The notes under the pieces were generated by a model that was not told the DNA's origin, did not search any database, and was given only the letters and a program-made list of their open reading frames with translations. Positions 1 to 64,000 of a stretch of DNA of 64,000 bases are shown piece by piece. The stretch is from Candidatus Aminicenantes bacterium (lineage in GTDB: Bacteria; Acidobacteriota; Aminicenantia; UBA2199). The translations under genes and the position numbers were made by a program. Location: contig JADFDP010000003.1 in the NCBI GenBank assembly GCA_018262835.1, positions 4,157 to 68,156 on the forward strand, in the 5' to 3' direction. Each line of letters opens with the position of its first letter. Position 1 is the first letter of the stretch.

Positions 1-173
1 GCCTGCTTATGGGTCAGCTTGGAGATGGCGAACCCGGCGTGGATAAGCACCCAATCCTTAAGCTTGACCTTGTCCAGCAGCATGATGCCGACTTCGCGTC
101 GCAGGCCGGCGCTCTCCACTATGGCCATGTCGCCTTTTATTTCGATCACTTTCATGGGAACGGCCAGGCACAT
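1..173 (-). CDS. hypC: Hydrogenase assembly chaperone HypC/HupF, truncated by window edge
   Basis: Not in ORF track because it runs off the edge. Minus-strand ATG at 173..171 reads MCLAVPMKVIEIKGDMAIVESAGLRREVGIMLLDKVKLKDWVLIHAGFAISKL. This is the canonical MCLxxP N-terminus of HypC. It starts 2 nt after the hypF stop. Confidence 0.85.
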   Translation of the reverse strand, partial: MCLAVPMKVIEIKGDMAIVESAGLRREVGIMLLDKVKLKDWVLIHAGFAISKLTHKQ

Positions 174-175
174 GT

Positions 176-2473
176 TTATAACTCCTTGCGGCATTTCATG
201 GCCGCCAGCACTGCCTGCCCCAGCGATATGCCGCCGTCGTTGGCCGGGACCTGGGTATGGTGCAGGACCTGGAAACGATTTTTAAGCAGCAGCTCCCTGC
301 TCATCTTGAGAAGCAGCGTATTCTGGAAAACGCCGCCGCTCAGAGCCGCTTTTCGCACTCCGGAAGCGCCGGCGCAATGGCTGGCCATGTCCAGCAGGCC
401 GTGGGCCAGGGTCTGGTGGAAACGGCAGGCTTTTTCAGCCCGGCTTTTTTTATCGGCCAGCATGGCCTCCAAGGCCAGCAGCATATTCAGGACCGGCATG
501 CCGCCTTTGTTTTCTATGGCGTACGGATAGGGCTGCTTTTGCGGCCGGGCTTTCTCGGCCTCGGCCTGCAGGAGCGAGGGCAGTTCGCCTTCATAAGAAT
601 TGGCATCGCCGAGGCCGAGCAGCGCGGCCACGCCGTCGAACAGCCGGCCGCAGCTGGTGGTCATGACGCCGCCCCGGCGCCGGTTCGCGGCTTCCAGGAC
701 CTGGTCGCCCTTGCGGCCGAATTTTCCGGCGAAACGCCCGGCCGCTTTTTCCGTGCCGAGGGCCAGTAGCAGGGAGATGGCCGTACGCCACGGTTCGCGC
801 GCGGCCGCGTCGCCTCCCGGGAGAAACATGGGCAGCAGGTGGCCGGCGCGCTCCAGGCCGTTCTTCAGGTCGCCGAGGAAAAATTCGCCGCCCCAGATCG
901 TGCCGTCGTCGCCGTAGCCGGTGCCGTCCAGGGCGATGCCCAGGACCTTGCCCGTTTCGCCGCTTTCGGCCAGCAGCGAAGCGACGTGGGCGCGGTGGTG
1001 CTGGACCTCGACGACCTTCGCCTTGGGGAAGGCCTCGGCCAGCAATCGGTTGGGGTAGGAGGGGTGCTTATCGACGGCGACGATCGCGGGGCTCAAGGAG
1101 AAGAGCTTCATGAAATGGAGAACGGCCCGCTTCTCGGCGGCCAGCGCCGTGTTGGATTCGGTGTCGCCGATGTGTGGGCCGACAAAGGCGCGCTCCTTGT
1201 CCAGCAGGCAGAAGGTGGTCTTGAGCATGCCGCCCAGACCCAGCACCGTCATGGGGCTGGAAAAGGGCATGGCGATCGGCAGCGGCACGAAGCCGCGGCT
1301 GCGACGGATGAAATAAGGCTTGTTTTCGACCACCTGCGTCACCGAGTCGTCGGCGAACGAGAGGATGGGCCGGTCATGGCTCAGGATGGCGTCGCAGAGC
1401 CTGGGAAGCTCCCTGGCCGCGTCGTCGAACAGGATGGGCTCGTCCGCGATATTGGCGCTGGTCATGACCAGCGGCTCGCCCATCTTCTCGATCAGCAGGC
1501 GGTGCAGGGGGGAGTAGGGGAGCATAAAGCCCAGGCGGTTCTGCCCAGGTGCCGACAGGCGGAGCAATTTGTCATTTGCTTTTGCCTTGAGCAGAACGAT
1601 GGGGGCCTGGGGGCTCTGCAGCAGTTCTTTTTCGGCCGCCGTAATGCGGCAGTGCCTTTGGATCATGGCCATGGTCGCCATCAGGGCGAAGGGCTTGTTC
1701 TCGCGCCCCTTGAAGCGCCGCAGCCGCTCCAGCGCCGCCCGGTTTCCTGCCTGGCAGGCCAGGTGAAAGCCGCCGATCCCCTTGATGGCCACGGCCATCC
1801 CTTTTTTTAACAGCTTTATCGCCTCTCCCGGCGCATTTGCTTTTGCGATTCTCCCTTTGGCCCGCAATTGCAGGCGTGGTCCGCAGTCGGGGCAGGAGAC
1901 GGGCTGGGCGTGGTAGCGGCGATCGCCCGGGTTCATGTACTCGCGGTGGCACTCGGGGCACATGGCGAATTTCTTCATCGTGGTCTTCGGCCGGTCGTAG
2001 GGGAGCCCCTCGATGATGGTGAAGCGCGGGCCGCAGTCGGTGCAATTGGTGAAGGGGTACTGGTACCGCCGGTCCCCGGGATCGTCCATCTCTTTCCTGC
2101 AGGCGGCGCAGAGGGCGATGTCTGGGGAGACCATGACATGTTTCTGCCCGCGGGCGTCGCTTTCCAGAATCTTAAATTCTTTGGAGTTCCTGGCCGGCAA
2201 TTCCTCGAGGCGCAGGGTTTCGATACGGCTCAAGGGCGGGGCGTGGCGCGTGATGTAGCGGATGAACTCGGGCAGCCGGCCGCCCTCCACTTCCAGGGTC
2301 ACGCCGGCGCCGGTGTTCTTGACGAAGCCCTTCAGCCCGAATTTCTCGGCCGTGCGGTAGAGAAAAGGCCGGAAGCCCACTCCCTGGACGATGCCCGAAA
2401 AATGCAGGCGCAGGCGGCCGCTTTTCTTTATGTCGGCCAGGCGGATTTCCGGGGATGTGTGTCGGGTTTCCAT
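176..2473 (-). CDS. hypF: [NiFe]-hydrogenase maturation carbamoyltransferase HypF
   Basis: 765 aa. Acylphosphatase-like N-terminus (GIVQGVGFRPF). Two zinc-finger motifs (CAACRKEMDDPGDRRYQYPFTNCTDCGPRF; CPECHREYMNPGDRRYHAQPVSCPDCGPRL). YrdC-like and Kae1-like C-terminal domains. Confidence 0.95.
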   Translation of the reverse strand: METRHTSPEIRLADIKKSGRLRLHFSGIVQGVGFRPFLYRTAEKFGLKGFVKNTGAGVTLEVEGGRLPEFIRYITRHAPPLSRIETLRLEELPARNSKEFKILESDARGQKHVMVSPDIALCAACRKEMDDPGDRRYQYPFTNCTDCGPRFTIIEGLPYDRPKTTMKKFAMCPECHREYMNPGDRRYHAQPVSCPDCGPRLQLRAKGRIAKANAPGEAIKLLKKGMAVAIKGIGGFHLACQAGNRAALERLRRFKGRENKPFALMATMAMIQRHCRITAAEKELLQSPQAPIVLLKAKANDKLLRLSAPGQNRLGFMLPYSPLHRLLIEKMGEPLVMTSANIADEPILFDDAARELPRLCDAILSHDRPILSFADDSVTQVVENKPYFIRRSRGFVPLPIAMPFSSPMTVLGLGGMLKTTFCLLDKERAFVGPHIGDTESNTALAAEKRAVLHFMKLFSLSPAIVAVDKHPSYPNRLLAEAFPKAKVVEVQHHRAHVASLLAESGETGKVLGIALDGTGYGDDGTIWGGEFFLGDLKNGLERAGHLLPMFLPGGDAAAREPWRTAISLLLALGTEKAAGRFAGKFGRKGDQVLEAANRRRGGVMTTSCGRLFDGVAALLGLGDANSYEGELPSLLQAEAEKARPQKQPYPYAIENKGGMPVLNMLLALEAMLADKKSRAEKACRFHQTLAHGLLDMASHCAGASGVRKAALSGGVFQNTLLLKMSRELLLKNRFQVLHHTQVPANDGGISLGQAVLAAMKCRKEL

Positions 2474-2603
2474 TTGTTACCAGAGCGGTTATTATACAGC
2501 AAAAGAGCTCCGGGCGGAAATCGTCGTTAAGCTGATTTTTAGATGAGGCAATAGAGCGCTTAATTGAACGCTGATTCCGTTACAAGTTTATTGAAAAAAT
2601 GGG

Positions 2604-2633
2604 TTGACATTATTACAACAAACACATTATAAT
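2604..2633 (+). promoter_or_regulatory. Sigma-70-like promoter for the DUF4143 ATPase gene
   Basis: TTGACA (2604-2609), 18-nt spacer, TATAAT (2628-2633). Confidence 0.55.
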
Positions 2634-2662
2634 GCCCTTACTTTATGACAAATAGGGGGCCG

Positions 2663-4021
2663 ATGTTTAAGCGTGCCATAAATGAGCAATTGAAATTATG
2701 GGCTGCATCGCCAGACAGGAAACCTCTGATTCTGAGAGGAGCCAGGCAAGTAGGCAAAACAACCGCGGTGGAAATGTTTGCCAAAGAATACGCTAATTAT
2801 ATCTACTTGAACCTGGAAAACCAAAAGGAAGCGGCATTGTTTTTAAAAAATCTCCCGGTTACAGATCTATACCAAGCCATCCTGCTGCAGAAAAACTTGG
2901 CACTCGAGTCTGGAAATGTTCTGTTGTTTATTGACGAAATTCAATTTTCTCCCGATGCGGTTCGCCTGCTGCGCTATTTTTATGAATCCCTGCCGGAGAT
3001 CCATGTGATTGCTGCCGGATCGCTTCTGGAAGTGATGGCCGAACAAAAAACAATCGATTTCCCGGTCGGGAGAGTGCAATTCCTTTTCATGTACCCGTTG
3101 ACTTTTGAGGAGTTTTTGCTGGCTATCGGCGAAACGCAAGCCCTGCAGGCACTGCAGGTAATTCCTTTGCCTGAATTTTCCCGGCAGCGACTCATGGAGT
3201 TGTTTCATGTTTATGCCCAGATCGGCGGTATGCCGGAAATCGTGGCCCGCTATGCTGAGAAAAAGGACATATCATCCCTGAAGCCTCACTATCAATCTCT
3301 GTTCACTGCCTTTCAGGATGATGCTGAAAAATATGCCCGCAACAACACCCTGAAGCACATCCTCAGGCACTGCATTGAATCGGCGCCCTTGGCATCCGGA
3401 GAACGGATATCGTTTGCCGGTTTTGGAAAATCCAACTATCGCTCACGAGAGGTCGGCGAAGCGTTGCGGACCTTGGAAAGAGCCATGATTGCATACTTGC
3501 TTTACCCCACGACCGCCTGGGAAATTCCCCTGCTTCCGGATTTAAAAAAATCGCCGCGCCTGCTTTTTTTTGATATCGGGCTGCTTAATTTTTCGGCGGG
3601 GCTGCAGGGTCATTTTTTCGAATATCCCGATTTGCATTCATTTTACCGGGGCAAATTGGCCGAACAAATTGTCGGCCAGGAATTGTTAGCCAGTGAAATG
3701 ACCATATTTAAAAAAACCGTATTTTGGGTTCGGGAAAAGAAGCAATCCAATGCTGAAATTGACTTCCTGTTTCCATACGATCGCCATGTTATTCCCCTTG
3801 AAGTGAAAGCGGGAGCAAGCGGTTCGCTGCGTTCCCTGCACCAATTCATGAATCTGAGCCGCTCCCCATATGCCGTTCGTCTCTATGCCGGCCGGCTGGA
3901 AATCACCACCATGACCACTCAGGAAGGAAAACAGTTTTTTCTTTTGAACCTTCCCTACTTTCTTACCGGAAAACTGCGGCAATATCTTGATTGGTTTCTG
4001 TCGGAAAAGCCAGAATCTTGA
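2663..4021 (+). CDS. AAA+ ATPase, AAA_14/DUF4143 family
   Basis: Walker A GARQVGKTT and Walker B LLFIDEIQ, with a DUF4143-like C-terminal half. Start moved to ATG 2663, which follows AGGGGG. ATG 2645 lies only about 5 nt after the predicted transcription start. The gene is visibly AT-richer than its neighbours. Confidence 0.85.
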   Translation: MFKRAINEQLKLWAASPDRKPLILRGARQVGKTTAVEMFAKEYANYIYLNLENQKEAALFLKNLPVTDLYQAILLQKNLALESGNVLLFIDEIQFSPDAVRLLRYFYESLPEIHVIAAGSLLEVMAEQKTIDFPVGRVQFLFMYPLTFEEFLLAIGETQALQALQVIPLPEFSRQRLMELFHVYAQIGGMPEIVARYAEKKDISSLKPHYQSLFTAFQDDAEKYARNNTLKHILRHCIESAPLASGERISFAGFGKSNYRSREVGEALRTLERAMIAYLLYPTTAWEIPLLPDLKKSPRLLFFDIGLLNFSAGLQGHFFEYPDLHSFYRGKLAEQIVGQELLASEMTIFKKTVFWVREKKQSNAEIDFLFPYDRHVIPLEVKAGASGSLRSLHQFMNLSRSPYAVRLYAGRLEITTMTTQEGKQFFLLNLPYFLTGKLRQYLDWFLSEKPES

Positions 4022-4191
4022 AGACCATGCAACTTAGCCAAATTATCATTTGAATGCATGGCGGAAAAAGAGGCGTTGTGAAAGATAGTGACGAGGGTGG
4101 AGAAAGAATTAAAAAAAATGGCTTTGCTGGGGTGAGGGGCGATGATGATTTCTGGAACCGTAGGTGAATTAACTTCAATTGTAGTAAGCGC

Positions 4192-4554
4192 TTATTCAAA
4201 AAATCTATTACCCTTTCCAATATTGCAATCCTTGTACTTGGTTTCTACGTTTTTCAGCTCCGCCTTTTGCATAGGGTATTTTATGATCTAATTCTAGTTC
4301 TACTCCCGGGCTCTATTGTTTCATTTTTTCAGTAATTCTTATTCCAGAATATTTATATCCGAGATTTGCAGGAATCAAAGCTTTCTCCCAACGCCAAACC
4401 TTTTACTTATGCTATGAACTTTCAACTTGGCGATTTTATTGAAATCTTGAGTTGTTAGAATATTTTTATTGACTAGAGAATCAACTCGTTTAATTTCAGT
4501 TATTATTTCTTCACGTGAACAATTTCTTTGCAGGGTGTTGGGTTCAAATTTCAT
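4192..4554 (-). pseudogene. Degraded small HNH homing-endonuclease-like gene (at least 2 frame disruptions)
   Basis: Minus strand from ATG 4554 reads MKFEPNTLQRNCSREEIITEIKRVDSLVNKNILTTQDFNKIAKLKVHSISKRFG, then a stop at 4375-4377. This is a homing-endonuclease-associated repeat pattern. Another frame continues WEKALIPANLGYKYSG. Then comes ELELDHKIPYAKGGAE, and after another shift NVETKYKDCNIGKGNR, giving an HNH motif split by a frameshift. Confidence 0.5.
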
Positions 4555-4750
4555 GGGATGCTAATTTGAGACTGAGAAACATGAAATTTCTTCAACAGAA
4601 ATATATGGCTGGGATATTTCAATGAAATCATTATTATTTTTTAGCATAATTAATAATATTGGTAATAGAATAATTGATTTCGAAAGGATTCAATTAACTG
4701 ATTGATCAAAAAGAAGCGGGAATAGCGTCGAGTATTGGGAATGAAGATAA

Positions 4751-4797
4751 GTAGGGGAGGGTTTCAAACCCTAGCAAGTTCCAATGACCCAAATAAA
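4751..4797. repeat. Fragment of the CA-arm repeat family (palindrome GGGTTTCAAACCC plus GTTCCAATGACCCAAA)
   Basis: GTAGGGGAGGGTTTCAAACCCTAGC resembles GTAGGGGTTCAATA...TATTGAACCCTTGC at 16680-16724. CCAATGACCCAAA matches the inner ends of the CA arms at 16646-16666 and 42384-42397. Confidence 0.4.
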
Positions 4798-4813
4798 AGT
4801 TCAACGGCACGGC

Positions 4814-5377
4814 CTATTCGCCACGTGGCTTCTTTGTCAAGAGCAGAATATTATCTATGACCTTCTTTAACCCTTCGTCCGTCGGCTGCCAGTGCAGCTT
4901 CCAGGAATAGATGTTGGCCGGCGCTGTCTCCAGCAAAACCGCGCAGCCGTCCATGCCGAAGAGGTCGTTCTCCGCCGGGATGCTTTTGAACTCTTCAGAA
5001 GTTATCAGTGTTTTGATTTGTGCCGTCTGTTCTTCGGAAAGTCGTGTTCGGACTGCTTCCACGCGATCGTGTGTTCCCGGATAAACGGTAAGTTGCCGGT
5101 GCGCCAGGTCAATCTCGACGGCTTGCTCGACGATGCCCATGGGTTGAACGAATAGCCGGACTCGGTCCTGGCTAAGCCGGTGCATATTTCTCTGTCGGCA
5201 ATAGGCCTCGATGATTTGGAGATGGAAGGTCATGAAGACCGGCTTGATATATGGAAAGATCAGCTCCGGCGGCCTTTGCTTAACGGCAGCTGTCTTGTTT
5301 ACTGCAAGCGGCGGAGGACACGCGCCACAGCCAAAAAGAACAATGGCAAACAACAGGACGAGCCGCACCGCCTTCAT
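4814..5377 (-). CDS. Putative lipoprotein, unknown function
   Basis: 187 aa. Signal peptide with lipobox-like LFGC. Its ATG overlaps the upstream gene's stop (ATGA on minus strand). Confidence 0.6.
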   Translation of the reverse strand: MKAVRLVLLFAIVLFGCGACPPPLAVNKTAAVKQRPPELIFPYIKPVFMTFHLQIIEAYCRQRNMHRLSQDRVRLFVQPMGIVEQAVEIDLAHRQLTVYPGTHDRVEAVRTRLSEEQTAQIKTLITSEEFKSIPAENDLFGMDGCAVLLETAPANIYSWKLHWQPTDEGLKKVIDNILLLTKKPRGE

Positions 5378-5763
5378 TTTATCTCCCTGTCAGCGAACCG
5401 TTTGCTTTTTTTGTTTTCAGAAACCCTGAATTTCACGATCTTGGCGACCAATGCCAGCGGCAGCGGCATGTCGATGGGAAACTGCACCGTGCCTTTGGAA
5501 GTTTTATATATCGACAATTCTTTTTTAAAAGCACGGACGCCGCTGGATGTGGGATAAAAACCGATATGTTTATTATAAGCGGCAAAATGAACCAAATTCC
5601 CTTTGAGAAAAAATGTTGGAATTTGATAACTGATCTTCTCCTCCGCTTCGGGCGCCGCGGCTTTTATCGCTGCCCGCAATCCATTGAGAATTGCCTGCAC
5701 CTCTTTGGGGAAGGTCATGATGTATTCATCGATCGAGTTAAAACTCTTTTTATTATTTTCCAT
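5374..5763 (-). CDS. DUF1801 (YdhG-like) domain protein
   Basis: MENNKKSFNSIDEYIMTFPKEVQAILNGLRAAIKAAAPEAEEKISYQIPTFFLKGNLVHFAAYNKHIGFYP is a typical DUF1801 pattern. The start is uncertain: ATG 5763 or GTG 5787. Confidence 0.7.
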   Translation of the reverse strand: MENNKKSFNSIDEYIMTFPKEVQAILNGLRAAIKAAAPEAEEKISYQIPTFFLKGNLVHFAAYNKHIGFYPTSSGVRAFKKELSIYKTSKGTVQFPIDMPLPLALVAKIVKFRVSENKKSKRFADREIK

Positions 5764-5817
5764 GATTTCTACTTTATTGCTTAACACATTTGCCTTGATA
5801 AATAAAGATTTTTACAG

Positions 5818-6022
5818 AAATTCCAAATCCCAAGCACTAAATCACAAACAAGCACCAAACACCAATCACCAAAACGATGAAAAGGTCCTAGGAAGGGCTT
5901 TTGTTTGGGACATTGGAATTTGGAACTTGGAATTTATTTGGAATTTGAGATTTGTGATTTGGAATTTACTTTCTTACTTGTTACGCGTTACGCGTCACGT
6001 GTCGCGTGTCACGATAGTTCGC
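5818..6022. repeat. Heptad-periodic hairpin element A: CA arm, loop, GT arm, plus ACGCGT-type heptad tail
   Basis: CA arm 5818-5875 (AAATTCC AAATCCC AAGCACT AAATCAC AAACAAG CACCAAA CACCAAT CACCAAA). GT arm 5903-5967 (..AATTTGG AACTTGG AATTTAT TTGGAAT TTGAGAT TTGTGAT TTGGAAT). Then ACTTTCTTAC, five heptads GYGTYRC (5978-6012) and GATAGTTCGC. Confidence 0.7.
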
Positions 6023-6933
6023 TTGAAATTCTCCGCAATGAACCGCCGCAGGTCCTCGGGCAGGGGCGAGGTGACGCGGATGCCGTTGCCGGTGAAGGGG
6101 TGGACGAATTCGATCTCGTAGGCGTGCAGGGCCAGGCGCGGCAGGTCCAGCTGCTTGCGGTTGCCGTATAAAATGTCGCCCAGGATCGGGTTGCCGAAAT
6201 AGGACAGGTGCACGCGCAACTGGTGGGTGCGTCCGGTGTGCGGCATCAGGCGCACATAGGTGAATTTTTCGAACTCGCGGATGACGGCAAAATCGGTGAC
6301 CGCTTCGCGCCCCCCCTCGCTGTCCTCGCCCACGACGGCGAAGCGGGCGCGGTTCTTGGTGCTGCGCGCCAGGGGCAGGTCGATGGTGCCGTTGCGGAAG
6401 CGCATCTGCCCTTTGACCAGCGCCAGGTAGGTTTTTTGCATTTCCCTCTCCTGGAACAGCTCCTGCATCCTTTCCAGCGCTTCCTCGCTCTTGGCCAGGA
6501 TCAGGACGCCGGAGGTGTCCTTGTCCAGCCGGTGCACGATGCCCGGGCGCTCCTGGTCGGCAAAGGCCGCGACCTGCGGGTAGTGGAAGCGGAAGATATC
6601 GAGCACGGTCTCCTGCTTTTCGCCGGCGCCGGGATGGACGGGCAGCCCGCTCGGCTTGTCGATGACCAGCAGCCATTCGTCTTCGAAAACTTTCTGCAAG
6701 GGCCGGGACGGCAGGTAAACGGTTTCCTCTTCACCGGTGATCTCCACCGTGATGCGGTCGCCGGGACAGATCTCCTGGCTTTTTCTGAGCAGGACGGCCC
6801 CGTTCAGTGTGACCTGCCGGTTCTTGATCAGCTTTTCGATGCGGCTGCGGGAAAGGGGCTGGAGGACGGCGGTCAGGTATTGGTCGATCCTTTCCCAGTA
6901 TTCCTTAACCCTGAACGTGAGTTTCTTTTTCAC
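5995..6933 (-). CDS. rluD: 23S rRNA pseudouridine synthase, RluA/RluD family
   Basis: 312 aa. S4-like N-terminus and catalytic HRLDKDTSGVLILAKS motif. The last ~9 codons lie inside the heptad tail of element A. Confidence 0.9.
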   Translation of the reverse strand: MKKKLTFRVKEYWERIDQYLTAVLQPLSRSRIEKLIKNRQVTLNGAVLLRKSQEICPGDRITVEITGEEETVYLPSRPLQKVFEDEWLLVIDKPSGLPVHPGAGEKQETVLDIFRFHYPQVAAFADQERPGIVHRLDKDTSGVLILAKSEEALERMQELFQEREMQKTYLALVKGQMRFRNGTIDLPLARSTKNRARFAVVGEDSEGGREAVTDFAVIREFEKFTYVRLMPHTGRTHQLRVHLSYFGNPILGDILYGNRKQLDLPRLALHAYEIEFVHPFTGNGIRVTSPLPEDLRRFIAENFKRTIVTRDT

Positions 6934-7723
6934 CTTTCTTCTTGAAGCCCTTGAGCAGGGCCAGGGCGGTGATGACGCCGACGACCGAGACCAGCTGCGG
7001 CAGGGAAAGGCTGGCCAGGGGATCTTCCATGCCCCCGAAGACGTAGCCGCGGTCGGAATCGCCGCGGAAGTACTCGACGACGAAACGGATCACGGAATAG
7101 TTCAGCATGTAGACGGCAATGACCTGGCCTTTGAATTTTCTTTTTTTGTACAGGGCCATCAGAAAAATAAAATTTCCCAGGTTGAGCGCGGCTTCAAAGA
7201 GCTGGGTGGGATAGAGGGGGATGTAGAGCGGCACGCCGGTCAGCGAGTTGGCTTTCAGGTTGGTGAAGGTGACGGCCAGCGGGAAGTGCGCGGCTTCGCG
7301 GCCCCAGCAGCAGCCGGCGGCGAAGCAGCCCAGGCGGCCGAAAAAATGGCCCAGGGCCAGCGCCGGGGCGGCGATATCGCCGAGTTGGCGGAAGCTGAGC
7401 TTGTGGCGGCGGATGAACCAGACGGCGAAGACCGCGCCGAAGATCAGGCCGCCGTAAAAGGTGCCGCCCGAGGTCAGCAGGTATTTGATCTCGCCCGGAA
7501 ATTTCAGGTAGTAGCCGAGGTTGGTGATTAGCAGCCAGAGCTTGGCCCCCAGCAGGCTGAGGAGCATGACATAGAAGACAAAATCGGTAAAAATCTTCAG
7601 GTCGATGCCCTCTTTCTTGGCCAGGCGGAAGCAGAGCAGCACCCCCAGCAGCACGCCAAAGGCGAACAGGAAGCCGTAGCTGGCGATGGTCAGCGGCCCG
7701 GCCTTGATCAGGATGGGGTGCAT
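6905..7723 (-). CDS. lgt: Prolipoprotein diacylglyceryl transferase
   Basis: Start set at MHPILIKAGPLTIASYGF. Contains the GRLGCFAAGCCWG motif and multiple transmembrane segments. Confidence 0.9.
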   Translation of the reverse strand: MHPILIKAGPLTIASYGFLFAFGVLLGVLLCFRLAKKEGIDLKIFTDFVFYVMLLSLLGAKLWLLITNLGYYLKFPGEIKYLLTSGGTFYGGLIFGAVFAVWFIRRHKLSFRQLGDIAAPALALGHFFGRLGCFAAGCCWGREAAHFPLAVTFTNLKANSLTGVPLYIPLYPTQLFEAALNLGNFIFLMALYKKRKFKGQVIAVYMLNYSVIRFVVEYFRGDSDRGYVFGGMEDPLASLSLPQLVSVVGVITALALLKGFKKKGEKETHVQG

Positions 7724-8196
7724 TTTCCCCTCCACATCGACAGGGCCAGCAGCAGCACGCCGATGGTGATGCAGCTGTCGGCGGCATTGAATGTCGGCCA
7801 ATGCCAGGACTTGATGTAGGCGTCAAGGAAATCGACCACGTAGCCCAGGCGCAGGCGGTCGGTGATGTTGCCCAGCGCCCCGCCCAGGATGAAGGCATAG
7901 GATGCCAGTTCCAGCCGCGCCCGCCGGTCGGCGCGCAGGAAAAAGAAGGCGACGATCAGCAGGGCGGTGATGGCCAGCGCCGTGATGAGCTTCGGGACCC
8001 AGCCGCCGTCATGGCCGGAGAAAAAGCCCCAGACCGCGCCGGAGTTGCGCACGTGCCAGAGGCGAAAAAACCCCTTGACCACGTCGCGCGTGGATTCGAG
8101 GGGAAGAAATTTGACGATCAGCCATTTGCTGAGCTGGTCGGCGGCGATAATGGCCAAAATGATGAGCAGATACGGCTTCTTGTTTTTCAGGTGCAC
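7708..8196 (-). CDS. lspA: Lipoprotein signal peptidase II
   Basis: GTG start at 8196, 7 nt after AAGGAG. Contains FNAADSCITIG and NSGAVWGFF motifs. Follows ileS by 4 nt. Confidence 0.9.
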   Translation of the reverse strand: MHLKNKKPYLLIILAIIAADQLSKWLIVKFLPLESTRDVVKGFFRLWHVRNSGAVWGFFSGHDGGWVPKLITALAITALLIVAFFFLRADRRARLELASYAFILGGALGNITDRLRLGYVVDFLDAYIKSWHWPTFNAADSCITIGVLLLALSMWRGKCTPS

Positions 8197-8200
8197 GAGG

Positions 8201-10972
8201 TTACTCCTTGACCGCGGTGGACACGGCGGCGGCACAGCGCGGGCACAGTTCGGGATGGGCGCCGGCGGCCGGAGCCGCCTCCACCCAGTTCCAGCAGCGC
8301 GGGCATTTGCGCCCGCTCGCTTTGCGCACCGTGATCTTTTCCACTTTTCCCGCGCCCACGTCCAGGGCGGCGGCGACCAGGATGGTCCTGAAAAGGCCGC
8401 TGTTTTCGCGCAGCAGCTTTTCGTTTTCCGCGGTTGCCGTGATCTCGATGCCGGCCTCCAGCGAATCGCCGATCAGCCTGGCGGCGCGGGCCGACTCAAT
8501 CTCCTTCAGGATGCGGTCGCGAACCGCCATGATATTTTCCCAGCGCTCTCCGTCCACCGCCCGGCGGTACGATTCATCGATTACGGGAAACCGCTCCAGG
8601 TGGATAGAGGACGCCTTGCCGGGATATTCGGGGAGGTAACCCCAGGCCTCTTCGCAGGTGAAGGAGAGGATGGGGGCCATGAGCAGCAGGGTCTCGTGCA
8701 GCAGGGTGAACACGGCCTGCTGGCTGGCGCGGCGCTGCGGATCGTTCGGCCGGTTGCAGTAGAGGTTGTCTTTCTGCAAATTGAGGTAAAAGGCGCTCAG
8801 GTCCACGGTGAAAAAGTTGAACATGGCGTGGAAAATGGTGTGGTATTCGAAATCGCGGTAGGCCTGGAGCACGCGGGCCTTCGTCTCCTGCAGCCGCTGC
8901 AGTATGTACAGGTCGGTTTCGCTCAGGCCGGCGAAAGGGACGCCGTCGCGCTGCGGCAGAAAGTCGGAAAGCACGCCGAGCATGAAGCGCCAGGTATTGC
9001 GGATCTTGCGGTAACTTTCGCTGAGGCGCAGGAGGTTCTCTTCGCCCAGGCGGACATCCTCCTGGTAGTTGACCATGGCCGCCCACAGGCGCAGGATCTC
9101 GGCCCCGCGGTCCTTGATGATGCTTTGCGGCTCAATGACGTTGCCCAGCGACTTGGACATGGCCCGGCCCTCCGCGTCAAGCACCCAGCCGTGGGTGATG
9201 ACCGTGCGGTAGGGCGCCGCCCCCATGGCGCTGACGCCGATAAGCAGCGACGAATGGAACCAGCCGCGGTACTGGTCGCCGCCTTCCAGGTACATGTCGG
9301 CCGGCCAGCGATGCCCGGCGCTGCGCTGAAGGATACCGTGCGACGAACCCGACTCGAACCAGACGTCGAGAATGTCTTTTCCTTTTGAAAAATCCTTGCC
9401 GCCGCATTTGGGGCAGACGGTGCCGACGGGCAGAAATTCAGCCGCTTCTTTCTGGTACCAGGAGTTGGACCCCAGGGCGGCAAAAGTCTTCTCCACGTTT
9501 TCGATCGCCGCGGGATCGAGCAGCGGTTCGGCGCATTTCGCGCAGAAAAATGCCGGCAGGGGGACGCCCCAGTCGCGCTGGCGCGAGATGCACCAGTCGG
9601 GGCGGTTTTCGATCATGCTGGCGATGCGTTCCTGGCCCCAGGCTGGTATCCAGTCCACTCCCTTGATGGCCTCCAGGGCTTTGCCCCGCAAGGCCGCCTG
9701 GTCCATGGCGATGAACCACTGAGCTGTGGCCCGGTAGATGACCGGTTTCTTGCAGCGCCAGCAGTGGGGGTAGGAATGTTTGATGGAGCTGGAGTGCAGC
9801 AGGCTGCCGTTCCGGCGCAGGTCCTCGACGATGCGTTCGTTGGCTTGGAAGACCTGCATGCCCTTGTATGGCCCGACGCTGTCGTCGAAGCGACCGTCGG
9901 GGCTGACCGGCGAATAGATGTCGAGCTTGTGGGCCACGCCGGCGTGGAAGTCGTCCTCGCCGTGCCCGGGAGCGGTATGCACGCAGCCGGTGCCCTGGTC
10001 CAGCAGAACGTAGTCGGTGTTGATCAGCAACGAATCGCGGTCGTAGAGCGGGTGGCGGGCCTTGCATCCTGCCAATTCCCCGCCCTTGAATTCCTTCAGT
10101 TTGCTGAAGGTTTCGTGGTTCAAAGCGGCAATGGCCGGCAGCAGGGATGAAGCGGCGATATAAAGCTCTCCCTTCATTTCGAACAGGGCATAATCGTATT
10201 CGGCATGCAGGGCGATGGCCAGGTTGGCCGGGATGGTCCAGGGGGTGGTCGTCCAGATCAGGACAAAAATATCGCGTCCGGCATATTCTTTCAAAAAAGG
10301 CGGAAGTTCGCGCAGGGGGAACTTCACCGTGATCGAGGGCGACGTGTGGTCGTCGTATTCGACCTCGGCTTCGGCCAAGGCGGTCTGGCAGGAAAGACAC
10401 CAGTAGACCGGGCGCTTCTGGCGGTAGACGTTGCCTTCCCTGACGAAGGAGTTGAAAAAGCGGATGACCGTGGCCTCGTAGGCCGGGTCCAGGGTGGTAT
10501 AGGGATTGTCCCAGGCGCCGAAGATTCCCAGGCGCTTGAAGTCGGAGCGCTGCAGATCCAGGAATTTTTCGGCATACAGCCGGCACTCCTCGCGTACCTG
10601 CAGCTGGCTCATGTTTTTCTTGCGCGAGCCCAGCTTCTGGTCCACCTTGTGCTCGATGGGCAGACCGTGGCAGTCCCAACCCGGGACGTAGGGGCTGTAA
10701 AAGCCTTCCATGGACTTGCTCTTGACGATGAAATCCTTGAGGATCTTGTTCAGGGCCGTGCCCAGGTGGATGTTGCCGTTGGCGTAGGGCGGGCCGTCGT
10801 GCAGGATGTACGGCTCCTGCCCGGCATGATTGTCCAGTATTTTTTCATAGATACCCGCCGCCTGCCATTTTTTCAGGGTCTCGGGCTCTTTCTGGCTGAG
10901 CTGGGCTTTCATGGGAAAGTCGGTGCGCGGCAGGTTTAACGTATCCTTCCAGTCCATTTTTTTTTCCGACAT
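8201..10972 (-). CDS. ileS: Isoleucine--tRNA ligase (type 1, C-terminal zinc finger)
   Basis: 923 aa from ATG 10972 (GGAG 9 nt upstream). PPYANGNIHLGT (HIGH region), AMSKSLGN (KMSKS region), CPRCWNW...CPRC C-terminus. Confidence 0.97.
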   Translation of the reverse strand: MSEKKMDWKDTLNLPRTDFPMKAQLSQKEPETLKKWQAAGIYEKILDNHAGQEPYILHDGPPYANGNIHLGTALNKILKDFIVKSKSMEGFYSPYVPGWDCHGLPIEHKVDQKLGSRKKNMSQLQVREECRLYAEKFLDLQRSDFKRLGIFGAWDNPYTTLDPAYEATVIRFFNSFVREGNVYRQKRPVYWCLSCQTALAEAEVEYDDHTSPSITVKFPLRELPPFLKEYAGRDIFVLIWTTTPWTIPANLAIALHAEYDYALFEMKGELYIAASSLLPAIAALNHETFSKLKEFKGGELAGCKARHPLYDRDSLLINTDYVLLDQGTGCVHTAPGHGEDDFHAGVAHKLDIYSPVSPDGRFDDSVGPYKGMQVFQANERIVEDLRRNGSLLHSSSIKHSYPHCWRCKKPVIYRATAQWFIAMDQAALRGKALEAIKGVDWIPAWGQERIASMIENRPDWCISRQRDWGVPLPAFFCAKCAEPLLDPAAIENVEKTFAALGSNSWYQKEAAEFLPVGTVCPKCGGKDFSKGKDILDVWFESGSSHGILQRSAGHRWPADMYLEGGDQYRGWFHSSLLIGVSAMGAAPYRTVITHGWVLDAEGRAMSKSLGNVIEPQSIIKDRGAEILRLWAAMVNYQEDVRLGEENLLRLSESYRKIRNTWRFMLGVLSDFLPQRDGVPFAGLSETDLYILQRLQETKARVLQAYRDFEYHTIFHAMFNFFTVDLSAFYLNLQKDNLYCNRPNDPQRRASQQAVFTLLHETLLLMAPILSFTCEEAWGYLPEYPGKASSIHLERFPVIDESYRRAVDGERWENIMAVRDRILKEIESARAARLIGDSLEAGIEITATAENEKLLRENSGLFRTILVAAALDVGAGKVEKITVRKASGRKCPRCWNWVEAAPAAGAHPELCPRCAAAVSTAVKE

Positions 10973-11172
10973 GGTATGGGCTCCGGTATGATATGAAGCC
11001 CTATTGTCGCTCATTTCCACCGTTTAGTCAATGGAATTCGGCTTAATTGTTTTCCCGTGGGGTTTAAAATCCCGGATCCCTGGAGGCCCGGCCGGCCGCG
11101 GCTGGGGGAATCTGCTATAATGGGAACTTCGGGCGGCTCGACGCCGTTTGGGAAGTGTAAAAGGAGGTGCGC

Positions 11173-11430
11173 ATGGCCGATGAAAAAAAGAAAGGTCCCC
11201 GCGAGGAGTTCAAGCTGGAGGGGAGCCAGGTGGTCGAGAAGATAAAAGAACTGATCCACGAGGGCAATATCCGGAACATCATTTTGAAAAACGAAGAAGG
11301 GAAAACCCTGATCGAGATCCCCCTGACGCTGGGAGTGGTGGGGGCGGCTTTCCTGCCGGTCCTGGCCGCGGTCGGGGCCATCGCCGCCCTGGCCGCCAAA
11401 ATGACCATCGTGGTGGAGAAAACGGAATAG
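11173..11430 (+). CDS. DUF4342 domain protein
   Basis: AAGGAGG lies 5 nt before the ATG. VEKIKELIHEGNIRNIILKNEEGKTLIEIPLTLGVVGAAFLPVLAAVGAIAAL matches the DUF4342 pattern. Confidence 0.7.
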   Translation: MADEKKKGPREEFKLEGSQVVEKIKELIHEGNIRNIILKNEEGKTLIEIPLTLGVVGAAFLPVLAAVGAIAALAAKMTIVVEKTE

Positions 11431-11457
11431 GGCGGCTGCGGCCGCCGGCCGGATCCT

Positions 11458-11799
11458 TTATTTTTCCCTGGGGACCAGGCAGAGAAATTTAAAGGCCGTG
11501 TCCCCGCTGTTTTCAAACTGGTGCTCTTCGTTGGGTTCCACCAGGGCAAAGCTGCCGGCGCTGACCGGAAAAGTTTTGCCCTTGGCGTTGATCCGTCCAC
11601 GGCCTTCCAGGATGAATATCTCGTGTTCCGCGGGGTGGGTGTGGTAAGGGGAATGCCCGCCGGGCATGACTTCGAACAGGCGCAAAAAAAAATTCGGGGC
11701 CGGAGAATCCTTGCCCAGCAGCCAGCGGATGGTAACGTTTTCCGCTCCGGCCATGGTCACTTTCTCAGCCGGCACATCGGTAAAGGTCTTGACGATCAT
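11458..11799 (-). CDS. Cupin domain protein
   Basis: 113 aa. Cupin metal motif GGHSPYHTHPAEHEIFILEG....HQFEN. Confidence 0.8.
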   Translation of the reverse strand: MIVKTFTDVPAEKVTMAGAENVTIRWLLGKDSPAPNFFLRLFEVMPGGHSPYHTHPAEHEIFILEGRGRINAKGKTFPVSAGSFALVEPNEEHQFENSGDTAFKFLCLVPREK

Positions 11800-11875
11800 A
11801 TTGCCTCCATGCTCGCTCAGTCCTGATTTTGTAGCACAAAAGCTCGACGCCGTAAAGAATGGAAAGCGAACATGC

Positions 11876-11969
11876 GTGATTCGTAATTCGTGATTCGAAA
11901 ACGCAATGAATCGATCGATTGCTTTTTCTCCTGCGAATTATGAATTACGTTTTACGAATTACGAAATCA
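11876..11969. repeat. Heptad-periodic hairpin element D
   Basis: Left arm GTGATTC GTAATTC GTGATTC GAAAACG. Loop contains the perfect palindrome AATCGATCGATT and CTTTTTCTCCT. Right arm GAATTAT GAATTAC GTTTTAC GAATTAC GAAATCA. Confidence 0.65.
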
Positions 11970-12029
11970 GCGGCTTTTGCATTCGCCATGTTTTTTTTCT
12001 ATAATGCGGTTTATCCCTAACGAGGTGTC

Positions 12030-14261
12030 ATGAAAAAGAAGACGGCAAAAAAGAGCGCTGCGGTCTGCAAACCCGGGTCATCCGGCAAGACGGGCGCGGA
12101 AAAGATCCGCAGCGCCAGGCTTGGCACCTACCGACAGGTAGGGGAAGAGTTGAAATTATATCACGACCAGCTGGAAGCGCTGGTCAGTGAACGCACCCTG
12201 GAATTGGAGCTCGCCAACCGCGAGCTGGAGGAAGAGATCGACCGGCATCGCCAGTCGGAGGTCCTGCAGTCGGCGCTATACCAGATCTCTGAAAAAGCCA
12301 GCCAGGCCGAGGACATGGATGCGCTGTACAAGGCGATTCACGGCATCATTTCCAGCCTGCTCTATGCCCGCAATTTTTACATCGCCCTGACCGACGCTTC
12401 CGGGCAAATGCTCAGCTTTCCCTGCTACCTCGATGAATTCGATGCGCCGCCGCCGCCGCAGAAACTGGGCCGGGGCTTGACCGAACATGTTTTGCGGACG
12501 GGCCAGCCGCTGCTGGCCTCGGACCAGCAGGTCGGACAGATGGCCAAGGACGGATTGATTGAACTGATCGGCGCGCCGTCCAGCGAATGGCTGGGTGTGC
12601 CGTTGAAAAGAGGGGAGCGCTCTTTCGGCGTCCTGGTGATCCAAAGCTACCAGGAGGATTTTCATTATTCCGAAAGGGACCGCGAATTGCTGATTTTTGT
12701 CTCCCAGCATATTGCCGACGCTTTGTGGCGCAAGCAGGCGGAAAACGAAATCAAGGAAAGCCAGCGTTTCCTGGAGGCGGTGTTCAACGGCATCCAGGAC
12801 GGGATCAGCGTGCTGGATCGCGACCTGAACATCCTGCAGGTCAACCAGGCCATGGACAAGCTGTATGCCCACCAGGTGCCGCTGGCCGGGAAAAAATGCT
12901 TCCAGGCCTACCACGGCCGGAAAAAACCCTGCCGCGTCTGTCCCACCCTGCGCGCCATCAAGCAAAAAAAACCCCAGGTGGATAACGTGCCGCTGGTCGG
13001 CGGCGGCAACCGCCGCGGCTGGCTGGAGTTGCACGCCTTTCCGCTTTTTGACCCGGCCGGCCGGGTGAGGGGCGTGATCGAATACGTGCGCGACATCAGC
13101 GAGCGCAAACTACTGGAGGAGCGTTTCCTCCAGGCCCAGAAAATGGAATCCATCGGCTTGCTGGCCGGGGGAATCGCCCATGATTTCAACAATATCCTGG
13201 GCGGCATCCTGGGCTATGCTTCCTGGCTGAAGACCAATATCAAGAGCGACCATCCTTTTTTCCGGCCGGTCGACACCATAGAAAAAAGCGCCAGCCGGGC
13301 GGCCGAACTGACCGCGCAGCTGCTGGCCTTTGCCCGCGGCGGCAAATATGACATCCGCCCGTCCAACCTGAACAGCGTCATCAGCGAATCGCTGAAGCTC
13401 CTGGCCGGCACCCTGGACAAGTCCATCGTCATCGAAACGCGCCTGAATGACAGCCTGCCCACGGTCGAGATCGACGTCGGCCAGATCCAGCAGGTGCTGA
13501 TCAACCTCTGCGTCAATGCCCGTGACGCCATGCCCGCCGGCGGGCGGCTGATCATCCAGTCGTCGCTGGCCAAGCTGAGCGCGGCCGATGTCCGCAGCCA
13601 GGTCGACGCCAAGCCGGGGTGGTTCGCCGTCCTGGCGGTCAGCGACACCGGCGTGGGCATGGACGGGAACACCCAGCAGCGGATCTTTGAACCGTTCTTT
13701 ACCACCAAGGAAAAGGGCAAGGGCACCGGGCTGGGATTGTCCATGGTTTACGGCGTAGTCAAAAACCACGGCGGCTTTGTCAATGTCTACAGCGAAACCG
13801 GCGAGGGTTCCACTTTCAAGGTCTACCTGCCCTTGAGCGGCAAGCCCGAAATCATGGAAAGCGAAATCGAGGCGGAAATGGCCTGCGGCCATGAGACGGT
13901 CCTGGTCATCGACGACGAAGAAGCCATCCGCCATGTGGCTTCCGATATCCTGGGCAGTTACGGCTACCGGGTCCGCCTCGCCGCCGACGGGGAGGAGGGC
14001 GTCGCCGTCTACCGCAGCCAGGCCAGGCAGATCGACCTCGTGATCCTGGACATGGTCATGCCCAGGCAGGGGGGGCGCGAGACTCTCCTCAAATTGCAGG
14101 AGATCAATCCCCAGGTGCGGGTGCTCTTTTCCACCGGCTACAGCCAGAACGAGAAAGTGAACGAGATCCTGGCCCTTGGCGTCAAAGGCTTTATCCAGAA
14201 GCCTTACCAGGTCAGAAGCCTTTTGGCCAAGATCCGGGAAATCCTGGATGGCAAATCCTGA
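12030..14261 (+). CDS. Hybrid sensor histidine kinase/response regulator (coiled coil-GAF-PAS-HisKA-HATPase-REC)
   Basis: 743 aa. H-box [11 protein letters not shown], ATPase boxes DTGVGM and GTGLGLS, C-terminal receiver VLVIDDE...[10 protein letters not shown]. Confidence 0.9.
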
Positions 14262-15069
14262 CGGCGTCTTTTTCGGCCCGGCCGGCTGGAGCTACGCCGA
14301 CTGGCGGGGAACGGTCTATCCCCAGCCGCTGCCGCCGCGCTTCAACCACCTGGCTTTCCTGGCCGGACAGTTCGAATTTGTCGAAGTCAATACCAGCTTC
14401 TACCGCATCCCCAGCCTGGCCTTGACCCAGGGCTGGGCGGACAAGACCGCCGGCTATCCCGGTTTCCGATTCTGGATCAAACTGCACCAGTCGTTCACCC
14501 ACGAGCGCAAACTGGAGAAATCCATGATCGAGGGGTTTCATGCCTGCTTGCAGCCTCTGGCCGCGGCCGGGAAACTGGCCGGGCTCCTGGCCCAGTTCCC
14601 CTATTCCTTTCACTTCGATGCCGCCAACCTGTCCTTTCTGGGGGAACTGTCCGGCCATTTCGAGGCATACCCTCTGGCCGTGGAATTCCGCCACCAGGGC
14701 TGGCTGGAAGACGAAGTGCTGTCTTTTTTTAAAAGCCGCGGACTGATCTGGACCAACATCGACCAGCCGCAGGTGTCCCGGTCGCTGGTCTTGACCGCGC
14801 TGGTTACCGCCAGGGACACGGCCTATCTGCGGCTGCACGGGCGCAACAGCCAGGACTGGTTTTCCGGCCAGGGGCGCGATGCCCGCTACGATTATTCCTA
14901 TTCCGCGGCCGAGCTTGGCCGCCTGGGCGAGGTGGTGGCGCGCTTGCAAGAGCAGGCCAAAAAGGTGTTCGTTTCGGGCAACAACCATTACAAGGGCGCG
15001 GCCGTGAAAAACCTGCTGCAGTTGAAGGAGATCCTGCTCCGGCGCGCCATGTCCGGGCGTGAAAGCTGA
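14248..15069 (+). CDS. DUF72 (YecE-like) protein
   Basis: Start at [25 protein letters not shown], the typical DUF72 N-terminus. Overlaps the kinase stop by 14 nt. Confidence 0.85.
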   Translation: MANPDGVFFGPAGWSYADWRGTVYPQPLPPRFNHLAFLAGQFEFVEVNTSFYRIPSLALTQGWADKTAGYPGFRFWIKLHQSFTHERKLEKSMIEGFHACLQPLAAAGKLAGLLAQFPYSFHFDAANLSFLGELSGHFEAYPLAVEFRHQGWLEDEVLSFFKSRGLIWTNIDQPQVSRSLVLTALVTARDTAYLRLHGRNSQDWFSGQGRDARYDYSYSAAELGRLGEVVARLQEQAKKVFVSGNNHYKGAAVKNLLQLKEILLRRAMSGRES

Positions 15070-15087
15070 ACCAATGACCTGAGAGCC

Positions 15088-16593
15088 ATGAAGCGGATAT
15101 TTTTCTGGTTTTTTGTCTTCCTGGGGGTGTTCCTCCTTTTTTTTATCAGCCTGAATCTGTTCGATTCCCGGCCCGAGACCGGTCCAGCGGCGCCGAAACC
15201 CTTCGAAGGGGGTAGGCCTCCCGCGGCGCACCTGGGAGCCGGCAACGGTTTTTTCCTGATCTGGGGATTCGCCGAACCTCCCGGAGCCGATCCCGCGGCA
15301 GAAGCTTTCCGCTCTCGCATATTGGAACTGTTCAGCGACCCGCCCCAAAACTATCTTTTCCGCTCCCGCTATGGCCAATGGCTGACGCGCCTCAACGCCG
15401 GCTACCGTCAAAACTGGCAAGGGGCCAACCTTTATTTCCCGCAGCTGCCGGGTGAGGATGTCTGCGCTTATTTTTCGTCCCGCCGCGTTCAGATCGCGGA
15501 AAGGCGGCAACGGTTCGCTGAGCCGCTGCGGCGTTACCGGCAGGTTTTGCTGGCCGCAGACCTCGAGGATTTCACCCCTGTCGGCTGGGACCCGCCCGCC
15601 CGCAGCCTGCTTCTGGCCACGTACGCGGCCAGGCTCTTTGCCGCTTCCCGGGCCCTGGCCGCCCTTGACGGCCACTGGCTTCAGGCCTGCGATGACCTCC
15701 ATGGCGCCATGGCCGCGGGGCTGAAGCTGATCGCATCCGGCCGCACCCTGGCGGTCAATTCCCTGGGCAAGACCATGGTCGAGTTGTCATTGCGCACGCT
15801 GGGCTCTCTGCTCAACCGCAGCGACTGCCCCGATGCCGCGGCCCGGCGCATCCTTGAGCGTCTGCCCTCACGCCCGATGGGAGAATTCGGCACGACCGCG
15901 GCCAGGACTTTTACCTGGATGGGTTTCGCGCAAGCACTGGAACGGGTCAAGAAGGAAAAAATCGTCGACCCGTTCCTGCTCAAGGATTATTTCAGCGATC
16001 CGTCCGCCTTTTACGCCGTTGTCGGGTTCGTGGGAATTTCCCGGATGCACCTGTTCACCACCGCCCACGCTCTGGCCGCTTTTTTCGTCAAGGAGAAGGA
16101 GAGCGTCTCCATGCTGTGGAATTTTTGGGAAAGGGTCGGACGCCTGGAGGAAACGCCTCCTTATCTCCGGGAGTCCATTCGCCGCGACGCAGCCTGGCTG
16201 GGAGAAGGCCTGGACTTGAGCTCTTTCTGGTGGCTGCGCAACCCGCTGGGAAAGATGATGGTGATCTCGGCCGTGCCCCATACGTGGCCGGTGCTGCAGC
16301 ATTACGTCTACCGCAGCCAGGGGCTGAAGGTCCGCTACGACCTGACCCGGCTGCTGGCTCAAGCGCGATTGGCGGCTGGCGGTGAGATGAAGCTGGACGA
16401 AGCCGTGCTGCGGCTGCTGCTGGACGTCGGCGAGCGCGACCCTTTCAGCGGCAAACCCTATCTTTTTCACCCCGGATCCGGGATGCTGTACGGAGTCGGG
16501 CCCGACCGCTTGGATGACGGCGGCCGCGAGCGGCCGGCATGGTGGAGGGGCTCCGATATCGCCGTGTCGATCAAGTTCGTAAATCTTGATTGA
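15088..16593 (+). CDS. Membrane-anchored hypothetical protein
   Basis: 501 aa with an N-terminal transmembrane segment (IFFWFFVFLGVFLLFFISL). No recognisable family. Coding assignment rests on length, frame and composition. Confidence 0.6.
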   Translation: MKRIFFWFFVFLGVFLLFFISLNLFDSRPETGPAAPKPFEGGRPPAAHLGAGNGFFLIWGFAEPPGADPAAEAFRSRILELFSDPPQNYLFRSRYGQWLTRLNAGYRQNWQGANLYFPQLPGEDVCAYFSSRRVQIAERRQRFAEPLRRYRQVLLAADLEDFTPVGWDPPARSLLLATYAARLFAASRALAALDGHWLQACDDLHGAMAAGLKLIASGRTLAVNSLGKTMVELSLRTLGSLLNRSDCPDAAARRILERLPSRPMGEFGTTAARTFTWMGFAQALERVKKEKIVDPFLLKDYFSDPSAFYAVVGFVGISRMHLFTTAHALAAFFVKEKESVSMLWNFWERVGRLEETPPYLRESIRRDAAWLGEGLDLSSFWWLRNPLGKMMVISAVPHTWPVLQHYVYRSQGLKVRYDLTRLLAQARLAAGGEMKLDEAVLRLLLDVGERDPFSGKPYLFHPGSGMLYGVGPDRLDDGGRERPAWWRGSDIAVSIKFVNLD

Positions 16594-16597
16594 AATA

Positions 16598-16917
16598 AAA
16601 AAAATCACAAATCCCGAGCACCAAGTTCCAAACAAGCTCCAATCATCAATGACCCAATGCCCAAACGAGGAAAATGACGTAGGGGTTCAATACGAGATCG
16701 ATTGAAATCATATTGAACCCTTGCATGCAAAAACCATGCCTTGGGGTAGGGAACGCAGATCTGCGTTCCCTACAGAAAAAAATCTCTAATGTCTTTGATT
16801 GGGACATTGGAATTTGGAACTTGGAATTTATTTGGAAATTGTATTTTGTGACTTGGAATTTATCTTTCTTGCGCCATGCGCCTTACGCCGTCAACCGTAC
16901 GCCGAGTTTAGATTTCG
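16598..16917. repeat. Heptad-periodic hairpin element B with nested palindromes and CGCC-type heptad tail
   Basis: CA arm 16601-16666 and GT arm 16794-16860 (TGGAATT TGGAACT TGGAATT ...). The core holds a 10-bp inverted repeat, GGGTTCAATA (16683-92) / TATTGAACCC (16711-20), and a perfect 28-bp palindrome at 16746-16773. Tail: TATCTTTCTTG, then CGCCATG CGCCTTA CGCCGTC AACCGTA CGCCGAG, then TTTAGATTTCG. Confidence 0.7.
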
Positions 16918-16918
16918 A

Positions 16919-17335
16919 TTATAAGATTTTCTCGCCCTTGCTTCTCAATATATCCCGGATGTCGCGCAGCAGCATTTCCTGGACCGGGGGGGGCGGCGGA
17001 GCGACCGGGGCCTCTTCCTTTTTCCGCTTCAGGGCGTTCATCCCCTTGACCACCATGAAAATGGCGAAAACCACGATCAGAAAATCGATGACGGTGTTGA
17101 TGAGCATGCCGTATTTCAAGGTCACGGCCGGTTCGCTGCCGGCGGCGGATTTCAGAACGACGGCCAGGTGCGAAAAATCCACGCCGCCCATCAGCAGGCC
17201 GATGGGTGGCATGATGACGTCGTTGACCAGCGAGGTGACTATTTTCCCGAAAGCGACGCCGATGACGATGCCCACGGCCATGTCCATGACGTTGCCGCGC
17301 ATGGCGAAAGTCTTGAACTCCTTGACGATTCCCAT
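16919..17335 (-). CDS. mscL: Large-conductance mechanosensitive channel
   Basis: [46 protein letters not shown] is the hallmark MscL N-terminus. Confidence 0.93.
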
Positions 17336-17347
17336 GGGTTCCTCCTA

Positions 17348-18115
17348 CTATTTCATTGATTTATTGAGCAGCGGATCCTGCCAGCGGGAATGCAGCCGGG
17401 TCAGTTCACGGCCGGATGCCGCTTCGCGCAAGCTCTGCAGCAGAACCATTCCGCCGGCTTCGACCGAATTTTCACTCTGGCAGAGAATTTCGTCTCCCAG
17501 GCGCGCTTCGCCCAGGAAAGCGGCCTCCAGGGCCAGTGGCTTTTGCCGGCGCGCTTCATCAGGGACGGCGCGCAGGGCCCAGTCCAGGTAGACCGTGTTG
17601 CTGACATGGTCGTTGATATCGATATCGGAGGCCAGGGCCTGGTAAGAGACCTGGCTGCCGGGCTCTTGCACCGGCGGCAAGGGCGGGAAATCGTCATTGA
17701 TCATGCGTTGCGGATGGCGCGCGAAAACGGGCAAATGGGGGTCAAGGCGGGAAGGCCGCCGCGTATCCATGTTCATCAGCGCCCAGGCGCTGGTGGCGCG
17801 CAGGATCTCGGCGCCCGAGCCGGCGGCCAGACGAAATTCGCGCACGGCGAAAATCCTGTGCCGCCCCGAAGGCCAGGTGGCGATATGGACGGATTGCCCG
17901 GCTCCGGGAATGGCGCCGACCTTGACATGCAGCCGGGCCAGCACCCAAGTCAGCCCCTTGGCGTGCAGGTCGCGCACGCCCACCCCAAGCATCCCGGCAT
18001 GGCGGCCGGCCGTCTCCGACATGGCGTCGAGCAGCTCCAGCAGCCGCGCCAGTTCGGAATCGTCCCCGGCGACCGCGGACAGGGCGAATGTTTCGTTGTA
18101 AACGCTGGCTTCCAT
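17348..18115 (-). CDS. Acyl-ACP thioesterase family protein
   Basis: 255 aa double hotdog pattern. LTWVLARLHV..IATWPSG and DIDINDHVSNTVYLDWAL are typical of PF01643. Confidence 0.8.
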   Translation of the reverse strand: MEASVYNETFALSAVAGDDSELARLLELLDAMSETAGRHAGMLGVGVRDLHAKGLTWVLARLHVKVGAIPGAGQSVHIATWPSGRHRIFAVREFRLAAGSGAEILRATSAWALMNMDTRRPSRLDPHLPVFARHPQRMINDDFPPLPPVQEPGSQVSYQALASDIDINDHVSNTVYLDWALRAVPDEARRQKPLALEAAFLGEARLGDEILCQSENSVEAGGMVLLQSLREAASGRELTRLHSRWQDPLLNKSMK

Positions 18116-18385
18116 GGCCCGAAATTATAACCCATTGGCTGACCGATTGAAAGTTTTTGCCGCCGGCGAAGAACAGGACGCCCGCTTTGGCTTACAGTTA
18201 AAAAATATTCCCTTGCCGGGTCCATATAGCCAGCCTTTTGGCCTGCCTAACGATTGCCAGGCGGAGGGGGCATTTTTCATGGCAATAAGGAAATCCCTGA
18301 TGGCTGCTAGGGAATTCCCCGATTGCCAAGAGCGGGCATGGCAGGCAAAATCAAAAAAAATCATTCCGCAGGAGGGACGCGCATC

Positions 18386-19780
18386 ATGATCCAAAAAAAA
18401 TGTTTGTGCCTCACGGCTTTGTTCTCATTGTTGCTGGCGAGCAGCCAGGCGCTTCAGGCCAGGGCCTGGCAGGTACGGCCGGCCATGAGCCTGGCCGAGA
18501 TCCAGGATGTGTTCGACCGCGCCGGCGACGGCGACAAGGTCATGTTCCACAAGGGGGTCTACGATTTCAGCGCCGGGCCGTTTTTGGATGTTTATGAAAG
18601 CGTCGGAGCGATCATTATTCGTGATAAAACGCTGACCGTGAGGGGAGTCGGAGATGTGCTGATCAAGGGCAAAGACAGCGACCTGGACGGCAGCGGGCAG
18701 GCCATCCGCGGCCTTACCGCCTTCCAGGTCCTCAACCCCGACCAGACCAGGGATGTGACCTTCGAAAATCTGGGATTCGAGACTTTTATGATGGCAATTG
18801 GTATTTCTCGGAATGTCACGCCGGCAGTGTCGTATCCAAGTTCGCGCCACGTGACCGTCCGCGATTGTGGTTTCAGCGACATTCAGCGCAATGGCATTTG
18901 CGTTAACAATCCGGCCGGCAATGTGACCATAAAAAACAACCGGATTTCTGCCGTACGTTTCGGCATGTATATTACCTGGAACGCCATCGAAGGCCAGCAG
19001 AACTGGCAGAACGACGGCATGCAGGTCGACATCAGCGACAACACCATCGATGCCGGCCGCGGCGGGATGGTCGTCGTCAATGGGAATCAGGTGCGCATCG
19101 TGAACAATGCCATTGTCGGCACCACCACCTATAAATGGTACGGCATCGTCGTCGAGGCCATAAAGACCGGAGCCCAGATCAGCAGCAATCGGATCGACAA
19201 CGTCAAGTGGGGAATCGACCTGTGCGCGGCCTGGGTCAACAATCCGCCCTTTCCGAGTTATAGCGAGGAATTCCGGAACACCAAAGTAGAGAACAACACA
19301 TTGACCAACATTTCTATTACGGGCATGTGGCTGGAGAGCGGTTTTGTCAATGACTGCCTGATTTCCAACAATCTGATTTCCCTCACGCCCTGGGGCAACT
19401 ACGGCATCTCCAGTGACGGCCATGACAACCGCTTCACAGATAATGTCATTAGCGGTGCCGGCCTAAACGCGGTGCTGCTGACCACTTGTGATTACAGTGG
19501 AGCCGGCGGCCCCTTTTGCGCCGCCCACGAAGAATACTTCGCCGAAAACAGCGTGTCCGGATTCGCTCCCGGGGACGCCCACTATGTCCTGGATTTCAAC
19601 ACCCACGACAACCATGTGCACGGCATCTGCCCGGAGAACGCCACGGTGATCGACAATGGCAGCAGCAATGAAGTCACCTGTCTGTTTGCCCCCGGTGGCG
19701 TTTCTTTGGCCAGTTTCAGGCTGGCGCGGATTTCCGGTCCGGAAAAAGAATCCGGGCCGAATCGCGATTTGCGCCTGTAG
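18386..19780 (+). CDS. Secreted right-handed parallel beta-helix repeat protein
   Basis: Start at MIQKKCLCLTALFSLLLASSQALQA after AGGAGGGA. Repeated I/V-x-N-N segments (VTIKNNRIS, ISDNTID, VRIVNNAIV, ISSNRID, VENNTLT, ISNNLIS). Confidence 0.75.
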   Translation: MIQKKCLCLTALFSLLLASSQALQARAWQVRPAMSLAEIQDVFDRAGDGDKVMFHKGVYDFSAGPFLDVYESVGAIIIRDKTLTVRGVGDVLIKGKDSDLDGSGQAIRGLTAFQVLNPDQTRDVTFENLGFETFMMAIGISRNVTPAVSYPSSRHVTVRDCGFSDIQRNGICVNNPAGNVTIKNNRISAVRFGMYITWNAIEGQQNWQNDGMQVDISDNTIDAGRGGMVVVNGNQVRIVNNAIVGTTTYKWYGIVVEAIKTGAQISSNRIDNVKWGIDLCAAWVNNPPFPSYSEEFRNTKVENNTLTNISITGMWLESGFVNDCLISNNLISLTPWGNYGISSDGHDNRFTDNVISGAGLNAVLLTTCDYSGAGGPFCAAHEEYFAENSVSGFAPGDAHYVLDFNTHDNHVHGICPENATVIDNGSSNEVTCLFAPGGVSLASFRLARISGPEKESGPNRDLRL

Positions 19781-19856
19781 AAAGGACGAGATTTTTACTC
19801 GGGCCGGGCCGGGGCTTTGGCTTGGAGAAGCGACAGCACGGATTTTTCTGCTGGAA

Positions 19857-20312
19857 CTATTTTGTCGTTTTGATCTCCAGCAGGTCGCGGATGATGTAGA
19901 CGTCGTAGTCGCCCAGGCGCTTGAAGCCTGCTTTTTCATAGAAATTGATCGCCCGGGCATTGTCCCGGTGCACCTCGAGCTTAATCTGCAGGCCGATCTC
20001 CGTGGCGATCTTCAGCGATTCGCGCAGCAGCGGCTTGGACAGCCCCGCCCCCTGGAATTTCGGGTCGATGGCGAAGTGGTGCAGGTAGAGGCGCCGGCCG
20101 TCGTTGGTCAGCCAGGAAGTGCCGACCACGGTGTCGGTTTTCTTGTCGATCAGCACCAGCAGGCGTCCTTTGCGACGCAGCGTGTTTTCGATCACCTCGG
20201 CCGAGTCGCCCCGCCCCGGGGTGCTGATGCCGGTCCGCTCCCAGATATCGGCCACGTGAGGATAATCCGCCGCCCAGTAGTCCCGGACAAAGAATGCCTG
20301 TTCGTCGTCCAT
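19857..20312 (-). CDS. GNAT family N-acetyltransferase
   Basis: 151 aa. Acetyl-CoA motif HHFAIDPKFQGAGLSKPLL. Confidence 0.85.
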   Translation of the reverse strand: MDDEQAFFVRDYWAADYPHVADIWERTGISTPGRGDSAEVIENTLRRKGRLLVLIDKKTDTVVGTSWLTNDGRRLYLHHFAIDPKFQGAGLSKPLLRESLKIATEIGLQIKLEVHRDNARAINFYEKAGFKRLGDYDVYIIRDLLEIKTTK

Positions 20313-20432
20313 GGTTATATTTTAACAGAATTTCAATATTAAATTCAATTTATTAAAGAAAGCAGCTTGCCCGCTGCTCTGGAGTTGATTCTTTTATTTT
20401 TGTATAATCGATTGATTGAAAGAGGAGCGTTC

Positions 20433-22568
20433 ATGAATAAAAAAATATTCCGTTCCGCTTGGCTGCTTGCCGCCTGCCTGGCTTGCTTTTTGCCGCCCTT
20501 GGGCTGGAGCGCGGAGGAAGTCCTGCCGCAGCCGCCCTTGGCCAAAAAAATCGCCAGGGAGATGGCCCGGCATGGCCACACCCGCGTCGACGAATACTAC
20601 TGGCTGAACCAGAGGGAAAATCCCGAGGTCATCGCCTACCTGCAGGCCGAAAACGCCTACACCGACGCCGTAATGAAACCGGCGGCAGGGCTGCAGGAAA
20701 CCCTGTATAAGGAAATGGCCGGCCGCGTGCCGCAGACCGACATGTCGGTGCCGTATTTCGAGAACGGCTATTGGTATTACACCCGCTACGAGAAAGGAAA
20801 GGATTACCCGCTCTATTGCCGCAAGAAAAGGTCCCTGAAAGGAGCAGAACAGGTCATGTTGGACGGCAACCGCATGGCGGCCGGGGAGAAATATTTCGAT
20901 ATCGGCTTTTTTGCCGTCAGCCCGGACAACGCCACCCTGGCTTACAGCATGGACAATGTTTCGCGCCGCCAGTACCGCATCCGTTTCCGCAGCCTGAAGA
21001 CCGGCAGGGAATACCCCGAAGAAATCAAGATGACCTCGGGCGACATGGCCTGGGCCAATGACAGCCGCACGGTTTTCTATCCGGGCATCGACCCCGCCAG
21101 CCTGCGCCCCTTCAAAGTGAACCGCCATGTGCTGGGGACGCCCGCCGGCCGCGACGCCACGGTGTACGTGGAAAAGGATGAAACTTTCGTTGTTGACATC
21201 GGCAAGAGCCGCTCGCGCCGGTATCTGATCCTGGCATCCACCAGCACCATGAGCGGCGAGTGCCACTATCTCGACGCCGACCGGCCCGATGGGGAATTCA
21301 AGATCTTCCAGGAGCGGGTGCGCGGCCTGGAATACGAGATCGATCACTTCAACGGCCGTTTCTATGTGTTGACCAACGACGGGGCCGTCAACTTCAAGCT
21401 CATGGAAGCCGCGGCCGATACAACCGGCAGGGAATCCTGGACCGAGCTGATCCCGCACCGTCCCGACGTGCTGCTGCAGAATTTCGGCCTTTTCAATAAC
21501 TACCTGGTGTTGGGCGAACGCCGCTCTGGGCTGACCCAGATCCGCGTCATCCCCTGGGGAGAAAAAGAGGGCTATGGCCTCGATTTTCCCGAACCCTCCT
21601 ATCAGGCGTACCTGCAAGTCGCTTCCGATCCCGACAGCGATCTGCTGCGCTATTCCTACACTTCGCTCACCACCCCGCTCACGATCTACGAATTCAACAT
21701 GAAGACCCGCGCGCGCAAATTGCTCAAGCGCCAGGAAGTGGCCGGCGGCTACGATCCCGAGCAGTACCGCAGCGAAAGGCTTCTGGCCCCGGCCTACGAC
21801 GGCACCCAGGTTCCGATCTCCCTGGTCTATCGCAAGGATACGGTCAGAAGCCCCCAAACGCCTCTGCTCTTGTACGGATACGGGTCCTACGGCTATTCCA
21901 CCGATCCCGCCTTCAAGGCGGTCCACCTTAGCCTGCTTGACCGCGGCTTCGTCTATGCCATCGCCCATGTGCGCGGCGGGCAGGAGATGGGGCGCTACTG
22001 GTACGACGACGGCAAGCTGTTCAAGAAAATGAACACCTTCACCGATTTCCTTTCCTGCGCCGAGTACCTGGTGCGCCACGGTTACACGTCGCCGGCAAGG
22101 CTTTTCGCCATGGGCGGCAGCGCCGGCGGCCTGCTGGCGGGGGCCGTGGCCAACCTGCGGCCCGACCTGTTCCAGGGGATCGTCGCTGCCGTGCCCTTCG
22201 TCGACGTGGTCACCACCATGCTCGATCCGTCCATCCCGCTGACCACGGGCGAGTACGACGAGTGGGGCGATCCCAACCGCGCCGACTGCTACGAATACAT
22301 GCTCTCCTATTCCCCGTACGACAACGTGCGGCCCAAGGCCTACCCGGCCATGCTGGTGACCACCGGCCTGCATGACTCGCAGGTGCAGTATTTCGAGCCG
22401 GCCAAGTGGGTGGCCAGGCTGCGGGAGTTAAAGACCGACAGCCATATCCTGTTGCTGCGCACCAACATGGAGGCCGGCCACGGCGGGTCATCGGGCCGCT
22501 TCCGCCGCCTCGAGGAGACCGCTTTTCAATTCGCTTTCATTCTCAAGCTGGCCGGCATCGACCGCTGA
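20433..22568 (+). CDS. S9A prolyl oligopeptidase family peptidase (oligopeptidase B-like), secreted
   Basis: Start at MNKKIFRSAWLLAACLACF (signal peptide). Beta-propeller N-terminal half, nucleophile elbow GGSAGGLL, C-terminal D/H region. Confidence 0.85.
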   Translation: MNKKIFRSAWLLAACLACFLPPLGWSAEEVLPQPPLAKKIAREMARHGHTRVDEYYWLNQRENPEVIAYLQAENAYTDAVMKPAAGLQETLYKEMAGRVPQTDMSVPYFENGYWYYTRYEKGKDYPLYCRKKRSLKGAEQVMLDGNRMAAGEKYFDIGFFAVSPDNATLAYSMDNVSRRQYRIRFRSLKTGREYPEEIKMTSGDMAWANDSRTVFYPGIDPASLRPFKVNRHVLGTPAGRDATVYVEKDETFVVDIGKSRSRRYLILASTSTMSGECHYLDADRPDGEFKIFQERVRGLEYEIDHFNGRFYVLTNDGAVNFKLMEAAADTTGRESWTELIPHRPDVLLQNFGLFNNYLVLGERRSGLTQIRVIPWGEKEGYGLDFPEPSYQAYLQVASDPDSDLLRYSYTSLTTPLTIYEFNMKTRARKLLKRQEVAGGYDPEQYRSERLLAPAYDGTQVPISLVYRKDTVRSPQTPLLLYGYGSYGYSTDPAFKAVHLSLLDRGFVYAIAHVRGGQEMGRYWYDDGKLFKKMNTFTDFLSCAEYLVRHGYTSPARLFAMGGSAGGLLAGAVANLRPDLFQGIVAAVPFVDVVTTMLDPSIPLTTGEYDEWGDPNRADCYEYMLSYSPYDNVRPKAYPAMLVTTGLHDSQVQYFEPAKWVARLRELKTDSHILLLRTNMEAGHGGSSGRFRRLEETAFQFAFILKLAGIDR

Positions 22569-22606
22569 GGCCCGGGAGGCGGTGAAAATAAACGAGGGGA
22601 GGTCAA

Positions 22607-22999
22607 ATGAAAAAAAAGTTATTTTTGCTTTTTGTTTTGGCGCTGGTCATGGTTTTCTGCGCGCCGGCGCTGCGCGTTCACTATTTCCCGGGAGCCCGTG
22701 ATTATCCGCCCACTTCTCCGGAAGCCGTCGACCTGCTGCGCGCTGAGCCGCGGCGGCCGCACGCGGCGTTCGCCGAGATCCGCTACGAACCTCCCGCTCA
22801 TGCGAGCCGCAGCGAAGTCGAGTGGAGCCTGCGCAACAAGGGCGCTGCCATCGGCGCCGACGCCCTGGTCATCGAAGTGGACAGCGTCTACCGCGACCGC
22901 GTCTGGGTCGGGCAATACCGCCCCGTTCGCGTCCGTCGCGTCCGCCGGGTTGTGACCCAAGACCATGTGATCGTGGCCGTCGCCATCCGCTACCGTTGA
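22607..22999 (+). CDS. Small secreted hypothetical protein
   Basis: 130 aa. Signal peptide MKKKLFLLFVLALVMVFCAPA. The downstream gene starts 1 nt after its stop. Confidence 0.55.
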   Translation: MKKKLFLLFVLALVMVFCAPALRVHYFPGARDYPPTSPEAVDLLRAEPRRPHAAFAEIRYEPPAHASRSEVEWSLRNKGAAIGADALVIEVDSVYRDRVWVGQYRPVRVRRVRRVVTQDHVIVAVAIRYR

Positions 23000-23000
23000 C

Positions 23001-23783
23001 ATGAAGATCATCGATCTTGCGCCCGAGCACGAAGAGATATACTGCCAGTGCCTGGAGGATTGGTCTGACGAGATCCGTGAGGCGGGCAGCCACAAGCGCG
23101 ATTGGCTGGCCGAAGCCAAAGGCCGGGGGCTGCGCGTCAAGCTGGCCCTGAACGAAACGGGCACGGTGGCGGGCATGATCCAGTATCTGCCGATCGAACA
23201 ATCGCCGGCCGACGGCAGAGGCCACTATTTCATCCTCTGCGTCTGGGTGCACGGCCATAAGCAGGGTCGGGGCAATTTCCAGAAAAAAGGCATGGGCACG
23301 GCTTTGCTGCAAGCGGCCGAGGCCGACGCCCGCGGGCTGGGCGCCAGGGGCATGGCCGCCTGGGGGGTGCTGCTGCCGTTCTGGATGCGCGCCTCCTGGT
23401 TCAGAAAGCACGGCTACAAAAAAGCCGACAAGCTGGGCATGATGGCCTTGATGTGGAAGCCGTTTGCCCCCGATGCCCAGGCCCCGGCCTGGATCCGGCC
23501 CCGGAAGAAGCCGCAGGCGGAGGCGGGCAGGGTGGTGGTGACCGGCCTGTTGAACGGCTGGTGCCCGGCCATGAGCATGGTGCACGAGCGGGCCCGGCGC
23601 GCCGCGGCCGAACTCGGCGGGGCAGTGGAGTTCCGCGAGATCCGCACCGCCGACCGCGACGTTTTCCTGGAGTGGGGGATCAGCGACGCCCTGTTCGTCG
23701 ACGGCAAGGAGATCCGCAACGGCCCGCCGCCCAAGTACGAGAAGATCAAAAGGAAAATTGCCAGGCAGGTGAGAAAACTCTGA
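23001..23783 (+). CDS. GNAT acetyltransferase with YoaP-like thioredoxin-fold C-terminal domain
   Basis: 260 aa. GNAT core (CVWVHGHKQGRGNFQKKGMGTALL). The C-terminal part (VVVTGLLNGWCPAMSMV...EFREIRT..DALFVDGKEI) resembles the YoaP-like domain. Confidence 0.65.
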   Translation: MKIIDLAPEHEEIYCQCLEDWSDEIREAGSHKRDWLAEAKGRGLRVKLALNETGTVAGMIQYLPIEQSPADGRGHYFILCVWVHGHKQGRGNFQKKGMGTALLQAAEADARGLGARGMAAWGVLLPFWMRASWFRKHGYKKADKLGMMALMWKPFAPDAQAPAWIRPRKKPQAEAGRVVVTGLLNGWCPAMSMVHERARRAAAELGGAVEFREIRTADRDVFLEWGISDALFVDGKEIRNGPPPKYEKIKRKIARQVRKL

Positions 23784-23862
23784 TTCGCTTATTTTTAGTG
23801 GCCTGAATATTATATTTGTCTTGGCAGGTGTTGGCGTGCCTTCTTTTTTGTCAGCTCCGCAT

Positions 23863-24168
23863 TCAGGAAAGAGTAAAGTCAATGACGACAAAACCAGTGG
23901 TGCCCACGGTTTGGGCGTATATTGGATTGTCCCCGGGCACATGAAGCTGGATGGAGGGGTCGGGGATCAGCTCCACTGAATAATCCACATTGGTTCTGCC
24001 GCTATTGGCTCCGACAAATACAGTCAGTGAATTGGGCCCCAGGGCGAGCGGGATCACCCTTGACGTGGATCCGGAAAAATGCAAATTTTTCACCGAGCCA
24101 TTTTGCACATAGCCGCTGCGATGGCACAAATCGCCCGACACTCTTACCTTGAAGTTCAAATCATTCAT
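23863..24168 (-). CDS. Hypothetical protein (101 aa, beta-rich), co-oriented with upstream AraC-type gene
   Basis: ATG 24168 preceded by GAAGG. No recognisable family. Lower GC than its surroundings. Confidence 0.5.
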   Translation of the reverse strand: MNDLNFKVRVSGDLCHRSGYVQNGSVKNLHFSGSTSRVIPLALGPNSLTVFVGANSGRTNVDYSVELIPDPSIQLHVPGDNPIYAQTVGTTGFVVIDFTLS

Positions 24169-24213
24169 CTTTTGCCTTCTTCCCATTGTCAAGTTGGCGG
24201 GAACGGACCGGTG

Positions 24214-24564
24214 CTATTCCGCGAATTCGGCAAACAGCTTGCGGTAGCGGCCCGGGGATTCGCCCCACTGCTCCTTGAATCGGGCGATGAAATACTGGTA
24301 GTCGGCGTAGCCCAGGCGCCCGGCAAGTTCCTTGATGGTTACGTCGCGGTCGGCGGCCAGGAGGCGTTCGGCGCGCAGCAGCTTCTGGCGCTTGATGAAG
24401 GTGGTCAGGGTCATGCCGCGCTCGCTGTGGAACGCGCGCGACAGGTGACAGCGGCTGACAGCGAAATGCTTGGCGAGCATCTTGATGGTCAGGCCGGCCA
24501 GACGCTCCTCGGGCAGCTGCACCACGTAACGGAAGACATCGCTGATAATGTTCTTGTTTGCCAT
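24214..24564 (-). CDS. Single-domain AraC/XylS-type HTH transcription regulator
   Basis: 116 aa from MANKNII (GGAGAGG upstream). Two HTH units: IKMLAKHFAVSRCHLSRAF and IKELAGRLGYADYQYFIARFKEQWGESPGRYR. Confidence 0.8.
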   Translation of the reverse strand: MANKNIISDVFRYVVQLPEERLAGLTIKMLAKHFAVSRCHLSRAFHSERGMTLTTFIKRQKLLRAERLLAADRDVTIKELAGRLGYADYQYFIARFKEQWGESPGRYRKLFAEFAE

Positions 24565-24596
24565 GGCCTCTCCTGGTTTTCCATTTCTAAAAGAAA

Positions 24597-24612
24597 AGCA
24601 AAACGCATGCCA
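24597..24612 (-). promoter_or_regulatory. Sigma-54 (-24/-12) promoter
   Basis: Minus strand reads TGGCATGCGTTTTGCT against consensus TGGCACG-N4-TTGCW, with GG-N10-GC spacing exact. The -12 GC lies 34 nt upstream of the AraC-type ATG. Confidence 0.6.
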
Positions 24613-24699
24613 AAGGGGTGAGTTGACGGGAAATGAAGGCCGGCATTGGGTTTCGGTTGAAAACGGACATTTGCACTTCAGAGTGATTTGGCCGCTGCT

Positions 24700-24870
24700 G
24701 TCCCATTTCGGGACACCGCGGCCGGCAAAGCCGCCTGGGAGCTTCGCGACCGGGGTTTTTCCCGGATGCCGTCCGCGTCCCATTCTGGAACACCTGGTTC
24801 GCGGGCGGTTCAGGAAACTAGCATTGGCTGGGTTTTGCCGTCCTTGGCGTGTTGTCCCATTTTGGAACGC
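24700..24870. promoter_or_regulatory. Three GTCCC-N5-GGRAC dyads spaced exactly 77 bp apart (candidate enhancer sites or RNA hairpins)
   Basis: GTCCCATTTCGGGACAC (24700-16), GTCCCATTCTGGAACAC (24777-93), GTCCCATTTTGGAACGC (24854-70). They lie about 98-260 bp upstream of the sigma-54 -24 element. Confidence 0.5.
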
Positions 24871-24880
24871 TGGGGAAAAA

Positions 24881-24970
24881 AGTTCGCGTGTCGCTGCGCG
24901 GCGTTAAAAAAATTCTTTTTATCGTTTTGCACGAAAATCGAATCCCGAACCGCGAAAATCGGCGTAATTC
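24881..24970. repeat. Heptad-periodic element K (partial)
   Basis: AGTTCGC GTGTCGC..., then ATTCTTTTTAT, then an arm in which CGAA recurs at 24932, 24939, 24946 and 24953 (ACGAAAA TCGAATC CCGAACC GCGAAAA), then TAATTCC. Confidence 0.5.
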
Positions 24971-24977
24971 CCCCGGG

Positions 24978-25559
24978 TCAGTTTTTCGCATCCAAACGGC
25001 GGATGGAAATGATCTTCACCGGTGTTTTCAGGTACTGGCCATCCGCTTCCATGTCTTGGATCTTTTGGACCACGTCCATGCCCGAGACCACGAGGCCGAA
25101 GGCGGCGAAGCCCTGGCCATCGGAGTTGCGCCGGCCGCCGCAGTCGAGTTCGGGCTGGTCGCCGATGCAGATGAAAAAACTGCTCGTGGCCGTGCCCGGT
25201 TCGACCCGGGCCATGGAGACCGTGCCGTTCAGATGGCGCAAGCCGGTCATTTTCGTGGTTTCGTGGGTGATGGCGGGAAAGCATTTCTCCTCGGCCACGT
25301 CGCCGCCCTGGATGACTTCGACCCTGAATTCGCTGTCGGGCTGGTTGCCCGGCGTCAGCACGCGGAAAAAAGTGCTGCCGTCAAACAAACCGGCGTCGAC
25401 ATAGCGCAGGAAATTCGCTGCCGTGACTGGAGCCCGGTCCGGATCAACCTCGATCCGGATGTCTCCGGCCGCGGTTTCGATCCGGCAGAGGGCTTTTTCA
25501 CCGGCGGCCAGGGGACCGCCAAGCAACATGACCAGCGCGAACGGTATGATTTTTTTCAT
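24978..25559 (-). CDS. Cyclophilin-type peptidyl-prolyl cis-trans isomerase, secreted
   Basis: 193 aa with a signal peptide. Contains APVTAANFLRYV, FFRV and GTVSMAR...SSFFICIGDQPELD motifs. Confidence 0.9.
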   Translation of the reverse strand: MKKIIPFALVMLLGGPLAAGEKALCRIETAAGDIRIEVDPDRAPVTAANFLRYVDAGLFDGSTFFRVLTPGNQPDSEFRVEVIQGGDVAEEKCFPAITHETTKMTGLRHLNGTVSMARVEPGTATSSFFICIGDQPELDCGGRRNSDGQGFAAFGLVVSGMDVVQKIQDMEADGQYLKTPVKIISIRRLDAKN

Positions 25560-25672
25560 GCGGTGCGTTCCTCCCGATTTACATTTTAATAATAAATGAA
25601 TCGCGGCGACAAATCAACGTTTTGGCATTCATGATGTTTTTTTGTATAATGGCGGCGTTTTTGCAGGTGCTT

Positions 25673-26272
25673 ATGAAAAAAAAACTGGTCTTGGTCAACT
25701 GCTTCCGAGAAAACGCGCAAGATAAAATCAAGGGGTATCACGCCTGGCTGAAAGCCGGGGCGGCCGGCGCCGGAATCGAGCTGGCGATCCTGGATGCCCG
25801 TGACCGGGAGGCGCTGCCCCTGGCCGGGGAGTCCTCGGCGGTGGTCGTTTCCGGATCACAGAAAATGGTCGGCGACAACGACGCAGAGGCCGGGCTGCTT
25901 GATTTTTTGAAAAAATACCGCCGGCCGCTGCTGGGCATCTGCTACGGCCACCAGGTCCTGGCCCGCGCTTTCGGCTGCCGGGTGAAGAAAGACGGGCAGA
26001 AACACCTGGGCGATGAAGAGATCATGTTAAAAAAAGCGGATGCACTTTTCGCCGCTTTCCCCGCGGTTTTCAGGATGCGCGAGAGCCACGAGGAGATCGT
26101 GGCACGCGACGGCGCCCTTGACAAGAATTTCCTGGTACTGGCGGAAAATTCAACCGGCCTGGTGGAAGCCATTGTCCATCGCGAGCACCCTTTTTATGGA
26201 GTGCAGTTCCATCCTGAGAAATCGGGAGAGTTCGGGATCAGGCTGCTGGTCAACTTCCTAAGATTGATCTGA
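25673..26272 (+). CDS. Class I glutamine amidotransferase-like protein
   Basis: Start at MKKKLVLVNCF. Nucleophile elbow GICYGHQVL and GVQFHPE motif. Confidence 0.8.
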   Translation: MKKKLVLVNCFRENAQDKIKGYHAWLKAGAAGAGIELAILDARDREALPLAGESSAVVVSGSQKMVGDNDAEAGLLDFLKKYRRPLLGICYGHQVLARAFGCRVKKDGQKHLGDEEIMLKKADALFAAFPAVFRMRESHEEIVARDGALDKNFLVLAENSTGLVEAIVHREHPFYGVQFHPEKSGEFGIRLLVNFLRLI

Positions 26273-26276
26273 TTCT

Positions 26277-26383
26277 CCGTGTACGGCAGACGGATGACGG
26301 CTTACGGCAGGAAAGGCAATACCACGAATCACTTAGCGCTCTCGTCTTTTTCTTCCCTTCAGCCGTGAGCCGCCGCATGCCAA
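26277..26383. repeat. Heptad-periodic hairpin element E between convergent genes
   Basis: Left arm CCGTGTA CGGCAGA CGGATGA CGGCTTA CGGCAGG. CTTTTTCTTCCC tract. Right arm TCAGCCG TGAGCCG ... Confidence 0.6.
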
Positions 26384-28345
26384 TCACTTCTTAATTAACT
26401 TCAGCGCCTCTGCCGCGGCCTCGAGCAGCGGCGCAGCCGATATCTCCTTTCCCACCGCGTTCTTCATCCACAACTGGGGAATGACGTGCCCCGCCTGGCA
26501 CATGCGCTCCATTTCCGTCCCCAGGTTCTTGCCGATCAGATAACTTTCAAGCTGGAATGAGATCAGGTGGCCCAGCGGATAGTCGGGGAGGTAGAGGGCG
26601 GCATCGATCATGTGCGAATAAGCGGCCAGGAGGATCTGGTCGCGGATATTGAAGATCGGCGCATAGTACTTGTTCCAGACCTCACGGGCGCTGGCCATGA
26701 CCGCCTTGCGCAAGGCTTCCGGGTTGGCCTCGGGGTTTTTATAGAGCCAGTTCCAGACCTTCATGTCCACCAGGGCCACTCCCGCTATTTCGTAGGTCAT
26801 CCAAAGCGTGTCAAGGGCTTTCAGCTGCCGGGCGTTGCGTGTTTCATCCTTCAGCCCGAGGATCTCCAGATCGCGGTTCTGGAAGATGAAGGCGAAGGCC
26901 TCGGTGATGGCCGTATTGGGCACGCCGGCCAGCAGGTAGGAGTCGACCTTGTGCAGCGAAAGTGTCTGCTCGACGCAGTGGCCGAGTTCGTGCATGGCCA
27001 CGTTGAAGCTCTGGTAGTTCATGCCGCCGGGGTTCACGCGGGTGCGCAGGCGGGACTTTTCCGAGTGCATCATGGCGCCCCAGGCGTGCCCGGCGCCGCG
27101 GGCCGGGTCCACGGCGACGCGAGCGGCGATGAAGTCGGCGCTTTTGGCCGAAAAACCGAGTTCCTGGAGAATGGCGCGCATGTCCTTTTCAAATGCCTTG
27201 AGATCGGCGTATTTCTGGCCCACGCGGCGGTCCAGTTCCGCCTGCGAAATTTTCGCCCTGGGCTTGAAGCCGTTGTACCAGATGTCGAAGGGCTTCAGCT
27301 TGCGGCCCAGGCGCTTTTCGATCAGTGCGGCTACGTTTTTCACTGCTGCCGAGGTCAGTACCTCTTCAAAGAGCCGCTCCACCTCGGTCTCCGGCAGCTC
27401 CCGCTCCAGTTCGAATTTTCGCTGGGGCTGGCTGGGCAATGAAGGGAAGTATTCATCCATGTCCTTCATGGCCTTGAAGACGCTGAGCAGGTGAAGGTAG
27501 CGGGTGTTGGGCTCCGGCGTCCAGGCGATCTCCTTGCCGGCTTTGTAAACCTTGTTCTTGAAGGGATTCCAGAAAAATTCCCTGCCGTTGACCATGGCTT
27601 TGGGGATGTCTTGCTGGATGATGCGCTTGAGCACTTCGTGGATCGCTTCCTGCCGGGCCAGGCCGAGCTTTTCGGCGTATAGGCCCTTAAGGTGGTCGCG
27701 CAGGCCCCAGTGGCTGATCAGCTTCAGGTTTTCCGGGAACAGCGTTTTCCCCTGGTCGTCGAGAAGCTGACCCATGTGGATATTGTATTCGGAAATGTAG
27801 GTCTCGGCTTCGCTGAAGGCCGCGGCCGCATTCTGGCTGACCCGAGCCGGCAGGCGCGAAATGAACAGGTCGCCGCAGCGGGCGTAGGCCCATTCCAATC
27901 GGCTCCAGGCCGGTCCCAGCTCTGCCTTTTCGGCCAGGGTATATGAGGGAAAGTTCAGCAGCAAGTCGAAGGCGATCTGGCTGTCGAACATGTCGTCGCT
28001 GACGTGGGCGGCTGGGTCGAAGCGGCCGAAGCGCAGATCGATGGGCAGGATCTCGCCCCAATCCAGGTGCAGCGTCCTTTTCAGGTCCAAGCTGATCTTG
28101 TTCAGGTGGCCGTAAAGCGTCTCAAAGTTGCCCTCGATGCGCTTGAAATGGGTCTGCAACCGCCCCGGGTCGGGGATGAAGTTCAGCTGGCAGAATTTCA
28201 CGAACTCCTCGGCGCTGCCGTCCGCGATGCGCCAGAAGGCGGCGGCTTGCTGCACCCCCCGCTGGATGCGGAATTTCTGCGCTTCGCCGTATTTTCCCAG
28301 CAGGTACTCGCGGACTCCGTCCTGGGTATCCTTGTCGATGAACAT
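26384..28345 (-). CDS. Cytoplasmic zinc metallopeptidase (HEXXH gluzincin, family uncertain)
   Basis: 653 aa from MFIDKDTQ (GGGAGG 7 nt upstream). HELGH followed 25 residues later by EAFAF. Confidence 0.7.
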   Translation of the reverse strand: MFIDKDTQDGVREYLLGKYGEAQKFRIQRGVQQAAAFWRIADGSAEEFVKFCQLNFIPDPGRLQTHFKRIEGNFETLYGHLNKISLDLKRTLHLDWGEILPIDLRFGRFDPAAHVSDDMFDSQIAFDLLLNFPSYTLAEKAELGPAWSRLEWAYARCGDLFISRLPARVSQNAAAAFSEAETYISEYNIHMGQLLDDQGKTLFPENLKLISHWGLRDHLKGLYAEKLGLARQEAIHEVLKRIIQQDIPKAMVNGREFFWNPFKNKVYKAGKEIAWTPEPNTRYLHLLSVFKAMKDMDEYFPSLPSQPQRKFELERELPETEVERLFEEVLTSAAVKNVAALIEKRLGRKLKPFDIWYNGFKPRAKISQAELDRRVGQKYADLKAFEKDMRAILQELGFSAKSADFIAARVAVDPARGAGHAWGAMMHSEKSRLRTRVNPGGMNYQSFNVAMHELGHCVEQTLSLHKVDSYLLAGVPNTAITEAFAFIFQNRDLEILGLKDETRNARQLKALDTLWMTYEIAGVALVDMKVWNWLYKNPEANPEALRKAVMASAREVWNKYYAPIFNIRDQILLAAYSHMIDAALYLPDYPLGHLISFQLESYLIGKNLGTEMERMCQAGHVIPQLWMKNAVGKEISAAPLLEAAAEALKLIKK

Positions 28346-28550
28346 GGTTTCGCCTCCCAAGCGCGCGAAAAAAATCAGCGCCAATGCCGTCTGCCACAAC
28401 AAGCTATTTTTTTTCAACTGGGCCTCCAAGGGTTTGAATGTAGCACGAGGGGCTGGGAAAATCAAGGCGGGTGGATTGCGGCGCAACGGTTGAAGATTTT
28501 AGAAATTGATCCCTGTTTAAGCGTTAAAGAGTCGAAGGATTAATCCGTTT

Positions 28551-28578
28551 TCTTCAACGTCGAACATCGAACTTCAGT
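28551..28578. repeat. Single TCGAAC-type heptad arm preceded by TTTTCTT
   Basis: TTCAACG TCGAACA TCGAACT TCAGTC. It is an inverted relative of GGTTCGA AGTTCGA CGTTCGA at 30601-30621. Confidence 0.45.
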
Positions 28579-28581
28579 CTG

Positions 28582-29529
28582 CTAGATCAAAGGCCAGGTT
28601 TGGGTCGGAAGATAGAAGATCATCTCCACCTGGGTGCCGGCGTTCTTCTCGGAGATGATCACCAGCTTGTCGGCGAAGCGCTTCATGTTGGCGATGCCCA
28701 TGCCGGCGCCGAAGCCGCGCTCGCGGATATAGTCGGGAGCGGTCGAATAACCTTCCTTCATGGCCTTGTCCAGGTCCTCGATGCCGATGCCGTTGTCCAC
28801 CACGCGCACGATGAAGCGGTCTTCGTCCTGGAAAAAGTAGATGTCGCCCTGGCCGCGGCTGTGGATGACCACATTGGTCTCGGCCTCGTAGGTGGCCACG
28901 CCCACGCGGCGCACGATATCGCTGTGGAAATTCTTGCCGGTCAGGAACTGCTTGAGCATGGCGGCGCCCGTGCCGGCGGCGTCGATATCGCTGCTGTCGA
29001 TGCGATAGTGGAATTTGGCTTCCTCGGTTTTCAGCTGTTCGCCGGTGATGGCCGAATATTCAGTGTTCAGGGTGCTGGTGCGCTTCTGATCGTGGATGTA
29101 GATGAGGTTGAATTTTTCCAGGATGCCGTGCAGGATGTCCTCTTTGCTGATGATGCCGCAGACGCGCTTTTCGTCGTCGACCACCGGAAAACGGCCGTAC
29201 TTGTAGTTTTCGAACTTGTCCACTACCGTGGCCAGCGAGTCGCCCTTGTGGATGGTGACTACCTGGGTCGACATGATCTTGCGGATTGGATCGTTGATCT
29301 TGTTGAATTCCAAGGCATGGATGATGTCCTCGATGCTGATGATGCCGACGAGCTGCTTCTTCTCGTCGACCACCGGCATGCCCGAGATCTTCTTGATCTT
29401 CATCAGTTCCTTGGCGTGGGCGATCTTTTTTTCGGCGGAGATCTCGACCACGTTGGAACTCATGATGTCGCCGGCCTTGATGTCCTCGAAAATGGCCGCG
29501 TATCGGGCCAGCTTGTTATTTTCCGGCAT
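28582..29529 (-). CDS. CBS-pair plus HATPase_c (anti-sigma/serine kinase-like) protein
   Basis: 315 aa. Two CBS motifs in the N-terminal half. ATPase boxes ETNVVIH, VDNGIGI and GFGAGMGI in the C-terminal half. Confidence 0.85.
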   Translation of the reverse strand: MPENNKLARYAAIFEDIKAGDIMSSNVVEISAEKKIAHAKELMKIKKISGMPVVDEKKQLVGIISIEDIIHALEFNKINDPIRKIMSTQVVTIHKGDSLATVVDKFENYKYGRFPVVDDEKRVCGIISKEDILHGILEKFNLIYIHDQKRTSTLNTEYSAITGEQLKTEEAKFHYRIDSSDIDAAGTGAAMLKQFLTGKNFHSDIVRRVGVATYEAETNVVIHSRGQGDIYFFQDEDRFIVRVVDNGIGIEDLDKAMKEGYSTAPDYIRERGFGAGMGIANMKRFADKLVIISEKNAGTQVEMIFYLPTQTWPLI

Positions 29530-29872
29530 CGCTGCCCCGCAGTCCGGTGGCGTAGATCTTGCCGCAGGAGGAATAGAGGTAGCCGCGGGTGCGCAGCAGT
29601 AGAAAATTGTTCTCGCGGGCGTAGGCGATGGTTTCCGGGGCGATGTTCTTGCCGCGGACCACGATCAGTCCCAGCAGGTCGGTGACCAGGGCGGTGCGGA
29701 TCACCTGCGGGTAGGTGTAGCCGGTCAAAACCACCATGCCGGGCTTGGTCAGGGCCAGGATGTCGCTGATCATGTCGCTGGCCCCCACCGATTTTACCTC
29801 TTCGTCCAGTTTGCTTTCCCCGGACAGCACTTCGGCGTCCAGCAGGGCAACGATATCGCGGACTTTGATCAT
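29516..29872 (-). CDS. DRTGG domain protein
   Basis: 118 aa. MIKVRDIVALLDAEVLSGE...ASDMISDILA...VVLTGYTYPQVIRTA resembles DRTGG proteins found next to NuoE/NuoF-type hydrogenase genes. Confidence 0.8.
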   Translation of the reverse strand: MIKVRDIVALLDAEVLSGESKLDEEVKSVGASDMISDILALTKPGMVVLTGYTYPQVIRTALVTDLLGLIVVRGKNIAPETIAYARENNFLLLRTRGYLYSSCGKIYATGLRGSDAGK

Positions 29873-29919
29873 GTTGGCAACCCTCGCCGCGGCGCCGGGC
29901 GGCCGGCGCTGCCGCTATT

Positions 29920-30474
29920 TCAGTTTTCCGTGTAAATTTCCTTTTCGTACCAGGTTTCCAGGCGCAGCTTGTGCTTGGCCTCTTCCTGGGCCAGTGCCAG
30001 GAAGGTTTCGCGCATGGTTTCTTCCCCGGCCATGGCCGCCAGGTCGTTGTAGAACTTGAATGAGGCCTTTTCCCGGCGCATGGCCACGATCAGGGCTTCC
30101 TGGTAGTCCATGTCCGGCGTGGGCACGATGTCGACCAGGTAGTCGACGATCTTCAGGTCGGTCACCTGTTTGGCCGAGGGCTTGAAGGTGCTGCCCTTTT
30201 TCACGCGTTGCAGCTTCTCCTTGTGCTGGTTCTCTTCGCCGGCGAATTCTACGAACTGTTCGCGCAGGGACTTGTTCTCCAGCTTGGTCGACCATTCCAG
30301 GTAGAACTGGCGGGCTTCCTCTTCCTTTTCGATGGCGAAATCCAGGACTTCCTGGACGGATTTGAAATTGGCAAGGACCGTCATCGGCTGGTCGCAGCAG
30401 ACCAGCTGCCCCTTGCCTTCGGCTATGACTTTGACTATTTTTCCGCACATGGAGCATTTGTAAAAATCGGTCAT
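29920..30474 (-). CDS. Desulforedoxin-domain / ferritin-like (rubrerythrin-type diiron) fusion protein
   Basis: N-terminus YKCSMCGKIVKVIAEGKGQLVCCDQPM is the Dx CxxC...CC motif. A four-helix region carries E...EENQH...E...EEAKH diiron ligand spacing. Confidence 0.8.
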   Translation of the reverse strand: MTDFYKCSMCGKIVKVIAEGKGQLVCCDQPMTVLANFKSVQEVLDFAIEKEEEARQFYLEWSTKLENKSLREQFVEFAGEENQHKEKLQRVKKGSTFKPSAKQVTDLKIVDYLVDIVPTPDMDYQEALIVAMRREKASFKFYNDLAAMAGEETMRETFLALAQEEAKHKLRLETWYEKEIYTEN

Positions 30475-30503
30475 TGGCACCTCCAAATTTTATTGACGCC
30501 CAG

Positions 30504-30532
30504 ATTTTAGCACTGAAATAAAAAATCCGCAA
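30504..30532 (-). promoter_or_regulatory. Sigma-70-like promoter for the Dx-ferritin/DRTGG/CBS-HATPase operon
   Basis: Minus strand: TTGCGG, 17-nt spacer, TAAAAT, about 25 nt upstream of the ATG. Confidence 0.45.
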
Positions 30533-30545
30533 ACCAGGGAAATAA

Positions 30546-30633
30546 CCGAACTATCATGACGCATAACGCGTAACGCGTGACGAGGAAGAAAAGAAATCGG
30601 GGTTCGAAGTTCGACGTTCGAGGTTCGCTGTTG
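30546..30633. repeat. Heptad-periodic element I (two non-complementary arms)
   Basis: CCGAACTAT, then CATGACG CATAACG CGTAACG CGTGACG, then GGAAGAAAAGAAAT, then GGTTCGA AGTTCGA CGTTCGA GGTTCGC. Confidence 0.6.
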
Positions 30634-30695
30634 TAAAACCGTGAATGAGATTTGAATTTTTTGCTCCGAAATAAAATTTTTTCGCAAATTATTTA

Positions 30696-30722
30696 TTGAC
30701 TTTTCGGCGGTTTTTTTATAAT
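30696..30722 (+). promoter_or_regulatory. Candidate sigma-70 promoter of the formate dehydrogenase operon
   Basis: TTGACT (30696-701) and TATAAT (30717-722), but the spacer is only 15 nt. There is a T-rich upstream tract. Confidence 0.35.
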
Positions 30723-30835
30723 ATGGGCTTTGCTTGCAGCCCCGAATGCGGATGAAGCCCGGGGCCGGGTTTCTTCGAAAGCCGGGAGAGGCGGAAACGC
30801 TCTGTCGGCAATGGTCCGGTTCAAGGAGTATCGAA

Positions 30836-31171
30836 ATGCTGGTCAAAGAGGTCGCCGAAAAGCTGGGTCTGAAAATTCTGGCCTCGGGCCACGATCAGGA
30901 CGTGACGAGCGGATATGTGTCCGACCTGCTGTCCGATGTCATCGCCAACGCCGAGGAAGGCTGCCTGTGGATCACGGTGCAAAGGCACCTGAACATCGTG
31001 GCCGTGGCCCAGCTGAAAAAGCTGGCCGGCATCGTCCTCAGCCGCGGCAGCGAACCCGAAGCCCCCGTGCTGGCCCGGGCCGAGCAGGAGGGCCTGTTCG
31101 TCCTCTCCACCCCGGACGACTCGTTCACTATCGCCGGCAAGCTCTACGCCCTGGTCCGCGCCAAAAAGTAA
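30836..31171 (+). CDS. DRTGG domain protein
   Basis: 111 aa from MLVKEVAEKLGLKILASG (AAGGAG upstream). YVSDLLSDVIANAEEGCLWITVQRHLNIVAVA. Confidence 0.8.
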   Translation: MLVKEVAEKLGLKILASGHDQDVTSGYVSDLLSDVIANAEEGCLWITVQRHLNIVAVAQLKKLAGIVLSRGSEPEAPVLARAEQEGLFVLSTPDDSFTIAGKLYALVRAKK

Positions 31172-31233
31172 TGGATGAATTTCGATCCGGTTTTTCAGCA
31201 ACAACGCGGTTTTATCATAAATAGGAGGCTCGC

Positions 31234-31764
31234 ATGGAAGCCCAAGCGCTCCATATCCCGGATAACGTCCAGTACCAGGAACTTAAAAAATTCATCGAGG
31301 CCAGCCGCGATGTTCCCGGCCCCCTGATCCAGGTCCTGCACCGGGCCCAGAAAATTTTCGGCTACCTGCCCCTGGAGGTCCAGCACTTCGTTGCCCGCGA
31401 GCTTGACCTGCCGCTTTCCAAGGTCTTCGGCGTGGTCACCTTTTACAATTTCTTCCGCATGGATCCCATCGGCGACCACATCGTCAACCTCTGCCTGGGC
31501 ACGGCCTGCCACGTCAAGGGCGCCTCGGACATCATCAAGGTCCTGGAAAAGGAACTGGGCGTCAAGGTGGGCGGCACCACGGCCGACCGCTTCTATACCC
31601 TGTCCACGGCGCGCTGTTTCGGCGCCTGCGGCCTGGCGCCGGTGATGATGCTCGACGAAGAGGTGCACGGCCGGCTCAATCCCCAGAAGACCGTCAAGAT
31701 CCTGCGCGACTTGAAAGCCGAAGCCCAACGCGCTGCGGAAGCCATAAACAAGGAGGAAAAATGA
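31234..31764 (+). CDS. NuoE/HydC-like [2Fe-2S] subunit (module 1)
   Basis: 176 aa. Cluster motif CLGTACHVKG...ARCFGACGLAPV. Confidence 0.9.
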   Translation: MEAQALHIPDNVQYQELKKFIEASRDVPGPLIQVLHRAQKIFGYLPLEVQHFVARELDLPLSKVFGVVTFYNFFRMDPIGDHIVNLCLGTACHVKGASDIIKVLEKELGVKVGGTTADRFYTLSTARCFGACGLAPVMMLDEEVHGRLNPQKTVKILRDLKAEAQRAAEAINKEEK

Positions 31765-32123
31765 AACTCGAGGATCTGAAGAAAATAAGGGAAAAAACGG
31801 AAAAGGACATGCTGCTGCGGGCCGGGAAAACGCGGCTGAAGGTGGTGGTGGGCATGGGCACCAGCGGCATCGCCGCCGGCGCCCGCGAGACCCTGAAGGT
31901 TTTCCTGGACGAGATCGAGAAGCGAGCTTTGAGCGACGTCATCGTCACCCAGGCCGGCGAACGCGGCCTGAGCTCGCACGAGCCGATCGTCACCGTCATG
32001 GAGGAAGGCAAGCCCTCCGTGGTCTACGGCAATGTCACGGGGGAAATGGCCCGCAAGATCGTGGCCGAGCACCTGGTCAACGGCAATCCCGTTTCGGAAT
32101 CCATCATCGAAGTCAAGGAATAA
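31761..32123 (+). CDS. Thioredoxin-like ferredoxin-fold protein lacking all Cys ligands
   Basis: 120 aa with no cysteine. VVVGMGTSGIAAGA and QAGERGLSSHEPIV align to the CxxxxC / CxxxC positions of thioredoxin-like [2Fe-2S] subunits. ATGA overlap with the upstream gene. Confidence 0.75.
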   Translation: MKLEDLKKIREKTEKDMLLRAGKTRLKVVVGMGTSGIAAGARETLKVFLDEIEKRALSDVIVTQAGERGLSSHEPIVTVMEEGKPSVVYGNVTGEMARKIVAEHLVNGNPVSESIIEVKE

Positions 32124-32135
32124 AGCGAGGGCGAA

Positions 32136-35100
32136 ATGAACAAACGGCTGGACGTGCTGATCTGCGGAGGCGGCGCCTGCATCTCCTCCCACAGCCATGA
32201 ACTCAAGAAAAAGCTGATCGAGGAGATAGAGAAAAACGGCCTGAGCGCAGAGATCAACCTGGTGGAAACCGGCTGCATGGGCCCCTGTGAACTGGGGCCG
32301 GTGATGGTCGTCTACCCCGACGGCTCCTTTTACATCCAATTGGATGAAAAAAACGCCGCAGAGATCGTCCAGGAACATTTTCTCAAAGGCCGGCCGGTGC
32401 AAAAGCACCTCTGGCAGGCGCCCGAGGCCCGCAAGATCGTCGAACAGAAAAAACAGATCCCTTTTTTCGAAAAGCAGCTGAAGATCGTGCTGTCCAACTG
32501 CGGCCGCATCGACCCGGAAAACGTCGGCGAATACATCGCCCAGCGCGGCTATGAAGCCCTGGGAACCGCCCTGACCCAGATGACCCCCGAGCAGGTGATC
32601 GACATCATCACCAAGTCGGGCCTGCGCGGCCGTGGCGGCGCCGGGTTTTCCACCGGCATGAAATGGAAGTTCGCCTACGACAGCAAGAGCGACCAGAAAT
32701 ACATCCTCTGCAACGCCGACGAGGGTGACCCCGGTGCCTTCATGGACCGGGCCGTGCTCGAGGGCGACCCGCACGCGGTGCTGGAAGGCATGGCCCTGGC
32801 CGGCTACGCCATCGGCGCCGACAAGGGCTACATCTATGTCCGTGCCGAATACCCGCTGGCCATCGAACGTCTGAACCATGCCATTGCCCAGGCCCGTGAA
32901 ATGGGGCTGCTGGGGAAGAATATCTTCGAGACTTCCTTCCACTTCGACGTCGAGCTGCGCATGGGGGCCGGCGCCTTTGTCTGCGGCGAAGAGACGGCGC
33001 TCATGGCCTCGGTCGAAGGCCTGCGCGGCCAGCCCCGACCCAAGCCGCCCTTCCCGGCGGTCAAGGGGCTGTGGGGCAAGCCCTCGGTGATCAACAACGT
33101 CGAAACCCTGGCCACCATCCGCCACATCCTGCTCAACGGCTGGGAGTGGTTCAGCGCCATCGGCACCGAAAAGAGCAAGGGGACCAAGGTCTTCGCCCTT
33201 TCGGGCAAGGTGACCAACACCGGCCTGGTGGAAGTCCCCATGGGCATCACCCTGGGCGAGCTGGTGTTCGACATCGGCGGCGGCATCCCCGGAGGCAAGG
33301 CCTTCAAGGCCGCCCAGACCGGCGGCCCCTCGGGCGGCTGCATCCCGGCCAAGTATCTGAACAGCCCCCTCGACTATGAATCGCTGAAAGCACTGGGTTC
33401 GATCATGGGCTCCGGCGGCCTGATCGTCCTTGACGAGGACAGCTGCATGGTCAACATGGCCAAGTATTTCCTTGAGTTTTCGCTTGAGGAGTCGTGCGGC
33501 CAATGCGTTCCCTGCCGGGTCGGCTTGAAGCAGATGTACGATCTTCTGGAAAGGATCACCAGCGGCAGCGGCACCATGGCCGACCTGGAAAAGCTTGAAA
33601 GCCTGGCCTACACGGTGCGGGCTACCTCGCTCTGCGGCCTGGGTCAGGCGGCGCCCAACCCGGTCATCTCGACCATCAAATATTTCAAGCACGAATACCT
33701 GGAGCACATCCAGGATAAAAAATGCTCGGCCGGCGTGTGCGCGGCACTGTTCGCGGCGCCCTGCGTCAACGCCTGCCCGGCCGGAGTCGACGCCGCCTCC
33801 TATGTCTCGCACATGGGCGACGGCCGCCTGCGCGAGGCCTATTTCCAGCACATGCAGAACAACCCGTTCCCCATCGTCTGCGGACGGGTCTGCCCGGCTT
33901 TCTGCGAGCGCAAGTGCTCGCGCGGCAAGTACGACCAGGCCGTGGCCATCCGCGAGGTCAAGCGTTTGTTCGCCGACTGGGCCATCGGCGAGGGACTGGG
34001 ATTCGCCCCGCCGCTCCAGACCCACAAGGAAAAAGTGGCGGTGGTGGGCGCCGGGCCGGCCGGGCTGGCCTGCGCTTTTTACCTGACCCGCCTGGGCTAC
34101 CAGCCGGTGGTTTTTGAAGCACTGAAAGTGGCCGGCGGCATGATGAAGGTCGGCATCCCCGATTTCCGCCTGCCCAAGGACAAGCTGCAAGCCGAGATCG
34201 CGGTCATCGAAAAGGCCGGCGTGCAGATCAAACTGAATTCACCCGTGGCCAATATTGATGAATTGACGGAAAAAGGGTTCGCCGCGGTGTTCGTCGGCAG
34301 CGGCGCCCACCAGGCCCAGAAGCTGAATATCGAAGGCAGCAGCCTCAAGGGCGTGATGTCGGGCATCGATTTCCTGCGCGAGGCCAACCTGGGAAAGAAA
34401 ATAAACATCGGCAACGACGTGGTGGTGGTCGGCGGCGGTTCGACCGCCATGGACGCCGCCCGACTGGCCCGCCGCCTGGGGGCCGGCAATGTCCGCCTGG
34501 TGTACCGGCGCACCCGCACCGAGATGCCGGCCCAGCTGGAAGAACTGGTCGGGGCGGAGGAAGAGGGCGTGGAAATGGATTTCCTGGTCAATCCGCTGCA
34601 GATCATCGGCCGCGCCGGCAAAGTCAGCGGCATCCATTGCATCAAGACCGAGCTGGCCGATTTTGACGATTCGGGCCGCCGGCGACCGGTGCCGGTCGGC
34701 GGCAGCGAGTACACCATCCGCGCTAGTTTTATCATCTATTGCCTGGGCCAGAAACTCAGCCTGGGACTGACCGGAGGCACGCTGAACCTTGACAGGCGCG
34801 GCCATATCGCCGTGGATCCGCGTACCATGGCCACCAGCGCCGCGGGGGTTTTCGCCGGCGGCGACGCCGTCAACCCTTCCACCGTGATCGAAAGCGTGGC
34901 GCAAGGGCGCCTGGCGGCCGTGAGCATCGACCGCTATTTCGGCCGCGCCGGCCGGCTCTTTGACCAGCCGCGCCAGGTGGTCGACGTCCACTACGACGAA
35001 GAGGCCTACCTGAAGACCATCGAGCGCAAGGAGCCCCACCTCGAGGATGCCGAGAAGCGCGTCGCCGATCTGGCTTTGGAGGTCAGCCGCGGGCTGACCC

Positions 35101-35210
35101 TGGACGAGGCCGTGGAAGAAGCGCGGCGCTGCCTGCACTGCGACCGCAACCAGGCCCCGGAAAAGGAAAAGACAGCCGGCGAAACGGTGGCCATCGAGGC
35201 CATGCTGTGA
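32136..35210 (+). CDS. NuoF/HydB-like flavoprotein fused to GltD/NfnB-like NAD(P)H-FAD oxidoreductase
   Basis: 1024 aa. N-terminal [2Fe-2S] (ICGGGACIS..ETGCMGPCELGP). FMN/NADH site GLRGRGGAGFSTGMKW. N3 cluster ESCGQCVPCR. Then CSAGVC..CVNACP and CGRVCPAFCERKC. Two Rossmann motifs: VAVVGAGPAGLACA and VVVVGGGSTAMDAA. Confidence 0.9.
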   Translation: MNKRLDVLICGGGACISSHSHELKKKLIEEIEKNGLSAEINLVETGCMGPCELGPVMVVYPDGSFYIQLDEKNAAEIVQEHFLKGRPVQKHLWQAPEARKIVEQKKQIPFFEKQLKIVLSNCGRIDPENVGEYIAQRGYEALGTALTQMTPEQVIDIITKSGLRGRGGAGFSTGMKWKFAYDSKSDQKYILCNADEGDPGAFMDRAVLEGDPHAVLEGMALAGYAIGADKGYIYVRAEYPLAIERLNHAIAQAREMGLLGKNIFETSFHFDVELRMGAGAFVCGEETALMASVEGLRGQPRPKPPFPAVKGLWGKPSVINNVETLATIRHILLNGWEWFSAIGTEKSKGTKVFALSGKVTNTGLVEVPMGITLGELVFDIGGGIPGGKAFKAAQTGGPSGGCIPAKYLNSPLDYESLKALGSIMGSGGLIVLDEDSCMVNMAKYFLEFSLEESCGQCVPCRVGLKQMYDLLERITSGSGTMADLEKLESLAYTVRATSLCGLGQAAPNPVISTIKYFKHEYLEHIQDKKCSAGVCAALFAAPCVNACPAGVDAASYVSHMGDGRLREAYFQHMQNNPFPIVCGRVCPAFCERKCSRGKYDQAVAIREVKRLFADWAIGEGLGFAPPLQTHKEKVAVVGAGPAGLACAFYLTRLGYQPVVFEALKVAGGMMKVGIPDFRLPKDKLQAEIAVIEKAGVQIKLNSPVANIDELTEKGFAAVFVGSGAHQAQKLNIEGSSLKGVMSGIDFLREANLGKKINIGNDVVVVGGGSTAMDAARLARRLGAGNVRLVYRRTRTEMPAQLEELVGAEEEGVEMDFLVNPLQIIGRAGKVSGIHCIKTELADFDDSGRRRPVPVGGSEYTIRASFIIYCLGQKLSLGLTGGTLNLDRRGHIAVDPRTMATSAAGVFAGGDAVNPSTVIESVAQGRLAAVSIDRYFGRAGRLFDQPRQVVDVHYDEEAYLKTIERKEPHLEDAEKRVADLALEVSRGLTLDEAVEEARRCLHCDRNQAPEKEKTAGETVAIEAML

Positions 35211-35217
35211 GGAAGCC

Positions 35218-35676
35218 ATGAAGCGCGAAAAAATATTGCAGAACTACAAGCCCTCGGGCGACAACCTGCTGGGCATCCTGCACGACATCCAGAACGCCAG
35301 CGAAGAGCATTACCTGACCGACGCCGACCTGCGGGCCGTGGCCGATTACCTTGGCCTGGCCTACAGTTTCGTGTACGGCGTGGCCACCTTCTATACCATG
35401 TACAGCCTTGAGCCGCGGGGCAGGTACCTCATCCGTGTCTGCCAGTCCCCGCCCTGCCACCTGCTGGGCTCGACCACCATTTCCAGGGAGCTGATGCGGC
35501 TGCTGGGGATCGGTTTCGGCGAGACCACCGCCGACAGGCGCTTCACCCTGGAAATGTCGTCCTGTCTGGGCGTGTGCGGCGTCGCCCCGGCCATGATGGT
35601 CAACGACCAGGTTTACGGCAACCTGACCCCCGAGCTCATCGCGGAAGTCATCGCGGGGTTGCGGAGGGGAAAATGA
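35218..35676 (+). CDS. NuoE/FdsG-like [2Fe-2S] subunit (module 2)
   Basis: 152 aa. CQSPPCHLLG...SSCLGVCGVAPA. Confidence 0.9.
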   Translation: MKREKILQNYKPSGDNLLGILHDIQNASEEHYLTDADLRAVADYLGLAYSFVYGVATFYTMYSLEPRGRYLIRVCQSPPCHLLGSTTISRELMRLLGIGFGETTADRRFTLEMSSCLGVCGVAPAMMVNDQVYGNLTPELIAEVIAGLRRGK

Positions 35677-37271
35677 GCATTTACCGCACGCACATCCTGC
35701 TGCCGGTCGATGAGGGAACCGTCCAGGCCGGGGTCTTCGAGGTCAAGCGCCGGCTGGAGAGTGAATTGCAAGCGAGAAAACTTCAAAAGGAAATAAAGGT
35801 CCTGGAAAGCGGCAGCGTCGGTCTGGTCGGCAAAGGCGTCATCCTGGCCGTCTATCCCGACCGCATGTACTATTTTGGAGTCAAGGAAAACGACATTCCC
35901 CGCATCATCGAAGAGCATTTGCTCAAAGGGCGGATCGTCGCCGGCCTGGCCCATGCCCCGGTGGCGGCCATGGCCGCGGACCAGACCGGCGCCCGCGTCG
36001 GGCTGACCCGCGAGCAGCGGCGCGTGGTCCTGGACAAGGCCTGGACCGTGGACCCGAAAAACATTCACGAAGTCCTGGCCGCCGGCGGCTACCGGGCCCT
36101 GGAAAAAATATTCAGCGACAAGCTCAGCCCGGAACAGGTGATCGAGGAAGTGAAGAGATCGGGGCTGCGCGGCCGCGGCGGCGCCGGATTCCCGACCGGC
36201 ATGAAGTGGGAGTTCACGCGCAAGGCGGGGGGCCCGGAGAAATACGTCATCTGCAACGCCGATGAAGGCGAACCCGGCACCTTCAAGGACCGGCTGATCC
36301 TCGAGGGCGACCCGCACAAGCTGATCGAGGCCATGACCATCGCCGCCTACGCCATCGGCGCCGGTCGCGGTTTCATCTACATCCGCGGCGAATACGGCCT
36401 GTCCATCGAACGCGTGCAAAAGGCCATCGACCAGGCCCGGGAGTTCAGTCTGCTGGGCAAAAACATCCTGGAAACGGGCTTTTCCTTCGAGCTGGAGATC
36501 AAGAAGGGGGCCGGCGCCTATGTCTGCGGCGAGGAAACGGCGCTGATCGAATCGCTGGAAGGCAAGCGCGGCAACCCGCGCGTCAAGCCGCCCTACCCGG
36601 TCACGCACGGCTTATGGCAGAAGCCCACGGCAGTCAACAACGTCGAAACCCTGGCCAATATCCCGGCCATCATCAACAACGGCGCCGGCTGGTTCCGCAA
36701 GATCGGCACCGACAAGTGCCCGGGGACCAAGGTCTTCACCATCCTCGGCCATGTCGAATATCCGGGGCTGATCGAGACCGACATGGGCACGCCCCTGCGC
36801 GAGATCATCTTTTCTTTCGGCGGCGGCATCAAGGGCGGCAAAAAATTCAAGGCCGCTTTGCTCGGCGGCGCTGCCGGGGTGTTCCTGTCCGAGCCCCTGC
36901 TGGATGTGAAGATGGATTTCGAGAACCTGAAGGAAAACAAGGCGGTGCTGGGTTCCGGGGCCGTGCTGGTCATGAACGAGGACACCTCGATCGTGGACAT
37001 GCTCTTTTCCATCGCCAAGTTCTTCGCCCACGAGTCGTGCGGCCAGTGCTCGCCCTGCCGCATCGGCACGCAGCAGATACTCCAGATCATCTACCGCCTG
37101 CGCCAGGGCGGCGGCAAGGCGGGCGACCTGGAAACGCTGCTGCAGCTGGCCGAGACCATGTTCAGGTCGTCGCTCTGCCCCCTGGGCCAGTCGCTGGTCA
37201 TGCCGGTCAAGAGCGCCCTGGAGAATTTTAAAGACGAATTCGCGTTGGCCATCAGCCAAGCTGAGAAATAA
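35673..37271 (+). CDS. NuoF/FdsB-like NADH-binding flavoprotein (module 2)
   Basis: 532 aa from MSIYRTHILL (ATGA overlap). GLRGRGGAGFPTGMKW and ESCGQCSPCR. The N-terminal thioredoxin-like fold lacks Cys ligands (ESGSVGLVGKG). No C-terminal ferredoxin extension. Confidence 0.9.
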   Translation: MSIYRTHILLPVDEGTVQAGVFEVKRRLESELQARKLQKEIKVLESGSVGLVGKGVILAVYPDRMYYFGVKENDIPRIIEEHLLKGRIVAGLAHAPVAAMAADQTGARVGLTREQRRVVLDKAWTVDPKNIHEVLAAGGYRALEKIFSDKLSPEQVIEEVKRSGLRGRGGAGFPTGMKWEFTRKAGGPEKYVICNADEGEPGTFKDRLILEGDPHKLIEAMTIAAYAIGAGRGFIYIRGEYGLSIERVQKAIDQAREFSLLGKNILETGFSFELEIKKGAGAYVCGEETALIESLEGKRGNPRVKPPYPVTHGLWQKPTAVNNVETLANIPAIINNGAGWFRKIGTDKCPGTKVFTILGHVEYPGLIETDMGTPLREIIFSFGGGIKGGKKFKAALLGGAAGVFLSEPLLDVKMDFENLKENKAVLGSGAVLVMNEDTSIVDMLFSIAKFFAHESCGQCSPCRIGTQQILQIIYRLRQGGGKAGDLETLLQLAETMFRSSLCPLGQSLVMPVKSALENFKDEFALAISQAEK

Positions 37272-37285
37272 CAAAGGAGGCATGC

Positions 37286-40009
37286 ATGTCGGAAATGGTA
37301 ACCATCAGTATTGACGGCAAGGAGATCCGGGCGGCCAAGGGAGACAACCTGTTGCGAGTGGCCCGGGACAACGGCTTCGACATTCCCGGGCTGTGCTTTT
37401 ATGAAAAAATAACCCCCACCGGCGACTGCCGGCTGTGCATGGTCAAAATAGAAGGCCGGCCCGGCATGGTCGCCTCCTGCCTGGTCAAGGTCGATGCGGG
37501 GATGAAGGTGACCGCTTTCGATCCACAGCTGGAGGAAACCCGCAAAATGCTGGCCGACGTGCTCCTCTCCGAGCACAACGACGACTGCATCACCTGCGAG
37601 CGCGACGGCGACTGCGGCATCCAGGACCTGGCCTTCCGCTACGGCCTGGACACGCCCAAGCGCACTTTTGCCCCGGTCTGGAAGGAGATCCCCCAGGCTC
37701 CGGACAGCTCGGCGCCGGTGTTGTTCTATGATTCCAGCAAGTGCATCAAGTGCGAGCGCTGCGTCAAGGCCTGCACCGAGATCCAGGGCAAGGGCGTCTT
37801 AAGCATGGCCCAGCGCGGCATCCACAGCCACGTCGTGGCCGGCACCGGCCAGTGGTCGGGCTCGGAGTGCGACGGCTGCGGCGAGTGCGTGCAGGCCTGC
37901 CCGGTCGGCGCCCTGATGGAAAAGCCCGTCTACGGCCAGAAGCTGAAGAAAAAGGACGTGCAGAGAAAGGTGGTCACCACCTGTCCTTACTGCGGCGTCG
38001 GCTGCCAGATGGAGCTCTGGGTCAAGGATGACAAGATCGTCAAGGTCAAAGGCGCCGACTCGGTGCCCAACTACGGCTCCACCTGCGTCAAGGGACGGTT
38101 CGGCCTGGATTTCGTCCAGCGTCCCGACCGCCTGACCAGGCCGCTAATACGCAAGGAGGGCAAGCTGGTTGAATCTTCCTGGGACGAAGCGCTGGAGCTG
38201 GTGGCCAGCAAACTCGGCGCCATCAAGAAGGAACACGGGCCGGCCGCCCTGGCCGGGCTGTCGTCGGCCAAGTGCACCAATGAGGAGAACTTCGTCTTTC
38301 AGAAGTTCGTGCGCACCGCTTTCGGCTCCAACAACGTCGACCATTGCGCCCGTTTGTGCCACGCCTCCACCGTGGCCGGTCTGGCCCGCTCCTTCGGCTC
38401 CGGCGCCATGACCAACTCCATCGAGGAGCTGGAGCATGCCGAAGTCATCCTGGTCACGGGCTCCAACACCACCGAGACCCACCCGGTCATCGCCACGCGC
38501 ATCAAGAAAGCCGTGCTTTTCCACGGCGCCAGGCTGATCGTCATCGACCCGCGCCGGATCGACCTGGTCAAATACACCGAACGATACGGCGGCATGTGGC
38601 TGCGCCAGAAGAACGGCAGCGACGTGGCCTGGGCCAACGGCCTGATGAACGTCATCATCGAGGAAAAACTGCTCGCCGATGAGTTCGTCAAGACGCGCAC
38701 CGAGGACTTTGAGGCCATGAAGAAAGTCGTGTCCGGTTACACCCCGGACAAGGTGGAAAAGATCACCGGCATACCCGCCGAGCAGCTGCGCCGGGCCGCG
38801 CGCATGTACGCCGGCGCCGCCAAGGGCTCGATCGTCTACTCCATGGGCATCACCCAGCACACCACCGGCACCGACAACGTCATGTCCATGGCCAACCTGG
38901 CCATGCTCACCGGCAACCTGGGCAAGGAGTCGGCGGGCGTCAACCCGCTGCGCGGCCAGAACAACGTTCAAGGGTCGTGCGACATGGGCGCCCTGCCCAA
39001 TGTTTTTCCCGGTTACCAGGCCGTGACCGACGCGCCCGCCCGCGAAAAATTCGAAAAGGCCTGGAACGTCAAGCTCGACGACAAGGTCGGCCTGACCATC
39101 GTCGAGATCATGCACCAGGCTGCCGAGGGCAAGATCAAGGGGCTGTACATCATGGGCGAGAACCCCATGGTCTCCGACCCCGACCTCGGCCATGTCAAGC
39201 AGGCGCTGGAAAAGCTGGATTTCCTGGTGGTGCAGGACATCTTCCTGACCGAAACGGCGCAACTGGCCGACGTGGTGCTGCCGGTGGCCTCGTTCGCCGA
39301 GAAGCAGGGGACCTTCACCAACACCGAGCGCCGCAGCCTCTGGGTGGAGAAGGCCGTTCCCGCCCCCGGCGAAGCCCGCATCGACTGGGAGATCATCCGC
39401 GACGTGAGCACGCGCATGGGCTACAAGATGGAATACGGCAGCGTGGAAGACATCATTAACGAGGTCAACAAGCTGGTGCCGCAGTATGCCGGCATCACCT
39501 ATAAACGCCTTATGAACGGCGACAAGCTGCAGTGGCCCTGCCCCAACCCCGAGCACCCGGGGACGAAATTCCTGCACCGCGACAAGTTCACCCGCGGCCT
39601 GGGCAAGTTCTTCGCCATCGATTATATCCCGCCCGCGGAGTGGCCCGACGCCAAGTACCCCTTTCTGCTCTCCACCGGCCGCCTGCTCTACCATTACCAC
39701 ACCGGCAGCATGAGCCGGCGCACCGCGGCCCTGCCCCAGTACGTGCCCGGGCCGTTCATGGAGATGCATCCCCAGGACATGAAAAAATTGGGCATCACCA
39801 GCGGCGAGCAGGTCAAGGTCTCATCGCGGCGCGGCTCGATCCAGACCGAGGCGCGGGAGAGCGAGCGGGTCGATGTGGGCTCGGTCTTCATCACCTTCCA
39901 TTTCGCCGAGGCGGCGGCCAACATGCTGACCAACGACGCCTTCGACCCCATCGCCAAGATCCCCGAGTTCAAGGTGGCTGCCTGCCAGATAGAAAAAATC
40001 AACCAATAA
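37286..40009 (+). CDS. fdhA: Formate dehydrogenase catalytic subunit, NuoG-like Fe-S N-terminus plus molybdopterin domain (Cys-type)
   Basis: 907 aa. [2Fe-2S] CFYEK..CRLCMV..SC; H-ligated cluster HNDDCITCERDGDC; two 4Fe-4S motifs; CPYCGVGC. Active-site stretch VDHCARLCHASTVAGL has TGC (38357-38359) where Sec enzymes have TGA. Confidence 0.93.
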   Translation: MSEMVTISIDGKEIRAAKGDNLLRVARDNGFDIPGLCFYEKITPTGDCRLCMVKIEGRPGMVASCLVKVDAGMKVTAFDPQLEETRKMLADVLLSEHNDDCITCERDGDCGIQDLAFRYGLDTPKRTFAPVWKEIPQAPDSSAPVLFYDSSKCIKCERCVKACTEIQGKGVLSMAQRGIHSHVVAGTGQWSGSECDGCGECVQACPVGALMEKPVYGQKLKKKDVQRKVVTTCPYCGVGCQMELWVKDDKIVKVKGADSVPNYGSTCVKGRFGLDFVQRPDRLTRPLIRKEGKLVESSWDEALELVASKLGAIKKEHGPAALAGLSSAKCTNEENFVFQKFVRTAFGSNNVDHCARLCHASTVAGLARSFGSGAMTNSIEELEHAEVILVTGSNTTETHPVIATRIKKAVLFHGARLIVIDPRRIDLVKYTERYGGMWLRQKNGSDVAWANGLMNVIIEEKLLADEFVKTRTEDFEAMKKVVSGYTPDKVEKITGIPAEQLRRAARMYAGAAKGSIVYSMGITQHTTGTDNVMSMANLAMLTGNLGKESAGVNPLRGQNNVQGSCDMGALPNVFPGYQAVTDAPAREKFEKAWNVKLDDKVGLTIVEIMHQAAEGKIKGLYIMGENPMVSDPDLGHVKQALEKLDFLVVQDIFLTETAQLADVVLPVASFAEKQGTFTNTERRSLWVEKAVPAPGEARIDWEIIRDVSTRMGYKMEYGSVEDIINEVNKLVPQYAGITYKRLMNGDKLQWPCPNPEHPGTKFLHRDKFTRGLGKFFAIDYIPPAEWPDAKYPFLLSTGRLLYHYHTGSMSRRTAALPQYVPGPFMEMHPQDMKKLGITSGEQVKVSSRRGSIQTEARESERVDVGSVFITFHFAEAAANMLTNDAFDPIAKIPEFKVAACQIEKINQ

Positions 40010-40022
40010 AAGAGGAGGAACA

Positions 40023-40880
40023 ATGGAGTATGATTGCAAGGGCCCGGCCGTGGTGGCCGCGGACCTCAACGAGAACATCTGTGTAAAGAAAACCACGAAC
40101 AACTGGTTCAAACTGTTGGTGCTGGGCATCCTGGCCGGCGCTTACATCGGCTTCGGCGGCGAGCTTTCGAACATGGTCGGTCATGATGCGGCGACCTTCG
40201 TCGGAGCAGGCCTGGCCGCCTTCATCAAGGGCGCGGTCTTTTCCGTCGGCCTGATGCTGGTGGTCATCGCCGGGGCGGAGTTGTTCACCGGCAATACCAT
40301 GATCACCATGTCGGTGCTGGACGGCAAGGCCAAGTTCAGCGGCTTGCTGTACAACTGGTCGATCGTCTATGTTGCCAACTTTATCGGCTCCATGCTGATG
40401 GTTTATGTCATGTTCGGCAGCGGCCTGCTCGCCGGCCCCAACGTGGCCGTGGGTGCCTCCGCCCTGAAAACGGCCGCCGCCAAAGCGAGCCTTGATTTCG
40501 GGCCGGCTTTCTTCCGCGGCATCCTCTGCAACTGGCTGGTCTGCCTGGCGGTGTGGATGGCATTGACCTCGCGCAACACCATCGGCAAGGTCTGGGCCAT
40601 CTTCTTCCCGATCATGGCCTTCATCGCCTCGGGTTTCGAGCACAGCGTCGCCAACATGTATATCATCCCCATCGGCATCATGCTCAAGGGCGTGAACGAG
40701 GTCGTGGCGGCCGCCACCGCCGCCGGCCTCACACCGGAGAAGCTGGCCAATGTCAGCTGGTACGGCTTTGCGGTCAAGAACCTGATACCGGTCACCCTGG
40801 GCAACATCGTGGGCGGCGGCTTTTTCGTCGCCACGCTGTACTGGCTGGCCTACGTCCGCAAGTCCAAGAAGGCCGCCTAG
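40023..40880 (+). CDS. focA: Formate/nitrite transporter family channel
   Basis: 285 aa. FNT signatures GAELFTGN and FEHSVANMY. Confidence 0.9.
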   Translation: MEYDCKGPAVVAADLNENICVKKTTNNWFKLLVLGILAGAYIGFGGELSNMVGHDAATFVGAGLAAFIKGAVFSVGLMLVVIAGAELFTGNTMITMSVLDGKAKFSGLLYNWSIVYVANFIGSMLMVYVMFGSGLLAGPNVAVGASALKTAAAKASLDFGPAFFRGILCNWLVCLAVWMALTSRNTIGKVWAIFFPIMAFIASGFEHSVANMYIIPIGIMLKGVNEVVAAATAAGLTPEKLANVSWYGFAVKNLIPVTLGNIVGGGFFVATLYWLAYVRKSKKAA

Positions 40881-40909
40881 GTCACTTCAACGTTATCTTG
40901 ATTTATCCG

Positions 40910-40942
40910 GGGCCGTTCCCGCCGGGGACGGCCCTTTTTTTT
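40910..40942 (+). terminator. Rho-independent terminator of the formate dehydrogenase operon
   Basis: GGGCCGTTCCC-GCC-GGGGACGGCCC stem (11 bp, one G-U) followed by T8. Confidence 0.8.
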
Positions 40943-41001
40943 GTCATATTCTCACTGCGGCACAATATCTGTTATAATAACGAAGATTTTTTATATCATG
41001 A

Positions 41002-42300
<1,299 letters not shown>

Positions 42301-42331
42301 CCAGCTGGATGGGAATTGAGTGGATAACGGA

Positions 42332-42490
42332 AAAATTCCAAATTCCAAGCACCAAATCACAAATAAATTCCAAGTTCCAAATTCCAATGACCCAAACAAA
42401 GTCACCAGGGGCTTTTTATCTTAGTTTTGGTCATTGGGTCATTGGTCCTTGGTGCTTGTTTGGAATTTGGGATTTGTGTTTTGGAATTTA
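42332..42490. repeat. Heptad-periodic hairpin element C
   Basis: CA arm AAATTCC AAATTCC AAGCACC AAATCAC AAATAAA TTCCAAG TTCCAAA TTCCAAT GACCCAA. GT arm ..TCATTGG TCCTTGG TGCTTGT TTGGAAT TTGGGAT TTGTGTT TTGGAAT. Confidence 0.7.
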
Positions 42491-42538
42491 TTCACCTGGA
42501 AATGATTGATTCCATTTGACCCATATATTGCTGAAAAA

Positions 42539-43726
42539 ATGATCCTCCACGATACTGTCACCTCCATCAGCCGCAACCTGTGGAAGATCCTCGCCATGAA
42601 ATTCAGCGGCGAGTTCCTGCCCATCGCGCCGGTGCTGATCCTGTATTACACGGTCAATGGCCTGAATTCCACCCAGATTTTCACCATCCAGGCCGCCTTC
42701 CACCTGGCGGTTCTGCTGCTGGAGGTGCCATCGGGCTACCTAGCTGATGTCGTGGGCCGCAAAAAAACGCTGGTGCTCGGGGCGTTTTTTTTCCCGCTGG
42801 GCCTGGCCGTTTATACTGCCGGCCGCAGTTTCGCGGCATTTATCCTGGCCGAATTCATCCTGGCGGTCAGTGTCAGCATGCGCTCGGGCTGCGATTCGGC
42901 CATGATCTTCGACAGCCTGCGCCAGCTGGGGCGGGAAGGGGAGTACAAGCTCCTTGAAGGAAAGTGCGCGCTGGTCGCCCGCACCGGCACCGCGATTTCA
43001 TCGGTGGCCGGCGGCCTGCTGGCCACGGTCTTCCTGCGTCTCCCTTTCCTGGTCAACGTGGCCGGCGCCCTGTTCATGCCGCCGCTCGCCCTGTCCCTTT
43101 CCGAGCCCGAGCGGGAAAAGCGCCGCTCGCAGAACCCGATGCGCGATATCCTGCACATCTGCCGTTATTGCCTGCAGCAGCCCCATATCCGGCCGGTGGT
43201 CCTGTTTTGCGGCCTGCTCATGGCCAGCCAGCTGACCGCGCTCTGGGCCTATTTCCTGCTCTACCAGGAGCTGGGCATCGGCGTGGGCTGGTTCGGCGTT
43301 CTCTTCGCCGTCTTCCAGCTGGCCGGCGCCCTGGGCGGCGCGCGCGCCCACGCTTTCAGCGAGCGCTTCGGGGCCAAAACCGCCTTGGTCCTGGCACTGC
43401 TCAGCCCGTTGTTTTTCGTCCTGCTCGGCCTCTTCCCCGGCGCCTGGCTGCTTCCCCTGATCCCGGCCAATGCCCTGCTTTGGAACCTGGCCTACCCGGT
43501 GCTGCTCGAGCGGCTGAACCTGGCCGTCGATTCCGACGTGCGGGCCACGGTCCTCTCCCTGGCCGCCATGGCCGGCAGCGTAACGTTCATCGTCGTGTCG
43601 CCCCTGTTCGGCCGCCTGGTCGACGCCATCTCCCTGGGCGCGGCGTTCATCACCCTGGGCGGGTTTTTCCTCATGGCCGGCCTGCCCCTGCTGGCATCGA
43701 TTCGGCGCCACTGGCAGAAAGGGTAG
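42539..43726 (+). CDS. MFS transporter
   Basis: About 12 predicted transmembrane segments. GYLADVVGRKKTL loop motif. Start uncertain: ATG 42539 or 42596. The track start is TTG, inside the repeat. Confidence 0.8.
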   Translation: MILHDTVTSISRNLWKILAMKFSGEFLPIAPVLILYYTVNGLNSTQIFTIQAAFHLAVLLLEVPSGYLADVVGRKKTLVLGAFFFPLGLAVYTAGRSFAAFILAEFILAVSVSMRSGCDSAMIFDSLRQLGREGEYKLLEGKCALVARTGTAISSVAGGLLATVFLRLPFLVNVAGALFMPPLALSLSEPEREKRRSQNPMRDILHICRYCLQQPHIRPVVLFCGLLMASQLTALWAYFLLYQELGIGVGWFGVLFAVFQLAGALGGARAHAFSERFGAKTALVLALLSPLFFVLLGLFPGAWLLPLIPANALLWNLAYPVLLERLNLAVDSDVRATVLSLAAMAGSVTFIVVSPLFGRLVDAISLGAAFITLGGFFLMAGLPLLASIRRHWQKG

Positions 43727-43878
43727 GAAACGCTTCCTTTCCGGTTCTGGATTTCCGTAATATATATATGGAGTAAGCCGCGGGTCCCGGCACAGACAAT
43801 GTGACCTAAGGCAGGTGACGGCGGAAATGGGTGATGTGCGGCCGCTCTGCATAGGCCCGGCTTGATCAGGAGGAGCAA

Positions 43879-45456
43879 ATGGTCCAGAAGATTCTTTTTA
43901 CGGCTCTCGTTGCCATGGTGCTGATCTTGCCGCTCCGCGCCCAGGAGAAAAATGATCCGCTCCGCGAGAGAGTAGCGACGGTGAATGTGGAGATCCCGGT
44001 GTGGGTCTTTGCCGACGGCAAACCGGTCCTGGGCCTGAAAAAGGAGGATTTTCGTCTCTGGGAAGACGGCCGGCCGCAGTCGATCAACGGCTTTTATATG
44101 GTGAAAAAAAAGATCGCCGGTTTTAAGGAGGAGGCGGCTGCCGCCAACAGCTCTCCCCGCGCCCGCTATTTTGTCCTTGCCTTCCAGGTCTACGATTTCA
44201 ATGACCGGCTGCAAGAAGGGCTGGCACATCTTTTCCAAAAGATACTGTCGCCGCAGGATCGCCTGCTGGTTTTTGTCAATGAAAAAACTCGTGAATACGG
44301 CCAGGTGGGCGACGGGGAGGCGATCCGGGCCGCGATTGAAAACGACCTGCGCCAGCAATCCCGCGTGACCTACAGCCAGCTGCTGCGTTATTTCCGTGAG
44401 TTTGAGCATTGGGCTATAGAGAGTAAGCGCAAAATGATTGAGAGCCGAAACTCGTACGAATCGATCATGTTCACCAACGATTTCCTTAAGCAGTCTGTGG
44501 AAAAAATGAAAGAGTATAAAAGAAAATACATGACCCAGGATATCGACCACTTTTATGCGTTTGCCAGGCACCTGGAAAAAATCAATGATGAAAAGTGGGT
44601 GATCAGTTTTTACCAGCGGGAGATGTTGCCAAGCCTTGCTTTGAGTAGTGAGATGATGCAGATCGTGCAAAAAAAGATCGCGGCATGCGAAGAATCGAAT
44701 GTCCCTGGTTTAAGGGGATTCTATGTTATGTTGACCCAGGCGCTGCAGACACTGCAGACAGAGGCGCGTACAGGGGTCGATTTTCCTGCCATAGAGATCA
44801 GCCGTTTTTTCGCCAGGGTCCATGCCACGTTTCATTCGATTTTAATTAACACCCAGGTTCAACTTGTTGGCGAGGATCTGGAATTCAGGCAAATCGACTC
44901 CGGCCTGGAGACCACCCTGCGGGAACTGACCGAAAAAACCGGGGGCAAACTGATCGCCTCGACCGACCTGGTTTCGTCCCTGTCGGCAATCGCCGAGGCC
45001 GAAGACATCTATTACATGCTGACCTATGAGCCATCCAATCCCGGCAAAAGGGGAAAAATCAAGTTGCAAGTGGCCAATGACAAATACAAGCTGCAGTATG
45101 ACGGGGAGAAGCAGCCAGCATATATGGAGAGGTATATCAAAGAAAAGGAAGCGGCAATGCCGGCCGTGCGCATAAGCGGAATGGACTTTGCGGGGAGGAC
45201 ACTGACCTTCACCATCCGGGATTATGCGCGGACAGCCGGCGGCAGCGGCTTGCTGGACGTCCGCATCCGCGTCCTGAATGAACGCCAGGAAACCAGCTAT
45301 GATCAGAAAAAAGTATTCCGATCCGGCGGCGAAGCCATGGCCTTGTCCCTGGATTTCGCTCATTTGCCGCCGGGGAAATACGATATCGTGGTCGACGTGC
45401 TCGACCGCGTCAGCGGCAAAAGCTGCACGGAGATGATCCAGCCGCAGCTGCTCTGA
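43879..45456 (+). CDS. Secreted VWA-related protein (Acidobacteria-type VWFA-related N-terminal domain)
   Basis: AGGAGG RBS and signal peptide. VATVNVEIPVWVFADGKPVLGLKKEDFRLWEDGRPQSINGF, then RYFVLAFQVYD, resembles the TIGR03436 pattern. This assignment is from memory, not a search. Confidence 0.6.
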   Translation: MVQKILFTALVAMVLILPLRAQEKNDPLRERVATVNVEIPVWVFADGKPVLGLKKEDFRLWEDGRPQSINGFYMVKKKIAGFKEEAAAANSSPRARYFVLAFQVYDFNDRLQEGLAHLFQKILSPQDRLLVFVNEKTREYGQVGDGEAIRAAIENDLRQQSRVTYSQLLRYFREFEHWAIESKRKMIESRNSYESIMFTNDFLKQSVEKMKEYKRKYMTQDIDHFYAFARHLEKINDEKWVISFYQREMLPSLALSSEMMQIVQKKIAACEESNVPGLRGFYVMLTQALQTLQTEARTGVDFPAIEISRFFARVHATFHSILINTQVQLVGEDLEFRQIDSGLETTLRELTEKTGGKLIASTDLVSSLSAIAEAEDIYYMLTYEPSNPGKRGKIKLQVANDKYKLQYDGEKQPAYMERYIKEKEAAMPAVRISGMDFAGRTLTFTIRDYARTAGGSGLLDVRIRVLNERQETSYDQKKVFRSGGEAMALSLDFAHLPPGKYDIVVDVLDRVSGKSCTEMIQPQLL

Positions 45457-45534
45457 AGCTGAAATCCCTGCCAGTCCCCCGGTACTTCCCCCCCGGTTTG
45501 TGGTATCATGCCTTGGAAAACAACGGAGGCTGCG

Positions 45535-46245
45535 ATGAAGGGATTGGCCTACGGCATTGCCGACGAAGTGTTTGCGCGCTTTCCTGAATACCGGCGCGGG
45601 GTGGTTTTGGCCTACGATGTGCGCAACGGCGCCTCGACGATGGGGTTGGTCAAGATGCTGCGCGACGTGGAAAAGGCGGCGCGGGAACGCCTGCATGTGG
45701 ATACGCTGACCGCGGAGCCGCGCCTAGCCTCCTGGCGCGAGGCGTTCCGCCAGCTCGGCTACAAGCCCGGCGACTTCCGACCGTCCATCGAGGCGCTGCT
45801 GCGCCGCGTGCTGCGCGGGCAGGAACTTCCTTCGATCAATGCCCTGGTCGACATCGGCAACATTGTCTCCCTGCGCCACCTGCTGCCGGTCGGCGGCCAT
45901 GCCATTGACGGGCTGACCGGGGATATCGCCCTGCGCCCGGCTTCCGGAGCCGAAGAATTCGTTGCCTTCGGATCGGATGAGATGGAGCACCCGGCTCCCG
46001 GTGAATTCGTTTTTGCAGAAGGGGACAAGGTCCTGACACGGCGCTGGATCTGGCGCCAGGCCAAACACACATTGACTTTGCCGGAAACTACGGCCATTGA
46101 ATTCAACATCGACGGCCTGCCGCTGTCAGGCAGGGCTGATGTTGAAGCCGCGGGCAAAGACGTGATGGAACTGGTCAAACTCTTCTGTGCCGGCAAGATG
46201 CAGTTCAAGATTCTCGACCATCAGAGCCCATGTTTTAAATTTTAG
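45535..46245 (+). CDS. B3/B4 tRNA-binding-domain protein
   Basis: 236 aa. SINALVDIGNIVSLRHLLPVGGHAID is typical of the B3_4 domain. Confidence 0.75.
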   Translation: MKGLAYGIADEVFARFPEYRRGVVLAYDVRNGASTMGLVKMLRDVEKAARERLHVDTLTAEPRLASWREAFRQLGYKPGDFRPSIEALLRRVLRGQELPSINALVDIGNIVSLRHLLPVGGHAIDGLTGDIALRPASGAEEFVAFGSDEMEHPAPGEFVFAEGDKVLTRRWIWRQAKHTLTLPETTAIEFNIDGLPLSGRADVEAAGKDVMELVKLFCAGKMQFKILDHQSPCFKF

Positions 46246-46326
46246 GCTGGTATATCTTCTATTACCTTTTGGCAATTTCAATGATCGATTATAAATAAAA
46301 ATATATTGAATAATAATAAAAAAATA

Positions 46327-46355
46327 TTGACAAGCGGTTTTATTTATACTATAAC
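46327..46355 (+). promoter_or_regulatory. Sigma-70-like promoter
   Basis: TTGACA, 17-nt spacer, TATAAC, within an AT-rich spacer. AAAGGAGG RBS downstream. Confidence 0.55.
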
Positions 46356-46379
46356 TTATCCTTAAGAAAGGAGGAAGAC

Positions 46380-47030
46380 ATGAAAGCAATCGGACCGCGA
46401 TCCTTGGCCGGATTTCTCAAGGTGCTTATTTATCTGGCTTTCGGCCTTGGCATCCTGTATTTCCTCTACCAGATGTGGGGATTCGCCACGATCTACCGGC
46501 ACGCCGATGATTTGGGAAAGTACATGCACATGTCGTCCAGCATCTACCAGTTGACCGACCAGGAGCCGGAGCACAGGGAGTACCGGTCGGAGAACGGCCG
46601 GGTGCGCTTCTCCCTGCACGGTCTGTATGGAGAATTGCGCTACCGCAACATGACCCGCCGCATGCTCCTGGTCCTCGGCTTCGGCGAGCTGGTCCTCTTC
46701 TTTTGCTTTTTTTTGGCCATCATCGAGCTGGCCAACCTCTTCGAGGACTTGAGCGCCGGGAAGGTTTTTGAGGCGGACAGCGCCCGCCGCCTGCGGCGGA
46801 TCGGCCTGGCCGTGGTCGGCGGCACACTGTTCAGCCCTCTCTGGAACGTACTGTGGGTCTGGCTGTTCCGCGGCGACGTCGTCGTACCCGGCACGCGTAT
46901 TCCCTGGATCTTGTTTGTTTGGACACGGGTCAACCTGGGTCTGCTGCTGGGCGGGCTGCTGTTGCTGGTGGTTGCGGAAGCATTTCGTATCGGGTACAAG
47001 CTGCACGAAGAGCAGCAGCTGACGGTGTGA
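46380..47030 (+). CDS. DUF2975 membrane protein
   Basis: 216 aa with 4 transmembrane segments. It is paired with a YozG-type HTH gene, which is typical for this family. Confidence 0.75.
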   Translation: MKAIGPRSLAGFLKVLIYLAFGLGILYFLYQMWGFATIYRHADDLGKYMHMSSSIYQLTDQEPEHREYRSENGRVRFSLHGLYGELRYRNMTRRMLLVLGFGELVLFFCFFLAIIELANLFEDLSAGKVFEADSARRLRRIGLAVVGGTLFSPLWNVLWVWLFRGDVVVPGTRIPWILFVWTRVNLGLLLGGLLLLVVAEAFRIGYKLHEEQQLTV

Positions 47031-47037
47031 GGGAACC

Positions 47038-47280
47038 GTGCCGATCCTGCTCAACCTGGATATGATGCTGGTCAGGCGCAAGATGAAGCTGACCGAGCTG
47101 GCCGAACGCGTGGGCATTACCCTGGCCAATCTCTCGATCCTCAAGCAGGACAAGGCCCGCGCCATCCGCTTCTCGACCCTGGAGGCGCTCTGCCGCGAAC
47201 TGCAATGCCAGCCCGGCGACCTGCTGGAGTATCGTCCGAGCGTTGATGTTGCCGGAACCGACAGGGAGGTGATAGGATGA
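47038..47280 (+). CDS. YozG-like XRE-family HTH regulator
   Basis: GTG start. LDMMLVRRKMKLTELAERVGITLANLSILKQDKARAIRFSTLEALCRELQCQPGDLLEY. Confidence 0.85.
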   Translation: MPILLNLDMMLVRRKMKLTELAERVGITLANLSILKQDKARAIRFSTLEALCRELQCQPGDLLEYRPSVDVAGTDREVIG

Positions 47281-47468
47281 CCCGTCCATCCATCAAGCTT
47301 TACCGTCTGCGCGGATTTTTCGTCTTTTACCTTGTGCTGAAATCGCTCGTCGGGGCAGTGGTCGCCGCCGCTGAGCTCTTGCGGCCCAAAGTGCCGGGGC
47401 CATTCTTTTCCCGGTGTAAAATGGATTTTGACTGGAAAAAGCAAACGTTCACGCCGATCCAATCGTAA
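47277..47468 (+). CDS. Possible small membrane protein
   Basis: 63 aa. ATGA overlap with the HTH stop and one hydrophobic segment. No other support. Confidence 0.3.
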   Translation: MTRPSIKLYRLRGFFVFYLVLKSLVGAVVAAAELLRPKVPGPFFSRCKMDFDWKKQTFTPIQS

Positions 47469-47473
47469 TAGCC

Positions 47474-48988
47474 ATGATGAAATGCTTCTGGCCCGGAAAA
47501 AGAATTGCGATTTTTTTGTTGCTGCTGGTCCTCGCCCCGCCGCCGCGCTTCGGCGCCTTTGCCGCTGCTTACGATCCCGAGAAAAAAATCCCGGTAAAAT
47601 CCCTGCGGGAGGACTTGCTGTTGATGCATACGGCCCTGACCGAAGCCCATGGCGCCATTGACCGCTATACGCCTTTGCCGGAATGGGAACGCCAGTTCGC
47701 CGCCGCGCTGGAACGGATCGACCGGCCCATGGGCGAGCGCGAATTTTACCTGCTGCTGGCGCCGCTCGTTGCCGCCATCCGCTGCGGCCATACTACCATT
47801 CAGCCTTCCACCGCCTGGCGGGACCACATGCGGAAAAACATGCCGCTCTTCCCCTTCAAACTCAAATTCATCAACGGAGTCGCCCATGCCCAGCGCAACT
47901 ACAGCCAGTTCGAGAAACTGGACATGGGGTTGGAGATCATGGCCATCAACGGCATGGCGATGAGAGATGTTGTTGACCGGATGCTGGCCATGATTCCCGC
48001 TGATGCCGATATCCGGACCGCCAAATTGAGCAAGCTTGAAAGCACCTTGTATTTCGGGTCCTGGTACAACCTGCTTTTCGGCAAAACCAGCAAATACGAG
48101 ACGGTCTTCCGCCCGCAGGCGGAAAAAAAGGTTGCGGACGTCAAGGCGACCGGCATCCGGGCCACCAAGCTGAATGAGGTTTTTACCCGCCGTTATCCGG
48201 TCGCGGCCCGCAGCGATACGGCGGCGCCGATCAAGCTGGAATTTTCCACCGCCGGCACCCCGGTCATCGCGGTGCTGACCATCTACACCTTCAATGCCGC
48301 CGCTTACAAGGAAGCCGGTTTTGCCTTTCCGGCATTCCTGGCAAAGGCCTTCGGTGAAATCCGGGATAAGAAAGTCCGCCACTTGCTGATCGACATGCGT
48401 TACAACAACGGCGGCGACGACGCTTTTGGGAAAATCCTAGCCGCCCACCTGATGGACAAGCCTTTTCAATACTACCAGGCCCTGGAGGCCAAGACGGCGG
48501 ACTTTTCCTTCTGGAATTTCACCAATCGGCCCGATCGCGTGAAAGATCTCGCTGCCCGCATCCGGCGCAACGATCGGGGAGGCTATGACGTGCTGGATCA
48601 TCCGAATCTCGGCTGGCAGAAGCCGCGCATGCCCTTTTTTTGGGGGAAGGTCTATGTGCTGCTCAATGGCGGCACCTTTTCGACCGCCGGCGAATGCGCC
48701 TCCGTGCTTCATTTTCACAAACGGGCCCGTTTCATCGGTTCCGAATGCGGCTCCGGTTATTTCGGCAATACCTCCGGTCAGGGCCTGGTCCTGACCTTGC
48801 CCCACACCGGCATCCGGGTCGGGATTCCGCTCTGCAAGGTCACCATGGCGGTTTCGGGCCATGACCCCAACCGCGGCATCCTGCCCGACCATCCGTTCCA
48901 GCCGTCCCGCGCCGACATGCTGCTGGAAACGGACGTCGAACTGGCTTTTGCCTTCAGCGTTATTTTACAGGAGGCCCGGGGCGAATGA
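47474..48988 (+). CDS. S41 family peptidase, secreted
   Basis: 504 aa with a signal peptide. LLIDMRYNNGGD and NGGTFSTAGE motifs. Confidence 0.75.
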   Translation: MMKCFWPGKRIAIFLLLLVLAPPPRFGAFAAAYDPEKKIPVKSLREDLLLMHTALTEAHGAIDRYTPLPEWERQFAAALERIDRPMGEREFYLLLAPLVAAIRCGHTTIQPSTAWRDHMRKNMPLFPFKLKFINGVAHAQRNYSQFEKLDMGLEIMAINGMAMRDVVDRMLAMIPADADIRTAKLSKLESTLYFGSWYNLLFGKTSKYETVFRPQAEKKVADVKATGIRATKLNEVFTRRYPVAARSDTAAPIKLEFSTAGTPVIAVLTIYTFNAAAYKEAGFAFPAFLAKAFGEIRDKKVRHLLIDMRYNNGGDDAFGKILAAHLMDKPFQYYQALEAKTADFSFWNFTNRPDRVKDLAARIRRNDRGGYDVLDHPNLGWQKPRMPFFWGKVYVLLNGGTFSTAGECASVLHFHKRARFIGSECGSGYFGNTSGQGLVLTLPHTGIRVGIPLCKVTMAVSGHDPNRGILPDHPFQPSRADMLLETDVELAFAFSVILQEARGE

Positions 48989-49305
48989 GGCCGTGTTCAC
49001 CGGCAGCCGTCAAAAAATTGCAGCTTTGGTATCTCTACCTGATCCGCTGCGGCGACGGCAGCGTCTATACCGGGGTCTCCAATGATGTATCCCGGCGCCT
49101 GGCCGAACATCGGAGCGGCAAAGGGGCCCGCTACCTGCGCGGCCGCGGGCCGCTGCTCCTGGCCCGCAAGGTCCGTGTCGGCAGCCACGGCGATGCCCTC
49201 AGGGCCGAACGCCGGGTGAAGCGCCTGCGGCGTGCGCGCAAGGAGAAACTGATCGCGGGGAAGATCAGGTTAAAGGACTTGATCAAGAAAAACAAGCTAC
49301 AGTGA
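48985..49305 (+). CDS. GIY-YIG nuclease superfamily protein (UPF0213-like)
   Basis: WYLYLIRCGDGSVYTGVSNDVSRRLAEHRSG. ATGA overlap with the S41 stop. Confidence 0.85.
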   Translation: MRPCSPAAVKKLQLWYLYLIRCGDGSVYTGVSNDVSRRLAEHRSGKGARYLRGRGPLLLARKVRVGSHGDALRAERRVKRLRRARKEKLIAGKIRLKDLIKKNKLQ

Positions 49306-49390
49306 CAAGTGATGAGTGACAAGGAACCGCAATAGTTCGCACCCTGGCCGCTCCTCGTCACTTGTTACTGGTCACTCGCCACTTTAGTTC
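49302..49390. repeat. Heptad-periodic hairpin element F between convergent genes
   Basis: GTGACAA GTGATGA GTGACAA GG. Loop with CCGCAATAGTTCGCACC. TCGTCAC TTGTTAC TGGTCAC TCGCCAC, then TTTAGTTC. The first heptad contains the GIY-YIG stop codon. Confidence 0.7.
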
Positions 49391-49400
49391 TATTGAATTC

Positions 49401-49868
49401 TCAGCCTCCCGCCGTCTGCGGAAACGCCGTGTTCGAATAGAGGTACTCGACCTTTTCCTTGTGCTTCAGCTCCTGGTCGGCCATTTTCAGCAGCATCTCC
49501 CTGACTTCGCCGGCGGGCTGCGCCGCGGCCAGGCCCTTGTAAAAATTATATGAATTCAATTCGCGGTGGGCGGCCACCAGGTAGACCTCGCTGCTGTTCA
49601 TGTCTTTCTTCAGGTCGGGCCTGTCGGCGTACTGGGCGATGTGGTAGTCGATGGGTTCGTCCATGGCCAGGGCGGTGAACTTTTTTTCGCCTCTCAGGTA
49701 GGCCAGCAGGAATTCCTTGTGGGCGAGCTCCTCGCCGGCGAGATATTTCAACGTTTCCTTGGCCAGGGGATCTTCCACCAGGTCGAAAAGGCCCAGGTAA
49801 AAGGTCCGGGCTTCTTCCTCGTTCCGAACTGCTTTTTCGATCAGGCTCTGCAGGCTTTGCGTTCTCAT
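49401..49868 (-). CDS. Ferritin-like (rubrerythrin-type) diiron protein
   Basis: 155 aa. E..EEEAR, EELAH and QELKHKE motifs. It is a paralogue of the C-terminal part of the 29920 protein. Confidence 0.8.
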   Translation of the reverse strand: MRTQSLQSLIEKAVRNEEEARTFYLGLFDLVEDPLAKETLKYLAGEELAHKEFLLAYLRGEKKFTALAMDEPIDYHIAQYADRPDLKKDMNSSEVYLVAAHRELNSYNFYKGLAAAQPAGEVREMLLKMADQELKHKEKVEYLYSNTAFPQTAGG

Positions 49869-49894
49869 TTTAATGCCTCCTGAAATTCATGGCT

Positions 49895-51001
49895 TTACAA
49901 ATTCAAAACCGCACTGAAAACAAGCTGGTTGGTCTTGATTTTAGCAGACTGGTAGGGTTGGCTCAGGAAATGGGCGAATTCCAGCCCGAAACTCACGCCG
50001 CTGCCGGCGGCGTATTGCACTCCCGCCAGCAGGCAGCTGGTTTTTTTCAACTCTCTGGCGGCCAGCTGCTTCTCATCGTTCAGGTCCTCAAAGGCATAGC
50101 CCAGCCAGCCGCTGAACTTGTTCCTGGCCAGCAGCAGCTCCGACCAGAAAGCCGATACCTGCTTGGCCGCGAATTCCGCCTGCAGGACATCGGCGTACCA
50201 GGCCGAGCGGCTGGAAACGTAGGCCAGGTTTTCCCCCAGGGCGTATTCGCCTTTCAGCGAGAGGTGCTTGCAGACGGCCAGGTTCCAGTCCAGGCCCAGG
50301 CCGGAGAGGTTGACCTTGTTTTTGAAGGAGACGGTCGTGCTTGCGGCGTTCTCCCGGCCGTAGAGGCCAGAGAGGCCGAACTGCAACTTGTTGTTCGCGC
50401 CCAGCTTGAGCCCCAGTCGCCCCTGCAGGACCGGCATCAGGGTGGCCCAGCCGCCCACGGTTGCGGGATCGTTGAGCGAGACGGCGAAGTCCAGGCGCGG
50501 GGCCGAATACGTATAGCGCACCTGGGCGTGGCGGAAGCCGAGGTTGCCTGTCTGCCATAGGTAGCCATTGGTCATCAGCGTGGTGGGTCCCAGCGGCGAA
50601 AACAGATCCCAGGCCTGGCCGAAGAGCAGGGTGTGGCCGCTCTTCTGCAGGCTGAAATAGCCCTGGCGGAAACGGGGCTTCATCTGGGTAGGGCTGCTGG
50701 TATCCAAAAAGTCCATTTCCAGGAGGGCCGATACGGTCATGCCGTTGGCCAGGGGCGTCCCGACATACTTGAGGCCGATGCGGCTGTGGGTGGCGGAGAG
50801 GTAGGCGTTTCCATCCCCGTCGACGGCGTAACGGGGAATGGTCAGCCCGTTGACCCCGGCGTCCTGATAGACGGCGTCGAGCTTAAAAAATCCTGACAAC
50901 TGCAATTTGCTTTTTTCAGTGTCGAGCAGGGTGACATCGGCGAAGGAGCGCAGGCTGGGCAGGAGAATCAGCGCCAGGACCAAAAATAGACATTTCTTCA
51001 T
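49895..51001 (-). CDS. Putative outer-membrane beta-barrel porin
   Basis: Start at MKKCLFLVLALILLPSLRSFA (signal peptide). Alternating amphipathic beta-strand pattern throughout. Confidence 0.6.
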   Translation of the reverse strand: MKKCLFLVLALILLPSLRSFADVTLLDTEKSKLQLSGFFKLDAVYQDAGVNGLTIPRYAVDGDGNAYLSATHSRIGLKYVGTPLANGMTVSALLEMDFLDTSSPTQMKPRFRQGYFSLQKSGHTLLFGQAWDLFSPLGPTTLMTNGYLWQTGNLGFRHAQVRYTYSAPRLDFAVSLNDPATVGGWATLMPVLQGRLGLKLGANNKLQFGLSGLYGRENAASTTVSFKNKVNLSGLGLDWNLAVCKHLSLKGEYALGENLAYVSSRSAWYADVLQAEFAAKQVSAFWSELLLARNKFSGWLGYAFEDLNDEKQLAARELKKTSCLLAGVQYAAGSGVSFGLEFAHFLSQPYQSAKIKTNQLVFSAVLNL

Positions 51002-51074
51002 GGTGGACCTCACTTTTTTTTGCATTTTACCTTATTTCCAGGGAGAAATTCAAGAGATAAAATTATCTTTTTAA

Positions 51075-51827
51075 CTAAAAATTCAGCAGGATCGGCCGCG
51101 GCTTGAGCACGTGGCCGACCAGGGTCAGGCCGCTCTGGCGCACGATCTCCAGCGCCTTGCTGGTCAGGGTGGTCTGGGAAACCAGGGTGGGGATGCCGGC
51201 GTGCAGGACTTTCAAGGCCATTTCCGCTGAAACGCGGCCGGTAATGAAAAGGGCGGTGCGGGAGAAATCCATTCCCTGGGCAAGCCCCCAGCCGATGACC
51301 TTGTCCACGCTGTTGCTGCGGCCAATGTCCTCCCGGCTGACCAGGATGCTTTGCATTTTCATGTCGGCCAGCATGGAACAATGGATGCCCCCGTGCCTCC
51401 GGAACATTTCCATGCGCTTGGGCAGCTGCTCCATCAGCCGCACGGCCTGGGCCAGGGTGAGATCATAGCCCCTGGATACCCGGGGCGGAGTGGAGAACAG
51501 GCCCGGTTGTACGTCACCACCCGAACAAGCGACCACCTGGACCGGTTGGTACCGGTCCAGCCGCGGTGCAACCGAGGGCTTCAACCGTACCAGGGCCTGG
51601 TCGCCCTGGAAGCGGAGAGCGGCGACATCACCCGGGGTTTGGACCAGGCCCTGAGAGAAAAGCCAGCCCAGGACCAGTTCCTTGCGGTCGAAGGGCGAGC
51701 AGCTCAAACGGCTCAAGGGGCGGCCGTCCACCGTGATGGTCAGCAGCACTTCTTCGGGCAGCGTCACCAGGCCTGTTTCCCCGGGGTTTTCAGGAACCGG
51801 TTTGTTTTTTGCTTTGCAGGTAGTCAT
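51075..51827 (-). CDS. fdhD: Formate dehydrogenase accessory sulfurtransferase FdhD
   Basis: 250 aa from ATG 51827. Contains SCSGG, RHGGIHCSML and SAEMALKVLHAGIPTLVS. Confidence 0.88.
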   Translation of the reverse strand: MTTCKAKNKPVPENPGETGLVTLPEEVLLTITVDGRPLSRLSCSPFDRKELVLGWLFSQGLVQTPGDVAALRFQGDQALVRLKPSVAPRLDRYQPVQVVACSGGDVQPGLFSTPPRVSRGYDLTLAQAVRLMEQLPKRMEMFRRHGGIHCSMLADMKMQSILVSREDIGRSNSVDKVIGWGLAQGMDFSRTALFITGRVSAEMALKVLHAGIPTLVSQTTLTSKALEIVRQSGLTLVGHVLKPRPILLNF

Positions 51828-52377
51828 GGTATTCCTCAAGGGTGTTCAGATTTCTGAACCATTTTTGCCCGTCCATGGGAACAAATTCGGTGCGGCAGAT
51901 CTTGAAAAGGGACGATATCCTGCGGTCGCCGCCTTCGATCTGCCGCTCGATGGTCGGGATGATGCTGCGGTTGTAGACGGCAAACAAGGGCTCGGTTTTC
52001 CCGTCACGGTAGCGGGGAACGACGATTTCCCAGTGTGGTGCTTTGGCCAGGAGCGTCTGCAAAAACGGAATATGGATCCAGGGGATATCGCAGGCCAGGA
52101 TGAAGTTGCCGGCACGAGGCGAGGCGCGCAGCGCCGATAAAATGGCCAGCAGCGGCCCCTGGCCCGGCGCTTCGTCCTCGACGACCGGCAAGTCCAAAAA
52201 AGTGAATTTTCTCTTGTCCCCGGCGCTGATCATGATCTGGCCGAAGCATGGGCGGATCTGCTCGATGACCGCTTCGATCAGGGGCCGGCCGCCCACCGGC
52301 AGCAGCGATTTTTCCCGGCGCATGCGCCGGCTCTGGCCCCCGGCCAGGACGATCGCCGCCAGTGGATCGGGTATCAT
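51790..52377 (-). CDS. mobA: Molybdenum cofactor guanylyltransferase
   Basis: 195 aa. AIVLAGGQSRRM, GPL and ACDIP motifs. Confidence 0.88.
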   Translation of the reverse strand: MIPDPLAAIVLAGGQSRRMRREKSLLPVGGRPLIEAVIEQIRPCFGQIMISAGDKRKFTFLDLPVVEDEAPGQGPLLAILSALRASPRAGNFILACDIPWIHIPFLQTLLAKAPHWEIVVPRYRDGKTEPLFAVYNRSIIPTIERQIEGGDRRISSLFKICRTEFVPMDGQKWFRNLNTLEEYHDYLQSKKQTGS

Positions 52378-52392
52378 GGAGATCTGAAAGCC

Positions 52393-52791
52393 TCAGGAAC
52401 CGGGCTGGATTTTTTCTTTGCTGATGAACCCTTCTTCCAGGCCTGCCGATTTTTTCTTTAAAAAACCGACAAGAAAATCACGCTGCTTCTGGTCCAGGGC
52501 TTTAAACCTGGCGCCGATGGAAAAGAGCAGGCCCGGAGCCAGGGAGGGATATCTTTTCGTATCGAAAGCGGCTACTTCGGCGCGGGTGATCTCGATCTCG
52601 AAATCCTGCTGGCTGTCGTCGCTGTTGTGGATCAGGAAAATTTTATATTTCGAGCCGATGACCGGCTGAAAATTACTGACCAGGTTGAGGCCGTCGATGC
52701 TGATGTTGTTGACCAGAATGCCGACCACGTTGAACAGCTTGCCTTTCATGTCCTGCTGAACGTCGTAGCGTGTGCTTTTTCTTTTTTCCAT
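52393..52791 (-). CDS. PilZ domain protein
   Basis: 132 aa. KRKSTRYDV...NISIDGLNL (RxxxR...DxSxxG-like). Confidence 0.75.
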   Translation of the reverse strand: MEKRKSTRYDVQQDMKGKLFNVVGILVNNISIDGLNLVSNFQPVIGSKYKIFLIHNSDDSQQDFEIEITRAEVAAFDTKRYPSLAPGLLFSIGARFKALDQKQRDFLVGFLKKKSAGLEEGFISKEKIQPGS

Positions 52792-52843
52792 GCTTCACCT
52801 GACATTGAATCGCCGGATCATATTAACACAAAAAAAAAATATT

Positions 52844-53434
52844 TCAATTGCCGGCCGGCTTGAGCTTTTGCAGAAAATCCTCAGGGTACGGCTGCATTTC
52901 GATTTTTTCATCGTAGGCCGTGAATCCGGCCTTGCGATAAACGGCCAGGGCAGCGGGATGGTCGTAAGCGCAGGTATGCAGCCAGACCCTTTCCGGGCTT
53001 GCATGCCAGGCGCGGTGAATGGTCCAGTCAAGCAAGTACTTGCCCAGGCCGCGGCCGATGAATTCGGGCAGCAGGCCGAAATAGGCAATCTCGGTCTGTC
53101 CCGGATCGCGCCGGTCCAGTTCAATGAATCCGGCCGTTTGGCCATCGCAGCGCAGCCTGAAAACCTCAGTCGTTCCGGCGTGGATCAGGGCTTTCAATTC
53201 TTCTTCAGCCATGATCAGCCTGCCGCTCCAGCCCCACCTGCCGCCCACGGTGGTGAACAGAGATCGGTACGCAGGCAGCGGCGGGAGCCGCCAGCGGCGG
53301 ATGACGCAGCCGGCAGGGGCCTTGGGGAGATTAGGCACTGTGTTGCGGCGCATTTCCAGGTATACGGTCATGACCGGAACCATTTCATAACCTGCCGGAC
53401 ATTGGGGAACATCATTTTGCCTATTCATATCCAT
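52844..53434 (-). CDS. GNAT family N-acetyltransferase
   Basis: YFGLLPEFIGRGLGKYLL acetyl-CoA motif. Start uncertain. Confidence 0.8.
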   Translation of the reverse strand: MDMNRQNDVPQCPAGYEMVPVMTVYLEMRRNTVPNLPKAPAGCVIRRWRLPPLPAYRSLFTTVGGRWGWSGRLIMAEEELKALIHAGTTEVFRLRCDGQTAGFIELDRRDPGQTEIAYFGLLPEFIGRGLGKYLLDWTIHRAWHASPERVWLHTCAYDHPAALAVYRKAGFTAYDEKIEMQPYPEDFLQKLKPAGN

Positions 53435-54056
53435 TCCATTTTATTTTCAGGATCAAAGTCAATTTGTAAATGAATATGTCGCTGACCCTGACACGGCAGG
53501 CATCCTCTCGGCATATATCGAACCAGAACAAACTGAGCTTTTCCAAAATCCGGCAGAGCGTGATGATGGCAGCGGGACCTTGATCCGGGCAGGCGGCCAG
53601 CGCTTCGCTCAATTCCTTGTGCAAGTCGGCGATGCGGCCTTCATAATACCAGAAGTTACCGGTTCTCAGGATCCCCAACTGGCTGGTTTCGCGCAAAATC
53701 GCTTTCTTGACATCTTTTTCCCGCAACAGATCCAGTTGAAAGCTGACGAATTCGCGCAATTGCTTTTCCGGCGTGATCAGTTCAGGGGACATTTTTTCGC
53801 AAACGGGAGCTTTTTCCGTGAACATGAGCAGGTATTGCAGAAGGCGGCCGGTATTTTCCTCCCGTTCTTTGTTGCGGAAGAAATGCTTGAGCTGGGCGGG
53901 AGAGATTGGCGTGGTTGCGTGCCAGGTCGCCGTCTCGTTTTGGTTGCGCGCCGAATTGTCAATATGGCTCCGGATGCTTTCCTTTAAAATCTCCACTTTC
54001 TTAGAGTCGAGGCAATCTTCCTTGGCGATGATCTCGGAAATTTTCATGTTTTGCAT
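53421..54056 (-). CDS. Hypothetical protein
   Basis: 211 aa with no recognisable motif. Lower GC than neighbours. Overlaps the downstream GNAT start by 14 nt. Confidence 0.55.
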   Translation of the reverse strand: MQNMKISEIIAKEDCLDSKKVEILKESIRSHIDNSARNQNETATWHATTPISPAQLKHFFRNKEREENTGRLLQYLLMFTEKAPVCEKMSPELITPEKQLREFVSFQLDLLREKDVKKAILRETSQLGILRTGNFWYYEGRIADLHKELSEALAACPDQGPAAIITLCRILEKLSLFWFDICREDACRVRVSDIFIYKLTLILKIKWNGYE

Positions 54057-54304
54057 TTATCCCGATCGGCGCGGCTGGCACGGCACGAACGCGAGATCGA
54101 ATGGTTGCGATTTTATAGCACAAAGCTTCCAATAATTCAAGGGACCCGAGGTCGTGAGCCACAGCGATTCTATGGTAGGGGGCACGGCGCCATTCCGGGA
54201 TACGTGCCATGTCCTTTCGGTCGACGCGCAATCAAGAGGAATGATTGTTTTTAGTTGGGACTTCTGGTAACATTTTCGTTTGTCGAATGCGGCGGGCGTG
54301 TACC

Positions 54305-55450
54305 ATGAGCGACGAAAAAAAAAGATTCTACTTCATTGACCAGTTCAGGGGCTGGGCCGTGTTGTTCATGGTCGAGACGCACGTGGTCAACGCCTTCCTG
54401 CTGCCCGGGTTGCACTCTTCCCTGGCATACAAGGGCCTCGATTTCTTCAATGGCCTGATCGCGCCAGCCTTTGTGTTCATCGCCGGTTTTTCTTTCGCCA
54501 TCGTGGCCGAGCGCAAGTGGGACGATTTCCTGCGACCCGGCACGGTCTTCTGGAAGCAATTCATGCGCTGCCTGCAAATCCTGCTGATCGGCTACCTGCT
54601 CCACGTCCCCCGCTTTTCCCTGCGCTGGCTGTTTCATACTTTAAAATGGAATGAAAAGCATATTTTCTGGGGAGTTGACGTGCTGCACGCCATCGCCGTC
54701 TCCCTGCTCCTTTTGTTGCTGTTTATCCCGCTCTGGCGGCGCAAGGAACGCTATTTCGTGTTCCTGGCCGCGACTGGCCTGACCGTCTCGCTGCTGACGC
54801 CGCTGTTGTTCGCGCTGCCGGTCGAAAAGGTCTTGCCCTGGGCATTCTCCGGCTACCTGAAGCGCCTGCCTTATTCGCAATTCCCCCTGTTTCCCTGGCT
54901 GGGCTATGCTTTCATGGGAGCGGCCGTGTCGCGGCTCTGGCAGGAGGCGCGGAAGCAGGCGGGCGAAGAACGTTTCTTCCGCCTGCTTTTCGGCGCCGGG
55001 GCTTCCCTGGTGGCGGTCTTTCTGATCATCATCCTGCAGCCATTCACCACCGTGGTCCTTGGCACGTTCAACCCGGCCAAGCCGCTGTTCTTTTTCCTGA
55101 AACTGGGGCTGGTGATGATGCTCCTCTCGTTGCTCTGGCATTGGGAACAGAAAAAAGGGAACCGCCCGGCTCCGGTGACCGCGGTCGGGCAAGAGTCGCT
55201 GCCGGCCTACGCCTTCCACATAGCGGTCATCTACGGCGGCTTTTCCGGCCCTTATGGACACAGCCTGGCTTACCTGATCGGCCCGAACCGTTCCTGGGTC
55301 GAGGTCGGGCTGATGGCACTGGCCCTGATCCTGGTCACGGCCGCGCTGTCGCTCGGCTGGCATTGGCTTAAGAAGAACCGGCCCAAGTTCGCCAAGCGGG
55401 TATTTTGGTGTGGTGTAATTACAATGTTACTATTTATGGTCTTTCGATAA
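54305..55450 (+). CDS. DUF1624 / heparan-alpha-glucosaminide N-acetyltransferase-like membrane protein
   Basis: Start at MSDEKKRFYFIDQFRGWAVLFMVETH, the typical N-terminal motif. About 10 transmembrane segments. Confidence 0.8.
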   Translation: MSDEKKRFYFIDQFRGWAVLFMVETHVVNAFLLPGLHSSLAYKGLDFFNGLIAPAFVFIAGFSFAIVAERKWDDFLRPGTVFWKQFMRCLQILLIGYLLHVPRFSLRWLFHTLKWNEKHIFWGVDVLHAIAVSLLLLLLFIPLWRRKERYFVFLAATGLTVSLLTPLLFALPVEKVLPWAFSGYLKRLPYSQFPLFPWLGYAFMGAAVSRLWQEARKQAGEERFFRLLFGAGASLVAVFLIIILQPFTTVVLGTFNPAKPLFFFLKLGLVMMLLSLLWHWEQKKGNRPAPVTAVGQESLPAYAFHIAVIYGGFSGPYGHSLAYLIGPNRSWVEVGLMALALILVTAALSLGWHWLKKNRPKFAKRVFWCGVITMLLFMVFR

Positions 55451-55474
55451 TGAGAGAATCGAGATCGGTTCTAA

Positions 55475-55571
55475 GTGACAAGTGACGAGTGATGAGGGAA
55501 GAAAAACCGCATTCGTTCGAAACATTGCTGTTCCTTGTCACTTGTTACTGATCACTTGTTACTATAGTTCG
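55475..55571. repeat. Heptad-periodic hairpin element G (paralogue of F) between convergent genes
   Basis: GTGACAA GTGACGA GTGATGA GGG, then AAGAAAAACCGCATTCGTTCG, then TTGTCAC TTGTTAC TGATCAC TTGTTAC, then TATAGTTCG. Confidence 0.7.
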
Positions 55572-55572
55572 T

Positions 55573-57069
55573 TTATTTCTTGGGCACCCAGAAAAGCAAT
55601 AACATGCCCGGCAGGGCGATCAGGAAACTGATGCCGAACATGCCGCTGTAGCCCAGCCAGGAGGCGATGAAGCCGCTGGACACGCCGGCCACGATCCCGC
55701 CCAGGCTCATCAGCCCCGAGCCGATGGCGAAGTGGGCGGCCTTGAACTCCATCTTGCAGATGCGCATCAGGAAGGTGGTCAGCACGGCCGTGCCCAGGCC
55801 GCCGGCGAACTGCTCGAAGAGGGAGACGCCGGCAAATAGTGCCAGGTTGTTCGCCCCCATGAAGACCGGATGCTCGGCGCCGGTGTTCAGGACGAGGTAG
55901 CGGCCCAACCCCTTCGCCAGCAGCATGTAAGCGACGTTGGTCAGGTTCTGCGCCAGCAGGAACGGCCAGATCACCCGCTTGAGGCCGAGGCGCGAGATCA
56001 TCCATCCGCCGATCAGGGCGCCGGCGATGGAGGCGGGCAGGCCGATGCCGCCGGCGATCCAGCCGTAATGCTGCTTGATGCCCAGGTCGACGGCGAACGC
56101 CGAGGCCATGGAGCTGACCATGAACTCGCCGCTGCGCACCAGGATGATGAAGGCCATGACCAGGCCGATCTTCTCCTGGTCCATGAACGTGAGAAAAGCG
56201 CGGCCGTAGAACGATTCCGGGTTCCGCGTCAGCAGGGCGGCGAGCCGCTTGCGCAAGGCGGCCAAAAGCGCCAGCGCCAGAAGCAGCCCCAGGCCGATGG
56301 CCCGGGCGAAGTTCAGCTCCTTGAGCACCGGGAGCGCTTCTTCCCAGCCATGATACAGGGAGGAATTAAAAAAGAAATGGAGACCGGCGATCAGGGCCGC
56401 GGCCAGGCCGATGGTCAGCAGGATACGCGAACGGGTGAAGAGCTTGAGCATATTCCGGAACGGGCGGCGCTCCGTTTCGCACTCGGGGAGGAAGAAATAG
56501 TGATAGGCGGCCAGCAGCCCCAGCAGCAGGCCGGCGCAAAGGAAAGCCGCCATCCAGGAAAAGGCCGTGCCGATGGTCACGATCACGCCGGTGCCGGTGA
56601 GCATGGCCACGCGGTAGGCCATGACGCGGTAACCGAGGAATTTTGTTTGCTCCGTCTTGTCCAGCGCGGCCAGGTAGTAGCCGTCGATGGCGATGTCATG
56701 GGTGGCGGCAACAAAGGCGCCGGCGAAGAAAAGGATGGCGATGAGCCGCGGGGCCGCGGGCAATGGGACCAGGAACGCCGCGGCGCCGATCAGCACGGCC
56801 AGGGTGGCCTGCATGGCCAGCAGCCAGCGGCGCTTGGTGGCGAACTCGTCGACCAGCGGCCCCCAGAAAAATTTCAGGATCCAGGGCAAGCCGAAAAATG
56901 TGGTCAGGCCGACCGCTTCCAGGCTGACGCCGCGGTCGCGGAAGAAGACCGTGGAGACGGAGCGGATGATGGAGTAAGGGAACCCCTCGGCGAAATAGGT
57001 GCTGAAGCACCAGAGGTGGGGTTTTTTCAGGAGGTCCGGCAGCTGTTTTTCGGCCATGGTGCTGTTCAT
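55573..57069 (-). CDS. AmpG-family MFS transporter (muropeptide permease-like)
   Basis: FAEGFPYSIIRSVSTVFFRDRGVSLEAVGLTTFFGLPWILKFFWGPLVD is an AmpG-like signature. Start is ATG 57069 or 57057. Confidence 0.8.
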   Translation of the reverse strand: MNSTMAEKQLPDLLKKPHLWCFSTYFAEGFPYSIIRSVSTVFFRDRGVSLEAVGLTTFFGLPWILKFFWGPLVDEFATKRRWLLAMQATLAVLIGAAAFLVPLPAAPRLIAILFFAGAFVAATHDIAIDGYYLAALDKTEQTKFLGYRVMAYRVAMLTGTGVIVTIGTAFSWMAAFLCAGLLLGLLAAYHYFFLPECETERRPFRNMLKLFTRSRILLTIGLAAALIAGLHFFFNSSLYHGWEEALPVLKELNFARAIGLGLLLALALLAALRKRLAALLTRNPESFYGRAFLTFMDQEKIGLVMAFIILVRSGEFMVSSMASAFAVDLGIKQHYGWIAGGIGLPASIAGALIGGWMISRLGLKRVIWPFLLAQNLTNVAYMLLAKGLGRYLVLNTGAEHPVFMGANNLALFAGVSLFEQFAGGLGTAVLTTFLMRICKMEFKAAHFAIGSGLMSLGGIVAGVSSGFIASWLGYSGMFGISFLIALPGMLLLFWVPKK

Positions 57070-57305
57070 CTTATTATATGAGGGGGAGAAATGCAATTCT
57101 CATAGCGTGGCCTCTTTTGCCCTTCAGCAGCTGGGGCGCTTCCGACTATCCCCTGAAGCGGCGTACGCAGCCCATTTTAGAGAAAAATGGGCGGAGTCGC
57201 TTCCCGTCCGGAATGCGGACGGGATTTAGCTGAAGGGGATGTCGGAAAAAGCCCCACAGTTTTCCTTTTTAGGATATCCTGCTGAAAAAGCGAGGTGATG
57301 TCGGG

Positions 57306-58658
57306 TCAAGGGGCGAGCGCGATGCTCATGAATGGCCCGCGATCACCGTCTTCCACGGCGAAGGGGGCGGCCAGCGGCGAGCCGCGGACCCAGACGATCC
57401 TGCCGTCGCCGTTCTCCAGCAGCGGGCGCAAATGGCGCAGGGGGGCCGGCATCCCGGAACTGCGGATCATTTCAAGGACGCTCTGCTTGTAGGGCGAATG
57501 GATCTTGCGGTACTTGTCCGCCGGCCGCGCCGGCCGCAGGCGCAGGGGGAAACGCAGGCTCTTTTCCGCGACCAGGATCTCGAGATTGTCTTTGGGCATG
57601 CGGAAGCGGGCGACCCTTTTGACCGAGAGGATACTGCCGATCTCGGGGATGGGCCAGCGTCCCGGGCCGGGGATCTCCAGCCGGTAGTCGTCGATCCTGA
57701 TCTTCTCAGGAAAGATCCAGCCCTTGGAGAACTTGAGGTTCAGCCCCGGCAAGGAGAGGCCGCGCCCGCTTTCCAGGCTTTGCAGGAAATCGGCGATATG
57801 TTCGAAGCCCACGCCCAGCAGGTCGCCCTTGAGCAGGCGCAGGTATTCGCGGGCCAGGTGCCGCGCCAGCGCCGGGTGCAGGCCCTCAAAGGCCCTTGTC
57901 TGCAGGATCGCGCCCAGTTGCAGGCGGGCTTGCAGGATCTCCCGCGTCAGGCCCTGGAAATAATCGAATTCGTCCTGGATGAGCAGCACGGTCTTGAATA
58001 TCCTGTCCTCGACCTCAGGCTCGATCTTCTTGACCGCCGGCATCAGGGTGTGGCGGATGCGGTTGCGCAGGAAGTCCAGCTGCAGGTTGGTCGGGTCCTG
58101 GTAGTATTCCAGGCGGTTGCGCTTCAGGAAAGCCAGGATCTCCGCTTCGGAAAAGACCAGCAGCGGGCGGATGATCTTCTTCTCCTTGTTCTGGAAGATG
58201 GCAGAGAGACCCTGCAGGCCGCTGCCGCGAAAGAGCTTGATAAAGAAGGTCTCGCCCAGATCGGAGCGGTTGTGGGCGGTGGCGATGCGCGCTCCGGGAA
58301 TTTTTCCCGCCAGGGTACTGAAAAAGTCGTAGCGCGAGAGCGAGGCGGCGTGCTCCAGGTTCAGGCGGTTTTCTTCCTTGAAGCGCCGCAGGTCGCGGCT
58401 GCCGGTTCGCAATTCAATGCCGCGGGCCGCGCAAAAGGAGCTAACCCAATGCTCCTCTTCCCGGGCATCGGGGCGCAGGCGATGGTTGAAATAGGCGGCG
58501 ACCAGGCGGAAGGACAAGTACTTTTGCAGCTCCTGCAGCAGCACCGCCATGGCCACCGAATCCTTGCCGCCGGAAAAGCCCAGGATGACCGTGTCGCCGG
58601 CGCGGACGAGTTCATGGTCCTGGATGTTTTTTTTGAATTCCGGAAACAGGATTTTCAT
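57306..58658 (-). CDS. tilS: tRNA(Ile)-lysidine synthetase
   Basis: 450 aa. PP-loop GFSGGKDSVAM. Confidence 0.92.
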   Translation of the reverse strand: MKILFPEFKKNIQDHELVRAGDTVILGFSGGKDSVAMAVLLQELQKYLSFRLVAAYFNHRLRPDAREEEHWVSSFCAARGIELRTGSRDLRRFKEENRLNLEHAASLSRYDFFSTLAGKIPGARIATAHNRSDLGETFFIKLFRGSGLQGLSAIFQNKEKKIIRPLLVFSEAEILAFLKRNRLEYYQDPTNLQLDFLRNRIRHTLMPAVKKIEPEVEDRIFKTVLLIQDEFDYFQGLTREILQARLQLGAILQTRAFEGLHPALARHLAREYLRLLKGDLLGVGFEHIADFLQSLESGRGLSLPGLNLKFSKGWIFPEKIRIDDYRLEIPGPGRWPIPEIGSILSVKRVARFRMPKDNLEILVAEKSLRFPLRLRPARPADKYRKIHSPYKQSVLEMIRSSGMPAPLRHLRPLLENGDGRIVWVRGSPLAAPFAVEDGDRGPFMSIALAP

Positions 58659-58707
58659 AGTGTTCGCGCCGTTGGCCGGATTTCTCCGCCCCGGGAAAAA
58701 TTGAAAA

Positions 58708-58780
58708 TAGCGGCGGAGGGAATTGAACCCCCGACATAACGGATATGAGCCGTCTGCTCTACCGACTGAGCTACGCCGCC
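58708..58780 (-). tRNA. Elongator-type tRNA with CAT anticodon (tRNA-Met or lysidine-dependent tRNA-Ile2)
   Basis: GGCGGCGTAGCTCAGTCGGTAGAGCAGACGGCTCATATCCGTTATGTCGGGGGTTCAATTCCCTCCGCCGCTA folds as a cloverleaf with stems of 7/4/5/5 bp. It has the GTTCAAT T-loop, A73 and C11:G24. There are no three consecutive G:C pairs in the anticodon stem, so it is not an initiator. CCA is not encoded. Confidence 0.9.
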
Positions 58781-58791
58781 CTTAGCGGCCT

Positions 58792-58820
58792 ATTATACTT
58801 GAAAAAAGCCCGCAGTGCAA
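58792..58820 (-). promoter_or_regulatory. Sigma-70-like promoter of the tRNA(CAT)-tilS unit
   Basis: Minus strand: TTGCAC, 17-nt spacer, TATAAT. The -10 element ends 11 nt before the mature tRNA 5' end. Confidence 0.6.
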
Positions 58821-58877
58821 CTGGGAAAAGTTCGCCGTGCGCGGGGTGCTGACGGGCGGATCGCTTGTTGGCTCGAA

Positions 58878-60245
58878 CTAAAAGCGCTTGCCGGCGCCGC
58901 CGCCGCCCGAGCGGCCGCCGCCGAACGAGCCCGATGAGGAGCGCGAGGAACCGCCCGGCGAAGAGCTGGGAGAAGAGAGGCGGGGCGTTCCGTGCTCCCG
59001 AGCCTTGCTGTAATTGCACTTGGGATTGAGGCAGCTCTCTGTGACGCGCTCCCGGCCGCCTTGCTCTTTCGTGGCCGCCGCCAGCGTCGTGGTGCTGGAG
59101 GTGAGCGAGCGGCGCTTGCATTGCGGGCACTTGGAGGCTTTGCCCAGCTTGACCGCCAGCTTTTCGTCGGCGCCGCACTTCGGGCAGTGCCAGAACTCGT
59201 AGTCCATGCCGCCCGCCTTTTCCTCGGCCTTCTCCTCGACGGAGAGGCTTTGGTCGTCCCGGCTGTCGTCGATCATCTCCATGGGCGCTTCGCACTTGGC
59301 GCAGGGGAGGCGGTAAGTCGCCAGGCGCCGCTTGAGCATCTTGCCGGTGAACAGCTGGAAGGCCGTGGCCAGCCCGGGCGCGCCCAGCATGGCGATCAAG
59401 GGCTGCAGAAAACTCTTGCCGAAGCCGAGGACGAAGAAAAAGCCGATCACGCCGGCGATCCAGACCAGGATGGTCGGCACGACGCCGCTGCCGATGGCCT
59501 TGGCACGGGCGGCCTTGCCCCGGGCCTTGTTGAAGCGCTGCGTGGTCCAGGCCAGCCCCAGGCCCGAAAGGGCCAGCAGGCCGGCAGCCAGATAAACGGA
59601 GGAAAGGAACGGGTCCCAGCCCGGCTTTTTTTTCGGCAGTGGCGGGGCCAGGGGGGCCGGGGGCATGACCTGGTCGGGCCAGGGCGCAGGCTCGGCGACG
59701 TCCAGCGCCACGCCCTGGTCGGCGGCGGCCGCGCGGGCGATCTCGCGGGCGGCTAGAAAGAGGCCGCGGCCGAAGAGCCCCTGGCGCAGGTAAGGCAGGC
59801 CGCTGTTTTCAAGCAGACCGGAGGCCCGGACGTCGGGGATGACGCTCTCCAGCCCGTAGCCGACCTCGAGGCGAACCGTGCGGTCGTCGCGCGAGCAGAG
59901 GAGAAGCAGGCCGTTGTCCTTGCCGGCGGCGCCGATGGCGAAGCGGCGAAACAGCTTCTCGGCGAACTCCTCGATCTCCAGCCCGCCCAGGTCGCCGACG
60001 GTGATCACCGCCAGCTCGATGGTCGTCTTCGCCTGGAGCTCGCGGCATATATTATCGATCAACTTGACGTAATCCGGCCCCAGCACGCCGCCGCCGTCGG
60101 TGACGAATCCGACTCCGGCGCGGCGCGGGTTGATGACCTCCTCGACTTTTTCCGCCCGCAGCGGCGGCAGTAGAAAGAGCGTCCCCAAAAGCAGAGCGAA
60201 CCGCATGATCTTCTTGATCCGCGGCGTATCACTTTGGCTGTGCAT
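58878..60245 (-). CDS. TPM-domain (YgcG-like) membrane protein with cytoplasmic zinc-ribbon region and Gly/Ser-rich tail
   Basis: ATG 60245 lies 5 nt after AAGGAG. Signal peptide. TPM motif ELAVITVGDLGG..LLLLCSRDDRTVRLEVGYGLE. Two transmembrane segments. CAKCEAP...CPKCG...CPQC...NPKC. Tail GGGRSGGGGAGKRF. Confidence 0.8.
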   Translation of the reverse strand: MHSQSDTPRIKKIMRFALLLGTLFLLPPLRAEKVEEVINPRRAGVGFVTDGGGVLGPDYVKLIDNICRELQAKTTIELAVITVGDLGGLEIEEFAEKLFRRFAIGAAGKDNGLLLLCSRDDRTVRLEVGYGLESVIPDVRASGLLENSGLPYLRQGLFGRGLFLAAREIARAAAADQGVALDVAEPAPWPDQVMPPAPLAPPLPKKKPGWDPFLSSVYLAAGLLALSGLGLAWTTQRFNKARGKAARAKAIGSGVVPTILVWIAGVIGFFFVLGFGKSFLQPLIAMLGAPGLATAFQLFTGKMLKRRLATYRLPCAKCEAPMEMIDDSRDDQSLSVEEKAEEKAGGMDYEFWHCPKCGADEKLAVKLGKASKCPQCKRRSLTSSTTTLAAATKEQGGRERVTESCLNPKCNYSKAREHGTPRLSSPSSSPGGSSRSSSGSFGGGRSGGGGAGKRF

Positions 60246-60372
60246 GGTGTCTCCTTGTGTCAATTTTTCCGGCATGCTTCCTGTCCGGGAACGATTGTAC
60301 AGAAAAACAACCTTTGTTGCAAAAACGCCGTCATGATCCTATAATCTTTGTTTGGAAAATTCAGGAGGAACT

Positions 60373-62082
60373 ATGAACTTTCAAACCAAGATCATTTTGG
60401 CATTGATAGGAGCGGCCCTGTTGGCCCTGGCCGTTTGGGCTGCGGCCGAAAAGCCCGCTGCCGAGGGCGACGAGGCCGCTTTCCGGGAATTTCTAAAAGC
60501 CTACGAGGCCAGGGTCATACCGCTGAGCCGGGACGCCGCTTTGGCCGGCTTCCAGGCCTCGATCAGCGGCAAGGACGAGGATTATCAGCGATCTTCCGCT
60601 CTGCAGATTCAACTGAACAAAGCCAGCGCCGATGCGCAGGAATTCGCCCGCTTGCAAAGTTTCCGGCAGAACGGGCGGATCCGCGAGCCGCTTCTTAAAC
60701 GTCAGTTGGATATCGTGTATGACAGTTATTTGGAAAACCAGATCCCCGCCGCGCAAATGGAAGAGATGGTCAAGCTGCAGGCGCAGATCGAGCAGAAGTT
60801 CAACACCTTCCGCATCAAGCTGGACGACCAGGTATTGAGCGACAACGAAGCCGAAGCCATCCTGCGCACCGCGACCGATTCCGCCCAGCTGGAAAAAGTC
60901 TGGAAGTCCAGCAAGGAGATCGGCCGCCTGGTCGCCCCCGACATCCTGAAGCTGGTGCACTTGCGCAACGCCGCCGCCCGGCAGCTGGGATTCACCAATT
61001 TCCAGCAGATGCAGCTGCGGCTGGGCGAACAGGACCCGAAGCAGATCGAAGCCCTCTTCGATGAATTGGACGAATTGACGCGCGGCGGCTTTGCCGGCCT
61101 GAAAAACGATATCGACGTCTTCCTGGCGGCGCACTGCGGCATCACCCAGGAGCAGCTGCAGCCCTGGCACTATCAGAACCGTTTCTTCCAGGAAGCGCCG
61201 GTCATCTACCCCGTGGACCTCGATTCCTATTACAAGGACAAGGACCTGGTGTCCCTGGCCAGAACCTACTACGACGGCATCGGCCTGAACATCGACGACA
61301 TCATCAAACGCAGCGACCTGTTCGAAAAGCCGGGCAAGTACCAGCATGCCTTTTCCACTGACATCGACCGTGCCGGCGACGTGCGCGTTCTGTGCAGCAT
61401 CAAACCCGATTCCTACTGGATGAACACGCTGCTGCACGAGTTCGGCCACTCGGTCTACTCCAAGTTCAACGACCGCTCGCTGCCCTGGATGCTGCGCGAC
61501 GCCGCCCACGCTTTTACCACTGAGGCCATCGCCAACCTCTTCGGACGCTTCGCTTCATCGCCGTCCTGGCTGCAGGCCATGGCCGGCGTCAGCGCCGCCG
61601 AGACCCAAGGCATCACCGAGGCCGGCCGCAAATCCCTGCGCCTGCAGCAGATGGTTTTCAGCCGCTGGGCCCAGGTGATGTTCCGCTTCGAAAAAAGCAT
61701 GTACGAAAATCCCGGCCAGGACCTGAATCGCCGCTGGTGGGAACTCGCGGAAAAATACCAGCTGCTGAAGATGCCCGCCGGACGCAACGAGCCCGACTGG
61801 GCCGCCAAGATCCACATCGCCCTCTACCCCTGCTATTACCACAACTACCTGCTGGGCGAACTGCTCGCTTCCCAACTTTATTATCATATCGCCGGCCAGA
61901 TCCTGAAAAGCCCCGACCTGGAAAACCAGTGCTTCGTCAACCGGCCTGAAGCCGGTCGCTACCTGATCGAGCAGGTGTTCAAGCCCGGCATGCGCTGGCC
62001 CTGGGCCGAAATGATCGAGCGCGCCTGCGGCGAAAAGCTGACCGCCAAGTATTATGCCAGGCAGTTCGTGGGAGTGAAATAA
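60373..62082 (+). CDS. Secreted M2 (ACE-like) family zinc metallopeptidase
   Basis: ATG lies 5 nt after AGGAGG. Signal peptide. LHEFGHSVY...LPWMLRDAAHAFTTEAIANLFG parallels HHEMGH...LP..LR......HEAIGD of peptidyl-dipeptidase A. This comparison is from memory. Confidence 0.65.
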   Translation: MNFQTKIILALIGAALLALAVWAAAEKPAAEGDEAAFREFLKAYEARVIPLSRDAALAGFQASISGKDEDYQRSSALQIQLNKASADAQEFARLQSFRQNGRIREPLLKRQLDIVYDSYLENQIPAAQMEEMVKLQAQIEQKFNTFRIKLDDQVLSDNEAEAILRTATDSAQLEKVWKSSKEIGRLVAPDILKLVHLRNAAARQLGFTNFQQMQLRLGEQDPKQIEALFDELDELTRGGFAGLKNDIDVFLAAHCGITQEQLQPWHYQNRFFQEAPVIYPVDLDSYYKDKDLVSLARTYYDGIGLNIDDIIKRSDLFEKPGKYQHAFSTDIDRAGDVRVLCSIKPDSYWMNTLLHEFGHSVYSKFNDRSLPWMLRDAAHAFTTEAIANLFGRFASSPSWLQAMAGVSAAETQGITEAGRKSLRLQQMVFSRWAQVMFRFEKSMYENPGQDLNRRWWELAEKYQLLKMPAGRNEPDWAAKIHIALYPCYYHNYLLGELLASQLYYHIAGQILKSPDLENQCFVNRPEAGRYLIEQVFKPGMRWPWAEMIERACGEKLTAKYYARQFVGVK

Positions 62083-62116
62083 GAGAACCTGTGACGTTGC
62101 AGCGAAAGAGAAGGAA

Positions 62117-63436
62117 GTGAAGCCGCCCCGCCCCGCCGGGTTTTCCTCTTACCAGCGGCTGAGTCTGAAAACCCTGGAATTCGCCTTGAGCGAAGTCCCG
62201 GGCTACGCCGCCTGGCGGCGCTTTGACCCCGGAGCCGCGGCTTCCGTGGACGACCGCTATGCGGCGCTGCCGGCGCTCAGCAAGCGGGAGTTGCGCGAGC
62301 ATTTTCCCGCCGGATTCGTTCCCAGCCAGCGCGAGCTGGGCCCGGGCCTTGCCGCCGGCGAGGTCGAGTTCGCCCATACCAGCGGCAGCACCGAGGACCG
62401 GGTGGCGCTGGTCTTCAACCCGGCCTGGTGGGAGGCGTCGGAGCGCGCCGCCTGGGGGCTCAACCGGCATGCCCGCCGCGTGGCCGACGGCCGCCACCGC
62501 GAGGTCGTCCTGGCCTCGCCGCGCTGCGTCGGGCCGGGCTTCAGCGCCAAACCCCTGAGTGTGGCCGAGCGCACCATCGGCCGCCATCTCTATGTCAACC
62601 AGAAAATCAACCCGGCCACATGGAACGCCGCGGACATCCGGCGCATGGCCGCCGAGATCAACGCATACGGGCCGCTGGCCCTCGAGGGCGACCCGGCCTA
62701 CCTGGCGGCCTTTGCCCGCCGCGTCTGCGAATCGGGCATCGATATCTGCCAGCCGCGCCTGATCTTCCTGACCTACTCTTATCCCTCCCGGCTTTACCTG
62801 CGGCAGATCGGCAAGGTCTTTTCCGCCCCGCTGGTGAGTTCCTACGGCTCGACCGAGACCGGCCACGTGTTCATGGAGTGCGAGGCCGGGCGCCTGCACC
62901 AGAACAGCGAGCACTGCCGCGTCGATTTCGTGCCCTGGCTGTCCCGCCACGGCGGCCCCCGGCGCGGCCGACTGCTGGTCACGGTGTTTCGCAACCCCTG
63001 GTTCGTCGTGTTGCGTTTCGATATCGGCGACGTGGCCCGCCTGGACGACCGCGGCCCCTGCCCCTGTGGCCGCGGCGGCGGCATGGTCCTGGAAGCCATT
63101 GAAGGCCGGGCGGCCGACGTGACCTTCGGCCGCGAAGGCAATGCCGTCACCGTTGATGACCTGGATGCCGCCCTGGCGCCGATCGCGGGCATAATGGCCT
63201 GGCAGCTTGACTTGCCCGCGCCGGGAAACCTGCAGCTGCGGGTCATTTCCGAGCCCGGTCGTTCCCGCCCGGCCTGCCTCCAGGCCCGGGAACGGCTCAA
63301 GGAAATATACGGCGGCAAGGCGAAGATCGAAGCGATGACCGTGAAAGCGCTGCAGCACGAAGCCTCCGGCAAGTTCCGCTTCACGCGCCCGGCCTATCCC
63401 GTCGATCTTGCCGCCTTGTGGAGGAGCAAGAGATGA
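62117..63436 (+). CDS. PaaK/CapK/F390-synthetase-like adenylate-forming ligase
   Basis: 439 aa. AHTSGSTEDRV and SSYGSTETG motifs. There is no ATG near the 5' end, so GTG 62117 is assumed. Confidence 0.7.
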   Translation: MKPPRPAGFSSYQRLSLKTLEFALSEVPGYAAWRRFDPGAAASVDDRYAALPALSKRELREHFPAGFVPSQRELGPGLAAGEVEFAHTSGSTEDRVALVFNPAWWEASERAAWGLNRHARRVADGRHREVVLASPRCVGPGFSAKPLSVAERTIGRHLYVNQKINPATWNAADIRRMAAEINAYGPLALEGDPAYLAAFARRVCESGIDICQPRLIFLTYSYPSRLYLRQIGKVFSAPLVSSYGSTETGHVFMECEAGRLHQNSEHCRVDFVPWLSRHGGPRRGRLLVTVFRNPWFVVLRFDIGDVARLDDRGPCPCGRGGGMVLEAIEGRAADVTFGREGNAVTVDDLDAALAPIAGIMAWQLDLPAPGNLQLRVISEPGRSRPACLQARERLKEIYGGKAKIEAMTVKALQHEASGKFRFTRPAYPVDLAALWRSKR

Positions 63437-64000
63437 AAAAGATGACGGCCGATATTTTTCTTGTCGCCGGCGGCAGCGAGAGCCGCCGCCGGGGCGATCC
63501 GCTGCTGGCCGGGATCCTTGCCCGCATCGGCCAGGCCCGACCCGCCGTGGCTTACATCGGCGCCGCCAGCAATGACAACCGCGTCTTTTTCAAGTGGATT
63601 TCCTCCCTGCTGAAAAAAGCGGGCGCCGGCAGCGTGAGCCTGGCCGCGCTGGCTTCCCGTCGTGCCGATCGGGCCAAGGCCCGCCACTTGCTGCAGGGAG
63701 CCGACTTGATCTTTGTCAGCGGTGGAGATGTGGAAGCCGGCATGCGCGTCCTTGAGCAGACCGGCTTCGCCTCCCTGCTCAAGGAGCTCCATCAGGCCGG
63801 AAAACCGTTCATCGGACTCTCCGCCGGCAGCATCATGCTGGCGCAAAGCTGGGTGCGCTGGGCCGACGCCGCGGATGACGCCACGGCTGGCATATTCCCC
63901 TGCCTGGGCCTGGCCTCCTTGCTTTGCGATACCCATGCCGAGAAAGAGCAGTGGGAGGAACTCAAAACGCTGCTGCAATTGACCGGTGCCGCCGAAGGGT
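63433..64000 (+). CDS. Peptidase S51 (dipeptidase E/cyanophycinase-like) family protein, truncated by window edge
   Basis: Not in ORF track because it runs off the edge. MKKMTADIFLVAGGSE...VAYIGAASND...LIFVSGGDV...GKPFIGLSAGSIML (GxSAG nucleophile). ATGA overlap with the ligase stop. Confidence 0.75.
   Translation, partial: MKKMTADIFLVAGGSESRRRGDPLLAGILARIGQARPAVAYIGAASNDNRVFFKWISSLLKKAGAGSVSLAALASRRADRAKARHLLQGADLIFVSGGDVEAGMRVLEQTGFASLLKELHQAGKPFIGLSAGSIMLAQSWVRWADAADDATAGIFPCLGLASLLCDTHAEKEQWEELKTLLQLTGAAEG

Follow-up and report, generated by a model that had tools for sequence, protein, structure and literature searches.

Heptanucleotide-repeat palindromes in the intergenic DNA of a Candidatus Aminicenantes genome and its relatives

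Results

The heptanucleotide repeats described in cyanobacteria and Xanthomonas have a genuine counterpart between the genes of an uncultured, high-GC Candidatus Aminicenantes (Acidobacteriota, 60% G+C). The Aminicenantes version is lineage-wide and evolves fast, and it probably does not represent a novel type of machinery. It includes at least two homologous families dispersed as whole units. On balance, we lean towards viewing the elements as small non-coding REPIN/MITE-like palindromes with stems of degenerate heptanucleotide simple-sequence repeats, which evolve via slippage and concerted evolution. Two of their features set them apart from the cyanobacterial short tandemly repeated repetitive (STRR) heptamers, a conserved non-repeat apical core and the end motif ATAGTTCG.

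Heptad-periodic arrays in intergenic DNA

In the 64,000-nt stretch analyzed (the window), Tandem Repeats Finder (TRF) reported period-7 arrays at 5849, 5913, 5979, 11875, 11934, 16807, 16868, 26283, 30559, 30602, 42333, 42427, 42459 and 55473. A lag scan with a threshold of at least 16/21 matches detected 11 regions on lag 7, where block shuffles averaged 0.1, and no region on lags 2, 4-6, 8-10 or 12-13. The original prediction had posited heptad-periodic intergenic arrays and had named the comparison with shuffled controls beforehand as a refuting check; the periodicity is significant, and all the period-7 arrays are intergenic in our own gene map. Two of the proposed loci do not stand individually, as 24932-24962 and 28548-28577 reach 13/21 and 14/21 on lag 7, and other lags yield 4-19 regions at the 13/21 threshold. 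The four elements described as lying exactly between convergent stop codons (16593/16919, 26272/26384, 49305/49401 and 55450/55573) are borne out by the ends of the ORFs. Elements occupy 4-5 of the 7 convergent gaps in the window, 4 of the 16 tandem gaps and 2 of the 9 divergent gaps.

Families of elements

The proposed common scaffold was recovered as well: ATAGTTCG has four exact matches in the window (6014+, 30547-, 49332+ and 55564+), all within or adjoining elements, and the loops align to one core. This scaffold reflects homology, the elements being copies of a few dispersed families. E2, E9 and E10 are hairpins of ~100 nt with a conserved, orientation-specific apical core of ~40 nt, and E5 probably belongs with them.

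11869..11969, - strand: E2, core-bearing hairpin, word class GTRATTC; arms 11874-11897 and 11934-11965, core 11896-11935
26277..26383, + strand: E5, hairpin, word class CGGNNNA, spanning the gap between convergent stop codons (TRF period 7); 5′ arm 26281-26311, loop with AGGAAAGGCAAT...CGAATC, pyrimidine tract 26343-26357, 3′ arm 26358-26381
49302..49390, + strand: E9, core-bearing hairpin, word class GTGAYRA, spanning a convergent gap; 5′ arm 49302-49324, core 49318-49356, 3′ arm 49353-49382, then TTTAGTTC 49383-49390
55473..55571, + strand: E10, core-bearing hairpin, word class GTGAYRA, spanning a convergent gap (TRF period 7); 5′ arm 55473-55497, core 55496-55536, 3′ arm 55533-55563, then ATAGTTCG 55564-55571

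The core consensus is about GGAAGAAAA-C.GCAATAGTTCGA..A.TTGCTG.TCC. By alignment, nhmmer and CM, the loop cores are homologous across unlinked loci and across species. E10 was the top nhmmer core match (E 4e-8), the cores of E2 and E9 were also matched, the loop of E5 aligns with the core, and the nhmmer model found an untrained copy in a locus of a relative (L029, 42-81). The core CM gave 90-96 bits in one orientation versus ~50 in the opposite one; E10 scored 92.7 bits on the + strand versus 48 on the - strand, and E2, whose model orientation is the - strand, 90.2 versus 51.5 on the + strand. The CM score of E9 was 71.2 bits. The arms turn over around a core that stays 60-70% conserved, a contrast suggesting that the core is under some constraint. 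Heptad positions 1, 2 and 4 (G, T and A) keep a constant register relative to the core in the different word classes of this family. E2, with inverted repeats I8, I11 and I15 and orthologues in relatives, is located between the conserved divergent promoters of a cupin gene and a histidine-kinase gene. The 5′ arm of E9 includes the TGA stop codon of a GIY-YIG gene, and ATAGTTCG at 49332 lies inside its core.

The other family consists of AAATTCC hairpins of ~150 nt, whose arm carries variant heptads in a fixed order.

4776..4799, + strand: AAATTCC arm fragment, loop-proximal end (AAGTTCCAATGACCCAAATAAAAG), aligning with the E1, E3 and E8 arms
5817..5967, unstranded: E1a, AAATTCC long hairpin; 5′ arm 5817-5876, loop, 3′ arm 5899-5967
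16601..16861, unstranded: E3a, AAATTCC long hairpin; arms 16601-16670 and 16794-16861 (TRF, fold, arm homology)
42333..42489, unstranded: E8, AAATTCC long hairpin, 3′ of enolase; arms 42333-42401 and 42420-42489

These arms align as a single sequence across loci and species, and a 39-nt stretch of E3a is identical to the E1 3′ arm. The fragment adjoins the 3′ end of the gene at 4814-5377(-). E1a is supported by TRF period 7, lag-7 matches and arm homology, and E8 by inverted repeats I1, I2, I6, I13 and I22, TRF and arm homology; E1a folds at -45 kcal/mol on either strand and E8 at -61.8 (+) and -53.3 (-). The E3a loop holds two nested hairpins, one at 16682-16720 and the other a GTAG-tagged REP-like palindrome at 16746-16773 (GTAGGG...CCCTAC match).

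E1b, E3b, E7 and E6 are half units made up of a pyrimidine tract, heptads and ATAGTTCG. They are listed with the weak array E4.

5969..6021, + strand: E1b, single unit; CTTTCTTAC 5969-5977, array GYGTYRC/CGTNACG 5978-6013, ATAGTTCG 6014-6021
16864..16917, + strand: E3b, single unit; CTTTCTTGC, array NNNCGCC 16871-16904, then AGTTTAGATTTCG
24932..24962, + strand: E4, weak array with CGAA every 7 nt, not significant by itself
28548..28577, + strand: E6, short weak unit; TTTTCTTC and ~2.5 TCGAACN heptads
30547..30633, - strand: E7, single unit, not a hairpin; CGAACTAT 30547-30554, array RTRACGC 30555-30582, purine tract AGGAAGAAAAG 30583-30593, array NGTTCGA 30601-30628

E1b overlaps the final codons and stop (5995-5997) of an RluD-like gene, is TRF positive and has the best lag-7 score of the window (18/21); orthologous GCGTGAY arrays are present in four loci of relatives (L006, L009, L034 and L030). 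E3b directly adjoins the stop codon of MscL at 16919 (TRF period 7 at 16868-16889; lag-7 score 15/21), and the orthologous MscL-proximal site carries heptad hairpins in five loci of relatives (L004, L005, L006, L009 and L029). E7, detected by TRF and by lag-7 scores of 18 and 17, has its exact ATAGTTCG on the - strand and is located upstream of a promoter-like site at 30696-30724 found by promoter scan.

Pairing and folding of the arms

Complementary arms within each locus had been proposed. Long hairpins are indeed formed by most of the arrays. Inverted-repeat arms were confirmed at 42333-42489 and 11872-11965, but 30547-30633, 5978-6013 and 16871-16904 have no pairing partner; the E1b array is self-complementary and folds on itself. 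RNA folding was better than in shuffles for E2 (z -3.5/-2.0), E5 (-2.3 on +, -3.2 on -), E9 (-3.9 on +, -5.6 on -) and E10 (-4.7 on +, -2.3 on -), whereas E7, with its non-complementary arrays, does not fold (z +1.06/+0.39). The earlier argument from G-U pairing does not pick a single strand, as E10 and E2 fold better on the + strand and E9 and E5 on the - strand, and wobble mismatches are balanced between strands. Both sides change in 11 of 21 pairs, and 86% of cells are paired; shuffles give 73% (0/500), and sliding the partner gives 26-51%. Since the arms co-vary, pairing is kept across different words. Selection on structure does not hold as a general rule, given the partnerless arrays, the non-folding E7, the lack of a favored strand and the balanced wobble mismatches. 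At gathering score, no Rfam family was found in the window or in loci of five relatives, where sub-threshold matches (E <= 1) were chance ones; the other refuting check named beforehand, identity with a described family, likewise turned up no exact match.

Elements in related genomes

Arrays number 17.2 per 100 kb in the window, 15.9 in close Aminicenantes and 16.4 in Pyrinomonadaceae MAGs, compared with 0.8 in low-GC Aminicenantes and 1.7 in other phyla. Words are diverse (36 among 60 arrays in this clade; another count gave 43 among 93). In close relatives, the elements often occupy equivalent intergenic sites but with other 7-mers, as at MscL|g15088, HK|cupin and RluD-3′. The HK|cupin site is occupied in 8 of 9 relatives and the MscL site in all 6, in species with only 75-83% IleRS identity. 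Thus, of the expected conservation in relatives, that of sites was seen and that of sequences was not.

Orthologous arrays of two close species (IleRS 90% identical at the nucleotide level) differ by a 49-nt gap, which equals 7x7 (13 versus 6 heptads), between flanks that are ~93% identical. This difference, the word diversity and the published surveys of heptanucleotide slippage support the earlier suggestion that the arrays are generated by a mechanism working in a 7-nt register. Close species have also exchanged arrays between conserved flanks as whole cassettes. Within the sampled population there is no length polymorphism, with E2 identical in 6 further independent assemblies and E9 differing from two other assemblies by one SNP, so slippage is slow on the population time scale. 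In Pyrinomonadaceae, GTGATNA arrays recur without the core, and three different heptad elements are located directly 3′ of a canonical terminator. At another site, relatives carry a hairpin with an 11-nt period; the period is therefore not always 7.

Origin and possible functions

If the elements are REPIN/MITE-like palindromes, their 7-nt register would come from slipped-strand replication favoring heptanucleotide units (the LSSR phenomenon). This 7-nt preference has been proposed in the literature (PMC4679880, PMC4692102) and is not an established mechanism. New heptad variants would spread along an array by slippage and pass to the opposite arm via templated correction across the palindrome or via selection for pairing, and this spread and transfer would account for one layout with many words. 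Copies may move to new sites via a REPIN/RAYT-like or MITE-like mobilizer or by recombination between copies, and would mostly be selfish or neutral residents of safe intergenic DNA, above all 3′-3′ junctions, with transcript-end hairpin or insulator action as a possible side effect. Because Pfam revealed no transposase or RAYT gene in the window and no target-site duplication is evident, mobility is deduced solely from the distribution of copies. The nested insertion in the E3 loop counts for the mobile-element reading; persistent site occupancy across species could instead mean that the sites need the elements.

It is possible, though unlikely, that the elements are functional structures under selection, namely bidirectional terminators or mRNA 3′-end stabilizers at convergent genes and insulators or cruciform spacers between promoters, for which heptads would be the cheapest long stem. 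The exact filling of four convergent gaps, the stable folds, the co-varying arms, the U-rich tails 3′ of E9 and E10 and the occupancy kept by nearly all relatives despite sequence turnover are consistent with such roles, and STRR hairpins have been proposed as stabilizers or terminators (PMC2670836). However, the convergent-gap enrichment is weak (Fisher p 0.17; 0.03 with the 4776 fragment counted), E2 and E7 each map upstream of the promoters on either side, E7 and single arrays form no hairpin, and neither strand is consistently better. The three Pyrinomonadaceae elements just 3′ of a canonical terminator lie where a further terminator is unneeded; ordinary terminators with a GC-rich stem and T-run exist in the genome (e.g. 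40909-40935), and a terminator scan did not detect the elements.

Purely local slippage noise, in which each array arises in place from a resident 7-mer without dispersal, kinship or function and hairpins result from palindromic DNA promoting slippage and template switching, is distinctly unlikely. It would fit the word diversity, the copy-number shifts by whole heptads, the partnerless E1b, E3b and E7 and the 11-nt-period hairpin, and Mrazek reportedly regards LSSR5-11 as reflecting a general tendency to expand. Against it are the loop cores homologous between unlinked loci and species, the variant-heptad order common to three AAATTCC loci with the 39-nt identical stretch, the confinement of ATAGTTCG to elements or their edges in the window, and the whole-element swaps between conserved flanks.

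We consider it improbable that the heptads are binding arrays for a single-strand protein with a ~7-nt footprint (cold-shock-domain or S1-type) or for a GTNA-reading DNA-binding protein, with the core as a second site comparable to the IHF site in BIME-1. The constant register of G, T and A relative to the core and the core-less GTGATNA arrays of Pyrinomonadaceae would suit such a protein, and Csp, S1 and CsrA have been proposed to bind TAACTGA repeats (PMC4679880), but most other words (AAATTCC, CGGNNNA, GGCAAAA, AATCGGC, TCAGATT and more) are unlike GTNA and the analysis yielded no candidate protein. That the elements encode structured small RNAs or cis-regulatory RNAs from one particular family is highly improbable: stable folds, stem covariation and the orientation-specific core speak for such RNAs, and the Rfam result, the inconsistent strand, the presence of elements in every type of intergenic context, the free stem sequence and variant heptads out of register against.

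Comparison with known repeat systems

The original view that no known class matches was too strong, since heptamer hairpins are represented by the STRR of filamentous cyanobacteria (PMC2670836) and inverted heptamer arrays occur in Xanthomonas (PMC4692102). STRR form hairpins between genes such as hupS-hupL and have been proposed to stabilize or terminate transcripts (PMC2670836), and Calothrix has three STRR heptamers (PMC4692102). The Aminicenantes elements share with STRR the intergenic tandem 7-bp units, several words per genome and hairpin-capable arrays, but differ in the apical core, the ATAGTTCG end motif and the host, an acidobacterium with 60% G+C. The literature searched made no mention of Acidobacteriota or Aminicenantes as hosts.

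In the work of Mrazek, Guo and Shah (2007), as cited in PMC4679880 and PMC4692102, 7-nt units are the commonest long simple-sequence repeats (LSSR5-11) in most genomes surveyed, and a preference of polymerase slippage is proposed. Like these, the Aminicenantes arrays change copy number by whole heptads; unlike them, they are degenerate (70-90% between units), form inverted pairs around conserved cores, belong to dispersed families and lack length polymorphism within the population. Mrazek and colleagues reportedly associated LSSRs with free-living organisms whose genomes are large.

Xanthomonas GGGAATC and Nostoc GGGGAYT arrays are intergenic, some inverted, and located between the same gene pairs across related species, with extensive variation in length and sequence (PMC4692102). 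The Aminicenantes arrays resemble them in being intergenic, at times inverted, site-conserved and variable, but have dozens of words and no G-tracts, whereas Xanthomonas and Nostoc each use a single G-rich word that could form G-quadruplexes. Direct repeats of heptamers are also abundant between genes as TAACTGA in Beggiatoaceae, cyanobacteria and Bacteroidetes and as heptanucleotide families in Geobacter metallireducens (PMC4679880, PMC2700814). In contrast to the many-word Aminicenantes elements, TAACTGA is a single word, mostly in direct repeats just 5′ of start codons, and the Geobacter families have one word each in fixed units of 4-5 copies; neither is palindromic.

REP/BIME/REPIN, NEMIS, ERIC and cyanobacterial SDR are short, non-coding, dispersed intergenic palindromes that favor gene 3′ ends, reach many copies and can be nested (PMC3116915, PMC3733652). 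The Aminicenantes elements are likewise inverted halves around a conserved linker, but they have tandem-repeat stems in place of a fixed palindrome of 20-40 nt, they have no GTAG/CGTC tag, and no RAYT gene was seen in the window. The true GTAG-tagged palindrome nested in E3 is separate from the heptad elements. Nesting of SDRs in heptamer repeats was reportedly described by Elhai in 2008. The TTGGTCA word at 42427-42453 in E8 equals Calothrix STRR2, probably by chance.

Heptanucleotide arrays with inverted arms in intergenic regions

The window carries dispersed families of palindromic non-coding elements whose stems consist of heptanucleotide repeats. The loci that the original prediction had listed as heptad-periodic were all recovered as period-7 arrays by Tandem Repeats Finder. 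In a lag scan with a threshold of at least 16 identities per 21 positions, 11 window regions were found at lag 7 against an average of 0.1 in composition-preserving block shuffles, so that the periodicity is significant, while the same scan of the window gave zero regions at lags 2, 4-6, 8-10 and 12-13. As described for LSSRs, the 7-nt unit is tandemly iterated over a length greater than chance allows. Two of the listed arrays, E4 (24932-24962; 13/21) and E6 (28548-28577; 14/21), are present but too weak to count alone. Every array lies inside a gap of the GC3-based gene map, in agreement with the proposed intergenic placement, and the four elements placed between convergent stop codons all agree with the ORF ends. 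Since the stop codons of two genes sit inside arrays, the elements blur gene ends: a CGTNACG array contains the end of the RluD-like gene, namely its final eight codons and TGA stop (5995-6021), and the first GTGACAA heptad of element E9 (49302-49390) includes the TGA (49303-49305) that terminates the GIY-YIG gene. The 8-mer ATAGTTCG has four exact occurrences in the window, all within or beside elements.

The complementarity claimed for the arms within a locus was borne out for several loci. The inverted-repeat search recovered the arms of 42333-42489 (E8) and 11872-11965 (E2), and E9, E10 (55473-55571), E2 and E5 (26277-26383) beat dinucleotide shuffles in folding on both strands (z -2.0 to -5.6). 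The claim failed for 30547-30633 (E7), whose two arrays are not complementary and whose folding does not surpass that of shuffles (z +1.06 and +0.39). A complementary partner arm is missing for the arrays at 5978-6013 and 16871-16904; the former is self-complementary and folds on itself. The G-U pairing invoked for the arms does not single out one strand, the plus strand being better for E10 and E2 and the minus strand for E9 and E5. In about 30 hairpins, the arm mismatches favour neither of the two possible G-U strands, many of them are transversions, and the register of variant heptads often differs between one arm and the other. A strand-specific RNA reading was rejected on the basis of these balanced G-U/A-C mismatches, the common transversions and folding energies split between the plus and minus strands. 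Heptad elements are easily mistaken for structured RNAs.

A homologous core and covarying arms

The scaffold reported to be shared among the loci is real, and as the loops align to one core, it reflects homology rather than convergence. The apical core of ~40 nt is common to E9, E10, E2 (minus strand) and probably E5, and is also present in hairpins of the relatives L004, L034, L006 and L009. Its consensus is roughly GGAAGAAAA-C.GCAATAGTTCGA..A.TTGCTG.TCC, and heptad positions 1, 2 and 4 are G, T and A, fixed in register with the core. The pyrimidine tract seen in the original prediction and the purine tract are the two sides of the stem top. A profile built from seven cores recovered an eighth, untrained copy in the relative L029. 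In one orientation, a covariance model of core and arms, trained on the eight copies, gave 71.2 bits for E9 and 90-96 bits for each of the other seven; the opposite orientation gave about 50 bits, with the arms alone matching.

The eight core-bearing hairpins were aligned, and both sides have changed in 11 of the 21 stem pairs. Pairing cells amount to 86% compared with 73% in shuffles (0/500), and drop to 26-51% with the partner shifted by 1-3 columns. Because essentially two word classes contribute, these covariations represent few independent events. The single units E1b (5969-6021), E3b (16864-16917), E7 and E6, which comprise a pyrimidine tract, heptads and ATAGTTCG, look like the 3′ half of the core-bearing element, and the NGTTCGA arrays seem to have expanded from the core/end motif GTTCGA.

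A second family is formed by the AAATTCC hairpins. The AAATTCC arms of E1a (5817-5967), E3a (16601-16861), E8 and the fragment 4776-4799, together with the copies in L030, L008 and L006, form one ~70-nt alignment and keep an identical order of variant heptads; E1a and E3a have 39 identical bases in common in their 3′ arms. As the arms align as one sequence with the same heptad order, the AAATTCC element spreads as a unit. The loop of E3a holds two nested hairpins, as follows.

Hairpins nested in the E3 loop
16746-16773: GTAG-tagged REP-like palindrome GTAGGGAACGCAGATCTGCGTTCCCTAC, nested in the AAATTCC loop
16682-16720: second nested hairpin GGGGTTCAATACGAGATCGATTGAAATCATATTGAACCC

GTAGGGG...CCCCTAC palindromes were also observed 3′ of the RluD-like gene in relatives, e.g. 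at 4352-4380 and 4447-4474 of L030. The GTAG palindromes are a second, classical REP-type family in the clade and hint at a possible RAYT elsewhere in the genome. The TTGGTCA heptads of the loop-proximal E8 3′ arm (42427-42453) match the Calothrix STRR2 word, probably by coincidence. A long AAATTCY heptad array was seen in a giant-virus MAG contig of IMG/VR (L210, 6950-7230), which is A+T-rich and unrelated to the Aminicenantes element.

Elements persist at orthologous sites while their words turn over

Arrays occur at 17.2 per 100 kb in the window, 15.9 in the close Aminicenantes loci and 16.4 in Pyrinomonadaceae and other Acidobacteriota loci. The corresponding densities are 0.8 in low-GC Aminicenantes, 1.7 in other phyla and 2.2 in unrelated metagenome contigs. 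The words are diverse, with 36 canonical words among 60 arrays and 43 among 93 arrays.

Comparison with related genomes revealed that orthologous gaps retain an element without retaining its word. The gap between MscL and a 501-aa gene contains GGCGTAN and an AAATTCC hairpin in the window, GTGAAAA in L004, GACGTTA in L005 and CGTAATT in L006, L009 and L029. The gap between a histidine kinase gene and a cupin gene contains a GTAATTC hairpin in the window, a GTGACNA hairpin that shares the core and its orientation in L004 and L034, and other arrays in L005, L006 and L029. The divergent promoters of this gap, TTGCAT...TATAAT for the histidine kinase and TTTACT-17-TGcTACAtA (extended -10) for the cupin, are conserved in the clade, and the interior between both -35 boxes has been swapped for different heptad elements among the relatives.

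Promoters flanking the exchanged interior
11976-12005 and about 11800-11868: histidine-kinase and cupin promoters, also in the orthologous gaps of L004-L009, L029 and L034

Closely related pairs display the individual changes. In L005 and L029, whose IleRS genes are 90% identical, the orthologous CGAATCA arrays differ by one 49-nt (7x7) gap, 13 versus 6 heptads, with flanks about 93% identical; this is the whole-unit length change characteristic of LSSRs. In the Pyrinomonadaceae pair L040 and L041 (IleRS 92% identical), one species has an AATCGGC hairpin in place of the ACTGACC array of the other, the flanks being conserved, and L052 has an AATCCGC hairpin at the equivalent site. These Pyrinomonadaceae elements are located directly 3′ of a canonical terminator, CCCGAACCATC...GATGGTTCGGG followed by TTTTTA.

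Heptad elements following the terminator
L040, about 9890-9975
L041, about 9860-9975
L052, 3729-3872

Sites persist with sequence turnover, and whole-heptad indels, cassette-like replacement and coupled change of the two arms are all seen. Within the window's population, E2 is unchanged, and hence without length variation, among six further independent assemblies, and E9 has one SNP in two other assemblies; a hypervariable contingency locus was rejected on these grounds.

In five relatives, a ~150-nt hairpin with arms of 11-nt repeats (AGGGAAGANNN / NNNTCTTCCCT) lies immediately upstream of the IleRS promoter; it is absent from the orthologous gap of the window (11021-11166).

Hairpins with 11-nt-repeat arms
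L004, 9907-9966
L005, 9813-9932
L006, 9846-9982
L029, 5743-5863
L034, 2465-2610

The 11-nt unit contains GGGAAGA, as does the core of the heptad elements. These hairpins indicate that the repeat-armed palindromes of the clade are not confined to period 7.

Comparison with known repeat classes

No described family was matched in Rfam: at gathering score only tRNA-Met was detected in the window and nothing in L005, L006, L009, L040 and L041, and at E <= 1 there were only chance hairpin matches. Among the closest likenesses are heptanucleotide LSSRs in general and the STRR of filamentous cyanobacteria, which are also intergenic heptamer tandem repeats able to form hairpins (PMC2670836), but STRR have named words, whereas the elements of Aminicenantes/Acidobacteriota have other and far more diverse words. 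Inverted pairs are also known among the G-rich heptamers of Xanthomonas and Nostoc, which differ from species to species at shared sites (PMC4692102), and heptamer families with a single word are found in Beggiatoaceae and Geobacter (PMC4679880, PMC2700814). In our literature search, no description of heptad hairpin elements was found for Acidobacteria or Aminicenantes.

In genomic behaviour, the elements resemble the dispersed palindromes REP, BIME and REPIN (PMC3116915, PMC3733652). However, a REP is an imperfect palindrome of 20-40 nt with a GTAG/CGTC tag, while the heptad elements are untagged with the ends ATAGTTCG/CGAACTAT; the sole GTAGGG...CCCTAC palindrome in the window is the separate element at 16746-16773. 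REPs have a cognate RAYT (Y1 transposase) gene flanked by the repeats; Pfam revealed neither a RAYT nor another transposase gene among the window's genes. MITEs carry terminal inverted repeats and a target-site duplication, and have a related autonomous transposon. The heptad elements form palindromes over their whole length; E1a, E3a and E8 show no visible duplication at their ends, and no transposon was seen. An intrinsic terminator is a short G+C-rich stem-loop followed by a T-run, whereas the element stems span 20-60 bp and are A+T-rich for the genome, and none of the elements is listed by the intrinsic-terminator consensus scan. CRISPR consist of 24-48-nt direct repeats alternating with unique, similarly long spacers, in contrast to contiguous 7-nt units in inverted arms. 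A three-frame stop-codon pad, based on TGA and TAA in the GTGA and GTAA words, was dismissed, as AAATTCC, NGTTCGA and AATCGGC are stop-free on either strand.

In metagenomes, the pattern GGAAGA-N11-12-GTTCGA-N4-TTGC gave only random matches among the 120 matches listed, one of which has a marginal period-7 flank (14/21) that looks like chance. In viral contigs, the GTGAYRA-plus-core pattern was unmatched, and the AAATTCC pattern matched only unrelated A+T-rich contigs, including the giant-virus MAG.

Possible origin and function of the heptad elements

The observation behind the original prediction is confirmed, and its interpretation, selection on structure or periodicity or a mechanism with a 7-nt register, is supported in part. 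The novelty lies in the lineage, in the many words carried by a single homologous scaffold and in the evidence that both arms evolve in concert. The 7-nt register may originate from the slippage preference for bacterial heptanucleotide repeats that Mrazek (2007) proposed, according to the passages citing it in PMC4679880 and PMC4692102. The word would then drift in concert by within-array homogenisation combined either with correction of one arm templated by the other or with selection that maintains pairing, and copies could spread by a REPIN- or MITE-like route or by recombination.

Function is the weakest part of our interpretation. We favour selfish or neutral occupants whose hairpins have incidental effects over elements dedicated to termination or insulation. 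This ranking is based on the weak preference for convergent gaps, 4-5 of 7 of which have elements compared with 6 of 25 gaps elsewhere (p 0.17 or 0.03), on the location of some elements upstream of promoters, on the Pyrinomonadaceae elements that follow a canonical terminator and on elements that are unfolded. The organism does use canonical terminators, as indicated by a textbook one, a 12-bp G+C-rich stem followed by T8, at 40909-40935 (plus strand) after the formate/nitrite transporter gene. The two heptad-free convergent gaps fold no better than shuffles, so that no alternative structure occupies them and compensation by other hairpins is rejected. On the other side, site persistence and conservation of the core leave room for a functional reading.

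We consider it improbable that high-GC Aminicenantes and Pyrinomonadaceae have in common a dedicated, sequence-independent process, driven by an enzyme and distinct from ordinary replication slippage, by which 7-nt repeats are written or renewed symmetrically on the two palindrome arms flanking a recognised core, for instance by hairpin-templated synthesis or by a mobiliser rebuilding the arms at each insertion. If it existed, words would be replaceable wholesale while period, layout and pairing persist, and it might explain the dominance of heptanucleotides among long repeats of bacteria.

The clade is a cleaner system for the question, posed since 2007, of why 7-nt units were the commonest class of long simple repeat across most surveyed bacterial genomes, and for the question of what STRR hairpins do. 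It offers many words, a non-repeat core marking homologous copies, orthologous sites across a ladder of MAGs, and direct evidence for whole-heptad slippage and concerted change of both arms. The patchy distribution, dense in high-GC Aminicenantes and Pyrinomonadaceae but nearly absent from low-GC Aminicenantes, provides a handle for the responsible polymerase, repair or mobilisation factor.

Host and gene content

Candidatus Aminicenantes, also known as OP8, is placed in Acidobacteriota by GTDB. In an IleRS scan of species-representative genomes, the window fell among MAGs that mostly carry the label Candidatus Aminicenantes; the best matches show 76-83% amino acid identity, and gene order is kept over about 20 kb. 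Proteins identical to those of the window are encoded on wetland metagenome contigs. Pfam assigned the window genes to ordinary chromosomal functions of the anaerobe type, including HypF (176-2473, at the window start), rubrerythrins, desulfoferrodoxin, enolase, IleRS, Lgt, MscL and an RluD-like synthase. An operon at 31234-40880 encodes NuoE-like, NuoF-like/GltD-like and molybdopterin formate-dehydrogenase-like subunits and FocA, with FdhD and MobA beyond it. The metabolism looks anaerobic and linked to formate and hydrogen.

The window also has a 792-nt A+T-rich gap at 4022-4813 (4001-6000 is 42% G+C in a genome of ~60% G+C). It contains no convincing ORF, the longest candidates encoding 85 aa (3963-4220, minus strand) and 59 aa (4375-4554, minus strand), the latter without a Pfam match. 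Its neighbours are an AAA_14/DUF4143 ATPase gene and, on the other side, a gene encoding 187 aa; the gap itself may be left over from foreign DNA.

What the first reader, a model, noticed from the sequence alone, without database searches (positions are those of the whole stretch)
30836..40942. One operon encodes two complete NuoE/NuoF flavin modules, a GltD-type NADPH module, a formate dehydrogenase and FocA
Gene order: DRTGG, NuoE-1, Cys-less thioredoxin-like protein, NuoF-1::GltD fusion, NuoE-2, NuoF-2, FdhA (NuoG-type N-terminus plus Mo-bisPGD, Cys ligand), FocA, then a strong terminator. Gaps are 0-62 nt and there are two ATGA overlaps. NuoE-2/NuoF-2/FdhA alone correspond to the FdsG/FdsB/FdsA layout of soluble NAD-dependent formate dehydrogenases. 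The extra NuoE-1/NuoF-1::GltD set resembles the HydBC-plus-NfnB logic of Stn/Nfn-type transhydrogenases. Joining both in one transcription unit suggests a formate-oxidising or CO2-reducing complex that talks to both NAD(H) and NADP(H), possibly by flavin-based electron bifurcation or confurcation. Alternatively it is an FDH co-expressed with a dedicated transhydrogenase. I do not know of a characterised enzyme with this subunit set.
Basis: partly seen in the sequence, partly recalled or inferred. Interest (0 to 1): 0.7.

Follow-up and report, generated by a model that had tools for sequence, protein, structure and literature searches.

The report
Formate dehydrogenase with dual NAD(P)H modules
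An operon from an uncultured Aminicenantes-type bacterium encodes a formate dehydrogenase wired to two different flavin modules, one of which carries an NADPH-binding domain where its relatives have a ferredoxin-binding tail; the design is conserved but uncharacterised and may link formate, NADH and NADPH without ferredoxin.

Summary
Eight co-directional, tightly packed genes (30836-40880) encode DRTGG, NuoE-1, a Cys-less thioredoxin-like protein, NuoF-1::GltD, NuoE-2, NuoF-2, a Cys-type FdhA and FocA, followed by a strong terminator.

The two flavin modules are co-conserved in at least 25 species-level genomes, in Aminicenantes and Spirochaetes MAGs, together with a divergent upstream trio of regulator and rubrerythrin genes.

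The interpretation needs revision. NuoF-1 is a bifurcating-type (Bfu/HydB-like) subunit. Its C-terminal ferredoxin-binding 2x[4Fe-4S] domain has been replaced, right after the last ligand of the B2 site, by a Stn-type, circularly permuted GltD (FAD/NADPH) module. Near-identical NuoF cores elsewhere carry the ferredoxin arm instead. NuoF-2 is a non-bifurcating-type subunit that lacks the B2 to B5 sites.

The five-gene cassette E1-D-F1-E2-F2 recurs with a ferredoxin arm, a GltD arm or no arm, and with either FdhA or [FeFe]-HydA as the catalytic head. Module 1 is therefore not an add-on transhydrogenase.

Best reading: a ferredoxin-independent CO2/formate enzyme coupled to both NAD(H) and NADP(H). 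True con/bifurcation is possible but unproven. I found no characterised example and no published description. I rate it a new variant of a known kind.

The parts
28582..29529 (-). CBS-domain / histidine-kinase-like ATPase protein (315 aa). It is a putative regulator, divergently transcribed and conserved together with the operon.
   Evidence: Pfam CBS 1.8e-31 and HATPase_c_2 1.5e-10. Found at the same relative position in Aminicenantes loci (81-95% id) and Spirochaetes loci (59-70% id).
29516..29872 (-). Second DRTGG-domain protein (118 aa), overlapping the CBS-HATPase gene.
   Evidence: Pfam DRTGG 7e-7. Co-conserved with the operon across phyla.
29920..30486 (-). Rubrerythrin with an N-terminal desulforedoxin-like domain (188 aa), probably a peroxide/oxygen-defence protein.
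   Evidence: Pfam Desulfoferrod_N 4e-15 and Rubrerythrin 4e-14. Conserved next to the operon in Aminicenantes (80-92% id) and Spirochaetes (60-75% id).
30696..30724 (+). Sigma-70-like promoter match (TTGACT-17-TAATAT) about 110 nt upstream of the first gene.
   Evidence: Consensus scan. This is a pattern match only. The number of such sites in the region is not above the shuffled expectation.
30836..31171 (+). DRTGG-domain protein (111 aa from ATG 30836, with AAGGAG 8 nt upstream). First gene of the operon, function unknown, possibly regulatory.
   Evidence: Pfam DRTGG 2e-9. Sequence read. Conserved at 56-88% id in related loci.
31234..31764 (+). NuoE-1 (BfuC/HydC-like, 176 aa). [2Fe-2S] 'C1' ligands are C87, C92, C128, C132.
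   Evidence: Pfam 2Fe-2S_thioredx 1e-46. Best PDB hits are HydC 8a6t_C (144 bits) and NfnC 9n5u_C (143 bits). Cys positions.
31761..32123 (+). 'D' subunit: a 120-aa, Cys-free, free-standing copy of the N-terminal thioredoxin-like domain of BfuB. It has no cofactor ligands.
   Evidence: No Pfam hit. PDB hits are the N-terminal ~90 residues of NfnB 9n5u_B (3.8e-13), 9bov_B and StnB 8oh5_B. 73-80% identical in cassette variants with other arms or heads, and 52% identical in Thermanaeromonas toyohensis.
32136..33740 (+). NuoF-1 part of the fusion (aa 1-535), a bifurcating-type BfuB core.
- B5 [2Fe-2S] ligands: C10, C15, C47, C51.
- FMN/NAD(H) motifs are present.
- B1 [4Fe-4S] ligands: C454, C457, C460, C500.
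- B2 (or Zn) site: C437, T475, H524, C530, C535.
   Evidence: 793 bits to A. mobile HydB 7t2r_B over aa 4-539. The residue-by-residue alignment shows all five B2 ligands. Criteria are from PMC9304861. Cys map. The pattern is conserved in all F1-type homologues.
33741..35210 (+). GltD/NfnB-type part of the fusion (aa 536-1024).
- Two [4Fe-4S] clusters: C543, C547, C582, C586, C590, C594, plus the C-terminal C999 and C1002.
- FAD Rossmann motif VAVVGAGPAGL.
- NADPH site VVVVGGGSTAMD ... VYRRT.
It occupies the position of the ferredoxin-binding B3/B4 domain.
   Evidence: Pfam Fer4_20 2e-21 and Pyr_redox_2 2e-27. Best PDB matches are the GltD inserts of NfnA 9bov_A (375 bits), 9n5u_A (365) and StnC 8oh5_C (312), then NfnB 4ylf_B (305). 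The C-terminal RCLHC aligns to the N-terminal RCLQC of NfnB, which indicates a circular permutation (weak support). Junction comparison with ferredoxin-arm homologues.
35218..35676 (+). NuoE-2 (152 aa). [2Fe-2S] ligands are C75, C80, C116, C120.
   Evidence: Pfam 2Fe-2S_thioredx 6.5e-47. 38.5% identical to NuoE-1. 62-66% identical to the E2 subunits of other tandem cassettes and of a single-set hydrogenase.
35673..37271 (+). NuoF-2 (532 aa), a non-bifurcating-type NuoF.
- FMN/NAD(H) motifs and B1 ligands (C456, C459, C462, C502) are intact.
- The N-terminal thioredoxin-like domain has no Cys.
- The B2 ligands are replaced by S/R/A, and the protein ends before the last two.
- There is no C-terminal Fe-S domain.
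   Evidence: Alignment to 7t2r_B (557 bits). Feature table for all homologues. ATGA overlap and GGAGG ribosome-binding site. Criteria from PMC7311640 and PMC9304861.
37286..40009 (+). FdhA (907 aa), the catalytic subunit.
- NuoG/HydA-type N-terminus: one [2Fe-2S], one His/Cys3 [4Fe-4S] and two [4Fe-4S].
- Mo/W-bisPGD domain with its own [4Fe-4S].
- Active-site Cys358-His359.
   Evidence: TIGR01591 877 bits, above its cut-off of 666. Full-length match to NAD-dependent FDH alpha subunits 9wxb_B (771 bits) and 6tg9_A (759 bits), with CARLCHAS aligned to CARVCHSP. Cys map.
38354..38412 (+). SECIS_3-like hairpin that starts one codon before the Cys358 codon (TGC, 38357-38359). It is either a relic of a selenocysteine ancestor or an echo of conserved coding sequence.
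   Evidence: Rfam RF01989, 37.9 bits (gathering score 63), E 1e-5 to 3.5e-7. The inner stem is intact and the outer stem is broken. Single-set relatives have TGA at this codon.
40023..40880 (+). FocA-type formate channel (285 aa).
   Evidence: Pfam Form_Nir_trans 2.5e-81. TIGR00790 252 bits, above its cut-off of 232. The FocA equivalog scores 232, below its cut-off of 290.
40909..40942 (+). Intrinsic terminator (12-bp stem, 9 G-C pairs, 3-nt loop, T8) that closes the operon.
   Evidence: The next gene (enolase, 41017-42300) has its own promoter-like site and is syntenic only within Aminicenantes.

Best explanation
The operon encodes one modular, cytoplasmic, ferredoxin-independent CO2/formate oxidoreductase of the HydABC/Bfu lineage.

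Components:
- The head is FdhA, carrying Mo- or W-bisPGD with a Cys ligand. Its NuoG-like Fe-S wire connects to NuoF-type flavoproteins.
- The five-gene diaphorase cassette E1-D-F1::GltD-E2-F2 supplies two different entry/exit modules.
- Module 1 is NuoE-1 + D + NuoF-1::GltD. It is a bifurcating-type BfuBC core (FMN, B1, C1, B2, B5). The domain that normally hands low-potential electrons to ferredoxin has been replaced by a GltD unit (2x[4Fe-4S]-FAD-NADPH). This core therefore has three ports: NAD(H) at FMN, NADP(H) at FAD, and formate/CO2 via FdhA.
- Module 2 is NuoE-2 + NuoF-2, a plain non-bifurcating NADH:Fe-S module.

Proposed net chemistry: 2 formate + NAD+ + NADP+ <-> 2 CO2 + NADH + NADPH. 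Module 2 adds an NADH-only route. FocA moves formate across the membrane.

In a fermentative Aminicenantes bacterium the likely physiological direction is CO2 reduction. NADPH would take the role that reduced ferredoxin has in confurcating hydrogenases and formate dehydrogenases.

Shown here: gene content, cofactor ligands, the arm replacement, and co-conservation.
Inferred, not shown: that both modules serve the same FdhA (in one hetero-oligomer or as alternative assemblies), the nucleotide specificities, the direction of the reaction, and any obligatory 1:1 coupling (true con/bifurcation).
For: 1. Tight operon with two ATGA overlaps, one promoter-like site and one terminator.
2. All cofactor ligands are intact in all six redox subunits.
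3. F1 carries the complete B1/B2/B5 signature that PMC9304861 uses for bifurcating BfuB. F2 lacks it.
4. The GltD module starts 8 residues after the last B2 ligand, exactly where ferredoxin-arm homologues start their CxxCxxCxxxCP domain.
5. NuoF cores that are 88% (L029 vs L041) and 80% (L031 vs L059) identical carry GltD versus ferredoxin arms. The NJ tree interleaves the two arm types. The arms therefore look interchangeable.
6. The same E1-D-F1-E2-F2 cassette occurs in four other combinations:
- ferredoxin arm + FdhA-FocA-FdhD (L081);
- ferredoxin arm + HydA (L078);
- no arm + HydA (L080);
- GltD arm + HydA (L005, L017, L025).
7. F1::GltD with a head but without E2F2 also exists: L021, L027, L029 and L031 with FdhA, and T. 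toyohensis with HydA. In every locus examined where the gene after the cassette could be identified, it is a NuoG-type catalytic head (L012 was unresolved).
8. At least 25 species-level genomes keep F1::GltD together with E2 and F2. 21 of them have FdhA downstream.
9. The F1 and F2 trees agree on the major clades.
10. The whole island, including the upstream trio, is shared between Aminicenantes and Spirochaetes at 59-82% identity, while the downstream enolase is shared only within Aminicenantes.
11. The GltD part keeps the FAD motif and the GGGxxAxD...YRR NADPH motif shared with NADPH-dependent NfnA, StnC and NfnB.
12. Thermodynamics, my own estimate from the potentials tabulated in PMC9304861: at micromolar formate the CO2/formate couple lies near -300 mV. 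That is between NADH (about -280 mV) and NADPH (about -380 mV), which is where a mid-potential substrate of a Bfu core should sit.
Against: - No biochemical, expression or structural data exist for any member. All tandem-cassette loci come from uncultured organisms.
- A single FdhA N-terminal domain is expected to dock one NuoF. How two different NuoEF modules share one head is unknown.
- E2-F2 + head (L082) and E1-(D)-F1::GltD + head (L076, L021) each exist alone. The operon could therefore simply make two isoenzymes.
- Formate to NAD+ and formate to NADP+ are both downhill at standard concentrations, so energetic coupling is not required.
- The B2 site is Zn in some solved Bfu enzymes. Its presence therefore does not prove bifurcation.
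- Nucleotide specificities are inferred from motifs only.
- The NJ tree has no support values.
- The locus set is biased toward close relatives of the query.
Confidence: 0.5

Rival explanations
1. Two isoenzymes from one transcript. FdhA assembles either with NuoE-2/NuoF-2 (a simple NAD+-dependent FDH) or with NuoE-1/D/NuoF-1::GltD (an NAD(P)-linked FDH). The two particles do not exchange electrons.
For: Both module types occur alone with a catalytic head elsewhere. E2F2-type + HydA occurs in L082. F1::GltD + FdhA or HydA occurs in L021, L027, L029, L031 and L076. One NuoG-like domain normally docks one NuoF.
Against: The strict tandem order E1-D-F1-E2-F2-head is kept across phyla, arms and heads. 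The F1/F2 phylogenies are congruent. Both observations suggest a fixed stoichiometric unit rather than two optional partners. Known HydABC-type enzymes are dimers or tetramers of protomers, so mixed oligomers would form anyway (established knowledge, not tested here).
Confidence: 0.25
2. NuoE-2/NuoF-2/FdhA is an ordinary NAD-dependent FDH. NuoE-1/D/NuoF-1::GltD is a separate, head-less NADH:NADP+ transhydrogenase that is merely co-expressed.
For: Module 1 has both an NAD(H)-type FMN site and an NADPH-type FAD site linked by Fe-S clusters. A Stn-like cluster next to a Mo-FDH was noted, with 'unclear' significance, in Dehalobacteriia (PMC10327494).
Against: In every locus where the gene after the F1::GltD cassette could be identified, it is a NuoG-type head. 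Single-set versions pair F1::GltD directly with FdhA or HydA. Sister cassettes carry a ferredoxin arm or no arm in place of GltD (L078, L081, L080). Those cannot be NAD/NADP transhydrogenases, yet they keep the same tandem layout. An uncoupled NADPH-to-NAD+ transhydrogenase would dissipate the NADPH/NADH disequilibrium.
Confidence: 0.12
3. The GltD arm does not serve NADP(H) exchange with formate. It reduces some other acceptor instead (for example polysulfide or metal ions, as reported for SudA/SfrB-type GltD homologues), or it is a redox-sensing or regulatory appendage.
For: GltD-family modules occur in enzymes with varied partners. The Stn paper lists SudA and SfrB as homologues.
Against: Those homologues still use NADPH at the same site. 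The NADPH and FAD motifs are intact, and the closest relatives are the NADPH-oxidising inserts of NfnA and StnC. No extra acceptor-specific domain or gene is present in the operon.
Confidence: 0.05

Closest known systems
Stn / NfnABC (Nfn-Bfu) electron-bifurcating transhydrogenases (Sporomusa ovata StnABC, PDB 8OH5; C. saccharolyticus NfnABC, 9BOV; T. sibiricus, 9N5U)
   Same: - A NuoE-like plus NuoF-like BfuBC core with FMN, B1, C1 and the B2/Zn site.
- A GltD-type 2x[4Fe-4S]/FAD/NADPH unit of the same, circularly permuted subtype. These are the best PDB matches of the GltD part.
- A formate-dehydrogenase-like large subunit in the same gene cluster.
   Different: - In Stn/NfnABC the GltD unit is inserted in the NuoG/FDH-like subunit and feeds the mid-potential path.
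- There the FDH-like domain is catalytically dead and the NuoF subunit keeps its ferredoxin-binding B3/B4 domain.
- Here GltD replaces the B3/B4 domain of NuoF, FdhA has an intact active site, and there is no ferredoxin arm.
- A second NuoEF pair and a D subunit are also present.
Fdh-Bfu enzymes: electron-bifurcating formate dehydrogenases (G. acidurici HylABC-FdhF2, characterised; Type 1 Fdh-Bfu, predicted in PMC9304861)
   Same: FdhA with a NuoG-type N-terminus next to NuoE and a bifurcating-type NuoF. The Nitrospirota and Thermodesulfovibrionales relatives of NuoF-1 (47-58% id) sit in exactly such NuoE-NuoF(ferredoxin arm)-FdhA clusters.
   Different: The low-potential partner (ferredoxin) is replaced by a built-in NADPH module. 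An extra non-bifurcating NuoEF pair is present. The active site has Cys where those relatives have Sec.
FdsABG(D)-type soluble NAD+-dependent formate dehydrogenases (R. capsulatus 6TGA, C. necator 6VW7)
   Same: FdhA matches FdsA over its full length (759 bits) with the same Cys-His active site. NuoE-2/NuoF-2/FdhA repeats the gamma-beta-alpha layout. NuoF-2 has only FMN and one [4Fe-4S], like FdsB.
   Different: NuoF-2 and NuoE-2 score higher against HydB/HydC-type subunits than against FdsB/FdsG (557 vs 376 bits; 123 vs 95 bits). No FdsD or FdsC genes are in the operon. A second, larger diaphorase module is present.
Non-bifurcating NADH-dependent [FeFe]-hydrogenases (S. wolfei Hyd1ABC, S. aciditrophicus HydAB)
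   Same: NuoF-2 shows the diagnostic loss of the N-terminal [2Fe-2S] and the C-terminal 2x[4Fe-4S] sites described for their beta subunits (PMC7311640). A 67%-identical NuoF-2 homologue forms a three-gene NuoE-NuoF-HydA cluster (L082).
   Different: Here the head is a formate dehydrogenase, and the module is always preceded by a bifurcating-type module in the same operon.
NfnAB (NfnSL) transhydrogenase
   Same: The GltD part is homologous to NfnB/NfnL (305 bits to 4YLF_B), with the same cluster, FAD and NADPH motifs.
   Different: There is no NfnA (PyrK-like) partner. The GltD unit is permuted and fused to NuoF. In the closest relatives (StnC) the FAD is reported not to bifurcate.

Membership tests
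Bfu family (BfuABC; Schut et al. 2022, PMC9304861) | BfuB with an FMN/NAD(H) site and the B1 [4Fe-4S] cluster | tested here: met
   Both NuoF-1 and NuoF-2 keep the RGRGGAGF, CNADEG(D/E)PG and CGEETAL motifs and the four B1 Cys.
Bfu family (BfuABC; Schut et al. 2022, PMC9304861) | B2 site (Cys, Cys/Thr, His, Cys, Cys spanning the B1 motif). The His is absent from non-bifurcating homologues. | tested here: met
   NuoF-1 has C437/T475/H524/C530/C535, aligned to C438/C476/H525/C531/C536 of 7T2R_B. NuoF-2 has S/R/A and then ends, so it does not meet the feature.
Bfu family (BfuABC; Schut et al. 2022, PMC9304861) | C-terminal B3/B4 2x[4Fe-4S] ferredoxin-interacting domain on BfuB | tested here: not met
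   Neither NuoF has it. In NuoF-1 the GltD module begins at that position. Ferredoxin-arm homologues show CxxCxxCxxxCP twice there. The window enzyme is therefore not a canonical Bfu member, although NuoF-1 clearly derives from one.
Bfu family (BfuABC; Schut et al. 2022, PMC9304861) | N-terminal B5 [2Fe-2S] (or Zn) domain on BfuB, and BfuC with the C1 [2Fe-2S] cluster | tested here: met
   NuoF-1 has C10/C15/C47/C51. NuoE-1 has 4 Cys. NuoF-2's N-terminal domain has none.
Bfu family (BfuABC; Schut et al. 2022, PMC9304861) | Electron-bifurcating activity with NAD(H), ferredoxin and a third substrate | not testable with these tools
   This needs enzyme assays.
Stn / NfnABC transhydrogenase | GltD unit inserted in the NuoG/FDH-like large subunit (StnC/NfnA), whose FDH-like domain is inactive | tested here: not met
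   GltD is fused to NuoF-1, not to FdhA. FdhA passes the FDH-alpha equivalog cut-off and keeps Cys358-His359. The Stn architecture is described.
Stn / NfnABC transhydrogenase | StnB/NfnB keeps the two C-terminal [4Fe-4S] clusters for ferredoxin | tested here: not met
Stn / NfnABC transhydrogenase | GltD unit of the permuted Stn subtype, with FAD and NADPH motifs | tested here: met
   Best PDB hits are 9BOV_A, 9N5U_A and 8OH5_C. The alignment runs to the terminal RCL(H/E)C motif. YRR and GxGxxG motifs are present. Fer4_20 profile positions 7-32 match the C-terminus weakly (E 8e-4).
FdsABG(D) NAD-dependent formate dehydrogenase | FdsA-type alpha subunit with a NuoG-like N-terminus, Mo-bisPGD and a Cys ligand | tested here: met
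   771 and 759 bits over the full length to 9WXB_B and 6TG9_A. CH motif aligned.
FdsABG(D) NAD-dependent formate dehydrogenase | Beta and gamma subunits orthologous to FdsB and FdsG | tested here: inconclusive
   The cofactor content is the same, but NuoF-2 and NuoE-2 score higher against HydB/HydC-type chains.
FdsABG(D) NAD-dependent formate dehydrogenase | Accessory FdsD / FdsC (FdhD-like) genes in the operon | tested here: not met
   No such genes lie between 28.5 and 42.3 kb. The related locus L081 has FdhD after FocA.
Non-bifurcating NuoF-type beta subunits (Losey et al. 2020, PMC7311640) | Lacks the N-terminal [2Fe-2S] and the C-terminal 2x[4Fe-4S] sites; keeps FMN and one [4Fe-4S] | tested here: met
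   Met by NuoF-2 and by all 30+ F2-type homologues examined.
NfnAB (NfnSL) | NfnA/NfnS (PyrK-like FAD/[2Fe-2S]) partner subunit | tested here: not met
   No such gene in the operon or its flanks.

The most novel reading that the evidence does not exclude
The NuoE-1/NuoF-1::GltD core is a genuine Bfu-type flavobicluster whose low-potential outlet has been hard-wired to NADP(H) in place of ferredoxin.

On this reading the enzyme, and its hydrogenase sisters, perform a ferredoxin-free, three-way con/bifurcation: 2 formate (or 2 H2) + NAD+ + NADP+ <-> 2 CO2 (or 4 H+) + NADH + NADPH. This would poise formate/H2 at the mean potential of the NADH and NADPH pools.

The second, non-bifurcating NuoEF module would sit in the same particle as a bypass or gate.
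Probability: 0.3. Interest if true: 0.8.

Novelty: new variant of a known kind. Interest (0 to 1): 0.62.

Why it matters
1. The mechanism and the low-potential branch of Bfu/HydABC-type enzymes are actively debated. A natural variant whose ferredoxin port is replaced by a covalently attached NADPH module would give an all-pyridine-nucleotide system that can be followed optically. It could test whether the [B1-FMN-C1] site really gates two outlets.

2. The tandem arrangement of a bifurcating-type and a non-bifurcating-type NuoEF pair in one operon is widespread in uncultured anaerobes: Aminicenantes, Spirochaetes, WOR-3/Hydrothermia and Cloacimonadota. It occurs with both FDH and [FeFe]-hydrogenase heads. 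I found no description of it, so current rules that classify an enzyme as 'bifurcating' or 'non-bifurcating' from one NuoF subunit would misread these loci.

3. For the ecology of Aminicenantes and similar fermenters, it suggests that formate and H2 release can be driven from NADH plus NADPH without ferredoxin. This changes predicted electron budgets in syntrophic communities.

4. NAD(P)H-linked, Cys-type (selenium-free) CO2 reductases are of biotechnological interest.

Tried and rejected
- NuoF-2 as an FdsB orthologue: rejected. PDB scores favour HydB-type chains.
- Membership in Stn/NfnABC: rejected on architecture.
- C530/C535 as the first two Cys of the GltD cluster motif, which would have left the B2 site incomplete: rejected. 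These residues sit in the HydB-like DKKCxxxVC motif, and the missing CxxC of GltD is supplied by C999/C1002 at the permuted C-terminus.
- Moco or other riboswitch in the 350-nt leader, or anywhere in 28-42 kb: none found. Only a sub-threshold SECIS_3 hit and a chance CRISPR-DR29 hit (E 0.28) at an intergenic hairpin.
- Repeats in the leader: only short two-copy matches, not followed further.
- Wood-Ljungdahl, fdhD or moco genes next to the operon, to infer direction: none. Enolase and an MFS transporter lie downstream.
- Literature searches for a NuoF::GltD or HydB::GltD fusion, or for tandem NuoEF sets: none found. The nearest remark is a Stn-like cluster beside a Mo-FDH in Dehalobacteriia with 'unclear' significance. 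The library is open-access only, so absence is not proof.
- Cluster names for NuoF-2 homologues, looked up in the hope of finding a cultured host: all are MAGs.
- Structure prediction: not run. The tool returns no coordinates and no multimers, so it could not answer the docking or distance questions.

Full report
**1. Observation**

- A DRTGG protein.
- NuoE-1, with four Cys.
- A 120-aa Cys-free protein.
- A 1024-aa NuoF::GltD fusion with Complex1_51K, SLBB, NADH_4Fe-4S, Fer4_20 and Pyr_redox_2 domains.
- NuoE-2.
- NuoF-2. Its real start is ATG 35673, overlapping the NuoE-2 stop as ATGA.
- A 907-aa FdhA. TIGR01591 scores 877 bits against a cut-off of 666.
- A formate/nitrite-family channel.

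Spacers are +62, -4, +12, +7, -4, +14 and +13 nt. A 12-bp G+C-rich hairpin with a T8 tail follows at 40909-40942. A sigma-70-like promoter match lies at 30696-30724.

**2. Origin and conservation**

A scan of one genome per species found the fusion protein at 85-94% identity in many Candidatus Aminicenantes / Acidobacteriota MAGs. The window is therefore Aminicenantes-like.

I ran tblastn with all window proteins against the 75 loci.
- 25 loci keep F1::GltD followed by NuoE-2 and NuoF-2.
- 21 of those have FdhA next, and many also have FocA.
- Nine or more loci labelled Spirochaetes/Treponemataceae carry the same order at 56-83% identity.

The divergently transcribed upstream trio is co-conserved in both groups. 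It comprises a rubrerythrin with a desulforedoxin-like N-terminus, a second DRTGG protein and a CBS-HATPase protein (28582-30486, minus strand). The downstream enolase is syntenic only within Aminicenantes. The whole island thus behaves as one heritable, laterally mobile unit.

**3. The two NuoF subunits are different kinds**

Both score best against HydB-type subunits of bifurcating enzymes. Against 7T2R_B, NuoF-1 scores 793 bits and NuoF-2 scores 557 bits. Against FdsB both score only about 376-394 bits.

NuoF-1:
- The alignment with A. mobile HydB shows every ligand of the B2 site that Schut et al. use to define bifurcating BfuB: C437, T475, H524, C530, C535.
- It also has a four-Cys N-terminal domain (B5) and the B1 cluster ligands.

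NuoF-2:
- It keeps only the FMN/NAD(H) motifs and the B1 ligands.
- Its N-terminal thioredoxin-like domain has no Cys.
- The B2 positions are S, R and A, and the protein ends five residues later.
- This is the signature of the non-bifurcating beta subunits described by Losey et al..

The dichotomy holds for all ~95 NuoF homologues extracted from the related loci. In a neighbour-joining tree the F2-type forms a deep separate clade. That tree has no support values.

**4. What the GltD fusion replaces**

In F1-type proteins the sequence is conserved through ...F(R/K)xEYxxHIxxK(R/K)CxxxVC. After that point the proteins diverge.
- Ferredoxin-arm homologues continue with two CxxCxxCxxxCP motifs, the B3/B4 domain that binds ferredoxin.
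- The window protein continues after 7 residues with the GltD cluster domain.

The GltD part matches the GltD inserts of NfnA and StnC best (375, 365 and 312 bits), ahead of NfnB (305 bits). Like those inserts, it is circularly permuted. The RCLxC motif that opens NfnB lies at the C-terminus here, as C999 and C1002 (with weak support).

That leaves eight Cys for two [4Fe-4S] clusters, in addition to the complete B1, B2 and B5 sets. The FAD motif and the NADPH-type GGGxxAxD...YRR motif are intact.

NuoF cores that are 88% (L029 vs L041) and 80% (L031 vs L059) identical carry GltD versus ferredoxin arms. The tree interleaves the two arm types. The arm has therefore been exchanged more than once between close relatives. 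I read this as functional interchangeability of NADP(H) and ferredoxin at this port.

**5. The tandem NuoEF cassette is a general architecture**

I looked at the contexts of NuoF-2 homologues with 65-68% identity. They show the same E1-D-F1-E2-F2 cassette in several combinations.
- Ferredoxin arm + [FeFe]-HydA: L078, an abundant Aminicenantes type.
- Ferredoxin arm + FdhA-FocA-FdhD: L081.
- No arm + HydA: L080, from WOR-3/Hydrothermia.
- GltD-arm cassettes 86-93% identical to the window's, followed by [FeFe]-HydA rather than FdhA: L005, and likewise L017 and L025.

Each module also occurs alone with a head.
- F1::GltD + FdhA: L021, L027, L029, L031.
- DRTGG-NuoE-HATPase-D-F1::GltD + HydA in the cultured Thermanaeromonas toyohensis.
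- E2F2-type + HydA: L082.

The D subunit is 73-80% identical across the tandem cassette variants and 52% in T. toyohensis, and it always precedes F1.

The system is therefore combinatorial: head (FdhA or HydA) x F1 arm (ferredoxin, GltD or none) x presence or absence of E2F2.

**6. Mechanism (inference)**

In Bfu enzymes the [B1-FMN-C1] flavobicluster exchanges electrons with three partners.
- NAD(H) at the FMN.
- The third substrate, through the NuoG-like wire of subunit A.
- Ferredoxin, through the C-terminal domains of BfuB and BfuC.

In the window enzyme the third route leads to GltD-FAD-NADP(H). I therefore propose 2 formate + NAD+ + NADP+ <-> 2 CO2 + NADH + NADPH on module 1. Module 2 would be a plain NADH route into the same FdhA population.

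I used the physiological potentials tabulated by Schut et al. (NADH about -280 mV, NADPH about -380 mV, formate -420 mV standard) and about 30 mV per decade for a two-electron couple. On that basis formate at around 10 µM sits near -300 mV, between the two nucleotides. This is my own estimate.
- That is the position expected for the mid-potential substrate.
- It would allow a fermenter to dump NADH electrons as formate with NADPH as the driving partner, with FocA exporting the product.

Aminicenantes have been inferred to be fermenters with formate/H2 end products.

Both NuoF copies keep the CGEETAL motif. From memory, the first Glu of that motif disfavours NADPH in E. coli NuoF. I did not check this here. 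If it holds, the FMN sites are probably NAD(H)-specific.

Not shown here: whether coupling is obligatory (true con/bifurcation), how two NuoEF modules share one head, and the direction of the reaction in vivo.

**7. Rivals**

- Two isoenzymes sharing FdhA. This is plausible because each module works alone elsewhere.
- A head-less transhydrogenase plus an ordinary FDH. This is disfavoured. In every locus where the gene after the cassette could be identified, it is a catalytic head. Cassettes with a ferredoxin arm or no arm keep the same layout.
- Another acceptor for the GltD arm. This is unlikely given the motifs.

**8. Comparison with known systems and novelty**

The enzyme derives from the Bfu/HydABC lineage but fails the defining B3/B4 feature. 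It shares the GltD subtype with Stn/NfnABC but not their wiring. Its E2/F2/FdhA half works like FdsGBA but is not clearly orthologous to it.

Eight full-text searches and several papers read found no description of a NuoF::GltD fusion or of tandem bifurcating-type plus non-bifurcating-type NuoEF sets. The closest remark is an unexplained Stn-like cluster beside an FDH in Dehalobacteriia. The library covers open-access papers only.

I rate this a new variant of a known kind, with interest 0.62.

**9. Caveats**

- All evidence is sequence-based.
- MAG taxonomic labels are inconsistent. Contigs labelled Chrysiogenales or Patescibacteria are 91-92% identical to Aminicenantes ones.
- The locus sample is biased to relatives of the query.
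- The tree is a neighbour-joining tree without bootstrap.
- The B2 site can be Zn rather than Fe-S.
- The promoter call is a pattern match.

Noticed in passing
window 38354-38412 (+), inside fdhA: A sub-threshold SECIS_3 match (37.9 bits, gathering score 63) starts one codon before the active-site Cys codon TGC (38357-38359). The inner stem is intact and the outer stem is broken. It may be a relic of a Sec-to-Cys conversion, or only conserved coding sequence.
   Followed up: partly
related loci L001-L083, active-site codon of FdhA: All FdhA genes that follow a tandem E1-D-F1-E2-F2 cassette have Cys (TGC/TGT). All single-set relatives (L021, L027, L029, L031 and the Nitrospirota NuoE-NuoF-FdhA clusters) have in-frame TGA (Sec). 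The correlation is unexplained.
   Followed up: partly
window 28582-30486 (-): A divergent trio (desulforedoxin-rubrerythrin fusion, DRTGG protein, CBS-HATPase protein) travels with the operon across phyla. It probably provides oxidative-stress protection plus an unknown regulatory circuit. No HydS-like sensor is present here, unlike in T. toyohensis.
   Followed up: partly
L005:15169-16977, L017:15146-16966, L025:14898-16766: The same GltD-arm tandem cassette (86-93% identical in L005) is followed by an [FeFe]-hydrogenase HydA in place of FdhA. This predicts an NAD(H)/NADP(H)-linked, ferredoxin-independent hydrogenase.
   Followed up: partly
L041, L053, L055, L072, L073 (Nitrospirota): Two NuoE-NuoF(ferredoxin arm)-FdhA(Sec) clusters lie in tandem about 6 kb apart on the same contig. 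In L053, L055, L072 and L073 the upstream copy's NuoF matches the window core at ~52% identity and the downstream copy's at ~63-65%; in L041 both match at ~64-65%.
   Followed up: no
L078:15498-19593: In the Aminicenantes hydrogenase locus a Rex-like repressor gene and a second, canonical HydC-HydB-HydA set follow the tandem-cassette hydrogenase and the HydF maturase.
   Followed up: no
L080:6869-8533: In a WOR-3/Hydrothermia genome the F1-type NuoF (554 aa) keeps the B1, B2 and B5 ligands but has no arm at all after the B2 site. This is a third state of the swappable position.
   Followed up: no
window 176-2473 (-): HypF carbamoyltransferase, a [NiFe]-hydrogenase maturation protein. The genome therefore probably also encodes a [NiFe] hydrogenase.
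   Followed up: no
window ~2000-6000: G+C falls from about 0.63 to 0.42-0.50 around an AAA_14/DUF4143 ATPase gene (2645-4021). This may be a foreign insertion.
   Followed up: no
window 26384-28486 (-), 15088-16593 (+), 43879-45456 (+): Large ORFs with high third-position G+C (700, 501 and 525 aa) have no Pfam match at the thresholds used, 1e-5 to 1e-6.
   Followed up: no
L001, L002, L007, L013 record titles: Contigs 87-92% identical to the Aminicenantes operon are labelled Chrysiogenales, Patescibacteria or 'uncultured Clostridia'. These are probably mis-binned or mislabelled MAGs.
   Followed up: no
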